Shown: piece by piece, positions 1 through 64,000 of the stretch | Layout of the letters: the number at the start of each line of letters is the position of its first letter | How positions within the stretch are numbered: position 1 is the first letter of the stretch | NCBI GenBank assembly: GCA_001786365.1 | Contig: MFWK01000022.1 | Location: 15,087 to 79,086, forward strand | DNA from: Candidatus Nomurabacteria bacterium RIFOXYD2_FULL_35_12 | GTDB taxonomy: Bacteria; Patescibacteriota; Minisyncoccia; Phycocordibacterales; UBA9973 | Direction of reading: 5' to 3' | DNA: 64,000 nt | Made by a program: the position numbers and the translations under genes | Notes under the pieces: generated by a model | What the model was told of the DNA's origin: nothing | The model's input: only the letters and a program-made list of their open reading frames with translations | The model's database searches: none

Positions 1-1320
1 GTTATCTTTCCATTTGAAACCTTGCGCCAATGCTTTTTCTTTTGAAAGTGGCATATATTCGTTTACTATTGATTCATTATATGCAAATGGGCTCATCCAA
101 ATTGGAAAGAAGTTGCCCCAATCTCCATTTTTCTTCATGTTTTTAATAATTTGTGGAGCAAGTTTTTCATATTCTTCTTTTGAATATTGTTTATTTAAAA
201 TACAATATGATTTTTTACGAAGTCCATAACAACCAAAAATATTATTGCAATTAAAACATGCCTCAGAATAAAAAACATCGTGAGAATCAACAATAGTTTG
301 TGAACTAATAACTTTATTACTTCCTAATATTGTTAAACATTGATAGCATTCTGATAAATTTCCCGTAAAAGATATATCATAAGAATCTATGGCTTCACGA
401 ACAGTAAAGCAAAATCTCGAATTTTCGCCACTTTTTATGTCAAAAGAATTATGAATATTGTGACCATTATATATATGATTTCCTGAAACATTGTTATTAT
501 GCGAACCAAAAAAAGAACGCTGGGGAAGCTTTTTACGTAAAGTATTTTGTTCCTCTAAAATATATTCTAAGGTTGATTTTTCATTAAGTGGATGTTTAAT
601 TAAGAATTCTTTATATTCTTCTTTTGTAACAGGCTTATTAAAAATATAATAAGATTTATTTACTTGACCTACACAACCAATACAATTTAAACAATTTCTA
701 CAATCAAAAAGACCTATTCCATCGACACAAGCTTCGCATTCTTGCGAGTAAAAAAGTTTTGTGCTTCCTAGACAATCGATACATTCATAGCATGATTCAC
801 TTTTGAATAAATATAAGTTATCTAACGAATCTCTAGAATTCCAAACAATGTGTCCATAATCACAATCTTCATCATTTAAACCGCCGAAAATAAGATAACA
901 ATTTCTACTATTATCAATTTGATTAGAATATTGGCAATTTTCTGACCGCACACTCCAAATAGCAAGATGTGGGACCTTATTAAAAAGTTCTGAAATTTGA
1001 GTAAAAAAAGATTTTTTTAGATCAAGATTTATCCCGTAAGAGATGGCATCCCAATTGTCACTCCACCATTCTGTAATATCATAAACAGGAAAAGGCGCAT
1101 TAGGATTATAAGCTGAAATAATCATTTTACCCGACATACTTGATGGTCTTTTATAAAGTGTCTTAAAATTTCTAAAAAGTGTACGAAGTTGTTGACGACA
1201 TTCAGGACATTTTCCCGGCATTGGCACTTGTATTTTTTCATAAAATCCAAAATCATCTTCTTCTATAATGAATTTTTCTTTACAATTTTTACAATTTTTT
1301 ATTTCAGCTTCAGTTTTCAT
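1..1320 (-). CDS. Cys-rich multi-zinc-ribbon protein, paralog 1 (partial; C-terminal part lies beyond window start)
   Basis: Minus-strand ATG at 1320..1318 overlaps the purL stop (TAATG) and the frame stays open to position 1. Translation MKTEAEIKNCKNCKEKFIIEEDDFGFYEKIQVPMPGKCPECRQQLRTLFRN... shares the N-terminal CxxC..FYEK..CPECR motif and the internal CxxCxxCxGC...YCILNKQYSKEEYEKL repeats with ORFs 34418..36169 and 38054..39736. It is missing from the ORF track because it is truncated by the window edge. Confidence 0.6.
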   Translation of the reverse strand, partial: MKTEAEIKNCKNCKEKFIIEEDDFGFYEKIQVPMPGKCPECRQQLRTLFRNFKTLYKRPSSMSGKMIISAYNPNAPFPVYDITEWWSDNWDAISYGINLDLKKSFFTQISELFNKVPHLAIWSVRSENCQYSNQIDNSRNCYLIFGGLNDEDCDYGHIVWNSRDSLDNLYLFKSESCYECIDCLGSTKLFYSQECEACVDGIGLFDCRNCLNCIGCVGQVNKSYYIFNKPVTKEEYKEFLIKHPLNEKSTLEYILEEQNTLRKKLPQRSFFGSHNNNVSGNHIYNGHNIHNSFDIKSGENSRFCFTVREAIDSYDISFTGNLSECYQCLTILGSNKVISSQTIVDSHDVFYSEACFNCNNIFGCYGLRKKSYCILNKQYSKEEYEKLAPQIIKNMKKNGDWGNFFPIWMSPFAYNESIVNEYMPLSKEKALAQGFKWKDN

Positions 1321-4241
1321 TATTTTTGCGAATTAGAGAATTTGTGATAAATAGCAGTTAGTTTTTTTACAGTTGTTTCTACCACTTTTATAGTGGACAC
1401 TCGGTGTCCACTATTCTTAGTATCAGTAATAATAAACCTTCCCGCTGTTGTCACTTTCCCTAGTTTAACATAATAGATATCTTTCATTATTTTTTCAAAA
1501 ACTTTTACGTTTTTAGGAGCTACTGACACGAGTATCCTGCCTTGACTTTCGGAAAAAAGCTTGGCATCAGCTGTCAAACACCCGATGTTTGACACAGATA
1601 TATTGCATCCGATATTTCCTCCCACACAGGCTTTGGCTAAAGCAATTCCGAGTCCGCCAGAATTTACTGATATAGAAGAAGCTAAAAGTTCTTTCTGAAT
1701 AGCTTTTTCTGTAGCTAAATATGTTTTGATATTTTTTTCTAAATTAACTTTCGGTACACTATTACCAACTGCACCTAACATTTTAAAATATTCCCCTCCC
1801 CCGAGTTCGTCATTTGTTTCACCTAACAAATAAATTACATCTCCATTGTTTTTAAATTCAGGTGAAACGGTTTTGTATAAATCCGGCATTACACTTATTG
1901 CTGAAATTAAAAGTGTCGGTGGAATAGAAATAGCGACTTCATTGCCCTTTTCATCATAGCCTTTAAAATCATTAAACATGCTGTCTTTTCCTGATATAAA
2001 TGGTGTTCCATAGCCTATAGAGTAGTCATAACAGGCTTTTACGGCGTCTACGAGTTGTCCTAGGCGTTTTGGGTCATTTGATGAGCACCAACAGAAATTG
2101 TCCAAAATAGCGAGTTCTTTGAGGGTTCCACCACAAGCAATAGAATTTCTAATAGCAGTATCTAATGCGCAGGATGCCATGTGGTAGGTGCTGATGTCTC
2201 CATATGATGGATAAACTCCTGTTGATAAAACGACTCCTTTGTTTGAATTTAAAACTGGACGAAAGACTTGGGCGTCGGTATTTATTAGTCCAGCACCAGT
2301 GGTGGGTTTTAATACGGATGATGATTGCACTTCGTGGTCATATTGCTGTGAGATAAAATTAAATCCACTGATATTATTTTGGGCGAGCAGATTTTCAAGA
2401 GTTTTTGTAGAATTTTTATTCCCATCCTTATGGAGGAGGGGTGCAGGGGTGGTGATTTTATATGGCTCAGTAATTAAATGATGTTTTGGTAGGCCATTGT
2501 GCAGGAATTCCATATCTAAATTCATTATTTTTTTTCCTTGATAACTTATTACAACTTTTCCGGAATTAGTAAATTCACCTATTACTGTGGCTTCTACTCC
2601 ACGACTTTTCATTAAATTATAAAATATTTTCCATTTATTTTTTGGAACAGAGAGAGTCATACGTTCTTGTGATTCGGAAATCCAGATTTCCCAAGGACTT
2701 AAGCCAGGATATTTTAGTGGTACCTTATCTAAATATATTTTCACTCCTCCGCATTCCCTTGCCATTTCTGCCACAGATGAAGAGAGTCCACCTGCTCCAT
2801 CGTCGGTAATGCTGTTATATAAATTCATGTTGCGAGCCTCTTTGATTATCGCGTCGCTTAATTTCTTTTGAGTTATTGGATCACCGATTTGGACAGCGGT
2901 GGCAGGCGAAGTGGAGTCTATTCTTACCGAAGAAAACGTCGCCCCATGAATACCGTCGAGCCCAACTCTTCCACCAACCATGACTACATAATCTCCTGCT
3001 TGAGCTTTTTTCTCGTGAGAAGGTCGCTTTTTACCTCCATCTGCAGGTAAATTTCTGGGAATTAACCCTATTGTGCCAGCAAATACTAAAGGTTTACCCC
3101 TATATCTGTCATCATATTTTACAAATCCAGACAAAGTGGGTATTCCGGAGCAATTTCCACCAACATTTATTCCTTTTATTACGCCATCCATAATCCTTTT
3201 TGGAGAAAGCATTTTTTGTGTTTTTCCCTTATCTCGGAAAAGAGGCCTTTTATCATTTGGCTCACCAAAACAAAAACCATATGCATTTACCACTGGTTTA
3301 GACCCTAGTCCAAATCCTATTATGTCGCGATTTACTCCACCTATCCCTGTGACTGCCCCACCAAATGGGTCAAGAGCCGAAGGACTGTTGTGTGTTTCCA
3401 CTTTATGGGTGATTAAATAATTTTTATCAAAAATTATTCCGCCGGCGTTGTCAGAAAATACTGAAACACAGAAATCATCCTTGCCTTTTTGTTTTCGAAT
3501 CAAGTTTGTTGCACCTTTTATGTAAGTTTTATACAAGCCGTCCTTGATATCATCAATAGGATTAGCAAAAATCGTGTGTTTGCAGTGTTCGGACCATGTC
3601 TGTGCCAAAGACTCTAGCTCTATATCTGTGGGATTTCTTTTTAATTTAGAAAAATACTCTTTGATAACCTTCATTGAAGACAAATCTAGTGCTAGTGGCC
3701 CTCTGCGTGATCCATCTTCATTTTTTATCCCTTTTTCCCCTATTTCAATAAGTTCAGCATCTTCCACATCTAAAGATACACTTATAACTGGCTTTTTCTT
3801 TTTGAGAATAACTTTAGGAATTTCATTCGGTAAGTTTATTTTATTTGATTTTATAGGCACAATGTTAGCCCTTTCAATGAGCGGGTTATAAAGGGTTAAT
3901 GAATATTCTCGTACTTTTTCAATTTCTTTCTCTTTTATAAAGAAAATTTTTGAGGTGTATACATTAAAGTTAAAATCTTTTTTTAGATGAAGTAAATCAG
4001 TGGCAATTTCTTTGACTGTATGGCCGACATTGTCTGTAACACCCGGTAAAAAACCTATCTCAATAGCACATTGATAATTGTTTATTTTTGGAGATTCATT
4101 AATAAAGTAATCTTCTAATGTTGGATTAGTGAGCATTTCTGCGAGCTTTATGAGTTCTTTTTTAGATAATTTTGAGTCAATTAGATATGAATCTGCCTTG
4201 GTTGATACTTTTTTAGGCGCAATATATATCCGAGAAATCAT
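1320..4241 (-). CDS. purL: Phosphoribosylformylglycinamidine synthase, synthetase subunit (large-type PurL with N-terminal domain, no glutaminase domain)
   Basis: 973 aa. Hallmark motifs are present: AQTWSEHCKHTIF, and the AIR-synthase-related GATNLIRKQKGKDDF...THNSPSALDPFGGAVTGIGGVNRDI. Confidence 0.85.
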   Translation of the reverse strand: MISRIYIAPKKVSTKADSYLIDSKLSKKELIKLAEMLTNPTLEDYFINESPKINNYQCAIEIGFLPGVTDNVGHTVKEIATDLLHLKKDFNFNVYTSKIFFIKEKEIEKVREYSLTLYNPLIERANIVPIKSNKINLPNEIPKVILKKKKPVISVSLDVEDAELIEIGEKGIKNEDGSRRGPLALDLSSMKVIKEYFSKLKRNPTDIELESLAQTWSEHCKHTIFANPIDDIKDGLYKTYIKGATNLIRKQKGKDDFCVSVFSDNAGGIIFDKNYLITHKVETHNSPSALDPFGGAVTGIGGVNRDIIGFGLGSKPVVNAYGFCFGEPNDKRPLFRDKGKTQKMLSPKRIMDGVIKGINVGGNCSGIPTLSGFVKYDDRYRGKPLVFAGTIGLIPRNLPADGGKKRPSHEKKAQAGDYVVMVGGRVGLDGIHGATFSSVRIDSTSPATAVQIGDPITQKKLSDAIIKEARNMNLYNSITDDGAGGLSSSVAEMARECGGVKIYLDKVPLKYPGLSPWEIWISESQERMTLSVPKNKWKIFYNLMKSRGVEATVIGEFTNSGKVVISYQGKKIMNLDMEFLHNGLPKHHLITEPYKITTPAPLLHKDGNKNSTKTLENLLAQNNISGFNFISQQYDHEVQSSSVLKPTTGAGLINTDAQVFRPVLNSNKGVVLSTGVYPSYGDISTYHMASCALDTAIRNSIACGGTLKELAILDNFCWCSSNDPKRLGQLVDAVKACYDYSIGYGTPFISGKDSMFNDFKGYDEKGNEVAISIPPTLLISAISVMPDLYKTVSPEFKNNGDVIYLLGETNDELGGGEYFKMLGAVGNSVPKVNLEKNIKTYLATEKAIQKELLASSISVNSGGLGIALAKACVGGNIGCNISVSNIGCLTADAKLFSESQGRILVSVAPKNVKVFEKIMKDIYYVKLGKVTTAGRFIITDTKNSGHRVSTIKVVETTVKKLTAIYHKFSNSQK

Positions 4242-4281
4242 ATAGACATATTAATATATCTATAGGCTAAAGACAAATAAA

Positions 4282-5118
4282 TTATTTTTTATTATCGTGT
4301 AAGAAACGAACCCAGTTATTATAGAAAACTTGGCCGTTGGCGCCCCATGTTTTTGCTGGAAACTTCTTGTCATCATTATTTGGGAAATAGTGCAATGGAA
4401 CATTTATCTTGATTCCTTTATTTTTATCTCGAAAATATTCTCCACCAATATCATCGCGATCATATTCTGGATGACCTTGGATATATATCTCTCGGCCTTT
4501 TCTGCCGACAATAATGTGTGGTCCTACTTCAGGGCTTTCAACGAGAATTTCTAAATCTTTACATTTTTCAATAAGTTTTTTATTTTCTCCACGCCAACGT
4601 GAATGTGGAGCAAAGATTTGTTCATCCATGCCTTTAATAAATGGCGAATTTGATGCAATATCTACCTTGTGGTCAAAGATTCCAAACTGCTTGCAAGTAT
4701 TCATTACAGGCTCAATATTATAGAAATATTTAAGCGCAGCATGTGTAGCCCAACAGCTGTAAATAGTAGAAGAAACATTTTTTCTAACCCAATCAAGGAA
4801 TGAAGTGAACTCTTTCCAATATTTTACTTCTTCAAAAGAAACTTGTTCGAGGTTGGCCCCAGTAATTATCAGCCCATCGAGCCCATGTTTTTCAATGTCT
4901 GCAATTTTCTCGTAGTTTTTGTCAAAATATTCTTGATTGGAGTTTGATTTATGTTTATCAAAATAAAAGAAAATAGGTTTTACTGGAAATGGAGCGTTCT
5001 CAAGAAAATATTTGAACTGCTTTTCGGTACGTTCTACGACAGCGCTCGGCATAAGCATAAGAATACCCACTTGGAGCGGTGTTATACTCTTTTCTTTCGT
5101 TGTTTTTTTATCAGTCAT
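4282..5118 (-). CDS. metA: Homoserine O-acyltransferase (MetA/HTS family)
   Basis: 278 aa. Strong MetA motifs: PLQVGILMLMP, GLDGLIITGA, SCWATHAAL (catalytic Cys), APHSRW, QGHPEYD, HYFPNND. Confidence 0.8.
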   Translation of the reverse strand: MTDKKTTKEKSITPLQVGILMLMPSAVVERTEKQFKYFLENAPFPVKPIFFYFDKHKSNSNQEYFDKNYEKIADIEKHGLDGLIITGANLEQVSFEEVKYWKEFTSFLDWVRKNVSSTIYSCWATHAALKYFYNIEPVMNTCKQFGIFDHKVDIASNSPFIKGMDEQIFAPHSRWRGENKKLIEKCKDLEILVESPEVGPHIIVGRKGREIYIQGHPEYDRDDIGGEYFRDKNKGIKINVPLHYFPNNDDKKFPAKTWGANGQVFYNNWVRFLHDNKK

Positions 5119-5123
5119 GTTTG

Positions 5124-5690
5124 CTATCTTATCATAATTACAGAACCATCAGGTAAAGTTTTTTGTGCATCATTAAAACCTATTGCTTGTGCAAATCCTA
5201 TACTTCCGGCGTTTTCTTTTTTAATTACTGCTGAAAATTTAACATTAGGTATCTTGGAAGCATAAATATTCATTGCAAACTTTCCAAATTCTTTCATTAA
5301 TCCTTTACCTCGAAATTCTGGATAAGCGCGCCATGCGGATGCATGAAAATCCTCTTTTATTTCGTCTAATGATTTAGGTCCGAACCAAATTATGGCCGCT
5401 AATTTATTTGTATTTTTTTGCACAAGTACAAAAGGAGTTCTATTTTTCTTATACCAATCTTCATATTTTCCAAGCCCGAAACGTTTTCTATCGGAAGTAT
5501 TCTTTTGGATTTCTATGTCACTCTCATCTAATGACAATGCTTTTAATTGAATGACTTTTTCTTTATCCAAGCCCACAAAAACAGAAAAATTATCTCCTTC
5601 TTTACTTGTCGCATCTGCGATATTTATATTCGTATACATAAGCAAAGGCAAACTCGGCAATACTATATTTTCTTTTTGATTTATTATCAT
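5124..5690 (-). CDS. GNAT-family N-acetyltransferase (putative)
   Basis: 188 aa. Acetyl-CoA binding-like motif RGKGLMKEFGKFAM; size and context fit GNAT. Confidence 0.5.
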   Translation of the reverse strand: MIINQKENIVLPSLPLLMYTNINIADATSKEGDNFSVFVGLDKEKVIQLKALSLDESDIEIQKNTSDRKRFGLGKYEDWYKKNRTPFVLVQKNTNKLAAIIWFGPKSLDEIKEDFHASAWRAYPEFRGKGLMKEFGKFAMNIYASKIPNVKFSAVIKKENAGSIGFAQAIGFNDAQKTLPDGSVIMIR

Positions 5691-5716
5691 AGTTATAAGA
5701 TTATATCATAATTTTT

Positions 5717-7591
5717 TTACTCCACAGTCACGCTTTTGGCCAGATTGCGGGGTTTGTCGACATCGTTACCTCTTTCTACTGATATATAGTATGCCAAAAG
5801 TTGCATTGGAACAAAAGCCAAGATTGGAGTCAGGATTTCAAGAGTCTTTGGAATATATATCACGTCATCAGCTATATTATTTAATTCTTTATTGCCTTCA
5901 GTTGTGAGTGCGATGACTATACCTCCACGAGCTTTTATTTCTTGGATATGAGATTTATTTTTTTCATACATACTATCTATTGGCGCGATAACGAGCGAAG
6001 GAAAATCCTTATCAATTAAAGAAATCGGTCCATGCTTTAGTTCTGCAGAATTGCATCCTTCGGCATGAATATATGAACATTCTTTTAATTTTAATGCTCC
6101 TTCCATCGCTGCACCAGTATTATATTTACGTCCTAGAAAGAAAAAGTTTTCACTCTTTTTATATTTTTTTGCAAGCTGTTTTATGTGTTTAGAATTTTTT
6201 AAAATAATTTCTACTAGAGCTGGAAGTTTCTCTATTTCTTTCAAGATTTCCTGACTTTTATTTTTTGAAAGATTGCCGCGCATTCTTCCTAAATAAATTG
6301 CGAGCATAATTAAAAGGAGAACTTGCGAGGTGGATGCTTTTGTTGAGGCTACAGCAGTTTCTGGTCCAATATGATTGTAAATACCGGCATCGACTTCCCT
6401 TGCTATGGTTGACCCTATAACATTCACGACGCCGAGCGTTAGCATCTTATCTCTTTTTGCTTTTTTGATGGCATTTAATGTGTCGGCGGTTTCGCCAGAT
6501 TGCGAAATTGCGATTAATCCAGCCCTATAAGGTGTCGCAACATCACGATAAGTGAATTCTGAACCATATTCTACTTTTGTTCTTATTCCAGACAACTCTT
6601 CGATGGCATATTCACCTATTAAACCAGCAAAACGAGCTGTTCCCATTCCCACTATTGTGAGATGATTTAAATTTTCTAATTCTTTTTTAAATTTTTCCAA
6701 GCCCCCAAATTTAACATTCCCTTTTTCCAACACAATTCTTCCACGCATAGTGTTTCTTAGAGATTCTGGCTGTTCAAATATTTCTTTCAACATAAAATGT
6801 GGAAAACCACCTTTTTCTAGTTCTTCTATTTTTATTTTTAATTGATGAATGTAAGGAATCTTTACGGTTTTATCTGTTATTGTTTTTATTTTTAAATTAA
6901 ATTTTTTGTTTTTATTATTTATTACAGCCATTTCTCCGTCTTCTAAATAAATAACTTTTTTTGTGTGCTCAATGATGGGTGTAGCGTCAGAAGCAATAAA
7001 AAACTCATTTTTTCCTACTCCAATAACGACAGGACTGCCGAGCTTGGCTATTACCATAGTGTCCGGTTCTTCTTTTGAGATAACTAATATGGCATAAGCT
7101 CCATTTACTTCATTTAATGCCAACCGTACAGCCTCATCAATGGATACTTTTGCATGTTTTTTTACATCTTCAATTAAATTTGCCAAAACTTCGGTATCGG
7201 TATCGCTTTTAAACTTATATCCTTTATTAATTAATATCTTTTTTATAGAAAGATAATTTTCAATAATGCCATTGTGCACTATCGCAATCGTCCCATCATT
7301 TGATAAATGCGGATGAGCATTTGAATCTGAAGGTATACCATGTGTGGCCCAACGTGTGTGTGCTATGCCTATTTTTCCAGAAAGATTTTTTTTAATTTCT
7401 TCTTTATTTAAATTTTTTATAAATTTAGACAACTCTACTACTTTGCCTTTCTTTTTACAGACAAAAAAAGCTCTGTCATTCATTAAAGCAATTCCCGCAG
7501 AATCATATCCGCGATATTCGAGGCGTTCTAATCCCTTGATTAAAATAGGCCAAGCTTCCTTTTTCCCAATGTATCCGACAATGCCACACAT
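5717..7591 (-). CDS. glmS: Glutamine--fructose-6-phosphate aminotransferase
   Basis: 624 aa. N-terminal MCGIVGYIG (Ntn amidotransferase) followed by two SIS domains. Confidence 0.9.
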   Translation of the reverse strand: MCGIVGYIGKKEAWPILIKGLERLEYRGYDSAGIALMNDRAFFVCKKKGKVVELSKFIKNLNKEEIKKNLSGKIGIAHTRWATHGIPSDSNAHPHLSNDGTIAIVHNGIIENYLSIKKILINKGYKFKSDTDTEVLANLIEDVKKHAKVSIDEAVRLALNEVNGAYAILVISKEEPDTMVIAKLGSPVVIGVGKNEFFIASDATPIIEHTKKVIYLEDGEMAVINNKNKKFNLKIKTITDKTVKIPYIHQLKIKIEELEKGGFPHFMLKEIFEQPESLRNTMRGRIVLEKGNVKFGGLEKFKKELENLNHLTIVGMGTARFAGLIGEYAIEELSGIRTKVEYGSEFTYRDVATPYRAGLIAISQSGETADTLNAIKKAKRDKMLTLGVVNVIGSTIAREVDAGIYNHIGPETAVASTKASTSQVLLLIMLAIYLGRMRGNLSKNKSQEILKEIEKLPALVEIILKNSKHIKQLAKKYKKSENFFFLGRKYNTGAAMEGALKLKECSYIHAEGCNSAELKHGPISLIDKDFPSLVIAPIDSMYEKNKSHIQEIKARGGIVIALTTEGNKELNNIADDVIYIPKTLEILTPILAFVPMQLLAYYISVERGNDVDKPRNLAKSVTVE

Positions 7592-7597
7592 GACAAA

Positions 7598-8611
7598 ATG
7601 ATAGCAAAATTCATTGATTTAGGCTATTATTTAATGATGAAAAATATTGTTAATATCGGCGGTGGAACTGGAAGATATACTGTTTTATCTGGCCTTAAGA
7701 ATATTCCAAACATTTCCCTTACAGCCCTTGTCACTATGGCTGATGATGGCGGATCTACTGGCGTACTTATGGATGAACTAGGTGTCTTGCCTCCTGGAGA
7801 TGTAAGGCAATGCCTTGTAGCTCTTTCCGAGCACAGTGATGTGGTGCGTAAATTAATGAATTATAGATTTGAAAATGGAGGACTTGGTGGGCATAATTTC
7901 GGCAATATTTTCCTAGCAGCGCTGGAAAAAGTTACTGGGGATTTTGCTAAGGGTGTAGAAATTGCCTCAGAAATTCTAAAAGTAAAAGGTAAAGTGATAC
8001 CGATAACAAAAGACAGGGCAAAATTATCTGTTTCATTTTTAAATGGAAAATCTGCCGAGGGTGAAAATAGAATTGACCACATGAATCTACAGAAGTCTGG
8101 GGTTGATAATATTTTTTATAAAGACAAAGTAAAACTAAATGAAAATGCTAAACGCGCAATCCTAAAAGCAGATTATATAATCCTTGGCCCTGGTGATTAT
8201 TTTACTTCCATAATTCCGAATTTAATTGTGAATGGTTTTAAAGAAGCATTTAAAAAAAGTAAAGCGAAGATAATTCTACCGATAAATCTCACAAATAAAA
8301 AAGGCCATACGACGCACTGGAAAGTGAGCGACTATGTAAAATTTATGGAAAAATATCTTGAAAAGCCTGTTGATTTTATTCTCGTTAATACCGAGATGCC
8401 TTCCAAAGAGCAGATAAAAAAATACAAGATAAAAGAAGGAGACGATGTGCTCGTAGAGGATGATTTTAAAGATTCGAGAGTAATTAGAGGATCTCTTTTA
8501 TCACATGCATCTATTGTAAGCAACAAAGCCGATAAATTAGCTGATACACGAAGTTTTATTCGTCACGATTCAGAAAAATTAGCAGAGTGTATTAATAAAA
8601 TAATTTCTTAA
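7598..8611 (+). CDS. YvcK/CofD-like (UPF0052) gluconeogenesis-factor family protein
   Basis: 337 aa. MKNIVNIGGGTGRYTVLSGLK...TMADDGGSTG...PPGDVRQCLVAL is typical of the YvcK/CofD family. Divergent from glmS. Confidence 0.7.
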   Translation: MIAKFIDLGYYLMMKNIVNIGGGTGRYTVLSGLKNIPNISLTALVTMADDGGSTGVLMDELGVLPPGDVRQCLVALSEHSDVVRKLMNYRFENGGLGGHNFGNIFLAALEKVTGDFAKGVEIASEILKVKGKVIPITKDRAKLSVSFLNGKSAEGENRIDHMNLQKSGVDNIFYKDKVKLNENAKRAILKADYIILGPGDYFTSIIPNLIVNGFKEAFKKSKAKIILPINLTNKKGHTTHWKVSDYVKFMEKYLEKPVDFILVNTEMPSKEQIKKYKIKEGDDVLVEDDFKDSRVIRGSLLSHASIVSNKADKLADTRSFIRHDSEKLAECINKIIS

Positions 8612-8612
8612 T

Positions 8613-9170
8613 ATGAAATTTATTTTTGATTTTGATGATGTGTTGTTTAATAATACGAGACTATTCAAAGAACATATGTATTTGTGTTTAGAAAAAGCTG
8701 GTGTATCACGTAGTAAAGCAGAAGAATATTATAAAACTGTAAGAGAAAATCAATTAAATGGTATTTGGTTGAAAAAATTACTCGCTCATTTCTCTCTAAA
8801 AGATGATTTATATGAAAAAATTTTAGGTAAAAGTAAAGATTTTATAAATAAAGAATTATTATTATTAATAAAAAAGATAGGGAAAGAGAATTGTTATATT
8901 GTGACTCATGGATACGAAGAATGGCAAAGAGATAAAATTAAAAGAGTTTGTATTGAACCGTTTTTCTCTGAAATTGTTGTAGTTCAAGGAACTAAGAATG
9001 AAGCTGTAGAGAAAATATGTGCTAAGCATAAAGATGAGGAAGTAGTATTTATAGATGATAAAGCTAAACATTTTGAAAATTTGGATTTCAAAAAATGTTC
9101 CAACCTAAAAACTATTCTTTTTGATGATGAAGGTTTAGGGAAATTAAAAGCTATTTTATCATCCGAGTAA
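8613..9170 (+). CDS. HAD-superfamily hydrolase (putative)
   Basis: 185 aa. N-terminal FDFDDVL (DxD motif I) and a later VFIDDK (motif IV-like). Confidence 0.5.
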   Translation: MKFIFDFDDVLFNNTRLFKEHMYLCLEKAGVSRSKAEEYYKTVRENQLNGIWLKKLLAHFSLKDDLYEKILGKSKDFINKELLLLIKKIGKENCYIVTHGYEEWQRDKIKRVCIEPFFSEIVVVQGTKNEAVEKICAKHKDEEVVFIDDKAKHFENLDFKKCSNLKTILFDDEGLGKLKAILSSE

Positions 9171-10239
9171 GCACTAGATCTGTATCAGTCAATATCACAT
9201 TGAATCGTAAAATACCAATGGTTTGATTTTGTTCTGTTTTTATGTTTACTCTCCATTTTCCAGTCGTTAAATTTGTGCGCATTGAATATGTTCGGAAACC
9301 GCCACCACGTCCACCATTTACAGAAAGATTTATAAGACTTTCAGTTGTCCATTTCCTTGATGCTTCATTATAGTGTTGCCACTCATGTACTATGTTTAGA
9401 TTTATGTCTTTTGGAGAAAAAATAGCGCTAAAAGCATATATGGGCTTTCCTAGAGTCTCTTTAAAGTCCGGATATAGCTTGAAATACCCTCTCCAACCTT
9501 GATTTTCATAAGTAACATCATAATTTCCTTCTGCATTTTTTTGAATTGAATGATATGCGCCGGCATCTTTTAAAGAAAGAGGAATGGGTGGAATTAAATT
9601 AGTAAAATATAAAGCATTAATTAGTGTAAAAATACCTGAAATTAATAAAATTATTAATCTTCTACTCTGAAAGTATTTATCTTTTATTAAATAAATTAAA
9701 ATTTTAATAAAAACAAAAATAAAGATTAAACTAAAAAGTCCAGCAAGTAAAAACATCCATACGCTTATTTGGCGGAAAATAATCGGCACTAAAAAAATCA
9801 TAAATGAATAAATAGAAAGGAAGAATAAACTTATTTGAAAACTAAGCCTAATATAATGTCTTTTCAAAGATTCATTTGCAATAAAAGCAATAACAAGCAA
9901 GGCAATAAACGGCCAAGTGGTAAAAATATCAGAACTTCTAAAATAAAATACTAGATAAGCTGAAAGAGTTCCTCCAAAGAAAAATTGTAATATATTTACA
10001 TACCAAAAATGAGCTTTTTTTGGATTCCCTTCACTTCCTGCCTCATTCTCTTTGATATGAATTAGTATTATAAAAATCCCAAGTATAATTAAATGCCCTA
10101 AAATCCAGACATTTTCAAATAGAGTGTCTACGCGCCGAAGCGTAAAAGCATCAAAAACGAATCCTAAAATAAGTGACAAAGATGAAATAGGACGTTCAAA
10201 TCGTCCATAAAAATTACGAATAGGTTCTATAAAAAACAT
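9151..10239 (-). CDS. Integral membrane protein with C-terminal extracytoplasmic domain (hypothetical)
   Basis: 362 aa. Several hydrophobic helices in the N-terminal two thirds and a Gly-rich soluble C-terminal domain. No recognisable catalytic motif. Confidence 0.4.
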   Translation of the reverse strand: MFFIEPIRNFYGRFERPISSLSLILGFVFDAFTLRRVDTLFENVWILGHLIILGIFIILIHIKENEAGSEGNPKKAHFWYVNILQFFFGGTLSAYLVFYFRSSDIFTTWPFIALLVIAFIANESLKRHYIRLSFQISLFFLSIYSFMIFLVPIIFRQISVWMFLLAGLFSLIFIFVFIKILIYLIKDKYFQSRRLIILLISGIFTLINALYFTNLIPPIPLSLKDAGAYHSIQKNAEGNYDVTYENQGWRGYFKLYPDFKETLGKPIYAFSAIFSPKDINLNIVHEWQHYNEASRKWTTESLINLSVNGGRGGGFRTYSMRTNLTTGKWRVNIKTEQNQTIGILRFNVILTDTDLVLTRMIK

Positions 10240-10269
10240 GTTTTTAGTATAACATCAATAAAGATATTT

Positions 10270-10965
10270 TTATATTCCAATAACGCCAAATATTTCTCCG
10301 ATGCCATAAGTTACAAGCATTGCAAGTAAGCCACCTATCACAACCCTCACGGTCGCGTTAATTTTTTTAGCTCCCCCTGCATGCGTGCTTAAGATTCCTA
10401 TTACAATGAGCACACATAATACTGTAAAAAATGTCACCGGGACACGAATTGAAGGAGGGGAAATCGTTATGGTGAAAAGTGGTATTATTCCCCCAAATAA
10501 AAAAGCAATAGCAGAAGCACAAGAAGCATGTAAAGGATTAGTCAGGTTGTTTGGGTTAATTCCCAATTCAGCATGAAAATGCGCAGCGTGTACATCATGG
10601 GCGGTGAATTCTTTCGCGACCAAAAGAGCTGTTTCTTTTGATAAACCTTCTTTTTCATAAATAGAGACAAGCTCTTTTAGTTCTTCTTCAGGGTTGTTAT
10701 TTATTTCATGACGTTCTTTTTCAATAAGCGCTTTCTCAGTATCACGTTGAGAACTTACAGACACATATTCTCCGACAGCCATAGATAAAGCTCCAGCGAT
10801 AAGGCTCGCCACACTGGCCGTCAAAATGATTTTTAAGTCATTTGTGGCGCCTGCCATTCCCACCACAACTGCGGAAATTGAAACTATGCCGTCATTACCT
10901 CCTAAAACTGCAGCTCGAAGCCAATTTAATTTTTGGTTAATATTTTCCATATATCTATAAATCAA
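10270..10965 (-). CDS. VIT1/CCC1-family iron/manganese transporter
   Basis: 231 aa. GGNDGIVSISAVVVGMAGA motif and a C-terminal TM bundle typical of the VIT family. Confidence 0.6.
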   Translation of the reverse strand: MIYRYMENINQKLNWLRAAVLGGNDGIVSISAVVVGMAGATNDLKIILTASVASLIAGALSMAVGEYVSVSSQRDTEKALIEKERHEINNNPEEELKELVSIYEKEGLSKETALLVAKEFTAHDVHAAHFHAELGINPNNLTNPLHASCASAIAFLFGGIIPLFTITISPPSIRVPVTFFTVLCVLIVIGILSTHAGGAKKINATVRVVIGGLLAMLVTYGIGEIFGVIGI

Positions 10966-11297
10966 TTCAACTTTCCACCTATAACTGCATTTTCTTTATC
11001 TGGAACCAGTAAGATTACTTTATCTTCTTTGTCCGGCACGCCGAGAGTTAAAACTTCTGATTCATAAGAGCCTATTTTCCTAACAGGAAAATTTATGACA
11101 CCTACTACGAGCTTCCCTATCAATTCTTCTTTTTGGTAAAAAATAGCAATTTGAGAAAATGAATTTTTAATCCCAACTTCAGGACCAAAGTCTATTCGAA
11201 GCTTGTATCCAGGCTTTCTGGCTTCGGGGTGGTCATTTACCTCAATTATTTTTCCAACTCTTATATCTAATTTTTCAAAATCTTCTATTGTTGCCAT
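10962..11297 (-). CDS. tRNA-binding protein (CsaA/YgjH, EMAP-like OB fold)
   Basis: 111 aa. LDIRVGKIIEVNDHPEARKPGYKLRIDFG matches the tRNA-binding domain of CsaA and the MetRS C-terminus. Confidence 0.7.
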   Translation of the reverse strand: MATIEDFEKLDIRVGKIIEVNDHPEARKPGYKLRIDFGPEVGIKNSFSQIAIFYQKEELIGKLVVGVINFPVRKIGSYESEVLTLGVPDKEDKVILLVPDKENAVIGGKLN

Positions 11298-11308
11298 TTT
11301 ACAAAAAA

Positions 11309-11827
11309 TTATTTTATTAAATTTGCTAAAGCTATGACACTATTTATTGGTTCAGAAGTATCTTTTTTTACAGCTAAAGCGCCAATATCAGTAAATTTTT
11401 TATTGTAAAAAGCACTACTTGAAAAACCAACTATTTTTCCGCTAAAGCCTTCATAAAGTAATAATCTTGCTAAATCGTCACCCTTGATGCCGTTTTCTAA
11501 TGTGTAATCAATTAGAACAATATCTGGTTTGACTTCTAAAATTTTTTTTACAAAAGTAGCCAAGCTTTGATCTTTATGTAAGATAAAAGACATATTTCCA
11601 TTTGTAGCAATCATGAAATGAGGAATAAAAGCTTCACCAATATTTGCGGAGTCATCTACCATAGCAATATTCATATTCTCTAATGGTTTATATTCGGGCA
11701 AGGCTTCATAGGCGCGCCTGTATGTAGCACTACTTCCTAAAGATTTTAAAGCTGCATTAATTTTTGCTAAAATTTTTAATCTATGAGCTTCTTCTGGGTT
11801 TATTGGTGTTGTTGGTTTTTCTTCCAT
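11309..11827 (-). CDS. Stand-alone CheY-like receiver-domain protein (putative)
   Basis: 172 aa. IAMVDDS...DIVLIDYTL...GFSSS pattern (acidic pocket, phospho-Asp, Ser/Thr) with an N-terminal ~50 aa extension. Confidence 0.45.
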   Translation of the reverse strand: MEEKPTTPINPEEAHRLKILAKINAALKSLGSSATYRRAYEALPEYKPLENMNIAMVDDSANIGEAFIPHFMIATNGNMSFILHKDQSLATFVKKILEVKPDIVLIDYTLENGIKGDDLARLLLYEGFSGKIVGFSSSAFYNKKFTDIGALAVKKDTSEPINSVIALANLIK

Positions 11828-11871
11828 ATTTTTATTATATCAGATACTAAATGTAAAGATATTATTAAGAA

Positions 11872-12081
11872 TTAAGATTTGTCGTTTAAGTATTTACTGG
11901 CAACACTCAATACAAATGAAGGCAATATGATAAATACAGTAGTAAATAAAAGCTTAATTAATATTTCACTTATGTTTGAATCTGGGGTATTTGGCCCAGA
12001 AGCAGTCAAGACAACCAAAATGCCGATAATTCCAAAAACAATAGATGAATAAATAAAAACTCGTGTTACTATTTTTTGCAT
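11872..12081 (-). CDS. Small membrane protein (hypothetical)
   Basis: 69 aa with two predicted TM helices. Overlaps the next ORF by 13 nt. Confidence 0.3.
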   Translation of the reverse strand: MQKIVTRVFIYSSIVFGIIGILVVLTASGPNTPDSNISEILIKLLFTTVFIILPSFVLSVASKYLNDKS

Positions 12082-12299
12082 AATTTTATTATAGCAGATT
12101 TAGCTGTGTCTAAGATAAAGGTATCTCTTTCCTTGATAAAACGACCCGCATAATTATTTGGTTTACTTTCTGATATGAATTTAAGTGCCTTCTCAAAAGG
12201 AATCCATACAGGCTTTTTAAAACCTTGTCTAATTTCGTGCTCGGTAAAAGCAACTTTGTCAGCAATATTGTCTTGATTTATAATTTTGAGTATTTTCAT
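12069..12299 (-). CDS. Hypothetical protein
   Basis: 76 aa ORF immediately 3' of tRNA-Gln. No recognisable motif. Confidence 0.3.
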   Translation of the reverse strand: MKILKIINQDNIADKVAFTEHEIRQGFKKPVWIPFEKALKFISESKPNNYAGRFIKERDTFILDTAKSAIIKLCKK

Positions 12300-12310
12300 A
12301 ATATTCTACT

Positions 12311-12383
12311 TCCACGCAAGGCTGGGGGACTAGGATTCGGACCTAGATAGTGGGATCCAAAATCCCAAGTCCTACCGTTAGAC
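12311..12383 (-). tRNA. tRNA-Gln (anticodon UUG)
   Basis: Reverse complement reads TGGGGGATCGTCTAACGGTAGGACTTGGGATTTTGGATCCCACTATCTAGGTCCGAATCCTAGTCCCCCAGCC. Acceptor stem is 7 bp, anticodon loop is TTTTGGA, T-loop is TCCGAAT, and discriminator G is followed by CC. The overall pattern is close to E. coli tRNA-Gln. Confidence 0.8.
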
Positions 12384-12406
12384 GATCCCCCAGCTTTGCG
12401 AATAAG

Positions 12407-13108
12407 TTATTTATTATTGGCAATTTTTTCAAAAATCCCGTCTGACCATCCTGCTATTTTTCTAACTAAATTAGAACTTCTTCTAACCATTATTTTTAAT
12501 ACTCCATGATATTTTTCTCCGGTATTTTTTCTATTTGTTTTCTTAATTTTATTATTTTTAAGATAAACTTTAGAGAAGTTATCGACCGAAAAACCAGTAG
12601 TTTTAGACCAGAATTGCCTTACTTCATCTATCCTTTCCTTATGACTCGCATGAATCATTATTTCAAATAATATCATATTATTTGGTATTTTGCATATTTC
12701 ATCAAGCCATTTTAGGAATAAAATTATCATTTTAGGATCCATATTAGAAAAAGCAGTTGGAGACCCAGGGCGATATTGTTTTTCTTTGGTACCTTCAGCC
12801 CAATAAAGAACAACCCCTATAAGAAAAAATTCTTTTATAGATAAATTTTTTATCTCAGATTTTGCTTCAAAAAATATCTTTTCTTGCTTTTCAATTCTTT
12901 GTTTCTTTTTTGCTTGTCCACCACGAAGCGATGCAAGTCTTTTAGCCTTAGTAAATATTTGTTTTTGAGCTTTAGCCATACCGACACTTCGTAACCAAAT
13001 TGAGAGAGTTGATTTAGCTACGGGAATAGCTCTCAAAATGTCTGAATAGGTTTTACCTTCTTTGCGTAAAGCAATAGCTTTTTCTTTTTCTTTCACCTTT
13101 TTTATCAT
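12407..13108 (-). CDS. HTH-domain protein with LAGLIDADG-like C-terminal domain (possible homing-endonuclease-like / mobile-element remnant)
   Basis: 233 aa. The N-terminal KEGKTYSDILRAIPVAKSTLSIWLR is an HTH. The C-terminal region carries FLIGVVLYWAEGTKE, resembling a degenerate LAGLIDADG motif. Sits directly upstream of tRNA-Gln. Confidence 0.35.
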   Translation of the reverse strand: MIKKVKEKEKAIALRKEGKTYSDILRAIPVAKSTLSIWLRSVGMAKAQKQIFTKAKRLASLRGGQAKKKQRIEKQEKIFFEAKSEIKNLSIKEFFLIGVVLYWAEGTKEKQYRPGSPTAFSNMDPKMIILFLKWLDEICKIPNNMILFEIMIHASHKERIDEVRQFWSKTTGFSVDNFSKVYLKNNKIKKTNRKNTGEKYHGVLKIMVRRSSNLVRKIAGWSDGIFEKIANNK

Positions 13109-13153
13109 AGGTAGGATATTAGTATTATAGCACTCTACCTATGTAGTAATCAA

Positions 13154-14239
13154 CTATTTATTTGAAATATCTACTTCTTTGGCTATTATCTTCACCAAAG
13201 CAAGCTCTAAAGGCAATTCGGCAATAAAAGTATTTTCTATATTTTGATAAGCTTCCAATAAGGTAGAAAGAGATAATGAATGAAACATTCCTGCTTTACC
13301 GGGTAAATCTTTTTTAATAAGAATTTTTAGGAAATCAATATCGGTCTTAGATAAATCCCCTACCATCTTATCTTCTAATCCTGGGGCTGATTTTAAAATT
13401 ATGGCCATACGGAATTTATTAATAATTAATTTTAAATACAATTTCATATCTAAATTAAGAGTTGAAGCTGAACGCACGGTGCTAATTCCCTTTTCTAAAT
13501 TCCTTTCGGCGATTGCGGAAATAAAATCATTCACAAGAGTCGTTTTCGGTGCGCCAGTGATAGATTCCACACCTTCGCGGGTAACCTTTGAAACTTTCTT
13601 TCCTTTTTTGTCTTTACCAATGAAATTTAGAACCTTTTGAAGTTCACCGAGTCCATCACGAAACGAACCATCAGCTAGGATAGCTAGAAGTTCAGCCGAG
13701 TCTCCATCTAATTCAAAGCCTTCACCTTTTGCCACATCTATCAGCATCTTCTTGCAAACAAGGTCTGAAGCTTTTTTAAATGTGAAAACCTGACAGCGAG
13801 AAATGATAGTTTCTGGCACTTTATGAAGCTCTGTCGTCGCTAAAATAAAAATAACATGCTTTGGCGGTTCTTCTAAGGTTTTCAATAATGCGCCCCAAGC
13901 GTCTTTGGAAAGCATGTGCACCTCGTCTATTATGTAAACTTTATATTTTGAATCAAAAGGAAGCACTCGCGCGCCATCACGCAGAAGTTTTATGTCCTCG
14001 ATGCCCCTGTTTGATGCAGCATCTATCTCATACATATCATTTACTGATACGCCTATGCGGGTGGCAAAAATTCTAGCCACAGAAGTCTTGCCTGTGCCTC
14101 TAGAGCCGACAAAAAGGTAAGCATGCGAAACTTTATTCGTCTCCACCGAACTTTCTAAGACTTTTACAATATGATCCTGACCTAAGACTTCCTTGAAGCT
14201 CTTTGGTCTGTATTTTCTATATAATGCCAAATCGTGCAT
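13154..14239 (-). CDS. dnaX: DNA polymerase III subunit gamma/tau (short form)
   Basis: 361 aa. YRPKSFKEVLGQDHIV, Walker A GSRGTGKTS, and the clamp-loader box TLEEPPKHVIFILATT. Confidence 0.9.
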   Translation of the reverse strand: MHDLALYRKYRPKSFKEVLGQDHIVKVLESSVETNKVSHAYLFVGSRGTGKTSVARIFATRIGVSVNDMYEIDAASNRGIEDIKLLRDGARVLPFDSKYKVYIIDEVHMLSKDAWGALLKTLEEPPKHVIFILATTELHKVPETIISRCQVFTFKKASDLVCKKMLIDVAKGEGFELDGDSAELLAILADGSFRDGLGELQKVLNFIGKDKKGKKVSKVTREGVESITGAPKTTLVNDFISAIAERNLEKGISTVRSASTLNLDMKLYLKLIINKFRMAIILKSAPGLEDKMVGDLSKTDIDFLKILIKKDLPGKAGMFHSLSLSTLLEAYQNIENTFIAELPLELALVKIIAKEVDISNK

Positions 14240-14301
14240 ATGAGGATTATACTCTAAAAAAGAAAAAATCTAAAGAATTTTAAGCGTCGTGGGTTCCCTA
14301 A

Positions 14302-14811
14302 CTAATCGTCTTCGTAATCTCTATTTTTAGGTAAAGTAGGGTTTGGATTTGCTACAGGTGGAGTAGTTGGATTACTAGAACTAGTTGCTACTGTCTGATT
14401 TAAATCTCCTATATAATAAGCAGAGAGCAGAGCATGGGCAGAAGAAGAATGCGCCCCAGTGCCACCTCTATTTGCATAAATTGTCGTCGCATCGGTGCCA
14501 CAAGTCGGCAAAATAGCGCTGACACCTCCAGGGTGTTGGTTGAAATAAGAAGTAACATCATAGATTTTACCGGAAACAAGGAGCCAGCAACTCTGTCTTG
14601 AATTATGTTTTGTAAGTTAAGTTTTATTTAAGAGTAAACTAGAATTTCCAGATTTTGTGCCAGAAGTATTATTAAGATTATTATTTCCAAGAACATTTTC
14701 TCCATTTGTTATTGTTCCAGTATTTTGATTATATAAAATGAGCCCAGCCACGATAATGGCCACAGTCACTGCCCAGAAAATAAATAAAGACATCGTTACG
14801 TATTTTTTCAT
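14302..14811 (-). pseudogene. Secreted/membrane-anchored cytochrome-b5-like heme-binding domain protein interrupted by an in-frame TAA
   Basis: ORFs 14617..14811 (signal/TM MKKYVTMSLFIFWAVTVAIIVAGLILY plus an Asn/Thr/Gly-rich linker) and 14302..14511 are in the same frame, separated by a single TAA (14617..14619). Reading through the stop gives ...LVSGKIYDVTSYFNQHPGG..., the cytochrome b5 fingerprint, which starts upstream of the annotated TTG start of the second ORF. Confidence 0.45.
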
Positions 14812-14817
14812 AAAATT

Positions 14818-16125
14818 TTAAAGACTAAATTCTTCTGAATGAATTTTATTATTAATAAAACCTAAATTTATAAACTGTTCTCTTAAACTCTTCATAAACT
14901 TTTTAGGTCCGCATAAGAATATATCTATATTTATGTCCTCATTTTTTGAAACTAAACTTACAGAAATATAACTATCTTTTTCTGAAAGATATGGGTGAAA
15001 TTTAAAATTATTATTTTGCCTAGCTATTTGTTCAAATTCTATAGCGAAAGCCAACTCAGAAGTATTCTTTACACTATAATATAGGTCTATATTATAAGAA
15101 TTAAACTCTGCTTTTTTTGTATTAATCTGCCTCGCCATACTCAAAAATGGAGTGATGCCGATACCTCCAGCTATCCATATTTGCCTTTTTGACTCCCCTT
15201 TTAAATAAGAAAAAGAACCAAAAGGTCCTTCGATTGAGCAAGTAACTCCCGGCTTTAAAAGATAAATCATCGAAGTGTAGTCTCCTAATGTTTTTATACC
15301 TAAAGATAAATGATCATCACTAGGAGAAGATGTTATAGAAAATGGGTGAGATTCAGAAAGGATACCTTTTTCTTGGAATCTCAGAAAAACAAATTGTCCT
15401 GGTAGAAATCGCATTCTTTTACTCAATGATGAAAGTTTTAATTCCGCTATGTCATCATTTACTCTTATTATTTCTTCTAATTTATATTGATACTCATCCT
15501 TTTTATAAACTTGCAAAATAGTTCTGTAAATATAAGAACAGGCACCCAGCATTGCTAAAATTATCATGTAGTATTTTAATGTCGTATTGTTAGAAATGTC
15601 GCTAGGTATCAAAAACATATGCAGGCCACTTAAAAACAAAACAATTCCTAGATATTTGTGAGTATTTTTCCAATTTTCATATTTAAATTTTAAATAAAAA
15701 GTAATTACCATCAAAACAATAAATACAAGGATAGCAATTTTACCGAGGTTTAAAGCTAGATCTTGAAAAGAGAAAACAAAGAGAAAAGAAGCTTTCAGGG
15801 AGATAAATAAATATTGAATAATAAGAAAAACTGGGTGAAAAAGTATGAGGCAAAAAGCTAATGCTCCGATAGTGTGGTGTTTAATATAAACTCTATTCAG
15901 TCCATTGAATAATTTATCTAAAAATTTAAAACGAGCAGCTAAAATAAAATTAATGGAAAGTAGTGCCATACCTAAGAGTCCAGTTATCTGCCCGAGACTA
16001 CGAAATGTCATTCCAAATGAAGTAAACCTATCAGCTAGTGGCTTCATAAAAAGCCAAATGATTATAGGAATGATAGACAAAATTATAACGAGAATAAGAC
16101 CTGAATTATTTTTGAACAATTTCAT
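14818..16125 (-). CDS. Ferric-reductase/NADPH-oxidase-like flavocytochrome (TM bis-heme domain + FAD + NAD(P)H domains)
   Basis: 435 aa with six N-terminal TM helices. Paired His pattern HHTIGALAFCLILFHP / HKYLGIVLFLSGLH (bis-heme); FAD motif HPFSI; NAD(P)H motif GGIGITPF; C-terminal CGP. Confidence 0.7.
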   Translation of the reverse strand: MKLFKNNSGLILVIILSIIPIIIWLFMKPLADRFTSFGMTFRSLGQITGLLGMALLSINFILAARFKFLDKLFNGLNRVYIKHHTIGALAFCLILFHPVFLIIQYLFISLKASFLFVFSFQDLALNLGKIAILVFIVLMVITFYLKFKYENWKNTHKYLGIVLFLSGLHMFLIPSDISNNTTLKYYMIILAMLGACSYIYRTILQVYKKDEYQYKLEEIIRVNDDIAELKLSSLSKRMRFLPGQFVFLRFQEKGILSESHPFSITSSPSDDHLSLGIKTLGDYTSMIYLLKPGVTCSIEGPFGSFSYLKGESKRQIWIAGGIGITPFLSMARQINTKKAEFNSYNIDLYYSVKNTSELAFAIEFEQIARQNNNFKFHPYLSEKDSYISVSLVSKNEDINIDIFLCGPKKFMKSLREQFINLGFINNKIHSEEFSL

Positions 16126-16157
16126 AATTATGATTTTATTATATTAAAAACTTATTT

Positions 16158-17240
16158 TCAACTTAATTTATTATTTTTAATAAAAGTATTAATTGTCTTT
16201 TCTACTTGTTTAGAATTTTCAGTTTCCATTAATTTTATTCGAAGCTCTTTTGCACCATCAAAACCGTTCACGTAAGCTTTAAAATGTTTTTTCATCACAT
16301 CAAAACCTTTATGTTTTGGTTTAGCGAGTTCTTCATCAAAAATCTGTGTATGCTCTATTAGAACTTCAAGCTTTTCTTTAATGGAAGGAAGAACAGCATC
16401 AAAAGAGACTTGGGAGCGCGACGGCGCGAGCACGAGGAATTTTTCAGTAGAAAAATATCCGTGCTCTTCGGATGCTGTTCTTCCTGAAAAAAACCAAGGA
16501 TTTCCAAAAACTCCCCTGCCTATCATCACTCCATCACAGCCATACTCTCTAGCTTTATCTTCTGCATCTTTCAAACTCGCAACATCACCATTACCAATGA
16601 GTAAAATATCTTTACCACTCTTCTCTATGCATTTTTTAACTTTTTTAATAAGTTCCCAATTTGCCGGAACGAGTGAAAGTTCTTTTGTGGTTCTCAAATG
16701 AATCGTCAAAGCTGAAATGTCTTCTTTTAATAATTCAGGTATCCAATTATCTATATCTTCTTTATTAAAACCAACTCTCGTCTTCACTGACACAGGAGTA
16801 TTTAGGCCAGCTGATTTTATTCCCGCATGAGCCGACTGAATAATTTCTCGCGCAAGCTTCGGATTCTTTATCAAAGCCGAACCAGCTCCTTGGCTGATTA
16901 CTGATTTATCCGGACAGCCCATATTTATGTCTATGCCATCAAAACCAAGGCTCGCAATATACTGACAAGCCTTCTTCATATTTTCCAGATTAGCGCCAAA
17001 AACTTGCGCCACAATAGGCCTTTCACGTTCTTTATATTTTAAAATATGCGCTAGCTTTTTTCTGCCAAGCTTGTCCGCAAGGCCATCTGCAGCCACGAAC
17101 TCAGTCCAGAAAACAACTTTGTCTTTGTTTTCCCTATTCTTGCCATATTTTGCCAACATATAGCGAAAAGCGATATCAGTGACATCTGACATCGGCGCAA
17201 GGCAGAAGAAAGGTTTATCTAGTTTTGTCCAAAAATTCAT
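16158..17240 (-). CDS. dusB: tRNA-dihydrouridine synthase (Dus family)
   Basis: 360 aa. FFCLAPMSDVTD, DINMGCP, TIM-barrel FMN motifs. Confidence 0.8.
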   Translation of the reverse strand: MNFWTKLDKPFFCLAPMSDVTDIAFRYMLAKYGKNRENKDKVVFWTEFVAADGLADKLGRKKLAHILKYKERERPIVAQVFGANLENMKKACQYIASLGFDGIDINMGCPDKSVISQGAGSALIKNPKLAREIIQSAHAGIKSAGLNTPVSVKTRVGFNKEDIDNWIPELLKEDISALTIHLRTTKELSLVPANWELIKKVKKCIEKSGKDILLIGNGDVASLKDAEDKAREYGCDGVMIGRGVFGNPWFFSGRTASEEHGYFSTEKFLVLAPSRSQVSFDAVLPSIKEKLEVLIEHTQIFDEELAKPKHKGFDVMKKHFKAYVNGFDGAKELRIKLMETENSKQVEKTINTFIKNNKLS

Positions 17241-17253
17241 TGCTTTGAAAAAC

Positions 17254-17340
17254 TCGGGGGTAAAAAATTTCTTAAAACTGCGCCCTCGAGGTCATAAGGA
17301 CAGGGAACCCACACGTTTTTTAAAATTCTTTACCCCCGAG
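17254..17340. repeat. Family D 32-nt repeat core (17281..17312) inside an 87-nt extended hairpin (12-bp perfect outer stem CTCGGGGGTAAA/TTTACCCCCGAG)
   Basis: Core CGCCCTCGAGGTCATAAGGACAGGGAACCCAC recurs as a reverse complement at 59949..59980. A partial copy CGTGGGTTCCCT lies at 14287..14298. The outer flank inverted repeats are visible directly. Confidence 0.7.
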
Positions 17341-17344
17341 TTTC

Positions 17345-18199
17345 CTATCGAGTGAACTTGTAATATACCTTATTTCCGAACCTTAAATCAATATATTGTA
17401 ATAAGGTGTATTTATTCTTTAAATTAGACAAGAGAGGTTCTGTACTGATGGCTGACTCTAAATTTTCAGCCACATTTTTGAAATCAGAATCAATTTTAAA
17501 AATTAAATATGGTTCTTTTGATATTTTATTTTTAACGGAAAGGAATATTTTTACATCACCATTATTTAAAATATACAAAGAAATAGGCTTGAATCCCATT
17601 GTTACCAACACATCTTTAAAATCAACTAGTTGCTTAAAATTTTCCTTTGAGAAATAGTTTTCATTATCTACCGGACCATAAAACTTAAAATATACTTCTC
17701 CAGAGAAATATGGCGCTTCGTCAAAAATATAACCACTTTCATCCACAAAATAACACTTTTTATCAGAAGAAATTAAATCTTCCTTTACATTTCCACACCA
17801 TGTATACAATGCTTCCCTCTCAGTCAAAGATATTTCTAAAGTTTTTATGTTTTTTACACCAACACTGATGTCTTTGATTCTTTTAAAAGAATTTTCTAGA
17901 TTAGTTTTTATTATATTCTGTGGATAAAACAAAAAATTAGTCTTTGGGAAAAACCAGAAATAATTTCCCGCAAGCTCTTTGTCTACAATCTCTTTGATTA
18001 GTTTTGTTTCAATGGCCTTATTTCCATTTATCTCTATTTTATTTATATTTAAATTAGAATCACGAGAAATAAAAACAATAGAACCTAGAATAACTGCAAT
18101 TAAGAATAAAGAAATAAAAATTTTATATAAAAAAATTCTTCTTCGACGTTTTTTTAACTCCAAAAGACCGGGAGAATTTAAAATATATCTTTTTCGCAT
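17345..18199 (-). CDS. ftsQ: Cell division protein FtsQ/DivIB-like (TM anchor + POTRA)
   Basis: 284 aa. RRRRIFLYKIFISLFLIAVILGSIVFI TM anchor followed by a POTRA-like I..IEINGN...I region. Confidence 0.55.
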   Translation of the reverse strand: MRKRYILNSPGLLELKKRRRRIFLYKIFISLFLIAVILGSIVFISRDSNLNINKIEINGNKAIETKLIKEIVDKELAGNYFWFFPKTNFLFYPQNIIKTNLENSFKRIKDISVGVKNIKTLEISLTEREALYTWCGNVKEDLISSDKKCYFVDESGYIFDEAPYFSGEVYFKFYGPVDNENYFSKENFKQLVDFKDVLVTMGFKPISLYILNNGDVKIFLSVKNKISKEPYLIFKIDSDFKNVAENLESAISTEPLLSNLKNKYTLLQYIDLRFGNKVYYKFTR

Positions 18200-18228
18200 T
18201 CTATTTACTTTATAACTTTAAGAACTTT

Positions 18229-19494
18229 CTACTTTATAAACTCTCTATTACCCATATACTTTCTCAAAACTTCTGGAATTTTTACAGAGCCATCAGCTTG
18301 CTGGAAATTTTCCACTATTGCCTCAATTATTCTAGGAGTAGCCACAGCTGTATTGTTTAAAGAATGAGCATATTTTAATTTTCCATCTGCATCTTTATAT
18401 CTAATATTCAAACGTCTAGTTTGAAAATCATGAAAATAAGAAGCTGAATGAGTCTCTCTGTATTTGTTTTGAGAAGGCATCCAAACTTCGATATCGTATT
18501 TCTTTACTTGTCCGAGGCCTAAGTCTCCACCACAGTTTGCAACTATATGATAAGGCAAATTTAATGCTATAAGTAAATCCTCTACATTTTTTGTAATTTC
18601 TTCGTGAAATTTTACACTCTCTTCATGATTAGCTTCACACAATACTACTTGTTCTAGTTTATAAAACTCATGCACTCTAAAAAATCCTTTAACATCTTTA
18701 CCATGACTTCCTGCTTCTCTACGAAAACAAGTAGAAAATGCGGCAAATTTTATAGGAAATTTTGTTTTATCCAAAACCTCATTTGAATAATAAGACATAG
18801 TTGCGACTTCCCCAGTACCAGCCAAATAATCACCGTCTTGAGTCTTATATAGGTCATCTTCTCCACCTGGAATGTATCCTGTACCAACCAAAGAAGCCTT
18901 TTTTACGAGCGATGGCACAATCATCGGAATAAAACCCTTACTAACTAAACTATCAAAAAAGAATTGCCATAATGCAAAAGCCAAGAGTGCCCCTTCATTT
19001 TTCAAAAAATAACCTCTAAAGCCTGCAACTTTCGTGCCACGCTCAAAATCTGCAAGATCCAAGTCACTTATTAAAGTTAATTGATTCTTTATTTCAAAAT
19101 TAAAAATAGGTTTTTCTCCGCCAACTTTTACTTCTTTATTTTCTGCATCACTGGATCCTTCTGGCACAGATATATCTGGCACATTTGGCACACTCAGCAT
19201 CATCTTCTGCCATTCTTCCATTATTGTTTTCAGTTTTTCTTCTTTTGATTTAATATCTTCCTTCACCACCCGCATTTCTTCAATGAGCTGAATTTTTAGC
19301 GCTGAATCTTGATTGCGAACTATGTCGTTTGAAACTTTGTTTACTTCTGAACGGAGCTCTTCTACTTCTTTTAATATTTTTAAGCGTTCATCATCGAGAG
19401 CTATGAGTTTAGTTATGTCTATATCCACGCGCTTTTTCTTTGCGCCCTCTTGCACTATCTCTTTATTTTCACGAATAAATTTGATGTCTAGCAT
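18229..19494 (-). CDS. serS: Seryl-tRNA synthetase
   Basis: 421 aa. N-terminal coiled-coil arm MLDIKFIRENKE...; class II motifs FRREAGSHGKDVKGFFRVHEF and GLGQ. Confidence 0.9.
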   Translation of the reverse strand: MLDIKFIRENKEIVQEGAKKKRVDIDITKLIALDDERLKILKEVEELRSEVNKVSNDIVRNQDSALKIQLIEEMRVVKEDIKSKEEKLKTIMEEWQKMMLSVPNVPDISVPEGSSDAENKEVKVGGEKPIFNFEIKNQLTLISDLDLADFERGTKVAGFRGYFLKNEGALLAFALWQFFFDSLVSKGFIPMIVPSLVKKASLVGTGYIPGGEDDLYKTQDGDYLAGTGEVATMSYYSNEVLDKTKFPIKFAAFSTCFRREAGSHGKDVKGFFRVHEFYKLEQVVLCEANHEESVKFHEEITKNVEDLLIALNLPYHIVANCGGDLGLGQVKKYDIEVWMPSQNKYRETHSASYFHDFQTRRLNIRYKDADGKLKYAHSLNNTAVATPRIIEAIVENFQQADGSVKIPEVLRKYMGNREFIK

Positions 19495-19560
19495 AAATTA
19501 GGTTCTAGCTTCTAGTAGCTAGGTTCTAGTATTATACATTAATACTGTTATAATTACAAA

Positions 19561-20424
19561 ATGCAAATCAGAAAATTACCAAAAAGTAAATTTCCAAAGG
19601 CACTTTTGGAAATTCCTCAACCTCCGGAGAATCTCTGGATTATTGGAGAATTACCAACTGATAAAAATCTAATTTACTTGAGTGTCGTGGGTTCGCGCAA
19701 GTTTACCACCTATGGACGCGAAGCCTGTGAAAAAATAATTACCGGATTAAAAGGCTATCCTATAGTGATTGTTTCCGGTTTTGCTATGGGTATAGATACT
19801 ATTGCGCACAAAGCAGCAATGCGAGCCGGACTCAAAACAATGGTTTTCCCCGGTTCCGGACTTTCTGATAAAGCAATCTATCCAAAAACAAATGTACAAC
19901 TAATGCGTGAAGTTGTAGAAAATGGCGGATGCCTTCTATCAGAATTTGAACCGGATTTTATGGCAACACAATGGGGTTTCCCGATGAGAAATAGATTGAT
20001 GGCAGGAATCTCAAAAGCTGTACTCATAATAGAAGCGGAAGAAAGGTCTGGCACCCTCATTACCGCTCGACTAACTACAGAATACAACAGAGATTTATTA
20101 GTTGTGCCTGGATCAATTTTTTCTTCAAATTCAAATGGAACAAATAGATTATTAAAACAAGGAGCAACGCCTGTCGCCAATTCCGAAGACGTTTTAGAAG
20201 CGCTTGGTTTTGAATTACCAAAAGATGAAGAAAAACAAAAAAAGCTTTTTGCTGATTTATCACCGGAGGAGAAAAAAATTGTAGCCCTACTTCGTGAACC
20301 AATACCTCGAGATGATTTAATTCGAGAAATGAAGATACCAATACCTACTGCAAATGCCATGCTGACTGTGATGGAAATCAAAGGACTAATCAAGGAAGAA
20401 ATGGGTGAAGTGAGACTCATATAA
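19561..20424 (+). CDS. dprA: DNA processing protein DprA/Smf
   Basis: 287 aa. VVGSRKFTTYGRE...IVSGFAMGIDTIAHKAAMRAG Rossmann-like DprA core. Confidence 0.85.
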   Translation: MQIRKLPKSKFPKALLEIPQPPENLWIIGELPTDKNLIYLSVVGSRKFTTYGREACEKIITGLKGYPIVIVSGFAMGIDTIAHKAAMRAGLKTMVFPGSGLSDKAIYPKTNVQLMREVVENGGCLLSEFEPDFMATQWGFPMRNRLMAGISKAVLIIEAEERSGTLITARLTTEYNRDLLVVPGSIFSSNSNGTNRLLKQGATPVANSEDVLEALGFELPKDEEKQKKLFADLSPEEKKIVALLREPIPRDDLIREMKIPIPTANAMLTVMEIKGLIKEEMGEVRLI

Positions 20425-20468
20425 TTTGCATTGTAAAACTATTTCGTGTAATACTGTGTGAAATGAAT

Positions 20469-20584
20469 CCCGTTAGAAGTCGCGGTCGCGAATTTTATTT
20501 GGGATAATTGTATAAATTGTTTATTAAATTAATTAGCGGGGATAGGTTTTTCAAAAGAAAGACCGCGACCTGCTTCTAAGCGGG
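20469..20584. repeat. Family A MITE-like element, copy A1 (TIRs CCCGTTAGAAG...CTTCTAAGCGGG)
   Basis: cccgttagaagtcgcggtc at 20469.. and gaccgcgacctgcttctaagcggg at ..20584 are imperfect inverted repeats about 75 nt apart. The right end directly abuts the topA ATG (20585). Confidence 0.75.
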
Positions 20585-22870
20585 ATGAAATTATTAATTG
20601 TTGAGTCACCATCAAAAGCAAAAACAATCGAGAAATACTTGTCCGCCGATTCAGGGGCGGATCGAGATCATTTTACTGTGCGTGCATCGGTGGGACACAT
20701 TCGCGATTTACCGAAATCAAATAAAATAGCAATAGACATAGAAGCAGGCTTTGTCCCCCATTATGAAATTTCAAAAGGAAAAGAAAAAATTGTTCACGAA
20801 TTGCAAAGCTTGGCTGAAAAAGCGACTGAAATATTACTAGCGACAGACCCCGACCGTGAAGGAGAAGCTATCGCTTGGCATATAGAAACTCTTTTAAAGG
20901 CTGATAAAAAAGTGGAAGCTCCTATTAAGCGAGTGACTTTTCATGAAATCACCAAAGAAGCAGTTCTCGAAGCCATAGAACATCCTCGCAAGATTGATAC
21001 AGCCTTACGCAAAGCCCAAGAAGCGCGTAGAGTCTTGGATCGTCTTGTAGGCTATGACCTTTCTGGTTTAATTTGGAAAAAGGTTCGTTATGGACTTTCT
21101 GCCGGGCGTGTTCAATCCCCTGCGCTTCGCATAATCATGGAACGTGAGCGTGAGATACGAGCATTCGTGCCGGAAAAATTCTGGAAGCTTTTAGGATTAT
21201 TTGAAACTGTTAAAAAAGAAAAAATAACTTTAGAATGTTCAGAAGAACCAAGAGACAGAAAACTTGTAGACAAAATACTTGAAAATGGTAAAAAGGGAAC
21301 TTGGATAATTAACAACGTAAAAGAATCCGAACAGAAACGTTCCCCTCGCGCACCTTTTACTACTTCTACCTTGCAACAAACTGCTAGCTCTCGACTCGGC
21401 TACTCGCCTTCCCGCACAATGCAGATAGCGCAGAAACTTTATGAAGCCGGACATATCACATATATGCGAACCGATAGCACAAACCTTTCCGCTATAGCGC
21501 AAGGACAAATTGTTTCTTTTATTAAAAATAAATATGGAAAAGAATATGCAGAAGGAAGAATTTATAAAACTAAATCAAAAAATGCGCAGGAAGCCCATGA
21601 AGCAATTCGCCCTACACATATAGACAAACTTATCGCTGGGACTGAAGACCAAGATAGGTTATATAGATTAATATGGGAACGAGCTATTTCTTCCCAAATG
21701 ACTGACGCAAAGTTATTAAAAACAAAAATTTCTGCAATTATTAAAGATCACGAAGATTTACCAAACTTTTCTGCTAACGGCTCCCGTTTACTTTTCCCTG
21801 GATGGCTCAAAGTAGATGCTGATGCTCGTGGCGATGATGTAGAATTACCTAAATGTAATGTCGGAGAAGAATTAAAACTGATAAATCTTTCAAGTGAAGA
21901 AAAATTTACTGAACCTCCAGATAGATATAGCGAAGCAGGCCTTGTCAAAGAATTAGAAGCTAGAGGAATCGGAAGACCATCCACCTATGCGTCTATTATG
22001 AGAACAATAGAAGACAGGGGCTATGTAAACAAAGAAGGAAAAACATTATTCCCTACTGATGTTGGCGAAGTTGTTTCTGATTTCTTAGAAAAACATTTTA
22101 TGAATTACATCTCCGATAGCTTTACGGCAGAGATGGAAGATGAACTCGATGAAATCTCTCGAGGTGAACGTGAATATGAGAAAACATTGAAAGATTTCTA
22201 TGGACCATTCTTAAAAGATGTAAAATCAAAAGAAAAACTAGAAAAAGCTACAAATTTGGGTGATGCTCCAGAAAATATAAAATGTCCAAAATGTAGATCA
22301 ACTATGATTATAAAACTCTCACGCGGAGGGAAATTTTACTCTTGTTCAAAATATCCGGATTGTGATGGAGCCTTGATGCTCGATGGAACAGAATTAAAAG
22401 GACCAGAAGAAACTGGAGAAAAATGTCCTGAATGTGGCGACCCCGAAGGAAAACAAACTTCCAACGGGGCAGGGGAAAAAGGAAAATCTAAATCAAAAGG
22501 AGGTGTGTTAGTTATTAGACAGAGACGAGATGGCACCGGTACTTTTATTTCTTGCTCGCGTTATCCAAAATGTAAATTTATAAAAAGTGACAAAGCAGAC
22601 GAAGAAAAAAAGAAAACGGGTGTACTTTGCCCTATTTGTAAAACTGGAGACATCAGCGAGCGTCGTGGACGATTCGGAATTTTTTATTCCTGTTCAAATT
22701 ATCCAAAATGCAAATTTGCCATAAAAGCAAAACCAACAGGTAAAATATGTAAAGAATGCGGAAGCTTGATGATGGAAGGCACAAAAACCATTCCCGAAAG
22801 ATGCAGTAATAAATCTTGCCCTCAACACAATCCACATAAATTACTCAAGAAAGGTTTAAGCATTGAGTAA
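20585..22870 (+). CDS. topA: DNA topoisomerase I with C-terminal Cys4 zinc ribbons
   Basis: 761 aa. Toprim MKLLIVESPSKAKTIEKYL...TDPDREGE; at least four C-terminal CxxC...CxxC ribbons. Confidence 0.9.
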   Translation: MKLLIVESPSKAKTIEKYLSADSGADRDHFTVRASVGHIRDLPKSNKIAIDIEAGFVPHYEISKGKEKIVHELQSLAEKATEILLATDPDREGEAIAWHIETLLKADKKVEAPIKRVTFHEITKEAVLEAIEHPRKIDTALRKAQEARRVLDRLVGYDLSGLIWKKVRYGLSAGRVQSPALRIIMEREREIRAFVPEKFWKLLGLFETVKKEKITLECSEEPRDRKLVDKILENGKKGTWIINNVKESEQKRSPRAPFTTSTLQQTASSRLGYSPSRTMQIAQKLYEAGHITYMRTDSTNLSAIAQGQIVSFIKNKYGKEYAEGRIYKTKSKNAQEAHEAIRPTHIDKLIAGTEDQDRLYRLIWERAISSQMTDAKLLKTKISAIIKDHEDLPNFSANGSRLLFPGWLKVDADARGDDVELPKCNVGEELKLINLSSEEKFTEPPDRYSEAGLVKELEARGIGRPSTYASIMRTIEDRGYVNKEGKTLFPTDVGEVVSDFLEKHFMNYISDSFTAEMEDELDEISRGEREYEKTLKDFYGPFLKDVKSKEKLEKATNLGDAPENIKCPKCRSTMIIKLSRGGKFYSCSKYPDCDGALMLDGTELKGPEETGEKCPECGDPEGKQTSNGAGEKGKSKSKGGVLVIRQRRDGTGTFISCSRYPKCKFIKSDKADEEKKKTGVLCPICKTGDISERRGRFGIFYSCSNYPKCKFAIKAKPTGKICKECGSLMMEGTKTIPERCSNKSCPQHNPHKLLKKGLSIE

Positions 22871-22924
22871 AACTCAATATTAAAAAAAATTGAAGCTTAG
22901 CCCACCTTGGGCTATAATGCCTTT

Positions 22925-24394
22925 ATGGCAAATGTTAAGGAAGTAATAAACCTTATTTCTGGAGGAATAAGTAAAAAGGAGAAAGAACTTATAGAAAAAG
23001 CCTATAAATATGCAGAAGATGCGCATGAAGGTCAAAAAAGATTAAGCGGAGATCCATATTTTATTCACCCCTTTGAAACTGCAAAGATTTTAGCTTCACT
23101 CGGAATGGATACCCAAACTATCGTGGGTGGATTTTTACATGATATTTTAGAGGATACAAAAATTACAGAGAAAAATGTAGAAGAAGAATTTGGTTCTGAA
23201 GTATTATTTTTGGTTAAAGGCGCGACAAATTTAGGTAAATTAAAATATCGAGGACGAGAAAGATATGTAGAAAGTTTGAGAAAATTTTTCTTTGCGATGG
23301 CAAAAGATCTACGTGTAGTTATAATAAAATTTGCAGACAGACTTCATAATTTAAGAACATTACAATATCAAAGAGAAGACAAAAGGAAAAGAATTGCCAT
23401 AGAATCTATTGAAGTTTATGCTCCACTTGCAAACCGTCTTGGAATGGGAAAACTAAAAGGCCAATTAGAAGATGCCGCTTTTCCATATGCTTATCCAAAA
23501 GAATATGCGCAAACTGAAGAAATAATAAAAGAAAAAAAAGATTTATATAAAAAAAATCTATCTGAAATACAAAAACAACTTGAAAAAGAACTACTAAAAA
23601 ATAAAGTGAAAATAATTGAGGTAGACCACAGAATGAAACGCAAATATAGTTTATGGAAAAAACTTGTAAAACGTGAAATGGATTTAGAGAAAGTATATGA
23701 CATAATTGCCTTACGTATCGTGCTCGAAACTGTGGAAGACTGTTATAAAGTGCTCGGAATAATTCATTCTATTTGGAATCCATTACCCGGAAGAATAAAA
23801 GATTATATAGCTCTTCCAAAGCCAAATGGCTATCGTTCCATTCACACTACAATCTTTACCGGTTCAGGTGATGCGGCTGAAATCCAAATAAGAACGAAAG
23901 AAATGCATGCCGAAGCGGCGCATGGCATTGTCGCGCATTTTGCTTACAAAGAAGATAAAGAAAAAAAAGTTAAAAACGACAAATTAAAATTTAAGTGGCT
24001 TGAAGAACTAAAAGAAATAAACTATACACCGAGTGAACCTCAAAAATTTCTAGAGCATTTAAAAACAGATTTCTTTAATGACCGTATTTTTGTCTTTACT
24101 CCCGAAGGAGATGTCATAGATCTACCTGAAGATTCGAGTCCTATAGATTTTGCTTATTCAATACATTCAGCTATTGGAGACCATATTTCTGGCGCAAAAA
24201 TTAATGGAAAGATGAGTCAAATTTATTCAAAATTAAAAAATAGAGATATTGTGGAAATAATTAAGAAAAAAGATGCTCACCCATCAGGAAAATGGCTCGA
24301 ATATGTGAAAACAACCATTGCAAAAAAACATATAAAGTCATATTTAGAAAAAAATAATCTAGCAAACAAGCTTAAATCTTTTGGTAAATCTTAA
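22925..24394 (+). CDS. Small bifunctional (p)ppGpp synthetase/hydrolase (Rel/SpoT homolog; HD + synthetase domains, no TGS/ACT)
   Basis: HD motif HPFETAKILASLGMDTQTIVGGFLHDILEDT. Synthetase motif DIIALRIVLE...YRSIHTTI. The ORF track starts at TTG 22907; the in-frame ATG at 22925 is preceded by TATAAT. Confidence 0.8.
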   Translation: MANVKEVINLISGGISKKEKELIEKAYKYAEDAHEGQKRLSGDPYFIHPFETAKILASLGMDTQTIVGGFLHDILEDTKITEKNVEEEFGSEVLFLVKGATNLGKLKYRGRERYVESLRKFFFAMAKDLRVVIIKFADRLHNLRTLQYQREDKRKRIAIESIEVYAPLANRLGMGKLKGQLEDAAFPYAYPKEYAQTEEIIKEKKDLYKKNLSEIQKQLEKELLKNKVKIIEVDHRMKRKYSLWKKLVKREMDLEKVYDIIALRIVLETVEDCYKVLGIIHSIWNPLPGRIKDYIALPKPNGYRSIHTTIFTGSGDAAEIQIRTKEMHAEAAHGIVAHFAYKEDKEKKVKNDKLKFKWLEELKEINYTPSEPQKFLEHLKTDFFNDRIFVFTPEGDVIDLPEDSSPIDFAYSIHSAIGDHISGAKINGKMSQIYSKLKNRDIVEIIKKKDAHPSGKWLEYVKTTIAKKHIKSYLEKNNLANKLKSFGKS

Positions 24395-24395
24395 A

Positions 24396-25391
24396 CTATA
24401 AACTGAAATTTGAGATGTTGTATAAATCTACATCATCTTCTTTTTTTTCTTCATTAGATCTGTCGTCTAAAAGTGCATTTTCTGTTTTTTGATCAGTTTC
24501 ATTTACTGCCTGTGAAGATAAATTTGCAATATGGTTTTCCAACATGTCATTTGGCTTTTTTTCACTATTTGATTTTTGTATTAAATCTAAAATAGCGCGA
24601 AGGTCTTCAGTAGAAAAATAATCGATTTTAATTTGCCCGCCAAGCTCTTTTCTATCTATATGCACTCTGGTGCCCAATTTTTCTTGAAATTCTTCTTCTA
24701 ATTCTACTATTTCTGGATCCGGCATAAATTCTTTCTTGCGAACTCTATCAAAAGCTATTTTTCTAGCCAACCTCTCTGCTTCTCTAACTGTAATTTTCTT
24801 AAAAACAATTTCTTTAAAGAGCACTAATTGCTCTTCGGGATGATCAGCGAGCATTAAAATAGGCCTAGTGTGACCTTCGGTAATCTTGCCATCTCTTAGA
24901 CCAGTCAAAATTTCTTCCGGTAAAGTCAAAATACGCAAGGAATTTGAAACATATTCCCTACTTCTACCCATTTTCTTCGCAATTTCATTATGCGTAAACT
25001 TAAACTCGCTAGCTAAGCGAAAAAAAGCTCGAGCACGATCAACTACATTTAAATCTTCTCGTTGTAAATTTTCAATAATAGCTAATTCTAGCTTCATTAT
25101 AGCTGTATCTCCAGTTCGGATTATCACAGGCACTTGTGAGACATGAGCCAAAATAGCTGCACGAAGTCTACGTTCTCCGGCAATGAGTTCATATTCAGTA
25201 AGTAAACCACCTCCTTCTTTTTCCACTTCTACTCTAGAAACTGTGAGGGGTTGGAGCACTCCGTATTGTTTTATGGAATCCGCTAAATCTTGTAAACGTA
25301 CTTCATCAAAATCCCGTCTAGGCTGATAAGGGTTTGGTTTTATTTTATCGGTGTCAACCCAAAAAATTGAATTTGAATATAAATTAGACAT
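24396..25391 (-). CDS. parB: ParB/Spo0J-family partition / nucleoid-occlusion protein
   Basis: 331 aa. ParB box YELIAGERRLRAA and N-terminal KPNPYQPRRDF...LADSIKQYGVLQPLTV. Confidence 0.8.
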   Translation of the reverse strand: MSNLYSNSIFWVDTDKIKPNPYQPRRDFDEVRLQDLADSIKQYGVLQPLTVSRVEVEKEGGGLLTEYELIAGERRLRAAILAHVSQVPVIIRTGDTAIMKLELAIIENLQREDLNVVDRARAFFRLASEFKFTHNEIAKKMGRSREYVSNSLRILTLPEEILTGLRDGKITEGHTRPILMLADHPEEQLVLFKEIVFKKITVREAERLARKIAFDRVRKKEFMPDPEIVELEEEFQEKLGTRVHIDRKELGGQIKIDYFSTEDLRAILDLIQKSNSEKKPNDMLENHIANLSSQAVNETDQKTENALLDDRSNEEKKEDDVDLYNISNFSL

Positions 25392-25465
25392 ACAATTATT
25401 TTAGCATATTTTTTTTATTTGCAATAATTGATTTCAGCTTGATTTTCTAGTATATTAAATAAATT

Positions 25466-25549
25466 GCCGGGGTGGCGAAATTGGTAACCGCAATTGACTC
25501 AAAATCAATCGGGGGCAACCCCTTGGGAGTTCGAGTCTCCCCCCCGGCA
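25466..25549 (+). tRNA. tRNA-Leu (anticodon CAA), long variable arm
   Basis: GCCGGGGTGGCGAAATTGGTAACCGCAATTGACTCAAAATCAATCGGGGGCAACCCCTTGGGAGTTCGAGTCTCCCCCCCGGCA. 7-bp acceptor stem, anticodon loop CTCAAAA, extra arm GGGGGCAACCCC, T-loop TTCGAGT. Confidence 0.8.
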
Positions 25550-25608
25550 CTAAGTTGGTATTTATAACAAAAAAAATAAGAAGGACTTATCCACAGCCTA
25601 TTTGCATT

Positions 25609-25624
25609 ATCTCATATATGAGAT
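25609..25624. promoter_or_regulatory. Perfect 16-bp palindrome ATCTCATATATGAGAT just upstream of the HTH-MurA gene (candidate operator)
   Basis: The sequence is its own reverse complement. It ends about 12 nt upstream of the ATG of an ORF whose N-terminus is an XRE-type HTH. Confidence 0.4.
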
Positions 25625-25636
25625 ATACTATTGAAT

Positions 25637-27154
25637 ATGAAAAAAGAGACTGAACAACAAAAGATAGGCTACTTTATAAAAGAGCTCCGCGAGCATCGCG
25701 GAATGACTCAAGAAGAATTTGCTAAAGCACTCAATACTTCTCAAAGTTCTGTCCCCCGAATGGAAAAAGGAGAACAAAATTTCACCACTGAATTACTTTT
25801 TAAAATAAGCAACGTCCTAAACCATCAAATAGTTTCTATAAATGATTCTATTGATTTCCAAGTAAATGGAGGAAAGAAATTAAGTGGAACCATAAAAACA
25901 AACTTTTCAAAAAATGGTTCAGTGGGACTTTTGTGTGCATCTTTATTAAATAGTGGAATAACGACTCTACATGGCATCGCACGAATTGAAGAAGTTTATC
26001 GAGTAATTGAAATTTTAGAAAGTATTGGAGTTACCATCAAATGGCTCGATCATAATACTTTAACTATAACGCCTCCAAAAAAATTCACTCTAGAAAATAT
26101 AAATATAGAATCAGCAATAAAGACACGTTCAGTTGTTATGCTAATAGGACCGCTCATTCACAAATTATCATCTTTCTCTATTCCCCATCCACATGGCTGT
26201 AATCTAGGTAGACGCACTATCGCTGCTCATATTTATGCTTTAGAAAATTTCGGAGTAAAGATAAAAACAACTAGTGTAAATTATGAAATTAAAGCCAAAA
26301 AATTAAAACCAACAGAGATAGTAATGTACGAATCCGGAGACACAGCCTGCGAAAATGTTTTGACGGCTTCTGCCCTTATCCCTGGTATCACGAAAATAAA
26401 TTTTGCTAGTGCAAATTATATGGTGCAGGAAGTATGCTTTTTCCTTGAAGCTTTGGGTGTAAAGATTGATGGCATCGGTACTGCATCACTAACCATTCAT
26501 GGAATTTCTGAAATAAATAAAAATATTGAATATTGGAATAGTGAAGACCCAATAGAATCAATGATGTTTATTTCTGCCGGAATTATTACTGACTCAAAAA
26601 TCACAATAACACGCTCCCCGATTGATTTCCTATCTCTTGAATTAGAAAAATTAAAGAGAATGAATTTGAAATATAAACTTTCAAAAGTCTATTATTCATA
26701 CAACGGTAGAACAAGACTTATAGATATAGAAATCTTTCCAAGTAAATTAAAAGCGTTAAATGACAAACTTCACTCAAATCCTTATCCTGGAATAAATATA
26801 GACAATTTACCCTTTTTTGTACCGATTGCCATAAAAGCCAAAGGTCAAACAATGATTCACGACTGGGTTTATGAAAATAGAGCAATATATTTAACTGAAT
26901 TGAACCGTCTAGGAGCAGATATAACTCTAGCTGACCCGCATCGCCTCTATATCAATGGTGGAACATCACTAAAGGCAGCACAAATTGTTTGTCCTCCAGC
27001 CCTACGCCCATCTATGGTTATACTCATCTCAATGCTTGGAGCTAGTGGAACCTCAATTCTACGAAATGTTTATATGATAAATCGCGGATATGAAGAGATA
27101 GCTGGACGTTTAAATTCTATTGGTGCTGACATAAAAATAATCAAGGGGAATTAA
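25637..27154 (+). CDS. murA: UDP-N-acetylglucosamine 1-carboxyvinyltransferase fused to an N-terminal XRE-family HTH domain
   Basis: HTH: IGYFIKELREHRGMTQEEFAKALNTSQSSVPRMEKG. MurA core from ~residue 73: FQVNGGKKLSGTIKTNFSKNGSVGLLCASLLNSGITTLHGIARIEEV... Both lie in one uninterrupted frame. The ORF track starts at TTG 25631; the ATG is at 25637. Confidence 0.8.
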   Translation: MKKETEQQKIGYFIKELREHRGMTQEEFAKALNTSQSSVPRMEKGEQNFTTELLFKISNVLNHQIVSINDSIDFQVNGGKKLSGTIKTNFSKNGSVGLLCASLLNSGITTLHGIARIEEVYRVIEILESIGVTIKWLDHNTLTITPPKKFTLENINIESAIKTRSVVMLIGPLIHKLSSFSIPHPHGCNLGRRTIAAHIYALENFGVKIKTTSVNYEIKAKKLKPTEIVMYESGDTACENVLTASALIPGITKINFASANYMVQEVCFFLEALGVKIDGIGTASLTIHGISEINKNIEYWNSEDPIESMMFISAGIITDSKITITRSPIDFLSLELEKLKRMNLKYKLSKVYYSYNGRTRLIDIEIFPSKLKALNDKLHSNPYPGINIDNLPFFVPIAIKAKGQTMIHDWVYENRAIYLTELNRLGADITLADPHRLYINGGTSLKAAQIVCPPALRPSMVILISMLGASGTSILRNVYMINRGYEEIAGRLNSIGADIKIIKGN

Positions 27155-28003
27155 ATGCAAAAAGAAAAAATTATCATCATTCTAGGCCAAACTGCCACTG
27201 GTAAAAGTAATTTGGCTGTAAAAATCGCCAAAAAAATAAACGGAGAAATTATCTCCGCAGACTCAAGACAAGTCTATGTAGGGCTTGATATAGGCACCGG
27301 CAAAATTACACAAAAAGAAATGAAAGGAATTCCCCATCATTTAATTGATATCGTAAAACCAAAAAATAAATTTACAGTCGCAGAGTATAAAAAATTAGCA
27401 GAAGAAAAAATAAAAGAAATAATTTCTCGTGATAAAACACCAATTATCTGCGGAGGCACAGGATTCTATATTGATGCTATCACCAAAGGTGTCATTTTTC
27501 CGAAAGTTCCACCAAATTCTAAATTAAGAAAAATTTTAGAGAAAAAATCTACAGAACAATTATTAAAAATATTAAAAAAATTAGATCCCACAAGAGCAAA
27601 AAATATAGATTCAAAAAATAAAGTCAGACTAATTAGGGCAATTGAAATAGCTAAAGCTCTCGGTAAAGTCCCGAAAATTACAGCGGTGAAACCGCTGTAT
27701 AAATTTATAAAGATTGGTTTATATCTGCCACAAGATAAATTAAAGAAGAAAGTAGAAAAAAGAGTTAAAAAAATGTTTACCGATGGTTTACTGAATGAAA
27801 TTAAAAAGCTTAAAAAAGCCAGTATATCCCAAAAAAGGCTTTCTGAGCTAGGTTTTGAATATAACAATCCTACTTATGAAAAAGTAGTCAGAGGGACTCT
27901 ACAATATGCCAAGCACCAGATGCAATGGTTTAAACGCGATAAAGAAATAAAATGGTTTGATGCGTCAAAGAAAATATTTGACATAATTATGATGAAGTTG
28001 TAA
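27155..28003 (+). CDS. miaA: tRNA dimethylallyltransferase
   Basis: 282 aa. P-loop IIIILGQTATGKSNLAVKIAKK, SADSRQVYVGLDIGTGK. Confidence 0.85.
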   Translation: MQKEKIIIILGQTATGKSNLAVKIAKKINGEIISADSRQVYVGLDIGTGKITQKEMKGIPHHLIDIVKPKNKFTVAEYKKLAEEKIKEIISRDKTPIICGGTGFYIDAITKGVIFPKVPPNSKLRKILEKKSTEQLLKILKKLDPTRAKNIDSKNKVRLIRAIEIAKALGKVPKITAVKPLYKFIKIGLYLPQDKLKKKVEKRVKKMFTDGLLNEIKKLKKASISQKRLSELGFEYNNPTYEKVVRGTLQYAKHQMQWFKRDKEIKWFDASKKIFDIIMMKL

Positions 28004-28093
28004 GGTTTCCAAAGAACCAAACGCGTGAAAACGGATACGTCCGACACGCATGCACATAACAACGCCGCCTTAAAAACGGCACAATAGAGGAGA

Positions 28094-28795
28094 TTGAAAA
28101 TGGACACGTCCATCAATCATCAAGATAGTTGCAAAGAAGGATTGGGAGAACAACAACGAAACAAGAGAACCATCATAACGACTGTCCTTGTAGAGGACTT
28201 TCTTTTTGACGGAGGACAAGGAGTCGATGCGGATCGTCTGTCACCAGAAACGAAAATTAAGGTGATCAAACGTGTTCTCGCAGAATCGAAGCCTTATCTC
28301 AAATACATGTTCGCTCACACACTTCGTGACGACCCCACATTGCTCAAAGCAGTTGGCGGGGATTGGAACGAGAGAAGCATGTGTTCTAATGTGTGGAACT
28401 CAGGAGTAGACTTGTGCTGGGAGACGAGAATTGGCTATCTGTTTGGATCCAAACGACAATCCCTGTATTCACCGGAGATGGCTCAAAAGACACCAGATCG
28501 AGATGAGTGGGTTAAGTCGCTGTTCTTCATCTCAGACAAGGGCTGTCTCGTTGAGGTAAAGCTCGTGTCAAAGATATCAAAAGGATTCCTCATTGAATAT
28601 CCATGCTTGATGGAGGCTAAAATGCTCACTGATGAGAGGCTCACCGAGCTTTTTGTTAGTCACGAGTTCTTTTTCCAGGGTTTACTGGAATGCATCGAAG
28701 CCCACTACACCGCTCGTATAAGTGACCAGGAAGCTCGAGCGAATAACATGCGCCGAAACAGAACGAACATCAGGAGGATTCTTTCTCTGGTTTAA
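28094..28795 (+). CDS. Hypothetical protein encoded in a GC-rich island
   Basis: 233 aa ORF with a GGAG RBS 8 nt upstream and a rho-independent terminator downstream. Local GC is near 48% against a ~30% background. No recognisable domain. Confidence 0.4.
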   Translation: MKMDTSINHQDSCKEGLGEQQRNKRTIITTVLVEDFLFDGGQGVDADRLSPETKIKVIKRVLAESKPYLKYMFAHTLRDDPTLLKAVGGDWNERSMCSNVWNSGVDLCWETRIGYLFGSKRQSLYSPEMAQKTPDRDEWVKSLFFISDKGCLVEVKLVSKISKGFLIEYPCLMEAKMLTDERLTELFVSHEFFFQGLLECIEAHYTARISDQEARANNMRRNRTNIRRILSLV

Positions 28796-28819
28796 TCAGT
28801 AAAAAACCGCTCAACAACT

Positions 28820-28848
28820 TAGACCGTTGGAGGGCGGTCTTTGTTTTT
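28820..28848 (+). terminator. Rho-independent terminator (AGACCGTTGGAGGGCGGTCT + TTGTTTTTT)
   Basis: 6-bp GC stem, 8-nt loop, U-tract. Directly 3' of the 28094..28795 gene and next to the convergent aldehyde dehydrogenase stop. Confidence 0.6.
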
Positions 28849-30212
28849 TACCCAAAATAAACGTTTTTTATATTTACGAATTCCTTGATTCCATAAGTTC
28901 CGAGTTCACGGCCGTAGCCAGACTTTTTAATGCCTCCAAATGGCGCTCGCGGATCAGACTTAACCATATCATTCACACACACATTCCCCGCTTCAATTTG
29001 CGGAATAATTCGTTTTGCTTTTTTCATATCGGAAGTAAAAATAGACGCACCTAAGCCATATCTAGTGTCATTAGCTATTTGTATCGCCTCTTTTTCATTT
29101 TTAAAAGAAATAATCGGCATAACTGGACCAAAAACTTCCTCATCATAAACAGGCATACCCTTTTTCACATTCGTCATGACAACAGGCGAATAGAAATACC
29201 CTTTTTTATTTTTTTGAACGCCTTTATAAACAATTTTTGCTCCGAGGGATACTGATTTTTCTACTTGTTTTTCTACATCCAGTAAAATTTGTTCTGTTGC
29301 CAAAGGCCCTATGTCTATCTTTGAGTCACTAGGATCACCAATTGATAATTTTGAAAGTTCTTTTACTACATTTTTTATAAAAATATCTTTTATACTCTCC
29401 TCGACAATAAAACGTTTAGCAGAAATACAACTTTGCCCAACATTTCCTTGCAACCTTGCTGTGACAGCGATTTTCGCTGCTTCATCGATGTCCGCATCAG
29501 CAAAAACAATAAATGGATCACTACCACCGAGTTCAAGCACCACTTTTTTTATTTCCGCCCCAGCGACACTCGCAACCTCGCTTCCCGCTTTCTCACTGCC
29601 CGTCAAAGTAACTGCAGAAATTCTATTATCACGAATTAAATCAGCAACTCGAGACGACGAAAGAAATAAATTTTGGAATACGCCCTCGGGGAAACCACAA
29701 GCTCTAAATGATTCTTCTATTGCTTCCGCGCACTGTGGCACATTTGAAGCATGTTTAAGAAGCCCGACATTTCCTGCCATTAGTGCTGGTACAGCAAAAC
29801 GATAAACTTGCCAAAAAGGAAAATTCCAAGGCATTATTGCCAAAACTATTCCGAGCGGATCAAATTCCACATATTGTTCTTTCTTGCCCGTATCTAATTT
29901 TTCATTCTTTAAGATAATTTCCGCATTATCAGCATAATAATCACACAAAAGCCCGCATTTCTTTATGCCAAATGGACCAGACTTCATGGTCTTGCCCATT
30001 TCAAGCATTTGTAATTTTGAAAACTCTTCCGCATGGTTATTTAAATATTCTCCCAGCTTGTGCATTAAGGTAGCGCGCTCTTTAAAAGAAGTTCTCTTCC
30101 AAGACTCAAAAGCTTTCTTTGCTAGAGAAAGTTTCTTTTCTAATTCTTTTTCAGAAACTTCTTTAAAACTTTTTAAAACTTCTTCTGTTGCTGGATTTTT
30201 TGATTGAATCAT
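28848..30212 (-). CDS. NAD(P)-dependent aldehyde dehydrogenase (succinate-semialdehyde dehydrogenase-like)
   Basis: 454 aa. ELGGSDP, catalytic Cys context GQSCISAKRFIV, GxxxxG NAD site. Confidence 0.8.
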   Translation of the reverse strand: MIQSKNPATEEVLKSFKEVSEKELEKKLSLAKKAFESWKRTSFKERATLMHKLGEYLNNHAEEFSKLQMLEMGKTMKSGPFGIKKCGLLCDYYADNAEIILKNEKLDTGKKEQYVEFDPLGIVLAIMPWNFPFWQVYRFAVPALMAGNVGLLKHASNVPQCAEAIEESFRACGFPEGVFQNLFLSSSRVADLIRDNRISAVTLTGSEKAGSEVASVAGAEIKKVVLELGGSDPFIVFADADIDEAAKIAVTARLQGNVGQSCISAKRFIVEESIKDIFIKNVVKELSKLSIGDPSDSKIDIGPLATEQILLDVEKQVEKSVSLGAKIVYKGVQKNKKGYFYSPVVMTNVKKGMPVYDEEVFGPVMPIISFKNEKEAIQIANDTRYGLGASIFTSDMKKAKRIIPQIEAGNVCVNDMVKSDPRAPFGGIKKSGYGRELGTYGIKEFVNIKNVYFG

Positions 30213-31870
30213 ATGTTTTTTACAGTTCCTAAAACTTTATTTGCTTCATCATAATTTATCGGACAAGCAATAATATGCACACCCTTAGAATTAAACGCCT
30301 TTTTCAAAAGTAGAGCAAGGTCTTCTGTTTTTTCAACCTTGTGTCCTACTGCGCCAAAACTCTCTGCCAGCCTTATAAAATCAGGGTTATTAAAGGAAAG
30401 ACCAAATGAGGACAAGTTCATATTTTTCTGTTTCCATCGAATCATTCCGAAACCAGCATCATCCATCACAAGCACGACTAAATCCAGCTTTAAACGCACG
30501 GCTGTTTCTAATTCTCCGATACTCATCATCATTCCTCCATCGCCAGCTACAACTAAAACTTTTTCGTCTGGATGAAGAATTTTTAATGCAATACCGGAAG
30601 GCAAACCTGCACCCATAGTGGCAAGAGCATTATCTAAAAGAATACTATTTGTATTTTTTGTAATAAAGTTGCGAGCAACCCAGAGCTTATACATACCGTT
30701 ATCTAATGCGAGGATACTATCTTCAGGCATTATTTTATTTATATCAGAAACAATACGTTCTGGACGAAGTGGAAAATCAGATGATTGAGAAAATTTAGCT
30801 ATGTCTTTTTTGAGAACATCTCGCACTTTGAAAAAATAATTAAAATCCCAAGCAGGATTTCCGCCAGAGGCGGATCCGCCTTGGGCGGATATTTTTTTAG
30901 TAAAAGCCGAAAGAGTTTTGGAAATATCTCCAATAACTTCATGTGTTGGAACATAAACTTCCGGCACAACAGAAGAAAAATAATTTATATGGATAATTTT
31001 CTTCCCTGAATTTTTATCTAAAATAAATGGAGGCTTTTCTACAACATCATGACCGATTAAGATGATGGTGTCTGCATGATTTAATGCCTGATGCACATAG
31101 TCTCCTGATGACAGAGCAGTAGTGCCAATATATAATTTAGAATTCTCGTCAAACGACCCTTTCCCCATCTGAGTAGAAATGAAAGGTATGCCAGACTTTT
31201 CTATAAGCAATTTTAACTCTTTGCTGATAGATTTATTATTTGCGCCCCTGCCTAAAACAATAATGGGATGTTTTGATTTTTCTATTTCCAAAATAGCTTG
31301 ATTAATAATTTTTTCATCTGAAATAGGGTAATTTATTTTTTTAACAATTTTTATATCCGCATTACAAGATTCACTTGCTACATCTTCGGGTAATTCTAAA
31401 TGCACTGCGCCAGCGCGTTCCATCTCAGCTAGGCTTATAGCTTCAGCCACTAAACTAGACACATTTTTGCCGGATGTGATAGTTTTAGAAAATTTTGTAA
31501 TTGGCTTCATCATCGCTACGATATCAACAATTTGGAATTTTCCTTGTTTGTTATTTTTTATCGCTTTTTGGCCAGTAATAACCAAAAGAGGAAAACCACC
31601 CAACTGTGCATAAGCCACGCCTGTAAGCAGATTTGTGGCTCCAGGGCCGAGAGTAGACAATGCCACACCGACTTTGCCCGTCATTCTGCCAAATGTAGAG
31701 GCCATAAATACGGCGCCTTGCTCAATGCGAGTAGTGATAAAACTTATTTTAGATTTTCGAACGGCCTCTAAAAAAACTAAATTCTCCTCCCCTGGTACAC
31801 CAAAAATATGAAAAACTCCATTAGCTTCTAAACATTCCACCAACACTTCAGCTGTATTTTTCTTTTGCAT
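30209..31870 (-). CDS. Thiamine-diphosphate enzyme of the acetolactate synthase large-subunit family
   Basis: 553 aa. TPP-binding GDGGMMMSIGELETA and N-terminal pyrimidine-binding domain. Overlaps the aldehyde dehydrogenase by 4 nt (operon). Confidence 0.75.
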   Translation of the reverse strand: MQKKNTAEVLVECLEANGVFHIFGVPGEENLVFLEAVRKSKISFITTRIEQGAVFMASTFGRMTGKVGVALSTLGPGATNLLTGVAYAQLGGFPLLVITGQKAIKNNKQGKFQIVDIVAMMKPITKFSKTITSGKNVSSLVAEAISLAEMERAGAVHLELPEDVASESCNADIKIVKKINYPISDEKIINQAILEIEKSKHPIIVLGRGANNKSISKELKLLIEKSGIPFISTQMGKGSFDENSKLYIGTTALSSGDYVHQALNHADTIILIGHDVVEKPPFILDKNSGKKIIHINYFSSVVPEVYVPTHEVIGDISKTLSAFTKKISAQGGSASGGNPAWDFNYFFKVRDVLKKDIAKFSQSSDFPLRPERIVSDINKIMPEDSILALDNGMYKLWVARNFITKNTNSILLDNALATMGAGLPSGIALKILHPDEKVLVVAGDGGMMMSIGELETAVRLKLDLVVLVMDDAGFGMIRWKQKNMNLSSFGLSFNNPDFIRLAESFGAVGHKVEKTEDLALLLKKAFNSKGVHIIACPINYDEANKVLGTVKNI

Positions 31871-31874
31871 TTTT

Positions 31875-31946
31875 GCGGGCGATGAAGGAATCGAACCTTC
31901 GACTGTTCTTTTGGAGAGAATTATGATGCCACTTCACCAATCGCCC
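31875..31946 (-). tRNA. tRNA-Trp (anticodon CCA)
   Basis: Reverse complement GGGCGATTGGTGAAGTGGCATCATAATTCTCTCCAAAAGAACAGTCGAAGGTTCGATTCCTTCATCGCCCGCA. 7-bp acceptor, anticodon loop CTCCAAA, T-loop TTCGATT. Confidence 0.75.
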
Positions 31947-31986
31947 GTAACCTTATTTATACCTTAATTTTGGAAAAAGGGCAAAA

Positions 31987-32010
31987 GAAAACCCCTATTT
32001 AAGGGGTTTT
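31987..32010. terminator. Bidirectional hairpin AAAACCCCTATTTAAGGGGTTTT
   Basis: 5-bp G/C stem flanked by A- and T-runs, immediately 3' of rpmG. Confidence 0.55.
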
Positions 32011-32020
32011 CTGAGAAAAT

Positions 32021-32179
32021 CTATTTCTTTATCTCTTTATGCTTTGTCTGCTTTCGGCACCATTTGCAATACTTTTTGAGCTCGATCTTTTTAGTGACGA
32101 GTTTCTTGTTTTTACTGGACCAGTAATTTACGCGTTTGCAGGTTCCGCAGGCGAGTTTTATAAGTCTATCTTGTGACAT
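32021..32179 (-). CDS. rpmG: 50S ribosomal protein L33
   Basis: Not in the ORF track (52 aa). Translation MSQDRLIKLACGTCKRVNYWSSKNKKLVTKKIELKKYCKWCRKQTKHKEIKK carries the L33 CxxC...LELKKYCxxCRKHTxHKExK signature. Confidence 0.75.
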   Translation of the reverse strand: MSQDRLIKLACGTCKRVNYWSSKNKKLVTKKIELKKYCKWCRKQTKHKEIKK

Positions 32180-32204
32180 ATCTATATATTAGTATAAAAA
32201 ATCT

Positions 32205-32235
32205 TAAATTGCAACCCCGAAGCAGAGCCTAGGCT
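32205..32235. repeat. GC-rich palindromic element (family E; ends resemble family C)
   Basis: CCCCGAAGCAGAGCCTAGGCTCGCTACGGGG contains the perfect 12-bp palindrome GAGCCTAGGCTC, flanked by CCCCGAAGC/GCTACGGGG. It begins CCCCG and ends CGGGGCAGG like family C copies. Confidence 0.55.
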
Positions 32236-32256
32236 CGCTACGGGGCAGGCTCCCAT

Positions 32257-33405
32257 TTATGTGTAAAATCTTTTAATAAGAGGGTTAATTCGAGTAATAG
32301 TTTCATACCAAGATAAATCTAAAATATTACTAATCCCTTCCATAGAACAAGACGAATTGCTATCATTTCCAATAACTACAACTTCATCTCCTGCATATAG
32401 ATTTTTTACTTCACTTACATCAATACAAACCATATCCATAGAAACCCTACCGATGACTTTACATTCTTCCCCTTTGACAATCATCCTGCCGATTGAAGAA
32501 AGAGAGCGAGGATATCCATGCCAATACCCCACAGGCACGATAGCTATCAAGCCATCTTTGGCTAATGATTCTGTTAGATCATAGCCCATTCGATTACCCT
32601 TTGGTTGTTTTTTGATTTCAGTAATTAATGATTTCCAAGAAAGGATTGGCTTAAGTAAAATCTTGTCTTGCAAAGCAGCCTTAGTTTCTTTTGAAGGCCA
32701 TAAACCATAAAGTCCTATGCCTATGCGCACCATATCAAAATGAGAATTTGGGAAAAGTAATGCACCAGCTGTGGCTCCCGCATGAGCTATTGGTTTCAAA
32801 CCCTCTTGCTTAAAATCATGAATCCATAATTTGAAATCTTTTATCTGCCCTTCAGTATCTGCAGGAAAAGATGGATTTTTTGCAGAAGCAAAATGAGTAA
32901 ATAATCCTTCGACATAAATATTGTCATTTTTCTGTGAGCTCAAAATTTTTAACAATTTTTTACGGTCTTCCATTTGAAATCCTTGACGATGCATGCCTGT
33001 ATCAACCTTTATATGAATATTCAAAGGTTTAATAAAATGTTTTTGATTAGCAATTATGTATTCTAATGATTCAAAATTTGATACAGATAAAGAAATATTA
33101 TTACTGGTAGCTAAATTAACCATTTCTGGAAGCGTATAACCTAACACCAAAATAGGCGTTTTAATTCCTTCTTTCCTTAAAGCTAAACCTTCCACTATCG
33201 AATCTACACCCAAAAAATTAGCCCCTAAATTCTCCATTTCTCGCGCAAAATCAATAAGACTGTGGCCATAAGCATTAGATTTTATTACTGCCATGAGCTT
33301 AGTTTTTTTAGAAATCAAAGATCGAAAGACTGAAAAATTGTGAGCAACAGCTTTTCGGTCAATTTCAATCCAAGTCCTCAAGCCTTTTCTTTGTTCTTTA
33401 TTCAT
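32257..33405 (-). CDS. alr: Alanine racemase
   Basis: 382 aa. PLP-Lys motif AVIKSNAYGHS and a C-terminal beta domain. Confidence 0.85.
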   Translation of the reverse strand: MNKEQRKGLRTWIEIDRKAVAHNFSVFRSLISKKTKLMAVIKSNAYGHSLIDFAREMENLGANFLGVDSIVEGLALRKEGIKTPILVLGYTLPEMVNLATSNNISLSVSNFESLEYIIANQKHFIKPLNIHIKVDTGMHRQGFQMEDRKKLLKILSSQKNDNIYVEGLFTHFASAKNPSFPADTEGQIKDFKLWIHDFKQEGLKPIAHAGATAGALLFPNSHFDMVRIGIGLYGLWPSKETKAALQDKILLKPILSWKSLITEIKKQPKGNRMGYDLTESLAKDGLIAIVPVGYWHGYPRSLSSIGRMIVKGEECKVIGRVSMDMVCIDVSEVKNLYAGDEVVVIGNDSNSSCSMEGISNILDLSWYETITRINPLIKRFYT

Positions 33406-33408
33406 TCT

Positions 33409-34377
33409 TTATTTAACTGTAGTTTTTAATTTCTGTTCTCTTTCAAAACGAGCTATTGCAAAACTTATCAATTTGTCTAAAAGAATCGTCTGTGATATTC
33501 CGTCTGCCTCCCATAACTTTGGATACATGCTGATGTTTGTGAATCCAGGGATGGTATTTATCTCATTCGCTATCACTTCTCCATTTTCCTTCAAGAAAAA
33601 GTCAACTCGGCCCATTCCTTCGCAAGATAACACTTTAAATACTTTCACAGCCAACTCTTGGACTTTTTTAGAAGTTTCCTTGCTGATTTTTGCAGGAATA
33701 TTTATAACATATCCATCGTCTATATATTTTGCATCATATGAATAGAAATCTTGATTCGCAATAATTTCCCCCGGAGTTGAAGCAATAGGATTCTCATTAC
33801 CCATGACAGAACATTCTATTTCTCGCCCATCAATAAATTCTTCAATAACTATTTTACTATCAAACTTAAATGCTTCTGTGACAGCTTTTTTAAAATCTTT
33901 TTCATTTCGTACTTTACTGATTCCAACAGAAGAACCCATATTTGCCGGTTTGATGAATAATGGCAAACCCAATTTATTTTTAACTTCATTAAAATTTATT
34001 TTTTCATTATTCCTAATAGTTATAAATTTCCCTATCGGAATACCTGCATCTCGGAATAATCTTTTCATCACATCTTTGTCCATACCCACAGCCGAACCGA
34101 GCACACTCGGACCCACAAATGGAACACCAGCCAACTTGAGCAAACCTTGCATGCTACCATCTTCGCCAAAAGGTCCGTGCATTACCGGAAAAATCACATC
34201 AAATTTTTTAACTAAATTGAAATCAAAATTTCCATCCCGTCCTATTTTTATTGGAGTTATTTCATATTTCGTCTTATCTAGGGCATTTATTACATTTTTA
34301 GCGGACAACAAAGACACATCATGTTCTGCTGATTTGCCTCCAAAAAGCACCCCAATTTTTAATTTCTTCTTTGCCAT
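33409..34377 (-). CDS. ddl: D-alanine--D-alanine ligase
   Basis: 322 aa. ATP-grasp motifs IGVLFGGKSAEHDVSL, EEFIDGREIECSV. Confidence 0.85.
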   Translation of the reverse strand: MAKKKLKIGVLFGGKSAEHDVSLLSAKNVINALDKTKYEITPIKIGRDGNFDFNLVKKFDVIFPVMHGPFGEDGSMQGLLKLAGVPFVGPSVLGSAVGMDKDVMKRLFRDAGIPIGKFITIRNNEKINFNEVKNKLGLPLFIKPANMGSSVGISKVRNEKDFKKAVTEAFKFDSKIVIEEFIDGREIECSVMGNENPIASTPGEIIANQDFYSYDAKYIDDGYVINIPAKISKETSKKVQELAVKVFKVLSCEGMGRVDFFLKENGEVIANEINTIPGFTNISMYPKLWEADGISQTILLDKLISFAIARFEREQKLKTTVK

Positions 34378-34417
34378 AGGGTGTAGTATACAATAATTAT
34401 TTTAAAAATACACTTTT

Positions 34418-36169
34418 CTAATATACTTCTTTTTTGTAACAACTGTCACAGTAAATAATTTCTGGTCTGTCGGGAGCATAGGAAGTTTCAAATTCATTTT
34501 TGCATCCTTGGTTCATACACTTCCTGTGATAAAGTTTTGGTGGGTTTAATATTTCTATTCTTTCCATATGTCTACAATTTGGACAAAGTTTTGGTAATGG
34601 CACTTCTAATATTTTAGAAATGTTTAATTCATTTTGAATTATACGAAAAGCAGTGGTGCATTTATGATTACAATCACCATTATGTTCGCATTGTATTATT
34701 TCTTTTAAAATATTATCGTCAGCATTTTTTATTACTGGTAGTTTATCAAAAGTAATTGTCGGCTTATAATTTTTTACTTCAGGCTCTTTATACTTATATC
34801 CTTTTCTTAAAATTTCTTCTTTAGTTAATGGAAAATATTCTGAAACCACCGAATCATTATAAGCGAAAGGAATAATTTCAAATGGAAAAAATTCTCCATA
34901 TTTGTATATTCTCCCTTTTTTATCAATAAAAGGCATCTCTTCCATACTTTTTTTAATTTTAAGTACAAATTCATCATATTCTTCTTTACTATATTGTGTA
35001 TTTAAAATACAATATTGCTTTTTACGTAATCCAGCACAAGCAAAAAGATACTCAGAATTATAACAATCATCAGAATATTCAACATTGTGAGAATAATAAA
35101 CTCTGGTAGAAAATTTCACTCTATTATCTCCAAAACCGCTATGTACTTCACAGCATTCTGTTGACCCGAGGCCCACATGGTCAATATCAAAACAATCCTT
35201 TGAATTTGTCCCTGCACAGAAAAAAACGTAATTCATATTTTCACCATCGGGAACAAGAAAAGCATGATGACAGTCTTTGACATTCTCCAAATTATCACCA
35301 GTAGAATTAATTATATTTTTTATGTTTGCGTATTTTCTTGGAAAATTTAAAGAATGTTGCCAAAATTCTTTTTTCATTTTTTCCAGACTTTCTCGGTCTG
35401 ATAAATTCATTTCTTTTACTCTTCTTTCATACTCGTCTTTTGAATATTGTATATTAAAAATACAGTGAGTTTTACCAACTAAATTTGTACACCCAACACA
35501 ACTAGAGCAATTTCTGCAAGCATAAATAAACCATGAATCCATACAATTTTCCGAAAAATATCCATATTTTACTTTATAGCAATTTATTACCCGCAAAGAT
35601 TCATAACAAAGCTCATTATTATGAGAAAAATCTACATCCGAAGAACTTTTTAGATAAAAATTTTGAGCAGAATAATTTGAATCCTCATAATGATGCCCGC
35701 CAAAACAAAGATAAGAATTTTTTATATAAACAATTTGATTCGTGTATTCACTGTTTTCCGCAAAATCCTGATATAACGCACGCCTAGGAATTGATTTTAA
35801 AAGTTCTCCAAGTTGTTCAAAAAAGGATCGGAAAAAATCAATTTTTTTACCAAATTTAAATGGATCCCAATTATCTGAATTGTAACAATCAATACAGTAA
35901 ACTAGATATTTTTGCTCCGGATCATACATAGAAATCACGGATTTCTTACAAAGACCGCAATCCTGTTTATAGAGAGAACGTTCATTTCTAAAAAGCATTC
36001 TTCTCACCATCCGACACTCTGGGCACCAAGTAGGCGGAGGAACTTGGATTTTTTCGTAAAATTTGAAATCATCCGGAAAAATTGTAAATTCTTTTTTGCA
36101 GTTTTGACAATTTTTAGTTTCAACTTTCATAATTTTTTTTTCAAAAGGGCATCTCTTGGAACCATCCAA
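34418..36169 (-). CDS. Cys-rich multi-zinc-ribbon protein, paralog 2
   Basis: 583 aa and at least 45 Cys. N-terminal CQNCKKEFTIFPDDFKFYEKIQVPPPTWCPECR; internal tandem CxxCxxCxGC..L....YCIxNxQYSKxEY repeats; C-terminal CPNCRH...CMNQGCKNEFETSYAPDRPEIIYCDSCYKKEVY. Confidence 0.6.
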   Translation of the reverse strand: MDGSKRCPFEKKIMKVETKNCQNCKKEFTIFPDDFKFYEKIQVPPPTWCPECRMVRRMLFRNERSLYKQDCGLCKKSVISMYDPEQKYLVYCIDCYNSDNWDPFKFGKKIDFFRSFFEQLGELLKSIPRRALYQDFAENSEYTNQIVYIKNSYLCFGGHHYEDSNYSAQNFYLKSSSDVDFSHNNELCYESLRVINCYKVKYGYFSENCMDSWFIYACRNCSSCVGCTNLVGKTHCIFNIQYSKDEYERRVKEMNLSDRESLEKMKKEFWQHSLNFPRKYANIKNIINSTGDNLENVKDCHHAFLVPDGENMNYVFFCAGTNSKDCFDIDHVGLGSTECCEVHSGFGDNRVKFSTRVYYSHNVEYSDDCYNSEYLFACAGLRKKQYCILNTQYSKEEYDEFVLKIKKSMEEMPFIDKKGRIYKYGEFFPFEIIPFAYNDSVVSEYFPLTKEEILRKGYKYKEPEVKNYKPTITFDKLPVIKNADDNILKEIIQCEHNGDCNHKCTTAFRIIQNELNISKILEVPLPKLCPNCRHMERIEILNPPKLYHRKCMNQGCKNEFETSYAPDRPEIIYCDSCYKKEVY

Positions 36170-36186
36170 GGGATGCCCTTGGATTC

Positions 36187-37323
36187 TTAAAACAATTTAA
36201 CTATATCGTGATATGTGACAGCGAGCATCAAAATAATTAAAATACCAAAACCAATCATATTCGCAGTATTGGCAAATTTTGGATTTATGCGTGAACCTTT
36301 TATTTTTTCAATAAGTAAAAAGAAAAGTCGTCCACCGTCTAATGCTGGAAATGGCAATAAATTTATGATTGCGAGGTTCACAGAAATAAGCGCAGTAAAA
36401 GATAAAAGATAAACAAAACCGAATTGATAGGCATCACCCACGATGCCCACCATACCGACAGGTCCAGTAACTGATGAGAAGCTTCCTTTACCCTGTATAC
36501 CCTCTGCAATAAGCGTATAAAGCCCTAAAACAGTACCTTTAGTGATAAACCAAGTTAATGACATTCCCTCTTTTAAGGCTGAAAATAGGGGTAATTTGAC
36601 AGTTCCGATCATGTCCATAGATATGCCAATTTCTGGGATATTATTTGTTTTATTTATTACTGGAGTAACGACAGCTAAATTTATATTTTTGTCTTGTCCG
36701 CGTATGTATCCAACGGTTATTTCCCCGCCTGCAACGCTTTGCGTAGCATTGCGGGCAGGTTTTTTACTATGAGATAATATAAAAGATTTCAAAGTGTCAG
36801 GATTTATATCTGAAACAGAATCTTTACCACTTGCGAGTGAAATAATTTTATCACCAGACTTAAGTCCTGCTATTTGTGCTGGAGATTTCTCTAACACAGA
36901 AACAACTGTTAAATTTATATTACTCAATTTATAACCGGCAGACTCTCCACTCACAGAAGTTGGCAATCCAGACATAAAACCAATTGAAAATAAAAACCAT
37001 GCTAATAAAAGATTCGCAAAAACCCCGGCAAATAAAACTATGGCTTGTTGCCATTTTGGTTTATTAACAAAACTCCTACTCGCATCAGGTCCAAAAGTAT
37101 TTTCATCATCAGGATTCTCACCAAAAATTTTAACAAAACCACCGATAGGTAAAAGATTTAAACTATATTCAGTCTCTCCGTATTTCTTACCATAAATCTT
37201 TGGTGGAAAACCAAAACCAAATTCATCAACCCGAATACCAAACTTTTTTGCAGTAAAAAAATGCCCAAACTCATGGACCAGTACGAGGACGAGAAGTATT
37301 ATTATGAAAATTAATATATTCAA
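36187..37323 (-). CDS. rseP: RIP metalloprotease RseP (site-2 protease) with PDZ domain
   Basis: 378 aa. HEFGHFFTAKKFG (HExxH) and C-terminal LDGG. Contains the in-frame family C element (KPARNATQSVAGGE). Confidence 0.8.
   Translation of the reverse strand: MNILIFIIILLVLVLVHEFGHFFTAKKFGIRVDEFGFGFPPKIYGKKYGETEYSLNLLPIGGFVKIFGENPDDENTFGPDASRSFVNKPKWQQAIVLFAGVFANLLLAWFLFSIGFMSGLPTSVSGESAGYKLSNINLTVVSVLEKSPAQIAGLKSGDKIISLASGKDSVSDINPDTLKSFILSHSKKPARNATQSVAGGEITVGYIRGQDKNINLAVVTPVINKTNNIPEIGISMDMIGTVKLPLFSALKEGMSLTWFITKGTVLGLYTLIAEGIQGKGSFSSVTGPVGMVGIVGDAYQFGFVYLLSFTALISVNLAIINLLPFPALDGGRLFFLLIEKIKGSRINPKFANTANMIGFGILIILMLAVTYHDIVKLF
36723..36759. repeat. Family C GC-rich quasi-palindromic element, copy C1 (in-frame inside rseP)
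   Basis: CCCCGCCTGCAACGCTTTGCGTAGCATTGCGGGCAGG is near-identical to 54214..54250. It sits in a coding region at ~70% GC against ~30% surroundings. Confidence 0.7.
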
Positions 37324-37350
37324 TTCGTAATTCTTAATTCGTAATTAACT

Positions 37351-37902
37351 TTACCCCATTACTTCTTTCTGTTTTTTCTCAAAACTTGCTTCTAGGTTTC
37401 TATTTGCCTCATCAATGATTTTTTGTAGTTCGTCTTTTGCTCGGAATTTTTCATCTTCGGTCAATTTTCCTGCTTTTTCTTTCTCTTCCACATCTCTCCA
37501 AATACGTTCTCGTTCTCGACGAACTGTAATTCTTTGTTCCTCTAATTTTTCTTTTAAGACTTTTACGAGGTTTTGCCTCGTTTCTGTAGTTAACTGAGGA
37601 AAAATAACTCTGATACCTAAGTCATCAGTAGCCACAGAGAGACCCAAGTTTGCAGCCACTATCGCCTTTTCAATATCTTTTACCTGACTTTTGTCCCAAG
37701 GCGTGATACGCAGAGTCTTTGAATCTTCTATGTTAATATTTGCAACATTTTTAAGCGGAACTCGTGAGCCATATGACTCTACTGATACTCCGTCTAGAAC
37801 CATAGGCGACGCACGGCCTATATTTAACTGACCGTATTCTTTAGTCAAAAATTTCCCTACTTTTTTTAACTCTGTTTTAAATTGTGAAAAGTTGTATTGC
37901 AT
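37351..37902 (-). CDS. frr: Ribosome recycling factor
   Basis: 183 aa. ...LNIGRASPMVLDGV...; typical Frr length and charge pattern. Confidence 0.9.
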   Translation of the reverse strand: MQYNFSQFKTELKKVGKFLTKEYGQLNIGRASPMVLDGVSVESYGSRVPLKNVANINIEDSKTLRITPWDKSQVKDIEKAIVAANLGLSVATDDLGIRVIFPQLTTETRQNLVKVLKEKLEEQRITVRRERERIWRDVEEKEKAGKLTEDEKFRAKDELQKIIDEANRNLEASFEKKQKEVMG

Positions 37903-38020
37903 CCCGTTAGAGATAGAGAATCTTTAGATTCTCGTAATTTTATTTAATAATTCGACAAAACATACTATCATTATTATTTACATACCCGTTTGATTTTTTA
38001 ACAATATGATCTCTAACGGG
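37903..38020. repeat. Family A MITE-like element, copy A2 (TIRs CCCGTTAGAGAT / ATCTCTAACGGG)
   Basis: Perfect 12-bp terminal inverted repeats about 94 nt apart. The left end directly abuts the frr start codon (37902). Confidence 0.75.
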
Positions 38021-38053
38021 ATTGCATATTTCCATTGTAGCACTATTTTTCAT

Positions 38054-39736
38054 TTAGTAAACCTCTTGCTGATAGCATTTCTCACAAAAAATTATCTCTG
38101 ACCGGTCTGGAGAATATGGTGTCTCAAATTTATTTTTACATCCACCCTTCATACATTTCCTATGCCAAAGTTTATTTGGTCCCCTATTTTTAAATCGTCT
38201 TGTATGTCTACACTCAGGGCAATTTCGCGGAATCGGTATATTCATTCTTTTATAAAAAATAAGTTCGTCTGTAATTATCCGATAATTTTTTTCACATTCT
38301 ATGCATACAAAAACTTCTTTATTCACGTCAAAATCTTTTGGTAATTCCAAAATAGAATCTGGAAAATTTTTCCAATCTATGGTTTCTTTACCAAAAGTGC
38401 CACGTGATGTGTCTTCCCATTTAAATCCTTGTTTTAGAGCTTCTTCTTTATTTAATGGAAACTCATCCATTACCGAAGATTCATTGTATCCAAGCGGAGC
38501 AAATTCTTTAGGGAAAAATTCCCCATAAATTCCTTCCTTTTTCATTTTCTCAATAATTTCAACGCGCAATTTCTCATATTCTTCTTTTGTGTATTGCTTA
38601 TTTAAAATGCAATAAGAGCCTTGAATCAAACCTGCACACCCAAAACAATTATTAGAATTAGGACAATTTAAACAATATTCCATAAAATTAGATTCCCAAC
38701 AATAATAACTGCAAATCACATTAGCGCATTGCATTCCAATGTTTAAAGAGTTGTAAATTAGTTCAGCTGTACGTCCGGCAGTATTACAATCCATACAATT
38801 TTTTGCTTCACGCCAAACATGAATAGAATAAGCATTATCTTCCGCATCATAAGAATGAAAACAATGCTTATTATTTCTAACATTCTTCATATAATTACCC
38901 GTAGAATTGACAGCATTTGTAATTTCCGCAAATTTTCTGGGCTTGTCTTTAATAAAATCTGCGAATTCTTTTTTAAAACTCTCAACACCAGAATAAGTGT
39001 CTAGCTTAAAAGATTTTAATTTTTTCTCGTATTCTTCTTTTGTGTATGGTTTATTAAAAATATGATATTTTTGTTCCCTTAAATTTATACATCCAAGACA
39101 GCTTGTACATCCCCTACAATCAAGCAGAAAAAAACTATCTAGACAGTTGTAACAACCTTTTGACCAACGCAAAGAATGACAATCATAACAATCGTCGACT
39201 TCATAAGAAAGTTCAACTTGATTCGTAAAAGAACAATCTGTTAAATCTTTTGAAAGCTGTATCCAATAGCAGTTCGTGCAATTTTCATTGTTAGAAGATT
39301 CCATAATCATGTAACAATTTTTTGTATCAGCAGTATGGTTAAGATATTCAGAATTAACACTGTTCATATGGACGAGAGCAGGTTTTGGAACTTTCTGCCA
39401 CAATTCATTGAACTGCTCAAAAAAAGATTTTTTAGGATTATATTCCAACGCATAATCTTTACCCTGCAAATCATCACTACGCCAACATTTGTGACACCAT
39501 ACGGGATAAGTCTTGTTGGCGCTAAACATAGAGATGGTGTTTTTTTTACAATTATCGCAGACACGTTTATATAGAAACCTTTCATTCCTAAAAATTAGCC
39601 GAAGCTGTGAACGGCACTCTGGACAAAGCTTTGGTGGAAGTACTCCCATCTTTTCATAAAATCCAAAGTCATTCGGCTCTATAGTAAAGTATTTTTTGCA
39701 GTTCTGACATATTTTATTTTCTACTATATACGCCAT
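38054..39736 (-). CDS. Cys-rich multi-zinc-ribbon protein, paralog 3
   Basis: 560 aa. N-terminal CQNCKKYFTIEPNDFGFYEKMGVLPPKLCPECR; internal repeats ending YCILNKQYTKEEYEKL; C-terminal CPECRH...CMKGGCKNKFETPYSPDRSEIIFCEKCYQQEVY. Confidence 0.6.
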   Translation of the reverse strand: MAYIVENKICQNCKKYFTIEPNDFGFYEKMGVLPPKLCPECRSQLRLIFRNERFLYKRVCDNCKKNTISMFSANKTYPVWCHKCWRSDDLQGKDYALEYNPKKSFFEQFNELWQKVPKPALVHMNSVNSEYLNHTADTKNCYMIMESSNNENCTNCYWIQLSKDLTDCSFTNQVELSYEVDDCYDCHSLRWSKGCYNCLDSFFLLDCRGCTSCLGCINLREQKYHIFNKPYTKEEYEKKLKSFKLDTYSGVESFKKEFADFIKDKPRKFAEITNAVNSTGNYMKNVRNNKHCFHSYDAEDNAYSIHVWREAKNCMDCNTAGRTAELIYNSLNIGMQCANVICSYYCWESNFMEYCLNCPNSNNCFGCAGLIQGSYCILNKQYTKEEYEKLRVEIIEKMKKEGIYGEFFPKEFAPLGYNESSVMDEFPLNKEEALKQGFKWEDTSRGTFGKETIDWKNFPDSILELPKDFDVNKEVFVCIECEKNYRIITDELIFYKRMNIPIPRNCPECRHTRRFKNRGPNKLWHRKCMKGGCKNKFETPYSPDRSEIIFCEKCYQQEVY

Positions 39737-39751
39737 GGCTGATATATAATT

Positions 39752-40474
39752 TTATAATTTTTCTGGAATAATCAAAGCTACTGATTCCATCAAAGTTTTA
39801 GCTGAACTTCCCGGCATACGCAAAAACTCGCGAACTTTGAAAATATGCTCAAAAATTCTAGTGTCAAGGGGCATCCTTGACATCTTGCTATGTAAAACGG
39901 ATTCTAGTGTGTTTAAGAGCTTTAGGGCTTTTGAACGATTAGATTCTATACTTATTTCTTCCTCACTTTCCTCTTCTTTCTTTGGTAATAATTCTTTTAT
40001 AAAATCAATCCTTCTTTGCAAAGGCATATTTATAAATTTCTCCCCGACGTTTTCAGTCGGGGCCCCGACCTCTTCGAGCGTCGGGGCTGCCTTTATTAAA
40101 TAAAATCTAGAAACTAAAGTTTTTAAAAGAGTATTAATATCTGGCACCACAAGAAAAAAATGCGTATTTTCTATCGGCTCTTCAAACATTTTCAATAAAA
40201 CATTTTGCGCATCTAAAGAAAAACTATTTACACTAATCACAAATACTTTTTTAAAAGAAGAAAAAGCTTTGTTGGTAGACATTGAGCGTAAATCAAAAGC
40301 CTCATCAATTTTAAAATTATCTATCGAAATATGGCAAAAATCAGGATTGCCAGAAGTTTTTATATCTAAACTTTCACAAAATTCTAAAATCTCAGGCACA
40401 ACTTTTTCCCTATCTCCTTCTATGAGGTATGCATGATGCAAATTATCTTTATTTAAATGCCTAGCTAAGTTCAT
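39752..40474 (-). CDS. holB: DNA polymerase III delta-prime subunit-like clamp-loader protein
   Basis: 240 aa. HAYLIEGD...LLKMFEEP...VSRF pattern of HolB. Carries the in-frame family B element (APTLEEVGAPTENVG). Confidence 0.65.
   Translation of the reverse strand: MNLARHLNKDNLHHAYLIEGDREKVVPEILEFCESLDIKTSGNPDFCHISIDNFKIDEAFDLRSMSTNKAFSSFKKVFVISVNSFSLDAQNVLLKMFEEPIENTHFFLVVPDINTLLKTLVSRFYLIKAAPTLEEVGAPTENVGEKFINMPLQRRIDFIKELLPKKEEESEEEISIESNRSKALKLLNTLESVLHSKMSRMPLDTRIFEHIFKVREFLRMPGSSAKTLMESVALIIPEKL
40032..40076. repeat. Family B GC-rich double-hairpin element, copy B1 (in-frame inside holB)
   Basis: CCCCGACGTTTTCAGTCGGGGCCCCGACCTCTTCGAGCGTCGGGG: two tandem CCCGAC/GTCGGG hairpins, highly GC-rich. 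Confidence 0.75.
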
Positions 40475-40529
40475 AAAGTTATAAAGTTCTTAAGGTTGTA
40501 AAGTTTGAAAAATTAAATAGTTCTTAAGA

Positions 40530-40649
40530 AAAGCCTTGCGCAGGAGCTTAGAAAATAAATGAGGTAATCCGAATATTATTTTCTTGAGCGACGAGCAGTT
40601 CGCTGGCGAAGCTTCGCCAGATAGATTGCTTTTCGAGAGAAGCTATTTA
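40530..40649. repeat. Family F ~120-bp repeat, copy F1 (candidate structured RNA or MITE)
   Basis: AAAGCCTTGCGCAGGAGCTTAGAAAATAAA...TATTATTTTCTTGAGCGACGAGCAGTTCGCTGGCGAAGCTTCGCCAGATAGATTGCTTTT. About 90% identical to 48327..48445 and to the reverse complement of 61409..61511. Confidence 0.8.
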
Positions 40650-40662
40650 GTTTTTCAAAGAA

Positions 40663-41676
40663 CTACTTTTTGCTTAAAACTGTTTTTTTATACACGTCCA
40701 AATGATCGAGAGCTATACCTGTGCCTTTTACTACACAGAAAAGAGGATCCTCAGCCAAAGCAGCCTTTACTCCAGTCTTTCTATAAACCAAATCAGTGAA
40801 ATTTCGAAGTTGAGAAGAACCTCCAGTCATGATTATTCCTTGATCAATAATATCTGAGGCTAATTCTGGCGGAGTTTCTTGCAATACATCTTTGATAGCT
40901 TGAATTATTTGTTTTAGTTCTCCATCTATCGCTTTGACTATTTCATTTGTTCCCACTCGCGCTGACCTAGGCAAGCCTTGAATAAAATCCCTACCTTTTA
41001 TCGTCACACTGAGCTCTTCTTCTAAAAGCACCGCTGCACCGATTTTAATTTTTACTTCTTCGGCTGTCCTATCACCGATAGCTAAGTTAAAAGTTTTTTT
41101 AATATAATCAGCTATAGCGCCATCTATTTTATTTCCAGCGCACTTTACTGATTTAGAGGCCACAATTCCGCCAAGCGAAATGACTGCTACGTCTGTCGTG
41201 CCCCCACCTATGTCCACAACCATATGCCCTTTCGATTCATAAATTGGAATTCCCGCGCCGATGGCTGCTAAGATAGGCTCTTTGACTACATAAGCATTCT
41301 TTGCACCAGCGCGAATTGCAGCTTCTATGACTGCTCGCCTCTCTGTACTCGTGACTCCTGCAGGAACCGAAACCATCACATCCGGTTTGAAAAAATTAAA
41401 TTTCCCCATCGCTTTATTTATAAAATAACGAAGCATTGCCTCAGTCACACGATAATCTGCTATGACTCCATCTTTCATCGGGCAATAAGTAATGATAGAT
41501 TCTGGGGTCTTTCCAATCATATCTTTGGCTTCAAAACCAATAGCTAGAATTTTATTGTCTTGTTCAGAAACCGCTACAACAGAAGGCTCGTTTAGAATAA
41601 TTCCTTTTCCAGGTAAAAAGACCAAAGTATTGGCTGTTCCTAAATCTATGCCTAGTTTTTTCGTAAAAATACCCAT
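40663..41676 (-). CDS. mreB: Rod shape-determining protein MreB
   Basis: 337 aa. GIDLGTANTLV, DIGGGTTD actin-fold motifs. Confidence 0.9.
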   Translation of the reverse strand: MGIFTKKLGIDLGTANTLVFLPGKGIILNEPSVVAVSEQDNKILAIGFEAKDMIGKTPESIITYCPMKDGVIADYRVTEAMLRYFINKAMGKFNFFKPDVMVSVPAGVTSTERRAVIEAAIRAGAKNAYVVKEPILAAIGAGIPIYESKGHMVVDIGGGTTDVAVISLGGIVASKSVKCAGNKIDGAIADYIKKTFNLAIGDRTAEEVKIKIGAAVLLEEELSVTIKGRDFIQGLPRSARVGTNEIVKAIDGELKQIIQAIKDVLQETPPELASDIIDQGIIMTGGSSQLRNFTDLVYRKTGVKAALAEDPLFCVVKGTGIALDHLDVYKKTVLSKK

Positions 41677-41794
41677 CCCGTTTAGAAGCAGGTCGCGGTC
41701 AACAAACCTCGACTTTGCTTAGTTATGTTATTAAATTTTTTATCTTTTATAAACATGATTCTTATATAAAACTGCGACCGTGGCTTCTAACGGG
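41677..41794. repeat. Family A MITE-like element, copy A3
   Basis: CCCGTTTAGAAGCAGGTCGCGGTC...GCGACCGTGGCTTCTAACGGG. The left end directly abuts the mreB start codon (41676). Confidence 0.75.
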
Positions 41795-41836
41795 ACCCAT
41801 GAGCCTATGTTATCATATTTATGTTAAAATCAAAGA

Positions 41837-42172
41837 ATGGATGACGAAGAAAAAAATGATATAGAAAACAATCTCAAAAACCCATTTATAGGATATTTGG
41901 CAAATTTAAAGAAACATAAACAAGCCATAAACCCTGTTCATGAAATTGTAAATTGCTATTATAAAATGAATGGCTGGGAAAAAATGCCAAAAGATTTTTA
42001 TACCGGTAGATATGCTTATAATAAGCTCGCGAAAGAAGCAAAAATGCTCTACCAAGCTTGTAATGAAGTTTTAGATGATGCTATTTGGGCTTTAGACAAA
42101 ATGAAATACCTCGCCGAGAAAGGCAAATTCGACTGGTCTATAATCACCTGTTTGAAACACAAATTAAAATAG
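41837..42172 (+). CDS. Hypothetical protein
   Basis: 111 aa ORF, no recognisable motif. Confidence 0.3.
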   Translation: MDDEEKNDIENNLKNPFIGYLANLKKHKQAINPVHEIVNCYYKMNGWEKMPKDFYTGRYAYNKLAKEAKMLYQACNEVLDDAIWALDKMKYLAEKGKFDWSIITCLKHKLK

Positions 42173-42173
42173 T

Positions 42174-42878
42174 TTAAGAAACAATTACTGTAAATTCCCC
42201 TCTTTGCTTGTCAGGATTTTTATTGAAATATTCTAAAATTTCGTGTGGTAAACCAGTTTTAAATTCTTCATAGATTTTTGTCAATTCGCGAGCTACGCAG
42301 ACTTTTTTATGAGGGCAAAATTCAACAAGCGATGCTAATGTTTTTAAAATTCTGTGAGGAGATTCATAAAATACCATCGTGCGTTCAGAAATTGCTATTT
42401 CTTTAAATAAAGTTTCTCTGCCTTTCTTGTGCGGAAGAAAACCAAGAAAAGTAAATTCATGAATAGGCATTCCTGATGCAGAAAGCGCGGCAATAACGGC
42501 TGAAGCTCCAGGGATTGGAATCACTTGAACTTCTTCATTGGTAAATTTTTCTTTTATTCTAGAAACGAGCATTGAGCCCGGGTCTGATATTGTGGGAGTG
42601 CCAGCATCAGAAACCAATGCAACATTTTTCCCGTCGTATAATAATTTAAAAATTTTATCTAATTTCTCATTCTTTCCGAGTTTATAATCAGCTCCAGCTA
42701 CATCGTCAGACGGATAGCTCATCGTTTCTTTATTTATTTCATATTTATTTAAAATTTTCTTTGTCTCTCGCGTATCTTCACACAATATCAAATCCACGCT
42801 TTTAAGCGTCTCGATAGCTCGGAGTGTGATGTCTCCCATATTTCCTATCGGCGTCGCCACAACATAAAATTTAGACAT
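42174..42878 (-). CDS. rsmI: 16S rRNA (cytidine1402-2'-O)-methyltransferase
   Basis: 234 aa. FYVVATPIGNMGDITLRAIETLKSVDLILCEDTR tetrapyrrole-methylase fold of RsmI. Confidence 0.85.
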   Translation of the reverse strand: MSKFYVVATPIGNMGDITLRAIETLKSVDLILCEDTRETKKILNKYEINKETMSYPSDDVAGADYKLGKNEKLDKIFKLLYDGKNVALVSDAGTPTISDPGSMLVSRIKEKFTNEEVQVIPIPGASAVIAALSASGMPIHEFTFLGFLPHKKGRETLFKEIAISERTMVFYESPHRILKTLASLVEFCPHKKVCVARELTKIYEEFKTGLPHEILEYFNKNPDKQRGEFTVIVS

Positions 42879-42883
42879 AAATT

Positions 42884-43330
42884 TTATTTCCTATACTTTC
42901 TAGTTCTCCACTTGTCTGCAATCTTAACACGAGTGAGTGAACGTTCGAGTTCAGCTTCAAAATGCTCAAAGTCCACATGGTCTTTGTTTTCCATTTGTTT
43001 TTCCAATTCAATAGCACGAGCTTTTGCTTTTTCTATTTTTTCATCTGAAATTTCAGACACATGTTCGGCAAAGTCCGCCAAAATAGCGACTTCGGTAATT
43101 TTATTTTCACCTTGTTTTATTTCCATAAACCCTCCAGCAACTGCCATCGGAACATGTTCACCATTTACGACAGCCACAATATCTCCAGATGCAAGACCTG
43201 CAATGAGTGGAATATGTTCCGGCAAAATGGTTATCTCACCTTCCGTAGTAGGCAAAGTGACTTGATCTACCATTTCTTCCAGAACTAGTCTTTCTGGGGT
43301 GATTATTTTAAGTTTTAATTGTTTTGACAT
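42884..43330 (-). CDS. atpC: F1 ATP synthase epsilon subunit
   Basis: 148 aa. LKLKIITPERLVLEEMVDQVTLPTTEGEITILPEH... beta-sandwich plus C-terminal helices. Confidence 0.8.
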   Translation of the reverse strand: MSKQLKLKIITPERLVLEEMVDQVTLPTTEGEITILPEHIPLIAGLASGDIVAVVNGEHVPMAVAGGFMEIKQGENKITEVAILADFAEHVSEISDEKIEKAKARAIELEKQMENKDHVDFEHFEAELERSLTRVKIADKWRTRKYRK

Positions 43331-43455
43331 AAATTTTTGACTTTAAAATTTTTAAATAGTGCTTTTAAAAATCGTACGGAGGCCGACGGGCCGAAGTCTT
43401 AGCAAAAATTTAGTAAAATTTTATGCGGGTTTTTAAAAGTACCTATTTAAAAATT

Positions 43456-44856
<1,401 letters not shown>

Positions 44857-45861
44857 TTAACTTACACTTGCCATACCCGCACTGATTTCTGATATTTCCC
44901 TAGTAATGTTTCCCTGCCTTGCTTTATTGAACACCAGGGTCAGATCATCTATCATTTCTCCTGAAGCATCAGAAGCATTTTTCATTGCGACCATTCGACT
45001 CGACTGTTCAGAAGCATTTGATTCGAGCAACATTTGATAAATCTGCATCCTTGTAATCTTCTCCGCGAGTGACCCTATCAATGTGTTCATGTCTCCTTCT
45101 ATTAAATAACTTATACTTTTTTCTCTCCCGACGCTTTCGGTCGGGACTCCGACCTCTCCAGGCGTCGGAGCTAAATTGTTTATTAAATCTTGTAATTCTG
45201 TTTTAGATACAGGCAATATTTGTTTTATATTTGGCTTCTGATTTAAAGCGGAAATAAAATCAGTATAAGCTACTAAAACTTTATCGTAATGAAGAAGGAT
45301 ATATTCATCTATGGTAAATTTTGAAATTGGAACAACTTCTGTCAAAGAAATATTATTGCTCAAATCTGCAAAAGTGGCAACGACATTTACTCCGAGTCTG
45401 CGCATCGCCACATCTCCTTTTTTACCGACAGAAACAATATCTACCCCGTTAGAAGCAGGTCGCCCCGAGGTGACCGTAGCACTCTCGTGCTCGAGAGAGC
45501 GGCTTCTAACGGGGTCTAAATTTATGTTTTGACTTTTTAAAAATGAAATCGTTTTTTTAATAACTTGCGCATTATAAGATCCACACAAACCCCTGTTTGA
45601 TGTAATGAGCACAAGCAACACATTTGCTTTTACCCCACCTTTCTTTTCTCTTTCAGTAAAAAGTGGATGGGAATTCTCCTCTATATTTTTAGCTATTGAT
45701 GTAAGAACTTCCCACGAATATCCAGCATAAAGACGTGACGCCAAAGTAGAAGCCACCGCACGCTTCATCTTACTAGCAGCCACGAGCTCCATCGCTTTCG
45801 TGATTTTCTTTGTGTTCTTTACAGACTTTATGCGTCGTTTTATTTCTTTAGTTCCCGCCAT
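44857..45861 (-). CDS. atpG: F1 ATP synthase gamma subunit (with two in-frame repeat-element insertions)
   Basis: Conserved N-terminus MAGTKEIKRRIKSVKNTKKITKAMELVAASKMKRA at 45861 (the ORF track's upstream extension to 45954 is unlikely). Inserts encode LDPVRSRSLEHESATVTSGRPASNG (family A) and APTPGEVGVPTESVG (family B). Confidence 0.85.
   Translation of the reverse strand: MAGTKEIKRRIKSVKNTKKITKAMELVAASKMKRAVASTLASRLYAGYSWEVLTSIAKNIEENSHPLFTEREKKGGVKANVLLVLITSNRGLCGSYNAQVIKKTISFLKSQNINLDPVRSRSLEHESATVTSGRPASNGVDIVSVGKKGDVAMRRLGVNVVATFADLSNNISLTEVVPISKFTIDEYILLHYDKVLVAYTDFISALNQKPNIKQILPVSKTELQDLINNLAPTPGEVGVPTESVGREKSISYLIEGDMNTLIGSLAEKITRMQIYQMLLESNASEQSSRMVAMKNASDASGEMIDDLTLVFNKARQGNITREISEISAGMASVS
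45127..45168. repeat. Family B element, copy B2 (in-frame inside atpG)
   Basis: CCCGACGCTTTCGGTCGGGACTCCGACCTCTCCAGGCGTCGG. Same architecture and reading frame (A-P-T...VG..TE.VG) as B1 and B4. Confidence 0.75.
45444..45514. repeat. Family A element, copy A4 (in-frame inside atpG)
   Basis: CCCCGTTAGAAGCAGGTCGCCCCGAGGTGACCGTAGCACTCTCGTGCTCGAGAGAGCGGCTTCTAACGGGG. Termini match A1/A3, and the interior holds nested palindromes. Confidence 0.7.
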
Positions 45862-45922
45862 TTGATATTTCTTTTGCCTGTCCCGTACGAAGCTTTGCTT
45901 TCGTTCGGGATACCGGCCATAA

Positions 45923-47425
45923 TTATTTACTAAAACCCATCTTAAAATCACCAATTACTTTTTTTAATTCTACTTCGCCTTTATCTGTCCACATTTTGGA
46001 CTCTTTGATTTCTTTGTAGAAAGTTTTTGCATGACGCTCACTGTATTCTATAAGTCCTTGCTCAAATTCTTTTATTTTATCAATAGAAACATCATCCATA
46101 AGCCCTTTTGTGAGAGCATAAAGTGTAACAATTTGATTTTCAATTTTCATCGGAGAATATTGAAGTTGTTTCAAAACTTCCACAGCTCTTTTACCCCTTT
46201 CAAGTTGTTTCTTTGTAGATTCATCAAGGTCGGAACCGAATTGAGCAAATGCTTCAAGTTCGCGGAATTGCGCAAGGTCAAGCTTTAATGTTCCAGCCAC
46301 TTTTTTCATTCCTTTTATTTGCGCGCTAGAACCGACACGAGAAACAGAAAGACCGACGTTTACAGCCGGACGGATACCTTTATAGAAAAGATCTGTTTCC
46401 AAAAAGATTTGTCCATCGGTAATAGAAATAACGTTTGTCGGAATATAAGCAGACACGTCGCCAGCTTGCGTCTCCACTATCGGAAGCGCAGTGATAGAAC
46501 CACCGCCATATTTTGCATTTCTTCGGCAAGCGCGTTCTAGTAAACGAGAGTGTAAATAGAAAACATCTCCTGGATACGCTTCACGTCCTGGTGGTCGGCG
46601 GAGAAGAAGAGAAATTTCACGATATGCCACAGCATGTTTAGAAAGATCATCATAAATAATTAAAACATCTTTTCCTTGATCCATAAAATATTCCGCAATA
46701 GAAACTCCGGCATAAGGAGCAATATATGACATTGAAGCAGCTTCTGATGCTCCAGCTGAAACTATAACTGTATAATCCATAGCACCACCGGCTTCCAACC
46801 TTGCTCCTAATTTTCGAAGCTTGGAATCCTTTTGACCAATAGAAACATAAACGCAAATCATATTTTGACCCTTTTGATTTAAAATTGCATCGATAGCGAT
46901 AGCTGTCTTTCCTGTTTGTCTATCACCAATGATGAGCTCACGTTGACCACGGCCGATTGGAATAATGGCATCGATAACTTTGATACCGGTAGCAACCGCT
47001 TGGTCCACACTTTGTCTAGTGACAACTCCTGGAGCCACCTTTTCAATTGGATATGTTTTTGAGGCTTTGATTGCTCCTTTTCCATCAATCGGCGCACCAA
47101 TAGCATTTACCACTCTGCCTAAAATACTGTCTCCTACTGGTATTTCCAAAATTTTTCCGGTTGCTTTTACTTCATCTCCTTCTTTAATTTTTGAAAAGTC
47201 TCCTAGAATAATTACTCCGACTGCATCTTCTTCCAAATTGAGCGCCACACCGACTTCACCATTTGGAAAAGTCACCATTTCGGATGATTTGATATCGGAA
47301 AGTCCAGAAACCTTCGCAATACCATCAAAAACCTCTATTACTTGACCTACCTTTTCAACTTTTAATTGAAGTGAAAAATTATCTATCTCCTTTTTTAAAT
47401 TTTCTACTATTGTGTTGCTGTTCAT
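45923..47425 (-). CDS. atpA: F1 ATP synthase alpha subunit
   Basis: 500 aa. Walker A GDRQTGKT. Confidence 0.95.
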
Positions 47426-47829
47426 ACTTTTATTAAATATTCTTGTAATTTTTCAATTTTATTTTTAATCGATAGGTCAATAACTTCATCATTCACTTCT
47501 ATTTTTAATCCACCTAATAATTTTTTATCTATATATTCCTTGAGAACAACTTCTTTTACTAAATAACGTTTCTTTAAAGTTTGTTCTAGATGTGTTTTAA
47601 CCTGATGACTGAGTGCTTCCACACTTGATATCTTCACTTCTAATCTCCCATCTGCATTGTTTATTATTTTTTTTAATCTAGAAAGTATATCAGGAGCTTT
47701 AGAAAGTAAACGTCTACGAAATAAAAATTTAACAACTTTTTCAGATATATTTTTTTGCTCAGAACTACTCTTATCTTTAAACATAAGGTAGATTGCGCGA
47801 GCTATGTCATTGTTTGATGTTGTTGTCAT
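47422..47829 (-). CDS. atpH: F1 ATP synthase delta subunit (OSCP)
   Basis: 135 aa, position between atpF and atpA, helical N-domain. Short for delta, hence moderate confidence. Confidence 0.65.
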
Positions 47830-48290
47830 TATAAATTATTCAAGTCTTTTTTACTCCCAAGTATCTTTTCTGTAGCTTTCATCGCAATATCAACAATTTC
47901 TTTTCTTGCTGATTCGACTATGGCTTTTTTATCAATCTCCATTTGTATAATTCTTTTCTTATTCCATTCATCATTGTCTTTCTTTATCCTCTCGAGATTT
48001 TCTATTTTTAATTTTTCCAAGTCTTTTTGAAGTTCTTTTTGAGCATCTGCAGAAATTTTTCTAAGTTTAATTGTATTTTCCTTATATTCTTCGCCAGCTT
48101 TCTCTAATAATCCGTTGGCTTTTTTTGAATCAATTAAACCTTTCTTTATCTTTTCTGTACGCTCGGCCATCAACTTGCCTAGTGGCTTTAAAGCAAACAT
48201 ATACAAAACAACAAAGACAATAATAAAATTTATCGCTTGAGCGATGATAATTTTCCAGTCTATGTGAAATGTAGAAATAATTGAATCCAT
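47829..48290 (-). CDS. atpF: Fo ATP synthase subunit b
   Basis: 153 aa. Single N-terminal TM helix then a long charged coiled coil. Confidence 0.75.
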   Translation of the reverse strand: MDSIISTFHIDWKIIIAQAINFIIVFVVLYMFALKPLGKLMAERTEKIKKGLIDSKKANGLLEKAGEEYKENTIKLRKISADAQKELQKDLEKLKIENLERIKKDNDEWNKKRIIQMEIDKKAIVESARKEIVDIAMKATEKILGSKKDLNNL

Positions 48291-48326
48291 TGTTTTTATT
48301 TAAAAAAATTAAAATAGTTCTTTTTA

Positions 48327-48445
48327 AAAGCCTTGCGCAGGAGCTTAGAAAATAAAAATGGTATTCCATTTATTATTTTCTTGAGCGACGAGCAGTTCGC
48401 TGGCAAAGCTTTGCCAGATAGATTGCTTTTTAAAAGAAGCTATTT
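48327..48445. repeat. Family F ~120-bp repeat, copy F2 (between atpE and atpF)
   Basis: Same sequence as F1. Its central palindrome reads CTGGCAAAGCTTTGCCAG here. Confidence 0.8.
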
Positions 48446-48457
48446 TAAATTTTCAAA

Positions 48458-48735
<278 letters not shown>

Positions 48736-48771
48736 TTAATAATAATAATTTCGACTAATAATTTATAATAA

Positions 48772-49662
48772 TCACACTGATACTACCACATTTTCTTCAT
48801 GCTTTTCATGCTCATCATGTGCATCATGATCCGTGGCTGAAATTGTAAAATAAACAACCAAAAGCATTGAAAATATGAGAGCTTGAATGACTCCAACCAA
48901 TATTTCTAAAAATACGAATGGAATAGGTAAAATATAAGCAAAAATGGCTGCCATTGACGCCAAAAGGACTTCTCCGGCAAAAACGTTACCAAAAAGTCGG
49001 AACGACAATGATGCTATTTTTGCAAACTCACCGACAAGCTCGAGTAGACCGACAAAGAACGTGATTGGGGCGACAATAATTATCGTTTTGTCTTTTTTTA
49101 TCTTCGTAAATATCTGCCCCAGCGCTTTTAGATTAACATACTTGTTAAAAATTTTCCATATACCGATTGAAAAAATACCGAACAAATTTGCTCCAATAAC
49201 AGCCATGATGGCGAGAGCAATAGTGGTGTTCACATCGGCTGTGCCACCACGAAGAAATGGGATAAAAGCTAAACCGTGTTCACCTTTTTCTAAAAGTCCT
49301 AAACCACCGATCGGTAAAAGCCCTAGCCAATTGTTTATAAGAATAAAAAAGAAAACGGAAATAGCTATTGGAAAAACGATAACTGAGAGTGACCTATTGT
49401 TTGTCACTTGATCACATAGATCAAGCGCGCCTTCTACAACAATTTCAAAAACATTTTGTAAAACATTTGGAACTTCTTTTAATTTTTTTCGTAAAATTAC
49501 AGCAAGAATTATTATTATCAAAACTGCTAACCAGCTCGTGACGAGAGCATTTGTAAAAGTAAAATTATTTGTATGAAAAACAGGTTCTGCAAAAAGAGTA
49601 GTCTCGTAACTAATTTCCCCTCCTGTTTCTGTATTTACGTTTATTTCTTTTGCTTCTATCAT
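48772..49662 (-). CDS. atpB: Fo ATP synthase subunit a
   Basis: 296 aa polytopic membrane protein. Conserved Arg context LSFRLFGNVFAGE. Confidence 0.85.
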   Translation of the reverse strand: MIEAKEINVNTETGGEISYETTLFAEPVFHTNNFTFTNALVTSWLAVLIIIILAVILRKKLKEVPNVLQNVFEIVVEGALDLCDQVTNNRSLSVIVFPIAISVFFFILINNWLGLLPIGGLGLLEKGEHGLAFIPFLRGGTADVNTTIALAIMAVIGANLFGIFSIGIWKIFNKYVNLKALGQIFTKIKKDKTIIIVAPITFFVGLLELVGEFAKIASLSFRLFGNVFAGEVLLASMAAIFAYILPIPFVFLEILVGVIQALIFSMLLVVYFTISATDHDAHDEHEKHEENVVVSV

Positions 49663-49664
49663 TT

Positions 49665-49931
49665 TTATTTCTTGTCTTTTTTATCTTCTATTTCTAAAGT
49701 TTTCATATATTTAAATACTACTCGCACTATGCCATATGAAGAGATTATGAATCCTAAACCAGTGCATCCTAAAAATATCCAAGGGTCTGTGCCGTAATGA
49801 CTGTCTAATGCTTTACCTATTATGAGCGCCAAAACTATAGGCACTACAACCCAAGTCGAAACCCTGCTGAATACATCAAAAGCAGGCTTCCAATCTATTT
49901 TTTTATTACTTTCATTAGTCACAAAAAACAA
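49665..49931 (-). CDS. Small membrane protein at the head of the atp operon (AtpI/AtpZ-like)
   Basis: 88 aa, two TM helices, immediately upstream of atpB. Confidence 0.4.
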   Translation of the reverse strand: MFFVTNESNKKIDWKPAFDVFSRVSTWVVVPIVLALIIGKALDSHYGTDPWIFLGCTGLGFIISSYGIVRVVFKYMKTLEIEDKKDKK

Positions 49932-49984
49932 AGCCCTTACGGCTTTACCCTAGTATAAGATAAAAATATATTGGATGCAAATGT

Positions 49985-50137
49985 AAAGTTATTTACCCTC
50001 TTCTGGTGGAAAATCTTCTTGGTATCTTTTCAATGCTTCTTTTAATGCTGCTTCTGTATCTCCAAATAAATCTTCTTCCTTAGGAATTTCATCCTGAGGC
50101 TTTTTTTCTCCCATATTTTGTGGTGCACCTTCGTTCA
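49985..50137 (-). CDS. Small acidic hypothetical protein (50 aa)
   Basis: MNEGAPQNMGEKKPQDEIPKEEDLFGDTEAALKEALKRYQEDFPPEEGK. Not in the ORF track. A hairpin AAAGCCCTTACGGCTTT follows. Coding status is uncertain. Confidence 0.25.
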
Positions 50138-50145
50138 TAAAATTT

Positions 50146-50655
50146 CTATTTTTTATCTACAAAACGTCCGCCATTAATTTTTTTGCACTTATCCCAATCA
50201 TAAATTCTTCCATTTAAAGCAATAAAAATACCTTTATCTAAAACATTAAGAGCGCCAATAGCTACACCGATATTAAACTCAGCATCCGATTCTCGAAACC
50301 TCCACGGCTGAGAAGCACCAGTCAAAATTATTACTTTATCTTTTATATCACTCAAAACTTTCGCTGTTTCAACCATTGTATCCGTTCCGTGAGTAATCAA
50401 AATTTTATTTTCTTTAGTTTTCAAACATGCTTTTTTAATTGTTTGTCTATCTCCTTCATTCATATAAAGACTGCTTTTCATTTTAAGACTGTCTTTAGCA
50501 AAAAGAGGTTCTATTTTATAGCCAAAATTTAGCTTGACTTTATCACGATATATTTCATTGATAGCAGGCTCTCCAAAAGAAAAGTTATAGATTCCTTTAG
50601 TTTCTAGATAAATTTTATCTATCGTTCCGCCACAGGTAAAAACTTTTATTTTCAT
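50146..50655 (-). CDS. L-asparaginase N-terminal-domain-only protein (type I asparaginase/GatD-like)
   Basis: 169 aa. Asparaginase motifs FTCGGTI and HGTDTM. No C-terminal domain. Confidence 0.55.
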   Translation of the reverse strand: MKIKVFTCGGTIDKIYLETKGIYNFSFGEPAINEIYRDKVKLNFGYKIEPLFAKDSLKMKSSLYMNEGDRQTIKKACLKTKENKILITHGTDTMVETAKVLSDIKDKVIILTGASQPWRFRESDAEFNIGVAIGALNVLDKGIFIALNGRIYDWDKCKKINGGRFVDKK

Positions 50656-50694
50656 AATATCTATTTATACCAGACATAGCTCATAAAATCAATG

Positions 50695-50766
50695 TGAGTG
50701 TGGAAGGAATCGGACCTTCGACCTCTGTCTTATCAGGACAGCGTTCTACCACTGAACTACACACTC
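50695..50766 (-). tRNA. tRNA-Ile (anticodon GAU)
   Basis: Reverse complement GAGTGTGTAGTTCAGTGGTAGAACGCTGTCCTGATAAGACAGAGGTCGAAGGTCCGATTCCTTCCACACTCA. Anticodon loop CTGATAA. Confidence 0.75.
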
Positions 50767-50890
50767 AAAAACTGTTTAAAAAACTATAACAGAAAATATT
50801 GAGTAAAGCAAAATTCCCCTCACCCCTTGCTTTCCCCTCTCCATTTTAAAAATAAATGGAGAGGGGTTGGGGAGAGGAAAGAGATTAAAC

Positions 50891-50915
50891 AAAAAACCAC
50901 CCAAGGTGGTTTTTT
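50891..50915. terminator. Rho-independent terminator AAAAAACCACCCAAGGTGGTTTTTT (bidirectional)
   Basis: Perfect GC stem with A- and T-tracts, 3' of the RRM-protein gene. Confidence 0.7.
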
Positions 50916-50940
50916 GTTTAATCTGAAATCTAAATTTAAA

Positions 50941-51261
50941 TTAGTATTCTCGGCGTCCGCCTCCTCCCCCATAACCTCCTCGGTCATTGCCTCCACTTCG
51001 TGGTGGGCGAGCTTCCATTGGGCGAGCTTCGTTGACAGTAAGTTTGCGTCCTTCGAATTCTTGATCGTTGAACATCGAGATAGCTTTTGCAGCTTCATCT
51101 TGAGATGACATTTCTACGAATCCAAAACCTTTTGAACGACCAGACATCTTGTCCATGATAATAACAGCGGAAACAACGTTTCCAGCCTGTGCGAAGAGCT
51201 CTTTTAGGGCACCTTCGACTGTGCTGTAAGGGAGTCCCCCTACATATAGCTTTGTAGCCAT
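50941..51261 (-). CDS. Glycine-rich RNA-binding protein (single RRM)
   Basis: 106 aa. RNP2 KLYVGGL, RNP1 KGFGFVEM, C-terminal GGYGGGGGRR tail. Confidence 0.8.
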   Translation of the reverse strand: MATKLYVGGLPYSTVEGALKELFAQAGNVVSAVIIMDKMSGRSKGFGFVEMSSQDEAAKAISMFNDQEFEGRKLTVNEARPMEARPPRSGGNDRGGYGGGGGRREY

Positions 51262-51393
51262 TTTCTTTACTTCTCCCGTTTTTAAAAATCGGGCAAAAAC
51301 TACTTAATAAAACGTAGAAACTCTTTTCGCTAAGTGAGAAACTACGATGAAAAGCATAACATATTTAAAATGAAAAGTAAATAAAGAGAATCT

Positions 51394-52359
51394 TTACTCC
51401 TCCGTTTCATTTCCCACTGCACCTGTTTCAATATCAGCAATTATTTCCCCTATTCCGCCTTCCATTATTTTCGGCAAATTGTGCCAAGATTTCTTTATAC
51501 GATGATCCGTCACGCGGTCTTGAGGGAAATTATAAGTGCGGATTTTTTCTGATCTATCTGCTGTACCTATTTGCTCTTTGCGTTCTCCGGCATATTTTTT
51601 TGCTTCTTTTTCTTCTTCTAATTGCTGAAGTTTAGCAGTCAAAATAGCCATCGCTTTTTCTCTGTTTGCGAGCTGACTGCGTTCATTTGTAGAACGGACA
51701 TCAAGTCCGGTAGGCTTGTGAATGATACGTACAGCCGTTTCAACCTTGTTCACATTTTGTCCTCCTTTTCCACCAGAACGAGAATATTCCAACTCAAACT
51801 CCGAAGGATCAATTTTTACTGTTACTTTTTTCCTTATCGGCAATACTGCCACAGATGCAGTGGAAGTATGAATCCTGCCGTTTTTTTCTGTCGCAGGCAT
51901 TCTCTGCACCCTGTGCACACCCGTCTCATATCGCATTTTACTGTAAACATCTTTACCTTTTATTTCAAAACTCGCTTCTTTATAACCATTCAAATCACTC
52001 TTTGATTCATAATTTACTTTCCAGCTCCAGCCTTGTGCTTCTGAAAACTTCTCATACATATGGGCGAGTTCCCAAGCAAAAAGAGATGCTTCGTCTCCAC
52101 CGGCACCAGCTCGCACTTCTAAAACTATTTCATTCGTCATCTCTTCCTCTTCTTTGTCTTTGTCAAAAATTTCTTGTACTTGTTTTTCTATTCTTTCTCT
52201 TTCTTCTTGAATAAATTTTAATTCCTTTACTGCCATTTCATGCAAACTATCATCGCTCGCGAGCATTTCTCGCACTTCCGCTTCTTCTCGGACAAGTTTT
52301 TCCAACATGTCAGCTAAATAGCTTGTATTATGATTTCTTTTAAGTTCTTCTAAATCCAT
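51394..52359 (-). CDS. prfA: Peptide chain release factor 1
   Basis: 321 aa. GGQ motif SGGKGGQNVNKVETAV; RF1-type tripeptide region RVQRMPATEKNGRIHTS (PxT). Confidence 0.85.
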   Translation of the reverse strand: MDLEELKRNHNTSYLADMLEKLVREEAEVREMLASDDSLHEMAVKELKFIQEERERIEKQVQEIFDKDKEEEEMTNEIVLEVRAGAGGDEASLFAWELAHMYEKFSEAQGWSWKVNYESKSDLNGYKEASFEIKGKDVYSKMRYETGVHRVQRMPATEKNGRIHTSTASVAVLPIRKKVTVKIDPSEFELEYSRSGGKGGQNVNKVETAVRIIHKPTGLDVRSTNERSQLANREKAMAILTAKLQQLEEEKEAKKYAGERKEQIGTADRSEKIRTYNFPQDRVTDHRIKKSWHNLPKIMEGGIGEIIADIETGAVGNETEE

Positions 52360-52438
52360 ATAATTATATTATACAAAAATAAATCGTTGAGTCGTAACTC
52401 TTTGCAGGGGTTTCGAGGCTGACGAGCCGAGAATTTCA

Positions 52439-52463
52439 GGATTTTTTAAGCTTCAAAAAATCC
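52439..52463. terminator. Hairpin GGATTTTTTAAGCTTCAAAAAATCC (9-bp stem) between rpmE and prfA
   Basis: Perfect inverted repeat GGATTTTTT/AAAAAATCC. Confidence 0.5.
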
Positions 52464-52494
52464 GTACCGAAAAAGAGTTATGACGAGAAAGATT

Positions 52495-52719
52495 TTATTT
52501 CTTTGCTTTAGCAGTTACGGTTGCAGCACGTCGCTTGTTGAATCTCTCTACGCGTCCAGCAGTGTCCATAATTTTTTCATTACCAGTATAAAAAGGATGG
52601 CAATTACTGCAGATTTCCATAGCAATTTCAGGCATTGTGGAACCAACTTCAAAAACCGCCCCGCAAGCGCAAGTGGCTTTTGTCTTTATATCGTATTTTG
52701 GATGTATCTCTTTTTTCAT
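52495..52719 (-). CDS. rpmE: 50S ribosomal protein L31
   Basis: 74 aa. MKKEIHPKY...CxCG...CSNCHPFYTG signature. Confidence 0.85.
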   Translation of the reverse strand: MKKEIHPKYDIKTKATCACGAVFEVGSTMPEIAMEICSNCHPFYTGNEKIMDTAGRVERFNKRRAATVTAKAKK

Positions 52720-52748
52720 TGCTCAAAAAGATTATCACGAATTCTATT

Positions 52749-54158
52749 TTAAAGCAAATCTATATCAGCTTGAATTTTTAATTTCAATTTTTGAACGCTT
52801 CGGCTATAAGAACAAGAAGTTCCCGTGCCTTTTTTTACTGTTTCATATTTTTTTGTTTTTGTATTATATATTTGGTTAAGACCTGTTCCATAGTAACTGC
52901 AAGCTGCTTTGTTTTGCTTACTAGTGCTCGTGCCCACTGCTCCAAGATCTGATAAAAACATTCCTGAAGCCATAAATGCATCTCTCGGAGCCCACGGATT
53001 GGCAACAGAACCCAAAACATCTTTCAGACGACTAGCAAAAATCTTCCAAGTAGAAGGAATAAATTGTGCCGGCCCCATAGCCCCGCCATAGCCTTTTATA
53101 TTTGCCACCGGACAAGAAACAGCAGTTTTATAAGCATTAAATCCCAGCTCCACAGTCATACTCAAAAATACCGGAACATCACGCGTAGGATTCATCACAT
53201 TTGCAAAAACTTTTCCAGTATTTTTACCGACGCCAGCCCCTGTATCAGGATTCGTCAGATAACACTGCCCGACATTTGCGCCAAGGCTGGACTCTTGAGT
53301 TAAAATCGCCAACAAAAATGCCGGATCAACTCCTAATTTACTTTTTACTTCATTTGCATATTGCAACGCTGTTCCGAAATCAATTTTTTGCGAAATACCG
53401 GCAAGACTAAAAAGAGCACTGCGAATTTTATTTGCTTGAACTTTTTTTGCATCTGCTAATTTTTGATATTCTGCCTCTTTATTTTTTGAAATAGATAAAA
53501 GTTGTTTTTTCTCTGCTTCGGATTTCGCCACAGTTTTCTGAGCACTTTCTAACTCAGCTTTTGCATCAAGTTCGGCACTTTGTTTATTTTCTAAATCTTT
53601 TTTTGCAACTTCAGTTTGTGTTTTGGCTCCATTGACTATATCAATCGAAGATTTTACAGCTTGCTTTATCGAAGTGTAAGATTCTAAATCACTATAAAAA
53701 TCTGAAACGCTTTTATTTGAAAGAATTAAACTGACTAAATTCCCATCATCAAATTCATTTGTATTTCTGAGCAATTGAGCTAAAGATTCATGTTCACGCT
53801 CTATCTTGTCGGAAAGTGATTTGATGGTATTAACTTTTTCAGTAATATTTACTTTTAATTGAGCTATTGTGAGAGCTCTGGCTTTTATTTTTGCTTTTAA
53901 TGTATTTATCTTGCTAGTTAGATAATCCACATCCCCTTTCAAAGTTCCAGAAGTTTTTTGTTGCTCTTTTTGTTGTTCCAATAAAGCTGAAAGCTGAGCT
54001 TCTATCTGAGAAAGTTCATTTTGGCAATAATCTTTATCGGACTGAGCGGAAGATACTGTAAGCGTCAAACAATCAAAAACAGCATATGTTTTATGCCCTG
54101 AAAGACTAAAAAATAAAGATATTATAAAAATAAAAGCTATGACTGCGTTTCTCGTCAT
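52749..54158 (-). CDS. Secreted coiled-coil protein with C-terminal lytic-transglycosylase-like (SLT) domain
   Basis: 469 aa. Signal peptide MTRNAVIAFIFIISLFFSLSGHKTYA, ~250 aa coiled coil, then AFLLAILTQESSLGANVGQ (the E-S catalytic context of SLT domains). Confidence 0.45.
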   Translation of the reverse strand: MTRNAVIAFIFIISLFFSLSGHKTYAVFDCLTLTVSSAQSDKDYCQNELSQIEAQLSALLEQQKEQQKTSGTLKGDVDYLTSKINTLKAKIKARALTIAQLKVNITEKVNTIKSLSDKIEREHESLAQLLRNTNEFDDGNLVSLILSNKSVSDFYSDLESYTSIKQAVKSSIDIVNGAKTQTEVAKKDLENKQSAELDAKAELESAQKTVAKSEAEKKQLLSISKNKEAEYQKLADAKKVQANKIRSALFSLAGISQKIDFGTALQYANEVKSKLGVDPAFLLAILTQESSLGANVGQCYLTNPDTGAGVGKNTGKVFANVMNPTRDVPVFLSMTVELGFNAYKTAVSCPVANIKGYGGAMGPAQFIPSTWKIFASRLKDVLGSVANPWAPRDAFMASGMFLSDLGAVGTSTSKQNKAACSYYGTGLNQIYNTKTKKYETVKKGTGTSCSYSRSVQKLKLKIQADIDLL

Positions 54159-54190
54159 AGCTTTTATTATACCATAATTTTATAAAATTT

Positions 54191-54916
54191 TTACTTCTTT
54201 TCTGCCTTCTTTTCCCCGCCTGCAACGCTATGCGCAGCATTGCGGGCAGGTTCTTTAGCTGGTGTGGTGGTGGCTGGTTCTGCTCCAGGCACTCCTTCTT
54301 CTTCTTTCTTGCCTTTCTTCTCTACTTCAATAGCGGACAAATCAGGAGCAACTACGACTTCTTCTTTTTCTTCAACTTGAGCAACGACAGAAGCTACGAC
54401 ATCGCCTGTATTTGTGATGACGACGACTCCGGATGGCAATTTTATATCAGAAACGAAAACGTTATTATCCAAGGTTTCAAGTTTTGAAATATCTACAACT
54501 AAATTGTGCGGTAAATCTGCAGGCAAAGCTTCGATTTCTATTTCATGAAGAACTTTCACAAGATTTCCAATACCACTCTTTACCGCATTTGAAATACCTT
54601 CGAATACAAGAGGAACCTTGACTCGAATTTTCTTTTTCATATCAATAACCAAAAAATCCACATGGATTGGCTCATCGGTGACTGGGTCTACTTGCACTTC
54701 ATGAATAAGAGCATTCACATCGCCAGCAGGAGTAGAAATCTTGATAGCAGAAGACTCTCCGGCATCTCGCCAGATTTTCTTGAATTCAACGATAGAAAGT
54801 GTTACAGATGTGGTCTTTTCCCCTGCTCCGTAAAAAACAGCTGGGATTTTCCCAGACTTTCTCAAAACACCCAATTTTGTATCTAAATCTCTTTTATCAG
54901 CTTTAATTACAAACAT
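54191..54916 (-). CDS. rplY: 50S ribosomal protein L25 / general stress protein Ctc (with C-terminal repeat-containing tail)
   Basis: Conserved start MFVIKADKRDLDTKLGVLRKSGKIPAVFYG at 54916 (the ORF track's 54976 start is probably too far upstream). The C-terminal tail ...EPARNAAHSVAGGEKKAEKK is encoded by the family C element. Confidence 0.75.
   Translation of the reverse strand: MFVIKADKRDLDTKLGVLRKSGKIPAVFYGAGEKTTSVTLSIVEFKKIWRDAGESSAIKISTPAGDVNALIHEVQVDPVTDEPIHVDFLVIDMKKKIRVKVPLVFEGISNAVKSGIGNLVKVLHEIEIEALPADLPHNLVVDISKLETLDNNVFVSDIKLPSGVVVITNTGDVVASVVAQVEEKEEVVVAPDLSAIEVEKKGKKEEEGVPGAEPATTTPAKEPARNAAHSVAGGEKKAEKK
54214..54250. repeat. Family C element, copy C2 (in-frame at 3' end of rplY)
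   Basis: CCCCGCCTGCAACGCTATGCGCAGCATTGCGGGCAGG: 35 of 37 positions identical to C1, same frame (PARNA.HSVAGGE). Confidence 0.7.
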
Positions 54917-55045
54917 ATAACTTAATACAATATTATCTCCTCGACTCGGAAATGGAAAAAGAAAGATATTTTCCATTTCCCTCGCCTTACGTCGCTAATA
55001 AAGATAGTATATATAAAAATACTAAAAAAGCAAATATAAATTCAA

Positions 55046-56044
55046 CTATTTATATTTCCCAATAGATGCCAGGCTATTATTTTGAGCAGATTGCAAGAGA
55101 AGCTCTTGCGCACCTGATACATCATTTGGATTCTTTGCCCAAGATTTAAAAGCAGGATTTTGAATCGCTCGGCCATAAGAAAATGAAAGTGGCCAAGGAA
55201 GAAAATTATTCTTATGCATTGCATTCAAATTCATTGTCGCCTCGAGATCGAACTGCCCACCGGAGAGAAAAACAATTCCACCGATATCCTCCGGCACATG
55301 TTCCTTTAAACATCTCAAAGTTATTTCGGCTACTTTTTCCGGAGAAGATTTTTCTTTTGATTCTTTTCCAGAAATAACCATGCTGGTTTTCAAAATCATC
55401 CCCGGTAAGAAAACATTCGCATCTTTAAGCTTGGCAAAAACCATTTCCAGATTGCGAGCAGTCACTTGATAGCATTTTTCTAAAGTATGATTTCCATCTA
55501 TTAAAATTTCTGGTTCAACGATTGGTACAATGTCATTTTCTTGGCACAATATCGCATATTTTGCGAAAATTTCCGCATTTACTTTCATACAATCAAAGCT
55601 AGGAATATGCACACCTATAGTATAAACTGCGCGCCATTTTGCAAAAGTCGCGCCGAGTTTCTTATACTCTTTTAACCTCTCACTTAAACCTTCTAAGCCT
55701 TTAGTTATTTTTTCTCCATCATGATTCGAAAAATCTGTAGTGCCAGCATCAACTTTTATTCCAATTTCTATTCCTTTTGAATTTAAAATTGAAACAAAAC
55801 TTTTCCCATCAACGGTTTTTTGTTTTATTGTTTCATCAAAAAGGATATAACCGGAAATATACTTTTCTATCTTTGGCGCGGTAATAAGAAGTTCACGATA
55901 CTCTCTGCGTTTTTCCTCTGTATTTGGGACACCAAGCTTTAGAAAACGTCCAGCACTCGTATTTAAACTCTCATCAATGGCAAGTATCCCTTTTGGTATC
56001 TTCATCAAACGAGCAACTGTTTTGGTGAGAATTTTTTTATTCAT
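55046..56044 (-). CDS. fba: Fructose-bisphosphate aldolase, class I
   Basis: 332 aa. GILAIDESLNTSAGRFLKLGV...EKRREYRELL matches class I (Schiff-base) FBA. Confidence 0.8.
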   Translation of the reverse strand: MNKKILTKTVARLMKIPKGILAIDESLNTSAGRFLKLGVPNTEEKRREYRELLITAPKIEKYISGYILFDETIKQKTVDGKSFVSILNSKGIEIGIKVDAGTTDFSNHDGEKITKGLEGLSERLKEYKKLGATFAKWRAVYTIGVHIPSFDCMKVNAEIFAKYAILCQENDIVPIVEPEILIDGNHTLEKCYQVTARNLEMVFAKLKDANVFLPGMILKTSMVISGKESKEKSSPEKVAEITLRCLKEHVPEDIGGIVFLSGGQFDLEATMNLNAMHKNNFLPWPLSFSYGRAIQNPAFKSWAKNPNDVSGAQELLLQSAQNNSLASIGKYK

Positions 56045-56126
56045 CCCGTTAGAAATAGGAAATGCTTTGCATTTCCATTGTTATATTACTTTTAATAAAA
56101 ATTTTAACCATATGATTTCTAACGGG
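56045..56126. repeat. Family A MITE-like element, copy A5
   Basis: TIRs CCCGTTAGAAAT / ATTTCTAACGGG, with an internal palindrome GGAAATGCTTTGCATTTCC. The left end abuts the fba start codon (56044). Confidence 0.75.
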
Positions 56127-56135
56127 ATTCATTAA

Positions 56136-57650
56136 TTATTTAAGTAAATCTATTAAGACCTGTTTTGTCACAGCCGGATTTGCAGAACCTTTTGTTTCTT
56201 TCATTATCTGACCGACGAGAGACATGAGTGCCTGTTCTTTACCACCCTTGTAGTCAGCAACAACTTTCGGACTAGCGTCAATAATCTTTTTTGCAATTTC
56301 TTTCAACGCTCCAGTATCGCTACTCTGAAGAAGGTTTTTCTCTGTCGCGATTTTCATCGGTGATTCATCTTTGCTATTAGTTTTTTTTGCAATCATCGCT
56401 AAAATATCTTTTGCCACGCGAGAAGAAATTTTATTTTCTGAAACAAGATTTATTAATTCTGCAAAATTTCCAACAGACGGCAGTTTTACCTCGCTTTTTG
56501 CTCTGAGTCCTATAAAATCTGTCGTAACATAATTAGACGCTATCTTTATTTGATCCTTATTTTTCAAAATTTTAGCCACTTCTTCAAACCAAGCTCCCAA
56601 ACTAGGCTCATTTATATAGCTTTCTATGTCTTCATCTTTTATTCCAAAATCTTTCTTGTATCTTGCACGTTTTGCCTGTGGAAGTTCTGGTAATTCTTTT
56701 TCAATTTTTTCTAAGTCAAATGCTTCGTGTAATTTCATCTTTGGCAAATCGGGTTCTGGAAAATATCTATAGTCTGCGCTTCCCTCTTTTTTTCTCTGAG
56801 AAAAAGTTTTTTGTTTACCATCATCCCAACCTCGAGTTTCCTGCACTATTTCTGAGCCTTTGCCTTCTTCTACTAATTTTATCATCCGATCGACTTCGTA
56901 TTTTATAGCTCGTTCAACGCTTCGGAAAGAATTTAAATTCTTTACTTCTACTTTTGTGCCTAATTTTTTTAGATCCGTAGAAACAGAAATGTTTGCTTCC
57001 ACGCGCATTTCACCTTTCTCCATATTCGCTTCGGAAACTCCAAGATACCAAAGTATAAGCTGGAGTTCTTTGGCAAATTTTGTCGAGCCTTTTGCCGCTT
57101 CTTCATCACTTTGAAAAGTTGTCGCTTCTGTCACAAGCTCCATCAAAGGTATACCTGCTCTGTTAAAGTCTACTAAACTATATCCGCCACGGTCACCTGC
57201 CCCGTACCGAGCTTGCTCTGGTTCGGGGTGCTTGTTGTTTGCTGTGTCTTCTTCCAAATGCACGCGAGTTATGTCAAAATCTGCCAAATGTCCACCAGAA
57301 ACTATTGGAAATTTATATTGAGAAATCTGATAACCTTTTGGAATATCCGGATAAAAATAATTCTTACGATCAAATTCCGTAAAGTCCGCAATTTTTCCAT
57401 CTACCGCCAAGCCGACTTTTATAACATTTTCTATCGCTTTTTTATTTATAACTGGCAAAGCTCCCGGATGCGCCATGCAAACTGGGCAGACATTTACGTT
57501 TGGCTTTTCTTCATCTGGGTCATTCTTGCAACCACAAAACATTTTTGTATTTGTCGAAAGTTCCGCATGTATTTCTAAACCAATTGTCGGGTAATACTTT
57601 TTTTCCATTATTAAAATAATAGCATATTTATAAAATATAATGAATTCCAC
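56136..57650 (-). CDS. gatB: Asp-tRNA(Asn)/Glu-tRNA(Gln) amidotransferase subunit B
   Basis: 504 aa. YYPTIGLEIHAELSTNTKMFCGC... C-terminal YqeY-like domain. Confidence 0.9.
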   Translation of the reverse strand: MEFIIFYKYAIILIMEKKYYPTIGLEIHAELSTNTKMFCGCKNDPDEEKPNVNVCPVCMAHPGALPVINKKAIENVIKVGLAVDGKIADFTEFDRKNYFYPDIPKGYQISQYKFPIVSGGHLADFDITRVHLEEDTANNKHPEPEQARYGAGDRGGYSLVDFNRAGIPLMELVTEATTFQSDEEAAKGSTKFAKELQLILWYLGVSEANMEKGEMRVEANISVSTDLKKLGTKVEVKNLNSFRSVERAIKYEVDRMIKLVEEGKGSEIVQETRGWDDGKQKTFSQRKKEGSADYRYFPEPDLPKMKLHEAFDLEKIEKELPELPQAKRARYKKDFGIKDEDIESYINEPSLGAWFEEVAKILKNKDQIKIASNYVTTDFIGLRAKSEVKLPSVGNFAELINLVSENKISSRVAKDILAMIAKKTNSKDESPMKIATEKNLLQSSDTGALKEIAKKIIDASPKVVADYKGGKEQALMSLVGQIMKETKGSANPAVTKQVLIDLLK

Positions 57651-57670
57651 AAATATAGATTGTTAATTTA

Positions 57671-57710
57671 TCTACCATCTAGAACATATGTAAAAGTTAG
57701 TAGAAATAAT
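57671..57710. promoter_or_regulatory. Promoter-like ~30-bp motif (TTTACA-N17-ATAAAT on minus strand), copy 1, upstream of gatB
   Basis: TAGAACATATGTAAAAGTTAGTAGAAATAAT is repeated directly (2 mismatches) at 58315..58353. On the minus strand it reads TTTCTACTAACTTTTACATATGTTCTA and lies ~35-60 nt 5' of the gatB ATG. Confidence 0.4.
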
Positions 57711-57715
57711 ATAAC

Positions 57716-58285
57716 TTAACTTTTTGATTTCAAAGTTCCATTTTTTGTAACTTCCAAGATTTCCACATAATCTAAAATGCCTAGCTTGCTTAAATCAGTA
57801 ATAAATCTTTCAGGTAGCTCTACCTTGCCCACCCAAACACTCTTGTGAACTAAATTAAAATCAAGCATTTGCAACATACCTCTTAAAATATTTCTCTCTC
57901 TATTGAAAGAAACTGGGATATCATAACTAATTACCACAACCTTATTTCCTAATTTTGATTTATATAAATCCTTATTTAAGGAAAAAGAATTTTGAAAATT
58001 ATTTAATTTATGTTTTCCTTTTTCGCTCAAATAAATTTGATTTAAGTCATTTTTAAAAATCAACCCTTCACTTTTTAATTTGGACAAATATTTTTTTAAC
58101 TTATCCATTTTCTGTTTGTCTAATTGTAAATTTATTCTTTTGTTTTGTATTTTTGAAAACTCGTATCTTATTTTATTACTCGTTGCGCCATATCCTGCTT
58201 GTAAAAAAGAATTTGCAAAATCAACATAATCAATCACTTCATCACCCAATAAATTAAAAATTTTATAAATAATTTCTCCTTTCAT
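57716..58285 (-). CDS. Hypothetical protein (flanked by the 30-bp direct repeats)
   Basis: 189 aa, no recognisable motif. Confidence 0.3.
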   Translation of the reverse strand: MKGEIIYKIFNLLGDEVIDYVDFANSFLQAGYGATSNKIRYEFSKIQNKRINLQLDKQKMDKLKKYLSKLKSEGLIFKNDLNQIYLSEKGKHKLNNFQNSFSLNKDLYKSKLGNKVVVISYDIPVSFNRERNILRGMLQMLDFNLVHKSVWVGKVELPERFITDLSKLGILDYVEILEVTKNGTLKSKS

Positions 58286-58314
58286 GCCATATATTATACA
58301 TCATAATTAATATT

Positions 58315-58353
58315 CTACTAATTTAGACATATGTAAAAGATAGTAGAAAATAT
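58315..58353. promoter_or_regulatory. Promoter-like ~30-bp motif, copy 2, upstream of the 57716..58285 gene
   Basis: TAGACATATGTAAAAGATAGTAGAAAATAT, a direct repeat of 57671..57710. Confidence 0.4.
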
Positions 58354-58394
58354 TTAATTTATTTTTTAAAAAATTTAATTACATAAAAAGAAAA

Positions 58395-58422
58395 TCGCCC
58401 CGGCTGGAGTGTCGGGGCGACA
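58395..58422 (-). terminator. Rho-independent terminator (TCGCCCCG-loop-CGGGGCGA + T-tract on minus strand), preceded by a second hairpin CTCGC-GCAGG-GCGAG
   Basis: Inverted repeat TCGCCCCGGCTGGAGTGTCGGGGCGA. The minus-strand reading is followed by TTTTCTTTTT. Lies 3' of the 58455..58802 gene. Confidence 0.6.
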
Positions 58423-58454
58423 ATCTCCTCGCGCAGGGCGAGATACAACATGAT

Positions 58455-58802
58455 TCATGACTGAACATACAGAGCTCCTTTCTCAAGGAGACCAGGAAGC
58501 TCTTTTTTACAGCAGTAGCATCTGAAAGATGAGCCAGCTCGAATAGTGTTGAGATTTCCACATTCCGAACAAGCTTCGCACTCCTCCAGGAAAAGGATTG
58601 GGTATGTTTGCCAAGCGTTCAAGAACACCCCAACAAGTGCACGGTCTATGATGAAATAAAGTGACGCTTCAGGTATGAAGCCTTCCCTGTCCACTTCCTT
58701 CATCATTCGATCCCAAGCTACCTTGATACTTTCCTGCGCTAATCCCCACTCTCGCAAAAAGTATAACAGACTCATTGCGTGATATGACATAGGATACGAC
58801 AT
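58455..58802 (-). CDS. Hypothetical protein with C-terminal CxxC...CxxC motif, encoded in a GC-rich island
   Basis: 115 aa. ...EECEACSECGNLNTIRAGSSFRCYCCKKE... Local GC ~45-50%, own terminator. ORF 58379..58561 overlaps and is probably spurious. Confidence 0.35.
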   Translation of the reverse strand: MSYPMSYHAMSLLYFLREWGLAQESIKVAWDRMMKEVDREGFIPEASLYFIIDRALVGVFLNAWQTYPILFLEECEACSECGNLNTIRAGSSFRCYCCKKELPGLLEKGALYVQS

Positions 58803-58904
58803 AAAGTTTGCTCCTTCCGTATTTTGATTTAACTTGTGAACACCTAAACTAAAAAAGATTATATCACAAATATAAGAGGTTGTCTATAAAAATATGGGGA
58901 AAAT

Positions 58905-59915
58905 TTACGCTTTCTTTAGAATCTTTACTAACGAGTCACTGAATTTTTTTACCATTTTGTCATCAAACAGAGAAAGAATAAAAACGTTCTTGCTGATTTT
59001 TTTGAAATCTGCTACTTTTTTAGCGATAATTTTAGCATCATTAACAAAATCAGATTTAGTTAAAATAATTATTTCTTCTTTTACAGACAAACCTTCATTA
59101 CCCAAGCCCAAAGTCTTGTCGTATTTTTCCAATTCTTTCCGTATTTCTTTATAACTTTTCATCATACCAGTAGAACCTTTAGAAAGATTTTCAAAAGAAA
59201 TGAGGTGCGCAATCATTTTCGTTCGTTTAATATGACGCAAGAATTTCACACCGAGGCCCTTGCCTTCTGAAGCCCCTTCAATGAGCCCAGGAATGTCCGC
59301 AATGATGTAACCATGAAAATCCCCCAAGTTTGGATCGAGCGTAGTAAAAGGATAATCTCCAACTTTTGCATCTGCATTTGTCAGTGCATTTAATAAAGAA
59401 GATTTACCCGCATTTGGAAGTCCAATAAAACCAATATCAGCAAAAAGCTCCAGCTCTATTTTAAAATCTCCTTTTTCACCAGGCCCACCGACATTTGATT
59501 CTTGTGGAGTCGTATTTACGGAACTTTTAAAATGTTCATTTCCAAAACCACCGAAACCACCCCTCAAGAGAAGAATCTTTTCTCCTTCTTTCATTAATTG
59601 CCATTTTTCATCAGTTGCAAGATTTGTAATAATAGAGCCAACAGGTAATTCTAAAATAAAATCTTGCCCATTTGCTCCATGCAAGCTCTTGCTTCCGCCG
59701 TCTTCCCCTCTGCCAGCAATAAAACTTTTCTTGGCTTTATATTTTAAAAGTATGTGCACGTCGCGGACAGCTTGCACATAAAAATTCCCGCCTCGTCCGG
59801 CATCTCCTCCGGCCGGGCCACCTTTTGGCTCAAATTTCTGCCTGTGCCACCTGACAACACCGTTTCCACCGGCTCCAGCTTCTGCATATATTTTAATTTC
59901 ATCAATGAATGCCAT
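58905..59915 (-). CDS. obg: GTPase Obg/CgtA
   Basis: 336 aa. Obg fold MAFIDEIKIYAEAGAGGNGVVRWHRQKF...; G1 GLPNAGKSS; G3 DIPG. Confidence 0.9.
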   Translation of the reverse strand: MAFIDEIKIYAEAGAGGNGVVRWHRQKFEPKGGPAGGDAGRGGNFYVQAVRDVHILLKYKAKKSFIAGRGEDGGSKSLHGANGQDFILELPVGSIITNLATDEKWQLMKEGEKILLLRGGFGGFGNEHFKSSVNTTPQESNVGGPGEKGDFKIELELFADIGFIGLPNAGKSSLLNALTNADAKVGDYPFTTLDPNLGDFHGYIIADIPGLIEGASEGKGLGVKFLRHIKRTKMIAHLISFENLSKGSTGMMKSYKEIRKELEKYDKTLGLGNEGLSVKEEIIILTKSDFVNDAKIIAKKVADFKKISKNVFILSLFDDKMVKKFSDSLVKILKKA

Positions 59916-59948
59916 ATGAAAAGTATAAAAATGAAAAATTAAGGAGCC

Positions 59949-59980
59949 GTGGGTTCCCTGTCCTTATGACCTCGAGGGCG
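59949..59980. repeat. Family D 32-nt repeat, copy D2 (reverse orientation)
   Basis: GTGGGTTCCCTGTCCTTATGACCTCGAGGGCG is the exact reverse complement of 17281..17312. Confidence 0.7.
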
Positions 59981-60016
59981 AAGGTGGGAGAATTTTTTAT
60001 TTTTACATTTTTCATA

Positions 60017-60916
60017 TTAACCTAATAATGCCAATTCTGCTAATTTAATTGCCCCTTCTTTTGATTTTGCGACTGCAAGAAAAAGCGCCCGATGACAGAA
60101 TACCGCATCCTTTACTCCTGTTATTTTTTGCAAATCTTCATATGAATATCCACCCCAAGAAACAGGAAAGTCCTTCCTATTTCCAAAACTACTTTTGCTT
60201 TTCCTCATAGATACAACAGACCAATCATCTTTATCACCATAAACTACAAAAAGGGGTTCTTCAAAGTCTTGCAACGCATCCCAAATCTCAAATCTAGAAA
60301 CCTTTGGCTTGTCTATAACGATAAGCCTCTTGTCTTCCGACTTTTTATAATAACCTTTAATAATTTTTGTGATTTCTATTTGATCACTTGCTCTTTTAAT
60401 TTCTCTCTTTAAAATTTCTTTCGCCCACACCAACACTTTCAAAAACTGCTTGTCTTTCTCTACATCCTCTAATGCAGTCGGAGAAAAAATAGAAAAAACA
60501 TCCTGTAAAGTATATGGGAAAATATTCGAAAAATTACTCTTATACAAATCGATTCCGTTATCATTTGCATCCACCGGCATCACTAGTTTACGTTCAATCA
60601 CATCTGCGACTTCTTTACTACCGGAGATTTCTTTGCCAAATTTTTTCCAAATAAGACCAAAAGACGAATAAGGTATACCCTCCCTTTCACCTGCTCCGCC
60701 CTTCTGATGATGATCAAATCTATTTAGATCTTCACTATATATTCTTCCCACATCAAAGACATAATCTCCACTTTTTTTAATCTCAATATCTCTCGTGCGA
60801 ATTATTTTAAAATTCTCACCTCGATTCTCAAGCATGATTAAAAGCGTCGCAGCCGCAAAAATATCATCGGGGTGAAACGAACCATCATGTGTTACTAATT
60901 TTGTCAGTTTTTTCAT
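60017..60916 (-). CDS. MYG1/UPF0160-family metal-dependent hydrolase
   Basis: 299 aa. THDGSFHPDDIFAAATL N-terminal motif typical of MYG1. Confidence 0.65.
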   Translation of the reverse strand: MKKLTKLVTHDGSFHPDDIFAAATLLIMLENRGENFKIIRTRDIEIKKSGDYVFDVGRIYSEDLNRFDHHQKGGAGEREGIPYSSFGLIWKKFGKEISGSKEVADVIERKLVMPVDANDNGIDLYKSNFSNIFPYTLQDVFSIFSPTALEDVEKDKQFLKVLVWAKEILKREIKRASDQIEITKIIKGYYKKSEDKRLIVIDKPKVSRFEIWDALQDFEEPLFVVYGDKDDWSVVSMRKSKSSFGNRKDFPVSWGGYSYEDLQKITGVKDAVFCHRALFLAVAKSKEGAIKLAELALLG

Positions 60917-60930
60917 CCAAGTGCAAAAAT

Positions 60931-61380
60931 TTAAAATAATGAATCTACGACTTCTTTGACCAAAGTGCCATCCGCTTTACCTTTTAATTCTTTCATAACA
61001 GCAGACATCAACATACCCTTTTTTGTGGCATCAGTAATTGCAAGCTCGGCCTTTTTTGCTTTGGCGACCTTTTCAATATCTCCTTTGCTCATCATTTTCG
61101 GAAGATAAGTTTCTAGAATGGAAAGTTCTGCTTGTTCTTCTTTTACCAAGTCTTCTCTATTTCCTTTTTTGAACTGTTCAATAGAATCCTTGCGTTGCTT
61201 GGCGAGCCTATTTATCACAGCTAAAGCTTCTTCATCTTTGAGCATTTCTTGAGGCTTTTTATTTTTTGCTACAAGCTCATTTGTAAAAGCTGCAGACATA
61301 GCCCGAAATGCTTTCAGCTTTAATGCATCGTGTGCCATCATCGCTTCTTTTATTCCATTTTTTATTTGTTCGTGTAACAT
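60931..61380 (-). CDS. GatB/YqeY-domain protein
   Basis: 149 aa. MLHEQIKNGIKEAMMAHDALKLKAFRAMSAAFTNELV... is YqeY-like. Confidence 0.7.
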   Translation of the reverse strand: MLHEQIKNGIKEAMMAHDALKLKAFRAMSAAFTNELVAKNKKPQEMLKDEEALAVINRLAKQRKDSIEQFKKGNREDLVKEEQAELSILETYLPKMMSKGDIEKVAKAKKAELAITDATKKGMLMSAVMKELKGKADGTLVKEVVDSLF

Positions 61381-61408
61381 AAATTTATATAGGAATATCT
61401 ATTTTTAT

Positions 61409-61511
61409 AAAGCAATCTATCTGGGCAAGCTTGCCCAGCGAACTGCTCGTCGCTCAAGAAAATAATAAATAGAATACTATTTTTATTTTCTAAGCTCCTG
61501 CGCAAGGCTTT
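61409..61511. repeat. Family F ~120-bp repeat, copy F3 (reverse orientation, between divergent genes)
   Basis: Reverse complement matches F1/F2. The central palindrome here is CTGGGCAAGCTTGCCCAG. Confidence 0.8.
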
Positions 61512-61564
61512 CTAAAAACAATATTCCTATATAAATTATAACAGAATTGTGTTAAAATAGCACT

Positions 61565-62302
61565 ATGTCTAAATTAATATTTTTTGATACAGAAACCACC
61601 GGTAATACAGACAAAGATTTTCTTTGTCAGATTGCTTACAAAACAGATAAAGAAACTTTTACAGGCTTATATAAACCAGAAATCAAAATCCCTCCGGAAG
61701 CTTCTGCTGTGCATCACCTAACGAATAAAATGCTTACTGATAAACCCTCTTTTAAAGATTCCGGTGATCAGCAAAAAATCAAAAAACTTTTTGAAGATAA
61801 AGATTCAGTAGTTGTAGCTCACAACGCACCTTTTGACTTGATAATGATAAAAAAAGAAGGCATTGAGCCTAAAAAATTCATCTGCACCCTACGAGTCGCC
61901 AGACATTTAGATAAAGAAGAAAAAATAGAAAGATATAATTTACAATATTTGCGTTACTTGCTCGAAATAGAAGTAGATGCCACAGCTCACGACGCACTCG
62001 GTGACGTGCTCGTATTGGAACAACTTTTTGAAAGGCTATATAAAAAAGTGAAAGAAGAAATAGCCCCGACGTCTAAAGGAGTCGGGGTCACGACCGAAAA
62101 CGTCGTGAATAAAATGATAGAAATTTCCTCGCACCCCTCCCTTTTGCGTTCTTTTGGTTTTGGTAAACATAACGGTAAAAGAATAGAAGAAGTGGCAAAA
62201 ATGGATAGAGGTTATCTGGAGTGGCTCCTAGCCCAAAAACTCGCGGGAGACCAAATGGACGAGGATTGGATTTATACCTTGAAGCATTACTTAGATAAAT
62301 AA
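61565..62302 (+). CDS. DnaQ-like 3'-5' exonuclease (DEDDh) with C-terminal extension
   Basis: 245 aa. Exo I FFDTETTG, Exo II VAHNAPFD, Exo III HDALGD. The extension includes in-frame family B element B4 (APTSKGVGVTTENVV). Confidence 0.75.
   Translation: MSKLIFFDTETTGNTDKDFLCQIAYKTDKETFTGLYKPEIKIPPEASAVHHLTNKMLTDKPSFKDSGDQQKIKKLFEDKDSVVVAHNAPFDLIMIKKEGIEPKKFICTLRVARHLDKEEKIERYNLQYLRYLLEIEVDATAHDALGDVLVLEQLFERLYKKVKEEIAPTSKGVGVTTENVVNKMIEISSHPSLLRSFGFGKHNGKRIEEVAKMDRGYLEWLLAQKLAGDQMDEDWIYTLKHYLDK
62065..62107. repeat. Family B element, copy B4 (in-frame inside the dnaQ-like gene)
   Basis: CCCCGACGTCTAAAGGAGTCGGGGTCACGACCGAAAACGTCGTG. Confidence 0.7.
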
Positions 62303-62379
62303 ACCTACTTGGATAATTATAAAACGTGTGTTAGCATCTTAGGAGAAATGTTAGCGCGTTAGCGAAAAAAAAAGGAACA

Positions 62380-62544
62380 ATGCAAAGCAAATGCAAAAAA
62401 CACCCTAATTACACGCCGGTTCCCAGGTTTCATCCACAACGGACAGAACCTCGAAACAAATGCCCTACTTGTTGGGACATATGGGAACATCGGTTTGATT
62501 TTCTAATCAAACGAAGGAGGAATCATATTGACGTTCCCAGATAG
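62380..62544 (+). CDS. Candidate small zinc-ribbon ORF inside a GC-rich intergenic island
   Basis: 54 aa. MQSKCKKHPNYTPVPRFHPQRTEPRNKCPTCWDIWEHRFDFLIKRRRNHIDVPR, preceded by AAAGGA. The region 62330..62620 is ~45% GC. Coding status is unproven. Confidence 0.2.
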   Translation: MQSKCKKHPNYTPVPRFHPQRTEPRNKCPTCWDIWEHRFDFLIKRRRNHIDVPR

Positions 62545-62640
62545 ACAAATTATGCGCATCGCCGCCGTGAGAGCCGAGCTTTCACAGGCGGCTTCTCATT
62601 TCTACTCGATTATTTGGGGAAATAATATATAATATAAGTT

Positions 62641-63387
62641 ATGAAGGAAAGTCCAAACCATTTTAATCCTATTAAAAAACTCGGTAATGTGAACCAAATA
62701 AGTCTTGGAGCTGATTCAAGAGTTTTTCGTGTTGTAAATCCTAAAGAAGATGTTGATATCGTCGCAAAAGAATATAGTGAGATAAAAATTAAACCAGAGG
62801 TTGTAAAAGAAATTATAGAACAATACTATGCCGACACAGAAAGAGCTAAAAAAATAACTAATGAACAACCAAACCCCCTAAATCAAAGGGTTAAGATAGA
62901 AGATAAAATATACTCTTTGGAATATAGGATAACTTCTCAGGGTACAATTATTTTAAACATTCCAATGGTATCTAATCAATCAACTAGAATGTGGGAAATA
63001 ATGCATGGAATTCCTAAAAAGAAAAAACACCAAGAAAAAATAGAAAATAAAACATCTTTAGGACAAGAATTTATTGATGGATATGACCTTAATCTCTTAA
63101 TGAACTATGAAGGAGAATTTCAATCATTACCTAAAGGAATTACTGATGCACAAGAACCTTTTCTAGAACGTAAAGAACTTGGAAAAGTGTTATGTAGTAT
63201 GATTGAAGAATTTTTTAGTTATTTATCAAAAATACTCAACATAAATCTTTCTTTTGATTCTATTAATATAAAACCTTTCTTAGATAAAAGAAATGGAAAA
63301 ATAACCTTAATTATAACAGACTTAGCTTCTAGTTTAGAGGATTATTATAAAAATAGTCCAAAATTTAAAAAACCTAAAGAAAAATAA
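62641..63387 (+). CDS. Hypothetical protein
   Basis: 248 aa ORF, no confident motif. Confidence 0.3.
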   Translation: MKESPNHFNPIKKLGNVNQISLGADSRVFRVVNPKEDVDIVAKEYSEIKIKPEVVKEIIEQYYADTERAKKITNEQPNPLNQRVKIEDKIYSLEYRITSQGTIILNIPMVSNQSTRMWEIMHGIPKKKKHQEKIENKTSLGQEFIDGYDLNLLMNYEGEFQSLPKGITDAQEPFLERKELGKVLCSMIEEFFSYLSKILNINLSFDSINIKPFLDKRNGKITLIITDLASSLEDYYKNSPKFKKPKEK

Positions 63388-63403
63388 TGTTAATATAAAT
63401 ATA

Positions 63404-64000
63404 TGGAAAATGTAATTTGGATAATATTAGGAATAGTCGTAGGAGGCGCAGTAGCCTACTCTATTTTAAATAAAAAAAAGGAAGAGAAAAAAGACGACAT
63501 TGGGCTCAACCTTATTCTCACGCAAATAAACGAACTCTCACGAACAGTAGACAGCAAAATCGGCGAAAGTCATAAACAAGTAAACGAAAGCTTGAAATTT
63601 CATTCAAGTGAATCAAACAAAATTATTCGAGACGTGACGGAGCGACTGACTAGACTGGATGAGACGAATAAACAAGTCATTTCTTTTGCCGACCAATTGC
63701 AAAGCTTGGAAAATATCTTAAAAAATCCAAAACAACGTGGAATCTTGGGTGAATATTATCTGGAAACAGTTTTAAAAAACGTCCTTCCACCCGGCAGTTA
63801 CCAAATGCAATATGAATTCCCTGATAAAACTATCGTGGACGCCGTCGTCTTTGTGAAAGATAAAATTATTCCTATTGACTCAAAATTCTCGCTGGAGAAT
63901 TACAACAAGATGGTGGAAGAGCGTGATGGAGCAGAAAAGAAAAAATTAGAAACTATTTTCATAAACGATTTAAAAAATAGAATTACCGAAACTGCAAAAT
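63404..64000 (+). CDS. rmuC: DNA recombination protein RmuC (partial, runs off window end)
   Basis: ATG at 63404. N-terminal TM MENVIWIILGIVVGGAVAYSIL, coiled coil, then the RmuC motif NPKQRGILGEYYLETVLKNVLP. Confidence 0.75.

Follow-up and report, generated by a model that had tools for sequence, protein, structure and literature searches.

Hairpins in the window

The window, by which we mean the whole 64,000-nt stretch of DNA analysed here, carries a 32-nt sequence, CGCCCTCGAGGTCATAAGGACAGGGAACCCAC, downstream of an ftsQ-like gene and, 42.6 kb away, its reverse complement beside obg (Table 1). The match between these two opposite-orientation copies is exact, as the earlier note had claimed, and with up to three mismatches allowed they are the two matches in the window, against none in 100 shuffles and none expected by chance.

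Table 1. Copies of the element in the window. The genes neighbouring copy 1 were named via Pfam.
Feature	Position	Strand	Context or support
Copy 1, full hairpin	17248..17345	-	between ftsQ-like gene (17345-18199, -) and dus (16158-17240, -)
Copy 1, apical core, GTGGGTTCCCTGTCCTTATGACCTCGAGGGCG as read on the minus strand	17281..17312	-	exact match; near-invariant columns of alignments A1, A2 and A4
Copy 2, full hairpin	59914..60017	+	between MYG1-family gene (60017-60916, -) and obg (58905-59915, -)
Copy 2, apical core	59949..59980	+	exact match
29-nt truncated copy	14271..14299	+	nhmmer, model positions 4-32, E=1.6e-5

The 32-mer is, however, merely the tip of a whole hairpin of about 95 nt. 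Copy 1 had been described as embedded in an 87-nt structure closed by a perfect 12-bp stem; this stem is present (CTCGGGGGTAAA/TTTACCCCCGAG, at 17253-17264 and 17329-17340), but it sits within 29-nt arms (17250-17278 and 17315-17343) of 86% complementarity, and the unit is the larger hairpin. Nor is the embedding peculiar to copy 1, as the 32-mer of copy 2 likewise forms the tip of a long hairpin, with an arm sequence unlike that of copy 1. Likeness between the two copies runs over 50 nt at 88%, and in the wider family the conserved unit extends beyond this, to about 75 nt.

Both copies fold better on the GTGGG strand. In copy 1 this is the minus strand, sense to the flanking genes and thus in the minority orientation, with a folding energy of -45.9 kcal/mol (z -5.6) versus -36.8 on the plus strand and a covariance-model match at 17258-17335 (-) of 83.1 bits (E about 3e-17). 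In copy 2 it is the plus strand, antisense to the MYG1-family gene and obg, which is the majority orientation; here the fold has -34.3 kcal/mol (z -3.7) versus -26.1 on the minus strand, the covariance-model match lies at 59929-60002 (+) with 69.1 bits, and the outer arm overlaps the start codon of obg together with a TATACT box lying 6 nt before this codon.

A 12-nt fragment reported earlier at 14287-14298 is also present. It is not stray, but the end of a 29-nt truncated copy made up of the left arm AAAGAATTTTAAG and CGTC, which is the left strand of helix P3, together with the core's first 11 nt (GTGGGTTCCCT). This is a decayed third copy in the window: it is flanked on one side by the stop codon of a small ORF upstream and on the other by the promoter and start of dnaX, and the orthologous site holds full copies in two other genomes (L022, L147).

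A dispersed family

A census of copies yields 134 distinct ones from Nomurabacteria/Paceibacterota genomes and groundwater metagenomes (37 motif-bearing stretches from genomes and more than 119 from metagenomes), so the repeat is a family, and not confined to two places. Units have a median length of 96 nt and are dispersed in both orientations, with local densities of up to three copies in 8 kb (L029) or in 11.3 kb (L100). Copies are solitary, one per intergenic spacer, without the tandem array and unique spacers of a CRISPR repeat. The viral contigs that were searched gave no match, and a phage origin is rejected. Several unrelated families with the same closing-stem architecture are present in the same genomes. 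For one sister family, D2, there is no relevant Rfam match at the gathering threshold or at E<=10.

At the gathering threshold, the 4227 families of Rfam 15 match the window at just four tRNAs, all elsewhere; at E<=10, the matches listed for the two copies are all spurious generic hairpins of the miRNA-precursor type. The earlier failure to match SRP RNA, tmRNA, RNase P RNA or tRNA is thereby confirmed, and the same covariance-model search returns neither 6S RNA nor a known ribozyme. ARAGORN finds four tRNAs in the window, all of which lie elsewhere, so a tRNA or tmRNA fragment is rejected. We found no paper describing the element.

By eye, part of the element (CUUAUGA ... CGAA) resembles a hammerhead ribozyme, of which the consensus has the core CUGAUGA ... 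GAAA, a non-G at the cleavage site and three helices. At positions essential to the hammerhead consensus the element deviates, with a U at the equivalent of G5 and a G after the P3 strand in hammerhead numbering, and its helices I and II would be too short; with no Rfam match either, this candidate was rejected. Open frames, as judged by eye, cross the unit on both strands, yet a small peptide is rejected because the P3 subtypes change or stop the frame and because conservation ignores codon positions.

Conserved architecture and covariation

Each copy forms one long irregular hairpin with an A/T-rich stem of median 23 bp. The outer stem is near-perfect and copy-specific in sequence, its arms being inverted repeats within a copy that differ between copies. 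The inner stem (AAAGAAUUU/AAAUUCUUU) is semi-conserved, with the AAAGAATTT/AAATTCTTT part as the sole semi-conserved arm segment. Beyond an internal loop follows a covarying helix of 5 bp, P3, which occurs as GAGUC/GGCUC, GAAAC/GUUUC, GAAAA/UUUUC or GCGUC/GGCGC, and the apical tip of 32-34 nt is GC-rich, its bulges (GGUY, UCCG) and loop (CUUAU) being fixed. Conservation climbs gradually toward the centre. Two variants (L051, L143) have an extra hairpin inserted at one junction, which itself covaries.

Among 108 distinct sequences, 93.5% of cells are paired versus 82.0% in shuffles, with 16 pairs changing on both sides, counts that are biased toward the structure since alignment A4 was fitted to the model. 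None of 500 shuffles reaches the observed level on any measure, pairing in slid controls does not exceed 59.6% of cells, a hand-made alignment gives an agreeing picture, and mutual information recovers P3 and the stem pairs. The helices of the core are nearly invariant, and covariation neither supports nor refutes them. Mutual information between the GGUU/GGUC bulge or the UC/CU swap and any other column, which would suggest a pseudoknot, was not found. An alternative two-hairpin fold, in which GAGUC pairs with GACUC inside the core and which RNAfold predicts for the commonest subtype, is rejected because the GAAAA and GAAAC variants cannot form it, whereas the left and right strands of P3 covary. 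Covariation is strong overall, and the reading as a genuine repeat family with conserved secondary structure is supported.

The folded strand and its orientation to genes

Changes in the stems are strongly asymmetric between strands. In helices P2-P4, G·U pairs outnumber A·C by 97 to 4, many of the G·U pairs being inherited among related sequences rather than independent events. The arms hold 71 G·T against 14 A·C, with 27 transversions (30, 9 and 20, respectively, in the copy-specific outer arms), and because of this excess of wobble pairs we conclude that the GTGGG strand folds as a single strand. Of 38 copies, 36 fold better on this strand (mean -36.0 versus -28.8 kcal/mol). Mutational strand bias does not account for the excess of G·T, as the asymmetry goes with core orientation whichever way the genes lie (34:6 and 9:0 in the two gene-orientation classes). 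It is as a single strand, the one bearing GTGGG, that the element works; RNA is the most likely identity of this strand, judging from folding signatures that single-stranded DNA would also give.

Where the neighbours are co-directional, 60 copies have the folded strand antisense to them and 13 have it sense (about 82% antisense). The hairpin takes up the entire spacer between one gene's stop codon and the start codon of the next: in the majority orientation the distance from its base to that start codon is 0-27 nt, mostly 0-15 nt, and to the preceding stop codon mostly -9 to +15 nt. Since no spacer is left over, a dedicated promoter of the GTGGG strand would need to lie in the 5' end of the neighbouring gene. 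Across the 134 copies neither strand shows a U-tract following the hairpin, and thus no obvious 3'-end signal is present; at least five T among the first 8 nt after the stem are seen in 28 of 134 on the forward strand and 19 of 134 on the reverse, with T frequencies of 0.42 and 0.35. An intrinsic (Rho-independent) terminator, which requires such a tract directly after a GC-rich hairpin, is rejected.

This exact fit between stop and start codons could be read as that of a cis-acting element of the operon mRNA, in which an intercistronic hairpin on the sense strand is a processing or "punctuation" site of the RNase III type, or couples translation when a ribosome at the upstream stop codon melts the outer stem beside the downstream start. 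The absence of Shine-Dalgarno motifs at the downstream genes is consistent with such coupling, and palindromic stems fold in either orientation, the non-preferred strand still retaining the mean energy given above. However, in 82% of co-directional cases the mRNA strand turns the conserved wobble pairs into A·C mismatches, the asymmetry follows the orientation of the core and not that of the genes, and the invariant, non-palindromic tip of 32 nt is left unexplained. We regard this reading as improbable.

Equally improbable, in our view, is a regulatory cassette of double-stranded DNA, whose reverse strand would carry a sigma-70-like promoter (AGGACA, 16 or 18 nt, TAAAAT), a site for a global regulator, or both. 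A promoter scan does find AGGACA-18-TAAAAT at 17297-17326 with 9 of 12 matches; no part outside the core is better conserved than the AATTTTAAG segment, whose opposite strand reads TAAAAT and whose partner arm varies more; indel variants retain a spacing of 16 or 18 nt; TGnTAAAAT is a common -10 box before genes in the window; and the majority orientation aims the promoter at the next gene. Yet such matches occur at chance level in A/T-rich DNA (46 found versus 41 expected), copies in the opposite orientation are equally conserved, and several of the downstream genes possess a separate TATAAT box, 6-7 nt ahead of the ATG. A promoter also gives no account of the strand-specific wobble bias or of the covariation of P3, which would pair its "spacer" with sequence upstream of its "-35".

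Gain, loss and flipping

The MYG1-obg site is occupied in eight genomes, in which the arms have diverged yet remain paired and the core is nearly unchanged. Its orientation differs between species, the centre having flipped, and orientation also differs at the site downstream of ftsQ, where orthology was judged from the C-terminal peptide that the ftsQ-like gene upstream conserves. Elsewhere, orthologous sites include clean empty sites, arm-only remnants and one allele (L105) with both arms and no centre, which we read as an internal deletion; in 52 paired-flank matches the gap falls far short of the hairpin's length. Arms and flanks are also shared between some non-orthologous copies. Over evolution, the element behaves as a non-autonomous repeat, whole units being present or absent, centres flipping, and copies decaying by internal deletion.

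In the one clean filled/empty comparison, L034 (filled) versus L128 and L048 (empty), the insertion is exactly the hairpin, without a direct repeat that would indicate target-site duplication. Direct repeats of arms or flanks show no excess over controls, and the junctions of L044, L157 and L103 are ambiguous in this respect. Clean empty sites (L128, L048, L103) lack a palindrome, which rejects insertion into existing terminator hairpins. Copying of the outer arms from adjacent flank is rejected too, there being no enrichment over controls, although one case with a 9-nt repeat (L019) is striking.

Flipping at a site, together with the two exact inverted 32-mers of the window, might suggest that these are recombination sites bounding an invertible 42.7-kb segment, a possibility raised in the earlier note. 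It is not borne out. The family's distinct copies number at least 134 and are scattered in either orientation, and identity between the window copies is confined to the family core while their arms differ. No flipped pair, as an invertible promoter switch (inverton) with both orientations coexisting in one population at one locus would give, occurs among the six pairs of near-identical loci available. Contigs with the window's obg or dus protein all keep the same local arrangement, except L004, which matches window positions 55905-59938 at 100% identity and, from the inner end of the hairpin arm onward, continues as unrelated sequence instead of the flank of the other copy; this "empty" allele may reflect either a true rearrangement or sequences joined at the hairpin during assembly. 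The invertible segment is thus close to refuted. The 32-nt identity is a sign of family-wide and cross-species conservation, not of a paired relationship, and the two window copies are simply two family members in opposite orientation.

A stronger competitor, which we nevertheless consider doubtful, is a repeat acting at the level of single-stranded DNA. Here an HUH-type transposase, a RAYT-like enzyme or a recombinase would recognise the GTGGG-strand hairpin, either at replication forks or in an intermediate of transposition, in the manner of REP/BIME, IS200/IS605-derived PATEs or attC sites, and the element would be selfish or domesticated DNA. The strand-specific folding fits, since DNA hairpins tolerate G·T too, as do the paralogous copies with common arms and flanks and the several unrelated families of the same closing-stem architecture in the same genomes. 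IS200/IS605 and REP elements make no target-site duplication, as in the clean pair. The strong orientation bias relative to co-directional genes is probably also a bias relative to replication, the window having a steadily negative GC skew and its genes lying on the minus strand. If genes are co-oriented with replication, however, the folded strand of most copies is the leading-strand template, whereas chemistry of the IS200/IS605 type uses the lagging-strand template. In addition, a conserved centre with variable ends is the opposite of the anatomy of REP, PATE and attC, the search of viral contigs found no copy, and orthologous sites stay filled across species with compensated changes in the arms, which looks like long-term constraint and not recent spread.

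Comparison with known repeats and RNA motifs

The element resembles the REP/BIME and ERIC-type repeats of proteobacteria in being multi-copy, intergenic, often within operons, hairpin-forming, present in both orientations and variably present among related genomes. The arms of REP palindromes are conserved, unlike those of the element, which are copy-specific around a conserved, non-palindromic centre of 32 nt. REPs are given in one account as 20-40 nt long with a conserved GTAG or CGTC tag (PMC3733652). The unit described here, by comparison, is about 95 nt, and inspection by eye of the listed flanks found no conserved tetranucleotide at the hairpin base.

MITEs have terminal inverted repeats conserved throughout the family and cause target-site duplication. 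The element shares with them many dispersed non-coding copies with presence/absence polymorphism (the 134 copies and 52 short-gap sites), but its outer arms vary by copy, so no terminal repeats are common to all members, and duplication is lacking both in the clean filled/empty pair and in the tests for excess direct repeats. The Correia/NEMIS elements of Neisseria are intergenic MITEs of about 100 nt with inverted-repeat ends that form long RNA hairpins; likenesses to these are the size of the non-coding, mobile-like intergenic units, the asymmetric conserved centre and the possible promoter-like hexamers.

As in integron attC sites such as the VCRs of Vibrio, an imperfect hairpin fills the spacer between co-directional ORFs, and the functional form is one folded strand antisense to them. 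In attC, it is the bottom strand that folds, conserved outer boxes (R''/L'' and L'/R', RYYYAAC...GTTRRRY) at the ends surround a variable centre, and the sites form a single array beside an integrase, flanking cassette genes. The element differs in its variable ends and conserved centre and in its dispersal among housekeeping genes such as obg, dnaX, dus and ftsQ.

Multi-copy structured RNA motifs, including candidate ncRNAs of the Rfam type and small self-cleaving ribozymes, share with the element a variable closing stem, invariant unpaired nucleotides, an optional junction hairpin, covariation with G·U pairs and many copies per genome. It differs from the catalogued ones in having no relevant match among the 4227 Rfam 15 families.

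A possible structured RNA module gained and lost like a mobile element

Our best explanation, tentative as a whole and held at slightly less than an even chance, is that the 32-mer is the apical domain of a family of dispersed foldback elements of about 95 nt, specific to the Nomurabacteria/Paceibacterota, a group of ultra-small CPR bacteria from groundwater, in which a structured RNA module with a presumed function comes and goes in the manner of a MITE or REP element. The suggestion in the earlier note of "another MITE family or a small RNA" spans the two readings that survive, and of these we prefer a module of structured RNA, one of single-stranded DNA being less likely. The GTGGG strand would form a stable hairpin RNA, its invariant tip might be the docking site of a conserved partner, either a protein or a nuclease, and its stem of about 23 bp or more could be a substrate as double-stranded RNA. 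Within an operon mRNA such a hairpin would be disruptive, which may be why the surviving copies are mostly antisense to neighbouring genes.

A bolder and improbable prediction is that the apical domain represents a new class of functional RNA on a mobile hairpin, which might be a small self-cleaving ribozyme or might dock a ribonucleoprotein or nuclease peculiar to CPR bacteria. Its target would be transcripts antisense to operons or, with the hairpin extruded as a signal, the template strand of the DNA, and with at least two sister families of the same architecture it would provide a genome-wide intergenic "punctuation" in Nomurabacteria.

CPR bacteria (Patescibacteria) have tiny, streamlined genomes with very few characterised non-coding elements, and in some contigs this element reaches a density of one copy per 3-4 kb. 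The covariance model built here is a ready probe for metatranscriptomes and for the annotation of Nomurabacteria genomes. The copy-specific yet paired arms, the flipping centres and the behaviour of whole intergenic spacers as exchangeable cassettes amount to an unusual evolutionary mode. The fold is strand-specific and usually faces away from genes, and the tip is almost invariant. What reads the GTGGG strand is probably a conserved component of the lineage's gene expression or genome maintenance that has so far gone unrecognised.

Structure and covariation of family D

Family D is established as a conserved, structured and strand-specific repeat family, whose tip is the 32-mer CGCCCTCGAGGTCATAAGGACAGGGAACCCAC that the earlier note had found as an inverted pair. 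Both occurrences are exact, and no additional site with up to three mismatches was found in the window, nor any in 100 shuffles. The lined-up copies form a unit that far exceeds 32 nt, which on the strand that carries GTGGG (the GTGGG strand) reads: outer arm, AAAGAATTT, TAAG, GAGTC, GTGGGT(T/C)CCCTGTCCTTATGAC(TC/CT)CGAGGGCG, AA, GGCTC, CAG, AAATTCTTT, outer arm'. The outer arms are 10–16 nt of copy-specific sequence, which together with AAAGAATTT make a stem of, at the median, 23 near-perfect base pairs; the median for the complete hairpin is 96 nt. The 12-bp stem noted previously is contained in the 29-nt arms of copy 1, which are 86% complementary. Copy 2, a point missed before, sits at the tip of a long hairpin too, with A/T-rich arms quite unlike those of copy 1 in sequence. 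The 12-nt piece does lie upstream of dnaX, but belongs to a longer truncated copy.

P3, the 5-bp helix below the tip, occurs as GAGUC/GGCUC, GCGUC/GGCGC, GAAAC/GUUUC, GAAAA/UUUUC and GUGUC/GGCAC. In an alignment of 108 distinct sequences, itself fitted to the covariance model, 93.5% of cells are paired as against 82.0% in shuffles, two-sided change is seen in 16 of 28 pairs, and none of 500 shuffles reached the observed value on any measure; with partners slid, at most 59.6% of cells are paired. The outcome was the same for a hand-drawn structure on an independent MAFFT alignment, and mutual information picks the same pairs. The core helices CCCU/AGGG and GUC/GAC remain predictions because they are nearly invariant. 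Core variants are few: GGGTT and GGGTC are about equally common, the 3' bulge is TC or CT in a ratio of 110:21, and 19 copies form a subtype, GTGTTGG, whose sequence includes two additional U. Two copies (in carrier sequences L051 and L143) have an extra hairpin inserted after GGGCG, with differing sequences and pairing that holds in both.

The strand that folds

Conserved stems contain 97 G·U against four A·C, and the better fold is on the GTGGG strand in 36 of 38 copies. Copy 1 (−45.9 versus −36.8 kcal/mol) and copy 2 (−34.3 versus −26.1 kcal/mol) each fold better on that strand, and both do so better than shuffled controls. Isolated arm mismatches comprise 71 G·T, 14 A·C and 27 transversions (30, 9 and 20 in the copy-specific outer arms alone). 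Mutation bias linked to transcription or replication was rejected as the cause, because the G·T:A·C asymmetry follows the core in both classes of gene orientation (34:6 with antisense flanking genes, 9:0 with sense). What is constrained in family D is thus one strand, of GTGGG polarity, with RNA and ssDNA both fitting the data.

We favour an RNA hairpin whose tip would bind a factor and whose long stem would be double-stranded, because of the G·U-tolerant covariation, the fixed bulges and loops, and the optional covarying extra helix. The alternative of an ssDNA element, REP/RAYT-, PATE- or attC-like, accounts for the orientation bias, the lack of target duplication and the turnover described below; however, it is a poor match in anatomy, since the centre and not the ends are conserved, and in strand, since the leading-strand template is probably where the folded strand lies.

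Distribution and relation to known elements

The core 18-mer matched 37 stretches in one-genome-per-species contigs, nearly all from Nomurabacteria, Paceibacterota or Parcubacteria MAGs that each have several copies, and a 20-mer with two free positions matched more than 119 metagenome stretches, of which a few in GC-rich contexts are chance. Scanning 167 sequences (1.2 Mb) with the covariance model R1 and an nhmmer profile gave 173 full-length matches, 134 of them distinct with flanks; local density reaches three copies in 8 kb (L029) and in 11.3 kb (L100). The existence of 134 distinct copies in both orientations, together with the divergence of contig L004 into unrelated ORFs, effectively excludes the proposed invertible 42.7-kb segment. 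The Obg and Dus proteins of the window recur on contigs of groundwater metagenomes, those of the Rifle aquifer among them; one of these is the CPR MAG GCA_000991105.1.

Viral contigs held no matches and Rfam nothing relevant. In the way it works, family D is like the intergenic palindromic repeats REP/BIME, ERIC and Correia MITEs, and resembles the RNA motifs of comparative genomics, but it has no GTAG tag as in REP and no attC boxes as in integrons. The terminal repeats shared by all members of a MITE family are also missing, as is, in the one clean filled/empty pair, a target duplication. Family D is a lineage-specific structured intergenic repeat, of which we found no description in the literature.

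Genomic setting

The hairpin occupies the intergenic spacer: the upstream stop codon mostly lies between 9 nt inside and 15 nt outside the stem, and the next start codon 0–27 nt, mostly 5–15 nt, from the other base. Neither strand has a U-tract after the stem, which sets these hairpins apart from classical terminators. Between co-directional neighbours, 60 copies have the folded strand antisense to the genes and 13 have it sense; copy 2 belongs with the majority and copy 1 with the minority. The ORF-based classes for convergent neighbours include some miscalls. Selection against such structure inside operon mRNAs would account for the antisense bias.

The window has a GC content of about 34%, with genes mostly on the minus strand. 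Many have a TATAAT/TAAAAT box 6–7 nt before the ATG, frequently preceded by TGn, and next to no Shine-Dalgarno motifs occur, a pattern suggestive of frequent leaderless-type mRNAs in this organism. This is relevant because any promoter driving the antisense strand would need to share sequence with the start region of the neighbouring gene, and the lack of room for it is a main weakness of the RNA hairpin reading. A role in the sense mRNA, or as a promoter (candidate AGGACA-N16/18-TAAAAT on the strand opposite GTGGG), would each account for the hairpin position, but both leave the strand asymmetry and P3 covariation unexplained.

Turnover of copies and spacers

The MYG1–obg spacer holds a copy in eight genomes, with homologous, diverged but still paired arms, differing P3 subtypes and an almost unchanged core, the centre being reversed in two (L014, L020). 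Such a reversal would follow from recombination between the arms, or from template switching between them; of the six available pairs of near-identical loci, none was flipped. Judging by a conserved C-terminal peptide of the upstream gene, the ftsQ-downstream site also appears to differ in orientation between species, being sense in the window and antisense in L026, L036, L057 and L162.

Related genomes have clean empty sites, with spacers down to 1–5 nt, and no target-site duplication distinguishes filled L034 from empty L128 and L048. The L105 allele retains both arms without the centre present in L029, and L055 versus L136 presents a left-arm-only allele. Outer arms are not, in general, copies of the adjacent flank. 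Non-orthologous copies within one population have outer arms and flanks in common, from a three-frame stop block (TAATTATTAGTTAA, gene strand) to the A-rich leader before the ATG; whole spacers can therefore, on this comparison, be duplicated or exchanged. In L129, tandem (A)AGTTATAAAGT-like repeats stand where another genome's spacer holds family D. It seems that the intergenic spacers are interchangeable cassettes, of which there are several types.

L004, a contig of a different sample, matches window 55905–59938 at 100% identity and then diverges abruptly (L004 1–860) at the inner end of the copy-2 arm, with unrelated small ORFs beyond; either the strain was rearranged at the hairpin or the assembly made a join there.

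Features in the window (handles denote other carrier sequences)
Feature	Position	Strand	Remarks
Family D copy 1	17248-17345 (arms 17250-17278/17315-17343; 32-mer 17281-17312)	+	32-mer on +, folded GTGGG strand −; between ftsQ-like gene and dus
Family D copy 2	59914-60017 (32-mer 59949-59980)	reverse complement	32-mer as reverse complement, folded GTGGG strand +; between MYG1-family gene and obg
Family D remnant	14271-14299 (12-nt piece from 14287)		upstream of dnaX; truncated similarly to left-arm-only alleles, with additional P3-left and 11 nt of core
TATAAT/TAAAAT-box ORFs	11827, 14239, 19561, 41837, 54158, 58285, 61565		examples
130-nt family	40508-40648	+	+ −53.9, − −38.6 kcal/mol; flanking genes −
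130-nt family	48305-48445	+	+ −50.6, − −43.9 kcal/mol; flanking genes −
130-nt family	61394-61525	reverse complement	
D2	L013 4283-4357, L035 1145-1231, L040 6893-6967, L051 260-336, L057 11165-11241, L072 5658-5734, L089 5554-5628		weak full-length R1 matches
(A)AGTTATAAAGT-like motif	L129 ~4930-4975; upstream of ORFs starting 18199, 40474, 44820		tandem in L129
GACCGCGACCTGCTTCTAA/TTCTAACGGG motif	20561-20587, 41674-41700, 45433-45463; upstream of ORFs starting 37902, 56044		genes 20585, 40663-41676, 37351-37902, 55046-56044
Related hairpins	45436-45522, 56036-56135		
47-nt repeat	36720-36766, 54211-54257		94% identical; inside/at end of − ORFs
tRNA-Gln	12320-12392	−	inverted repeats 12298-12329/12386-12417
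Empty hairpins	50882-50924		20 bp, 3-nt loop
	54129-54168		15 bp, 10-nt loop
	36145-36180		16 bp, 4-nt loop

Other repeats and hairpins

Directly before the ATG of several window genes stands the motif GACCGCGACCTGCTTCTAA(G/A)CGGG or ...TTCTAACGGG, which may be another leader or repeat family. A GC-rich 47-nt repeat (TTTCCCCGCCTGCAACGC..GCGGGCAGGTTTTTTA) looks on the plus strand like a hairpin followed by a T-run. Inverted repeats of 32 nt, 75% complementary, enclose the tRNA-Gln gene and carry its acceptor stem on into the flanks. In or beside spacers there are also long "empty" hairpins, perfect or nearly so; in that at 54129–54168, the start codon region of the 52749–54158 gene pairs with its own first codons.

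These genomes contain two more families of the same stem-closed architecture. D2 is built like family D but differs in its GC-rich tip, AATTTT..CCCGAGGGTCCC-[variable covarying hairpin]-GAAGGGCGCAGGGAC..AAAATT; within a contig, the D2 and family D copies are usually on one strand, and Rfam held no relevant match for D2. The second, of about 130–140 nt and 86% mean column identity, has an A/T-rich closing stem and an internal hairpin with compensatory changes (GGCGAAGCTTCGCC, GGCAAAGCTTTGCC, GGGCAAGCTTGCCC), and has no Rfam match at the gathering threshold. Two of its three window copies fold better on the gene-antisense strand, which suggests that the phenomenon is broader.

Follow-up and report, generated by a model that had tools for sequence, protein, structure and literature searches.

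A recent nonsense mutation fixed in a Rifle-aquifer Nomurabacteria population probably knocks out the cytochrome b5 of a putative NOX-b5 electron-export pair

The closest described counterpart of the enzyme considered here is SpNOX, the NOX of S. pneumoniae (PDB 8QQ7, 8QT6), which is described here and below after portions of two papers (PMC5676040, PMC11564096). It is a single chain free of regulatory extensions, in which the ferric-reductase part has six helices and two bis-His hemes and precedes the FAD/NAD(P)H dehydrogenase domain. The enzyme of the present locus shares this single-chain architecture, with 5-6 transmembrane segments predicted for it. SpNOX has an outer heme exposed to solvent and can reduce cytochrome c directly, and the existence of a protein acceptor has been suggested by its authors; in vitro and free of any partner, the enzyme reduces O2 and, slowly, Fe(III), and it reduces a soluble cytochrome faster than O2 (PMC11564096). 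Because the outer heme is exposed, the same authors liken SpNOX to MsrQ-MsrP (YedZ-YedY) of Gram-negative bacteria, in which a ferric-reductase-domain membrane heme protein passes electrons to an extracytoplasmic protein partner encoded in the same operon. The likeness would extend to the locus described below, although MsrQ, compared here from the literature only, has no fused dehydrogenase domain, is fed by quinol and has a molybdoenzyme as its partner.

In CPR bacteria, genes for ferric-reductase and PF00173 cytochrome-b5-domain proteins have been reported to co-locate in a CPR-specific manner that is absent outside this group, and the proteins of a shared locus have been proposed to form a membrane complex of unknown function (bioRxiv 10.1101/2021.11.17.468889). 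These pFre/cytb5-domain loci represent the same phenomenon as the gene pair described here, and such co-location in CPR bacteria has been on record since this 2021 preprint. The preprint deals chiefly with MAPR-like, tyrosine-ligated cytb5MY proteins and with multi-gene loci that include two-component systems, whereas the present locus comprises just two genes, has a b5 of the classical bis-His kind (HPGG…HS) and carries a nonsense mutation in the b5 gene. That classical b5 domains occur in bacteria is illustrated by cytochrome b558 of Ectothiorhodospira vacuolata (1CXY), which shares the b5 fold and bis-His ligation with eukaryotic b5 type B (3NER) and with the b5 of this locus. Those proteins are soluble, or tail-anchored at the C-terminus and facing the cytoplasm, whereas the present b5, for which an outward orientation is predicted, is anchored by its N-terminus and carries a long linker and a Pro-rich, acidic tail.

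The locus lies in a 64-kb stretch of DNA from a groundwater Parcubacteria (Nomurabacteria) genome, the whole of which is called the window, and all of its features are on the minus strand. An intact SpNOX-type flavocytochrome gene of 435 aa occupies 14818..16125, and the preliminary description had already assigned it to the NOX/ferric-reductase flavocytochromes from its His pairs and nucleotide-binding motifs, all of which were found again, together with Pfam matches to Ferric_reduct (E 2.6e-12), FAD_binding_8 (3.3e-14) and NAD_binding_6 (4.4e-11). The ferric-reductase transmembrane domain, with two b hemes, thus forms the N-terminal part of the protein, and the FAD/NAD(P)H dehydrogenase its C-terminal part. 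Its top solved-structure match, over the full length, is SpNOX (8qt6/8qq7, E 2.4e-37, query residues 48-418 on chain residues 34-382), and in this alignment, where identity is roughly 30% as judged by eye, all four heme His, HPFS and GIGITP align. The window NOX has a dedicated b5 gene adjoining it in a CPR bacterium, whereas the portions of PMC11564096 and PMC5676040 drawn on here make no mention of a partner gene for SpNOX.

The predicted heme-ligand region of NOX (15619..15876) consists of two H-x12-H pairs, H84 (15874-15876) with H97 (15835-15837) and H156 (15658-15660) with H169 (15619-15621), which sit in the hydrophobic segments 85-103 and 159-177 and align with H69/H83 and H129/H142 of SpNOX, whose roles as heme ligands are those given in PMC11564096. 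The bacterial NOX/FRE family was delimited in the relevant portion of Hajjar 2017 (PMC5676040) by two His-x12-14-His motifs that lie in transmembrane helices and are separated by 20 residues or more, an arrangement that the window NOX displays. Its FAD-binding motif HPFSI (residues 260-264, 15334..15348) fits the filter H[PSA]F[TS][LIMV] of that study, and GIGITP (residues 321-326, 15148..15165) corresponds to the NAD(P)H-binding motif of the family. The same family filter allows 3-7 predicted transmembrane helices, with six expected; a simple hydropathy scan of NOX gives 5-6 segments in residues 9-177, and the Ferric_reduct match spans residues 48-165. A promoter-like site, TTGAAA-17-TAAAAT, lies just 5' of the NOX start (16133..16161), with a 10/12 consensus match only.

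The stop codon of NOX (TAA, 14818..14820) is followed after 6 nt by the ATG of the b5 gene at 14811. This gene (14302..14811) was ancestrally 169 codons long and is broken at codon 65, and its translation runs over 64 codons to a TAA at 14619..14617 and then over a further 104 codons to the terminal TAG (14302-14304). The presence of a b5 fold behind a membrane anchor in an operon arrangement, and its splitting by an in-frame TAA, had both been noted in the preliminary description and are confirmed by the translation and, for the fold, by Pfam: with X in place of the stop, the translation gives a match to Cyt-b5 PF00173 with an E of 2.9e-20 and 72.5 bits, as compared to a cutoff of 23.7. This match begins at the stop position itself, which is profile position 4 of 74. 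The translatable remainder is a 64-aa peptide (14620..14811) composed of MKK, a hydrophobic anchor at residues 8-26 (14734-14790, Kyte-Doolittle peak 2.64) and an Asn/Thr/Ser/Gly-rich linker, which is the least conserved part of the protein (distance 0.77 vs 0.32 for the b5 domain).

The cytochrome b5 domain itself (residues 61-140, 14392..14631) has only four codons upstream of the stop, and the remainder lies downstream of it. Its matches in the PDB include 3ner, the human b5 type B (E 1.4e-15), and 1cxy, the b558 of E. vacuolata (E 1.4e-13), and both axial His are aligned in either match. These are H93 (14533-14535) in HPGG and H121 (14449-14451) in HSS, which are invariant in 23 sequences and coincide with the 3NER ligands; C75 and C104 are likewise invariant in the family alignment. 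The domain score and both axial His are those of a classical bis-His b5, and what the gene lacks is an uninterrupted reading frame. The C-terminal tail (14305..14391) is rich in Pro and Thr and closes with acidic residues (…RDYEDD); in the alignment of b5 orthologues, its pattern NPxxPPxANP…DD is kept. The sequence matches to the SpNOX and b5 structures are decisive for the predicted folds of the two proteins. The next gene downstream encodes a DNA polymerase III gamma/tau-like protein (called dnaX here), and a promoter-like site found by consensus scan between the b5 stop and dnaX (TTTAGA-17-TATAAT, 14246..14274, 10/12) indicates that the two-gene unit probably ends there.

The arrangement is shared widely. 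The preliminary description had regarded such a module as unusual for a reduced genome, a view that does not hold, as the NOX-b5 pair recurs on the same strand in 39 of 58 species-level Paceibacterota loci. As in the CPR ferric-reductase and b5 module, the genes are adjacent, run in the same direction and are conserved as neighbours across species. The spacing in the 39 pairs ranges from a 4-nt overlap to 53 nt (6 nt in the window), and the junctions stay tight, often overlapping (ATGA), down to 31% NOX identity; the paired NOX proteins are 31-71% identical and their flanking contexts differ among loci. About half of the Paceibacterota cases have a tandem double b5, and in one relative (L009) a response regulator is also found near the locus. 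Starting instead from NOX, an intact b5 gene was found directly downstream in 6/6 relatives with sufficient flanking sequence. Within the 64-kb window, no second NOX or b5 copy able to compensate was found.

The b5 gene is the sole in-frame-interrupted gene detectable in the window, and the sequence around its TAA (14617..14619, followed by C) reads AAAACTTAACTTACA. Over 541 bp across the gene, the window is 100% identical to five contigs from different samples and to five further contigs, giving a total of about ten independently assembled groundwater metagenome contigs, all with the TAA, whose samples, assemblers and projects differ (JGI, ENA ANAN16, PRJNA268031 megahit). In 80 assembly blocks there is an entry for the truncated 64-aa product, and fragments of 64 and 69 aa are annotated in four NCBI genomes (KKP86895, KKP88849, OGJ06168, OGJ10729), which were independently binned from the 2011 and later Rifle campaigns. 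A strain variant (L004) has 20 SNPs elsewhere and an unchanged TAA. No intact same-species b5 allele was found among 5.8 billion proteins, where the best full-length match is 70% identical, and a scan of genome contigs for an intact b5 did not return the species itself, its best match being 58% identical. As judged from the assemblies and deposited genomes, the TAA is a genuine feature of the genome. Since the samples come from one aquifer system, it can be called fixed for that population only. The b5 region is invariant over all contigs of the population, so variation gives no power to date the mutation; nearby variation is limited to masked third-position sites in NOX and to one recombination-like tract within the gene of tRNA-dihydrouridine synthase (Dus).

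Comparison with relatives indicates what preceded the stop. In 57 related loci the codon aligned to it is GAA in 42, GAG in 13 and another codon in 2, so that Glu is encoded in 55/57, and Glu occupies column 65 in 22/22 aligned b5 orthologues. The closest relative (L006) reads AAAACTGAATTG where the window reads AAAACTTAACTT, and the AAAACT context is otherwise identical. The intact orthologues are 154-184 aa long and 44-70% identical, 37 of the 39 b5 genes linked to NOX consist of one ORF without interruption, and a split of the kind seen in the window occurs in no orthologue; the orthologue comparison proposed in the preliminary description thus finds one intact ORF and not two separate genes. 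From these alignments, the ancestral b5 gene would have been intact with a Glu65 codon, from which TAA is reachable by one substitution, a G-to-T change turning GAA into TAA.

Downstream of the TAA, the b5 domain contains no second stop, frameshift or radical substitution. The 26 columns that are invariant in the family are all kept, and conserved columns are departed from just twice, by I79V and A111I, both of which are also found in intact orthologues. A preserved domain would equally be expected if it were still translated at some level. Lineage-specific change was assessed by an amino-acid relative-rate test rather than by dN/dS, as the nearest relative is only 64-70% identical in amino acids and synonymous sites would saturate. 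In the b5 domain this test gave a weak excess of conservative changes (11 vs 3, chi-square 4.6), which hints at relaxed constraint, whereas no excess was seen in the anchor (3 vs 3) or in the C-terminus of NOX (0.485 vs 0.483). NOX is intact and its polymorphism is apparently synonymous (Ns at third codon positions in L075); therefore, the module has not been abandoned as a whole.

It is quite likely that a recent G-to-T nonsense mutation, fixed in a Rifle-aquifer Nomurabacteria population, knocks out the b5 of an electron-export pair. The mutation is no artefact; it is fixed among the organisms sampled and young compared with the divergence from the nearest known relative, which most likely makes the b5 gene a young pseudogene whose function would have been lost. 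Among the explanations listed in the preliminary description, a recent pseudogene is the one supported by the Glu codon in 55/57 relatives, the intact orthologues and the lack of decay after the stop. In ordinary nonsense pseudogenes of reduced or clonal bacterial genomes, a single-base lesion with an intact remainder is fixed near-clonally and is absent from relatives. Nothing substantive distinguishes the present case from them; the stop is an ordinary nonsense mutation, and the sole oddity is which gene was hit.

Several routes by which the domain might still be made can be examined in the sequence. Of the 58 long ORFs in the window, 41 end in TAA, NOX among them, and no suppressor tRNA is present among the 4 tRNAs of the window, the extent to which the suppressor search suggested in the preliminary description was carried out. 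Because TAA is the main genuine stop codon here, efficient suppression or codon reassignment is contradicted, and with four ordinary tRNAs in the window both were ruled out. The absence of a usable restart codon, as previously described, was verified: the first in-frame ATG, GTG or TTG is a TTG at 14511, 35 codons past the stop and beyond HPGG, and reinitiation was discarded on this ground. The TAA-C context is found at 1 of the 41 genuine TAA stops in the window. In E. coli, TAA-C belongs to the weaker termination contexts, and some leakage is therefore conceivable. The local sequence ACT TAA CTT ACA contains matched Thr codons, among which a +9 hop from ACT to ACA alone keeps the frame; a +5 hop from ACT to ACT was rejected, as it meets a stop within three codons. 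The routes that can be named for a bypass of codon 65 are near-cognate readthrough in UAA-C and an in-frame ACU-to-ACA hop over UAA-CUU. A programmed recoding site was looked for in the 57 related loci outside this population and the stop is conserved in 0 of them; the TAA is therefore not an evolved recoding site.

Against this background, other readings of the stop can be weighed. A one-base difference from the ancestral codon could arise by error, and the TAA would then be a sequencing, assembly or consensus artefact of a true GAA, but the identical codon recurs in at least ten contigs, 80 assembly blocks and four NCBI genomes and no intact allele is on record. The error foreseen in the preliminary description is refuted by the many independent assemblies and deposited genomes, and its chance is negligible. 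A comparably minute chance is left for a functional split, in which a 64-aa anchor would work with a separately started C-terminal fragment, or for TAA being decoded as an amino acid. Gene callers do annotate ORFs of 64 and 69 aa, but the latter starts from the TTG past HPGG and lacks the first axial His, about one third of the fold and an export signal; moreover, orthologues are never so divided, and a codon that ends 41/58 long ORFs is not a sense codon. A leaky TAA, from which near-cognate readthrough or the ACU-to-ACA hop would yield a little full-length or almost full-length b5, enough for function, as a low-expression allele under selection, deserves more attention and is nevertheless improbable. 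It would agree with the full preservation of the domain and its invariant residues past the stop, with the rarity of TAA-C among genuine stops, with the intact NOX and, if a speculative reading of the sequence is allowed, with the +9 Thr-codon hop. However, the stop is found in no relative while Glu is kept in nearly all, UAA is the main terminator and the window has no suppressor tRNA, the weak substitution excess confined to the b5 domain hints at relaxed constraint, and a young mutation explains the preserved domain equally well. The bypass considered in the preliminary description has no positive support, and a bypass of codon 65 frequent enough to matter physiologically, with b5 as a down-tuned allele under selection, is more improbable still. 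If true, it would represent a naturally fixed functional ochre bypass in a standard-code bacterium and a natural hypomorph with which to probe a tethered extracellular b5 as the physiological acceptor of SpNOX-type enzymes.

A different question is whether NOX uses b5 at all. The pairing may reflect another shared role (e.g. heme handling), with O2 or Fe(III) as the acceptor, and b5 loss would then leave electron export unaffected. The partner-free activities of SpNOX on O2 and, slowly, on Fe(III) (PMC11564096), the intact NOX found here despite the b5 stop and the report that a neighbouring b5 gene is lacking for most CPR ferric-reductase-domain genes (185 of 1427 genomes; bioRxiv 10.1101/2021.11.17.468889) are consistent with such independence. 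On the other hand, the tight junctions persist to 31% NOX identity across differing flanking contexts, and b5 follows NOX in 6/6 relatives of its clade; in addition, b5 is by nature a one-electron carrier. SpNOX, for its part, reduces a soluble cytochrome faster than O2 (PMC11564096), and a NOX that works without regard to b5 is on the whole unlikely, if less so than a leaky stop.

A NOX-to-b5 electron route is plausible, and both the transfer and the outward topology of b5 are suggested by synteny, the positive-inside rule and analogy. NOX would take electrons from cytoplasmic NAD(P)H and pass them through FAD to the inner and then the outer b heme, thereby crossing the membrane. The ancestral b5 would have been held at the outer membrane face by its N-terminal anchor and flexible linker, where it most likely received electrons from the exposed outer heme and handed them to an external acceptor. 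The G-to-T change turned the conserved Glu65 codon into a stop at the very start of the b5 domain, so that the present product would be a 64-aa peptide of anchor and linker, with the heme domain no longer produced at normal levels. Lost as a young pseudogene, b5 would constitute a natural acceptor knock-out that leaves the NOX gene intact.

For curation, the fragments annotated as 'hypothetical proteins' in four public genomes can be recognized as the halves of one broken b5 gene. The Rifle population may serve as a natural b5 knock-out in which NOX is intact, and the paired b5, predicted to face outward, is a specific candidate, open to test, for the protein acceptor of SpNOX-type enzymes. 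CPR bacteria are thought to have no respiratory chains; therefore, a conserved chain running from NAD(P)H through FAD and two hemes to b5 would bear on how these organisms dispose of reducing equivalents or interact with a host, iron or oxygen.

The NOX gene (16125..14818, minus strand, 435 aa; stop TAA at 14820..14818) encodes a protein with Pfam matches to Ferric_reduct at residues 48-165 (E 2.6e-12), FAD_binding_8 (E 3.3e-14) and NAD_binding_6/NAD_binding_1 (E ~5e-11). It conforms to the sequence-motif filters by which Hajjar et al. (PMC5676040) defined bacterial NOX proteins, with HPFSI at residue 260, GIGITP at 321 and two His-x12-His pairs (H84/H97 and H156/H169) lying within hydrophobic segments. 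The top solved-structure match is Streptococcus pneumoniae SpNOX (8qt6/8qq7, E 2.4e-37, residues 48-418), with which all four heme-ligand histidines align. All cofactor motifs of an SpNOX-type enzyme are present, and the protein, judging by its sequence, adds a member to the known SpNOX-like group among bacterial NOX/FRE enzymes.

The cytochrome b5 gene (14302..14811, minus strand) opens with an ATG at 14811, 6 nt past the NOX stop, and encodes MKK, a hydrophobic segment of 19-21 residues and an Asn/Thr/Ser/Gly-rich linker. The frame then reads '…LLLNKT', TAA (14619..14617) and 'LTKHNSRQSCWLLVSGKIYDVTSYFNQHPGG…HSSSA…YYIGDL…', and ends in a Pro-rich acidic tail and a TAG. When the stop is masked, the Pfam Cyt-b5 match (E 2.9e-20, 72.5 bits) starts exactly at the stop position. 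In alignments with the structures 3ner (human cytochrome b5 type B, E 1.4e-15) and 1cxy (E. vacuolata b558, E 1.4e-13), both axial histidines of the domain are matched. Apart from its N-terminal anchor, which is unusual, the partner is a classical b5. The nearest in-frame start codon is found 35 codons past the stop, beyond HPGG, and none is available earlier for reinitiation. The preliminary description, which had noted the NOX domains and motifs, the 6-nt gap, the anchor, linker and b5 domain interrupted by an in-frame TAA at 14617..14619, and a b5 fingerprint lying upstream of any restart codon, holds in every detail.

Three origins had been proposed there for the TAA, namely a sequencing error, a recent pseudogene or a bypassed stop. 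An error of sequencing or assembly is ruled out at the contig level, because the same TAA is shared across samples, projects and assemblers and by four NCBI genomes. Over 541 bp across the b5 gene the window is 100% identical to five contigs assembled from different samples, and the TAA recurs in five further contigs, including another project and assembler (SRR1658466, PRJNA268031). It is also retained in L004, a contig from a strain variant that can be told apart by 20 SNPs elsewhere. In a public assembly collection, the 64-aa truncated b5 product occurs in 80 blocks and the identical NOX protein on contigs in 62, and 64-aa and 69-aa 'hypothetical proteins' are annotated identically in the four NCBI genomes (one is Parcubacteria GW2011_GWC1_35_8; the three other protein records are placed by UniRef in Candidatus Nomuraibacteriota). 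The bacterium thus belongs to the Nomurabacteria/Paceibacterota (CPR). Judging by sample and assembly names, the population originates from the Rifle aquifer, and the allele has been seen across several sampling campaigns. Neither reassignment of TAA nor efficient ochre suppression needs further consideration, since TAA terminates 41 of the 58 long ORFs in the window, the NOX gene among them, all four tRNAs within these 64 kb are ordinary, with no suppressor tRNA, and no other in-frame-interrupted gene was found there.

A search with the repaired b5 sequence against 5.8 billion proteins returned 59 relatives, all with PF00173 and, where named, all from 'Candidatus Paceibacterota'. About 45 of them (138-197 aa) share the anchor-linker-b5-tail layout, and about 14 (262-295 aa) contain two b5 domains. 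Since the best relative in this set is at most 70% identical, no intact allele of the window species is on record. The stop column is an invariant Glu in the 23-sequence b5 alignment, and at the DNA level the aligned codon specifies Glu in 55 of 57 related loci (GAA 42, GAG 13) and a stop in none. The window's AAA ACT TAA CTT corresponds to AAA ACT GAA TTG in the closest relative, L006. The lesion is therefore, as read from these alignments, a single G-to-T substitution in a conserved Glu codon of the first strand of the b5 fold.

Among the proposed origins, the recent pseudogene is favoured: the b5 gene is probably a loss-of-function allele that arose recently and became fixed in a near-clonal population. 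The domain past the stop is undamaged: it retains the residue of every one of the 26 invariant columns, and the two highly conserved columns at which it departs (I79V and A111I) show the same change in intact orthologues. Set against the nearest intact orthologue in a relative-rate test, the domain has 11 window-specific versus 3 orthologue-specific changes (chi-square 4.6, all conservative) and the anchor 3 versus 3, and the NOX C-terminus is equidistant from outgroups (0.485 versus 0.483); this hints only weakly, if at all, at relaxed constraint on the b5 domain. The main rival, in which the TAA is leaky and the allele still useful, appears unlikely. The stop context (14616-14619) could favour it. 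The next base is C, whereas at the 41 genuine TAA stops of the window that base is A 24 times, T 12 times, G 4 times and C only once, a strong avoidance of C, and TAA-C could permit slightly more leakage than a selected terminator. A following C is expected, too, if the stop arose by mutation inside coding sequence. Beyond this context nothing supports recoding: a stop occurs at this site in none of the relatives, the genetic code is standard, and no codon is available for reinitiation.

The NOX gene is intact in the population with visible variation only at third codon positions, which fits either a very recent b5 loss or b5-independent NOX activity. This variation appears as Ns at five third positions (15781, 15778, 15772, 15769 and 15688) in the JGI contig L075, suggesting masked synonymous polymorphism within the population. 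In the neighbouring tRNA-dihydrouridine synthase (Dus) gene (16713-16887, minus strand), L004 differs from the window by 19 SNPs within 175 bp, nearly all at third codon positions, and by one site in the other 9 kb; the cluster resembles a short stretch brought in by recombination from a related lineage. P0062 (SRR3989339; window ~14640-14850), a 446-aa protein cluster member, runs straight from the NOX C-terminus (…FINNKI) into the b5 linker (NNTSGTKSGNSSLLLNKT) and terminates at the same TAA; it represents a deletion variant, or else a chimera that assembly created between AAT-rich repeats. On L002:474-1897 (ANAN16 scaffold_107; window ~18229-19494), the seryl-tRNA synthetase gene is called in two pieces (138 and 323 aa). 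The segment that holds them matches the window at only 96% identity, with four gaps, and reflects either a tract from a divergent strain or a local fault of the assembly. In addition, a 233-aa ORF between dnaX and tRNA-Gln (12407-13108, minus strand) matches nothing but HTH_23, and that below threshold (E 0.0095), and is conserved in all contigs of the window population.

The pairing itself is conserved. Among 58 loci with a related b5, sampled as one GTDB representative genome per species, in 39 the gene immediately upstream, in the same orientation, encodes a NOX homologue (31-71% identical), and the distance to the most likely b5 start ranges from a 4-nt ATGA overlap (8 loci) up to 53 nt. 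The check for intact orthologues showed that 37 of these 39 b5 genes are single intact ORFs. When the search was started from NOX, which leaves it unbiased for b5, an intact b5 lay immediately downstream in each of the six relatives whose flanks were long enough. The order SerRS-FtsQ-Dus-NOX-b5-DnaX is seen in the window and in the relative L012, and Peptidase M10-NOX-b5-RF, with a response regulator nearby, in L009; because the flanking genes differ, the pairing is more than an inherited neighbourhood. Promoter-like sites, as consensus matches only, flank the pair, one immediately before NOX and one immediately after b5, ahead of dnaX, which fits a bicistronic unit. About half of the NOX-linked b5 genes encode tandem proteins (270-350 aa, two b5 domains, one anchor; b5 genes at ~3001-3950 in L017-L021, L023, L025-L029, L031, L032, L035, L036, L038, L039, L041, L042, L044, L045, L048, L053 and L062). 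The sole other broken b5 gene among the 39 lies at L027:2981-3020 (JAPLZX010000007.1, Candidatus Zambryskiibacteriota LacPavin_0419_WC90), where a 20-bp stretch (CAACATCCAGGTAATGCTAG) stands twice in tandem and shifts the reading frame within the first of the two domains in a tandem gene; since its two b5 domains are nearly identical in DNA, mis-assembly is possible.

With Lys-Lys ahead of its N-terminal hydrophobic segment, the classical bis-His b5 would, by the positive-inside rule, carry its domain outside the cytoplasmic membrane, on the same side as the NOX outer heme. C75 and C104 of the domain (window 14449-14631; SCW and TCGTDAT) are invariant in all 23 aligned partners, and in the 3ner alignment neither position is a cysteine in human b5 type B; a disulfide between them would fit an extracytoplasmic b5. 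The 35-residue linker is the least conserved part of the protein, as expected of the flexible tether it would form. Electrons would pass from NAD(P)H through FAD and the inner heme to the outer heme of NOX, and then through the tethered b5, with one or two domains, to an external acceptor. Two domains in series could lengthen the relay's reach. In the window population, b5, the last protein component of this proposed relay, is cut off ahead of its heme domain.

A 2021 preprint (bioRxiv 10.1101/2021.11.17.468889) had already described ferric-reductase-domain genes located together with b5-domain genes in CPR genomes; it found the pairing in 185 of 1427 CPR genomes with a ferric-reductase domain, did not see it outside CPR, and proposed a membrane complex. 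That work focused on MAPR-like tyrosine-ligated b5 relatives, whereas the b5 of the window is a classical bis-His protein. The present finding is real and mostly ordinary, and adds the tight NOX-b5 operon structure in Paceibacterota, its single and tandem b5 variants, and a TAA shown to be a genuine population-wide nonsense mutation, neither an error nor a recoding signal. It also provides a link to the question of SpNOX's acceptor. In the cryo-EM study (PMC11564096), SpNOX has an unusually solvent-exposed outer heme and no canonical O2-reduction site, and reduces cytochrome c directly and faster than O2; its authors consider that the enzyme's physiological acceptor may be something other than O2 and, pointing to MsrQ-MsrP as an analogous case, that it may be a protein. 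The conserved Paceibacterota b5 partner would fit the role of such a protein acceptor for an SpNOX-type enzyme.

Follow-up and report, generated by a model that had tools for sequence, protein, structure and literature searches.

Family A is probably a new MITE/RPE-like family of non-coding, non-autonomous palindromic elements, widespread in the ultra-small groundwater bacteria of the CPR/Patescibacteria, whose insertion regenerates the start codon of the gene entered. This preference for start-codon sites appears to be so far undescribed, and no published description of the family was found in the literature. As originally noted, five copies are present in the window, i.e., the whole 64-kb stretch of DNA analyzed; the data used for comparison all come from metagenome-assembled genomes and unbinned contigs. 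The window copies, the genes concerned and the relics of the former start sites are as follows:

20463..20468, plus strand: relic topA start, ATG AA followed by the terminal T of the element; TGAA duplicated at 20586-20589
20469..20584, plus strand: copy 1, 116 nt, between the relic start codon and the topA start
20585..22870, plus strand: topA
37351..37902, minus strand: frr (ribosome recycling factor)
37903..38020, minus strand: copy 2, 118 nt, flush with the frr start at 37902
38021..38061, minus strand: relic frr start and host promoter, ATGCAAT at 38027-38021; 5-bp duplication TGCAA
40663..41676, minus strand: mreB
41677..41794, minus strand: copy 3, 118 nt, copy 1 subfamily, flush with the mreB start at 41676
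41795..41815, minus strand: relic mreB start, ATGGGT at 41800-41795; duplication TGGG
44857..45861, minus strand: atpG (ATP synthase gamma), 334 aa vs 299-307 aa in relatives
45444..45514, minus strand: copy 4, 69-nt G+C-rich core plus terminal C..G pair, in frame in atpG
55046..56044, minus strand: class-I fructose-bisphosphate aldolase (fba)
56045..56126, minus strand: copy 5, 82 nt, a shorter member of the copy-2 subfamily, adjoining the fba start at 56044
56127..56132, minus strand: relic fba start, ATGAAT; duplication TGAA

The 0-nt gap between four copies and the ATG of topA, frr, mreB and fba is confirmed: the ORFs beginning at 20585(+), 37902(-), 41676(-) and 56044(-), identified by Pfam as topA, RRF (frr), MreB and class-I fructose-bisphosphate aldolase, start at the next base after the element. 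Given some 2 x 70 gene starts in the 64-kb window, the probability of four out of four flush copies is ~2e-11, and shuffled sequences are expected to yield 0 matches to the paired end pattern, in agreement with the earlier view that this adjacency is far from chance. There is no gap because the element's inverted repeat ends with the A of the functional ATG. Upstream of each start-adjacent window copy is a second start codon followed by 2-4 nt (ATGAAT, ATGCAAT, ATGGGT and ATGAAT for topA, frr, mreB and fba, respectively), and the copies are enclosed by 4-5 bp duplications (TGAA, TGCAA, TGGG and TGAA, and TAGA in atpG). The distal AATCCCG ends, of which only half the meaning had been noticed, are part of such a target-site duplication. 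Insertion occurred directly 3' of the A of the original start codon, leaving the old ATG and its promoter upstream, and the rebuilt start codon consists of the terminal purine of the element (A, sometimes G) and the duplicated TG, with the reading frame unchanged. The suggestion that the element contributes the AT of the ATG is therefore correct for the first base only, as TG is derived from the TGNA duplication. The fifth copy lies in frame within atpG, as noted before, and adds 25 residues; its translation is PVRSRSLEHESATVTSGRPASNGV, 25 codons including the TAGA duplication (TCTA on the plus strand at 45440-45443 and 45515-45518), and is located in a variable loop.

Several lines of evidence bear out the proposed MITE-like mobile insertion: the copies end in inverted repeats and are flanked by target-site duplications, relatives have empty sites, and there are hundreds of further copies elsewhere. 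The mreB site is empty in seven and the frr site in six related Parcubacteria lineages, and the atpG insert is missing from four relatives. In the relatives with empty mreB and frr sites, MreB is 91-95% identical and the host sequence is unbroken (e.g., in L128, ...TGTTATATTtaggctcATGGGA and ...TGCTATAATgaaaatATGCAATAC). The elements share several hallmarks of MITEs: a size below 300 bp without coding capacity, terminal inverted repeats, duplications and empty sites, and many dispersed copies, with five in the 64-kb window.

Scanning for the family gave at least 137 copies in at least 119 genome stretches, and scanning metagenomes for a sister variant with CCCGTACGA ends gave at least 127 copies in at least 120 stretches; in the first scan, copies adjoining the start of an ORF of at least 60 aa were counted as flush. 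Among the matches listed, the two sides of the 4-bp duplication agree exactly in 46 of the 64 copies at starts and in 40 of the remaining 73 (86 of 137 in all). The variant set has 59 such copies among the 85 listed; there, the duplication always begins with T, and its last base is A in 58 of the 59. The duplication is usually 4 bp and rarely 5 bp, with the consensus T-N-N-A and variable middle bases (TGAA, TGGA, TAAA, TTGA, TAGA, TTTA, TCAA, TATA and others). A strict duplication of 5 or 6 bp is ruled out, because 7 of 31 C..G copies among the matches listed match at neither outer position. Among the same matches, start-adjacent copies with C..G ends have GTG as the gene start and ATG as the relic in seven of seven cases, and in two cases a GTG relic is found upstream of an ATG gene start.

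The copies are 62-132 nt long and include only short accidental ORFs. The terminal stem of 13-14 bp, Y-CCCGT(TA/AC)GA-RNN ... NNY-TC(TA/GT)ACGGG-R, has nine fixed and four covarying base pairs, with Watson-Crick pairing of 0.88-0.96 (vs 0.38-0.58 for shuffled sequences) and up to four pair types. Window copies 2, 4 and 5 have the perfect ends CCCGTTAGA...TCTAACGGG, and a 1-nt bulge is present in the 3' arm of copy 1 (CTAAGCGGG) and in the plus-strand 5' arm of copy 3 (CCCGTTTAGAA). The interior is variable, asymmetric and unrelated between subfamilies: that of copy 1 has the inner stem GTCGCGGTCGC/GCGACCGCGAC, that of copy 2 has a conserved gene-proximal hairpin, GAGAATCTAAAGATTCTC, and the hairpin of copy 5 is GGAAATGCAAAGCATTTCC. 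The folded hairpins of the window copies are stable (z-scores -3.5 to -6.2). In the predicted fold, the A and U of the AUG are held within the terminal stem; in copy 1, A(20585) of topA and T(20468) form the outermost pair. Only tRNAs reach the gathering score of Rfam 15 in the window and 17 loci, and at E<=5 the sole hit in window positions 37800-45600 is a chance match to mir-210.

Adjacency to start codons is a real and general property of the family in the CPR, far above what the target motif allows. Among the matches listed, 64 of 137 copies are flush with an ORF start. From this pattern, the same behaviour was predicted for copies carrying the variant ends that L124 had first revealed, and 85 of 127 copies among those listed bore this out. 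CPR genomes have 55 copies at starts vs 36 elsewhere and non-CPR genomes 2 vs 30; nearly all flush copies in labelled genomes are from the CPR (among the matches listed), and the same family is intergenic in other phyla. If only the window's 614 non-coding TNNA sites and 28 RTGNA start codons could serve as targets, 4.4% of copies would be expected at starts, and the target motif combined with purifying selection predicts ~4-33%; among the matches listed, starts account for ~60% of the CPR copies and for almost every ATG-type copy. Copies with T..A ends are start-bound and those with C..G ends are not (Fisher p = 6e-9, among the matches listed), which a simple model of a 4-bp duplication plus an element-borne end pair does not predict. 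The frr start has been hit independently in the window and in L124/L125, where the end variants differ, and the topA start has been hit in three genomes by a different subfamily in each.

Copies unrelated to start codons, named beforehand as evidence against the adjacency, do exist but do not remove the start-codon bias in the CPR. They are found in frame within genes, in promoter hexamers and, in other phyla, between genes. In other CPR copies, the duplication rebuilds TTGAC (L039, L076, L106 and L121) or TATACT (L078). Intragenic copies that are read through have lengths in multiples of three, and the 69-nt in-frame subfamily occurs in two proteins, AtpG of the window and RsmH of L009, with a near-identical peptide (PVRSR..ASNG).

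The proposal that the element supplies the promoter or 5' end is not supported, as the host promoter is intact upstream of the relic ATG. The organism has no Shine-Dalgarno sequences and abundant leaderless-type promoters, which in this lineage are often TGnTAnnnT ending 6 nt before the ATG. At frr, TGCTACAAT plus 6 nt plus ATG is an arrangement shared with the empty sites of relatives, and the promoter kept, TTTACT-16-TGcTACAAT, ends 6 nt before the relic ATG; likewise, an extended -10, TGATAACAT, plus 6 nt precedes the relic mreB start as at the empty sites. No -10-like hexamer at a fixed distance from the gene start was found within the element, and a TGnTAnnnT-like block in mid-element is good in only ~3 of 11 aligned copies. 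The relic AUG must be dispensable as a translation start, because L174 has ACG where L180 has ATG, the one locus at which the relic ATG is lost.

Mobility would be provided by a cut-and-paste DDE transposase acting in trans, and the CCC...GGG ends and the 4-bp target with T and A at its ends may recall piggyBac/IS1380-type enzymes. In piggyBac, the TTAA target is set by the contact between T0 and A3, the element is excised seamlessly and its ends are asymmetric (PMC7351741, PMC10140906); IS1380 transposases are cited as its prokaryotic relatives (PMC10140906). The end of ISEcp1 is CCTAGATTCTACG. Family A resembles these elements in its (Y)CCCG...CGGG(R) ends and in a 4-bp duplication that begins with T and ends with A, but the middle target bases are free and an extra Y/R pair lies outside CCC. 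PiggyBac proper was rejected, as the middle two bases vary where it has a strict TTAA target, and the resemblance offers a lead without proving kinship. No end pairs 0.7-3.5 kb apart around a transposase were found in 1.95 Mb of family loci, nor was a piggyBac/IS1380-type transposase beside any copy in these loci; tblastn with the transposase of ISEcp1 (IS1380 family) gave no hit there, in a search of low sensitivity covering little sequence.

Short palindromic repeats of other kinds share some of these features. The Rickettsia palindromic elements (RPE), reportedly described by Ogata and colleagues in 2000, are said to be short palindromic selfish repeats found in frame in protein genes. Like them, Family A is palindromic, resides in small A+T-rich genomes and adds in-frame peptides (in AtpG and RsmH); unlike RPE as described, it has clear 4-bp target duplications and mainly start-codon sites, and its hosts are CPR bacteria, not Rickettsia. 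We know of no report of an RPE that rebuilds a start codon. Correia (CREE/NEMIS), RUP and ERIC elements are non-coding sequences of ~100 nt with inverted repeats and target duplications that form hairpins in mRNA and may alter its processing; Correia hairpins are substrates of RNase III, and Correia and RUP elements duplicate TA and vary in their distance to genes. Family A is like these elements in size, lack of coding capacity, terminal inverted repeats, target duplications, copy number and long hairpins, but differs from Correia and RUP elements in its T-N-N-A duplication, CCCGT(TA/AC)GA ends, fixed start-codon register and terminal base within the codon; a Correia/RUP-type MITE was rejected because of the 4-bp T-N-N-A duplication and the other end sequences. 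REPINs, built of REP sequences and mobilised by RAYTs (IS200-like Y1 transposases), make no target duplication and cluster around the RAYT gene. Hairpin repeats with covarying stems and a conserved foot are common to REP/REPIN and Family A, which suggests recognition of a folded strand, but the duplications of Family A rule out a REPIN/RAYT system. The only Y1_Tnp gene seen (in L234) has flanking hairpins of its own that differ from Family A. Yeast mitochondria contain mobile G+C clusters and byps, short inserted palindromes rich in G+C that lie between short duplications, in some cases within coding regions; ribosomes bypass the byps. G+C-rich palindromes in compact A+T-rich genomes, with short duplications and some coding-region sites, are also seen here, but neither the variant set nor the two candidate broken genes examined in detail give a sign of bypassing or splicing.

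Among the rival explanations, random insertion at any T-N-N-A followed by filtering, without start-codon preference at insertion, is unlikely. Compact CPR genomes would then keep only copies restoring a start codon, -10, -35 or reading frame, consistent with the loose duplication consensus (TAAA, TTTA, TTGA, TCAA, TAGA, TATA, TGAA and others), the reconstructed target without an extended motif, the intergenic copies in other phyla, and the CPR copies that rebuild TTGAC or TATACT or are in-frame multiples of three. However, even if all intragenic insertions were lethal and intergenic ones neutral, starts would make up ~4% of TNNA-type and at most one third of ATGRR-type sites, whereas ~60% of all CPR copies listed and nearly all of the ATG-type ones are found there, and T..A ends are almost confined to start sites. 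In addition, the duplication is perfect in 72% of start-adjacent copies vs 55% of others among the matches listed; decay is no further advanced at starts, which speaks against mere survival of old copies. A domesticated 5' module, serving the downstream gene as promoter, stabilising or regulatory leader hairpin or protein-binding site, is quite improbable. It would account for the orientation bias relative to the gene (36 same vs 5 reverse in similar pairs, among the matches listed), for the gene-proximal hairpin conserved with compensatory changes across three CPR groups (Saccharibacteria, Paceibacterota and Wolfebacteria), for the covariation that keeps the terminal stem and for the A and U of the AUG held in it. 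Orientation would also matter for expression, since the reverse hairpin with its T-tract would resemble a terminator. Yet the insertions are young and lineage-specific (the mreB, frr and atpG copies are absent in seven, six and four relatives, respectively), the upstream host promoters are kept, a -10-like hexamer at fixed distance is lacking, subfamily interiors are unrelated, the target genes are a functionally mixed housekeeping set, and the same family occurs within coding regions and in plain intergenic DNA.

An element acting at the RNA level, either intron-like or as a ribosome-bypassed hairpin rejoining the relic ATG to the gene, is highly improbable. Direct repeats around a stable hairpin recall take-off and landing sites, and in the first set short ORFs from the relic ATG end at the 3'-arm TAA (12 cases) or in an ATGA overlap (5), with lengths biased to 3n+1. 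Neither length bias nor stop position was replicated in the variant set, which lacks TAA in the 3' arm and includes six in-frame fusions. Moreover, the relic-ATG frame is no more open than antisense frames, intragenic copies that keep the ORF have multiple-of-three lengths, and the window and 17 loci give no Rfam match to a ribozyme or intron. Neither of the two candidates examined in detail was a convincing case of a gene that a copy disrupts and that becomes intact again without it: the 'restored' ORF of L078 is spurious, and in L075 the true start lies 7 nt downstream of the copy. A recombination site for a tyrosine recombinase, such as an integron attC or Xer/dif-like palindrome, is barely conceivable. 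The attC core and inverse-core consensus sequences are GTTRRRY and RYYYAAC, which the 7-mers GTTAGAR and YTCTAAC of Family A resemble, as do its length, conserved ends and variable center. But GTTAGAR comes first and YTCTAAC last, opposite to the order in attC, the core ends in R instead of Y, and the duplications differ from copy to copy, unlike a fixed crossover sequence. An attC site was rejected on the box order and on the neighbors, which are syntenic housekeeping genes rather than cassettes.

For a mobile family that regenerates start codons, the bias would result from an insertion preference for such sites together with purifying selection that leaves only the register restoring promoter, start codon and frame. 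Transcription from the host promoter would place the element in the 5' leader as a hairpin in which the A and U of the functional AUG are paired. This is presumably tolerated because these bacteria initiate without Shine-Dalgarno sequences, and the predicted hairpin may be opened by ribosomes that begin at the relic AUG, or cleaved by an RNase acting on double strands. As the reconstructed target is informative solely at ATG[A/G]A, too little for the start-codon bias, this account is incomplete. It is possible, though doubtful, that integration is actively directed to translation starts, either because the transposition machinery senses features of initiation regions beyond ATG[A/G]A (for instance, DNA that is melted or bent where a leaderless promoter meets the start, or a link with the expression machinery), or because the family is a mobile modular 5' leader. 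If the family is such a mobile leader, many CPR housekeeping genes would be under common hairpin-based control.

All five family A copies claimed in the original prediction are present where it had placed them, including copy 4, which is translated in frame inside the gene for ATP synthase gamma (atpG). Copies 2, 4 and 5 are exact matches to the paired-end pattern, for which shuffled sequence gave no matches, and copies 1 and 3 have a 1-nt bulge in one arm each. Each of copies 1-5 forms a long hairpin (folding z-scores -3.5 to -6.2), and the density is about one copy per 13 kb of the window. Next to the other four copies, the first base after the element is the start of an open reading frame (ORF) assigned by Pfam:

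20585, + strand: ORF start of topA (topoisomerase I), first base after copy 1
37902, - strand: ORF start of frr (ribosome recycling factor), first base after copy 2
41676, - strand: ORF start of mreB (MreB), first base after copy 3
56044, - strand: ORF start of fba (class-I aldolase), first base after copy 5

The window derives from a Nomurabacteria-like Parcubacteria population of groundwater. Empty sites were compared in the syntenic atp-mreB-holB-frr region of seven related lineages (MreB identity, 91-95%). In all seven, mreB directly follows its promoter, with a divergent spacer of 36-38 nt in six relatives and 83 nt in comparison locus L144. The window mreB site is the relatives' sequence, interrupted, and reads TGATAACATaggctc ATGGGT, then 118 nt, then ATGGGTATT. 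Similarly, frr is uninterrupted in six related lineages (TGCTATAATgaaaatATGCAATAC and similar), and a 25-residue AtpG segment located in a variable loop is absent from all four aligned relatives. The start-adjacent copies in the window are flanked by ATGAAT/ATGAAA, by ATGCAAT twice, by ATGGGT twice and by ATGAAT twice, and the atpG copy by T[TAGA]C...G[TAGA]T. Between holB and frr, window positions 38054-39736 (- strand) hold a 560-aa ORF with no Pfam match, which is found only in this genome; in relatives, frr follows holB almost directly.

A scan of 185,579 species genomes yielded at least 119 stretches with at least 137 usable family A copies (the first set). Among the matches listed, flank positions L5-L2 equal R2-R5 in 46 of the 64 copies next to starts and in 40 of the 73 others, and the base beside the core (the element without its terminal pair) is always paired between the two sides, as T..A or C..G. 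All seven start-adjacent copies with C..G ends have a relic ATG, i.e., the original start codon left upstream of the element, and a gene start that is now GTG; a GTG relic upstream of an ATG gene start occurs in two cases, and neither outer position matches in 7 of 31 C..G copies (all among the matches listed). Reconstructed empty sites carry information at A-T-G-[A/G]-A only. The simplest reading of these sequences is that the element would be Y-CCCG...CGGG-R with a 4-bp T-N-N-A duplication (5 bp at frr), and that its terminal purine would supply base 1 of the restored start codon. The original observation is real and extends well outside the window. Its MITE-like label is right, and the flush contact with ATG has a structural explanation in the register of insertion and the terminal purine. 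The association between end type and site does not fit this reading: among the matches listed for CPR (Patescibacteria), T..A ends occur 48 times at starts versus 8 elsewhere and C..G ends 7 versus 24 times (Fisher p = 6e-9), and T..A ends are almost confined to A-before-duplication and start sites.

Among the matches listed, 64 of the 137 copies sit flush against an ORF start (ORFs of 60 aa or longer). The flush copies make up 55 of 91 in CPR versus 2 of 32 in Omnitrophota, Planctomycetota and Deltaproteobacteria, in which the copies listed are intergenic with TAAA/TTTA duplications. Outside the window, other host genes with copies include dnaA, pgk, a release factor gene and ATP synthase subunit genes. 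Start codons hit independently more than once are that of frr (in two lineages, with different end variants) and that of topA (in three genomes, each with its own subfamily).

In the window, 614 intergenic TNNA sites versus 28 RTGNA start codons give an expected start share of 4.4%. ATGRR counts across 51 CPR loci are about 102 for ORF starts, 420 for the gaps between ORFs and 2,531 for ORF interiors. Even if selection removed every intragenic copy, no more than about one third of ATG-type insertions would be expected at starts; roughly 57 of 60 are observed there (binomial p about 7e-24, among the matches listed). Decay of start-adjacent copies is no greater than that of others among the matches listed.

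The association extends to a sister end variant. In L124 (11749-11824; also L125, 9730-9805), the frr start codon likewise has a copy, but with the ends CCCGTACGA...TCGTACGGG, two base pairs altered on both arms and the same ATGCAAT repeat as the window frr; from this copy it was predicted that others with variant ends behave alike. The variant is abundant in metagenomes, a scan of which yielded at least 127 non-redundant copies (the variant set). Among the matches listed, 85 of the 127 are flush with an ORF start, with several more at contig ends; 83 of these 85 have T..A ends, and the duplications in the set include TGAA (40), TGGA (14) and TGTA (3). The start-codon prediction is therefore borne out. 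Interior subfamilies are common to both end types.

Several individual loci show further arrangements. Tandem copies, two or three on one start codon with ATGAAT between them, occur at L048 (5899-6278) and L054 (7674-7895), and the middle L048 copy has a further end variant, CCCGTAGT...ACTACGGG. At L078 (2119-2235), a copy interrupts the -10 box of nth, a gene of the leaderless type, and a TATA duplication restores TATACT plus 6 nt plus ATG on the gene side; similar copies in L039, L076, L106 and L121 restore TTGAC. In L053, L083, L107, L090 and L229, the distal flank ACTTGT directly precedes the element and the start codon is not duplicated, with the complementary ACAAG on the other side in L090 and L114; this flank may represent a nested insertion, a longer inverted repeat or a rearrangement. 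Non-CPR loci L012, L061, L120, L011, L032, L044, L070, L079, L089 and L115 have the same core with C..G ends in intergenic positions; non-CPR flanks are of the GTAAAC...GTAAAT type, and a near-identical copy is common to three deltaproteobacterial MAGs.

The terminal stem is 13-14 bp, with covariation at positions -1, 10, 11 and 12 (Watson-Crick fraction 0.88-0.96 versus 0.38-0.58 when shuffled; up to four pair types), likewise in the variant set; past position 12 the arms diverge. Of 41 strong pairs of copies with like interiors, 36 share one orientation with respect to the gene. In the subfamily to which copies 2 and 5 belong, a hairpin on the gene-proximal side, GGAAAT...ATTTCC, precedes TAYYTCTAACGGG, and this hairpin is kept with compensatory changes in Saccharibacteria, Paceibacterota and Wolfebacteria. 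When reversed, it is followed by a T-rich tract and has a terminator-like score, and selection could therefore explain the orientation bias. A G+C-rich subfamily of 69 nt (75 nt including end pair and duplication) is inserted in the same frame in AtpG in the window and in RsmH in another Nomurabacteria genome, giving almost identical peptides; a word-index search with the in-frame peptide matched only two short proteins, an uninformative result. Palindromes of about 30 nt with related ends, at L144 (about 9925-9955, CCCCGTAGCGAGC..GCTCTGCTGTGGGG) and L089 (874-905, GCCGTTAGAGAAC..TTCTCTAATGGGG), may, judging from sequence, be minimal or decayed relatives.

One suggestion of the original prediction, that the element supplies the promoter, is not upheld: host promoters are retained upstream of the relic ATG, a consensus scan for internal promoters was not above shuffles, the element has no -10 box at a fixed distance, and its central TGnTAnnnT block is weakly conserved. 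This organism has no Shine-Dalgarno motifs, and the regions upstream of the window genes are A-rich. In the window and relatives L122-L128 and L001, TANNNT (often extended TGnTAnnnT) ends exactly 6 nt before ATG in 25 of 124 called genes; such spacing in about a fifth of the lineage's genes indicates probable leaderless transcripts. Together, the upstream host promoter, the lack of Shine-Dalgarno motifs and the leaderless promoters suggest that the element would be transcribed as a leader, in which two bases of the functional AUG, the A and the U, would be paired within the stem. Ribosomes starting at the relic AUG would translate M-x-P-V-R into the 5' arm and could unfold the stem. At one locus sampled twice, the relic is ACG in L174 versus ATG in L180 with element and gene start unchanged, so a relic ATG is not strictly required. 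Alternatively, a double-strand RNase might cut the hairpin, as is reported to happen with Correia elements.

Targeting of leaderless transcription start sites was rejected as the determinant, because a -10 box precedes the relic ATG by 6 nt in 9 of 48 cases and by 6-8 nt in 26 of 61, no higher than the lineage background (25/124 at 6 nt). A selected upstream ORF with termination-reinitiation would agree with the first set, which has a 3n+1 length bias, stops at the 3'-arm TAA and no in-frame fusions among the matches listed; this reading was also rejected, the frame rule not being replicated in the variant set and the relic frame being as open as antisense frames. In silico removal of copies restored long ORFs in a few loci, as splicing or bypassing would require, but neither of two candidates inspected in detail is a real interrupted gene: the restored L078 ORF is spurious, in G+C-rich DNA, and the L075 copy lies 7 nt upstream of the true start. 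Splicing or bypassing was rejected on these two candidates. Greedy ORF calls are unreliable for start positions, and gene-neighbourhood classification from them was left out.

Regarding mobility, searches with long end pairs and solo ends for an autonomous element gave only chance matches or degenerate short copies, and tblastn of the fetched loci for an IS1380/piggyBac transposase was negative. Phage carriage was discounted, with no start-adjacent type among 12 viral-contig matches, as was a RAYT link, since the hairpins beside the Y1_Tnp gene of L234 are unrelated. This IS200-like gene (7168-7815, - strand) has its own hairpin, AAATTTTAGTAGTTNAACTACTAAAATT, on both sides, and the sequence of the locus suggests a REP/RAYT-type system separate from family A. 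In one relative, L122, a 592-aa resolvase-domain (large serine recombinase) gene (17590-19368, - strand) followed by small ORFs adjoins the conserved ddl-alr-rpmG block; the region may be an integrated element.

Family A has the structure that defines a MITE, save that the searches found no autonomous partner. Like Rickettsia palindromic elements, it can be inserted in frame. The CCC...GGG ends and the 4-bp T..A duplication are reminiscent of piggyBac/IS1380, but in family A the middle target bases are not fixed, and tblastn of the fetched loci detected no transposase of that type. Family A is not an attC site, a REPIN or a Correia-type element. Rfam gave no family matches, and a full-text literature search for the end sequences and for MITE/palindromic elements in CPR found no description.

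Survival of transposable elements usually depends on keeping away from genes or on using safe sites such as tRNA genes and terminators. Family A has a new kind of safe site, the start codon itself, which is mended by the element's own end. At the copy density of the window, a noticeable share of essential genes, in the window topA, frr, mreB, fba and atpG, has a stable hairpin between the old and the new start codon. At family A loci, gene callers will misplace starts or report spurious upstream ORFs, and insertion of the in-frame subfamily lengthens proteins. Horizontal exchange among CPR lineages can be traced with the conserved ends as a simple marker. CPR bacteria are uncultured, and an AUG base-paired at the bottom of a 13-bp G+C-rich stem poses a testable question about their translation initiation, in a lineage that does not use Shine-Dalgarno sequences and relies heavily on leaderless transcripts.
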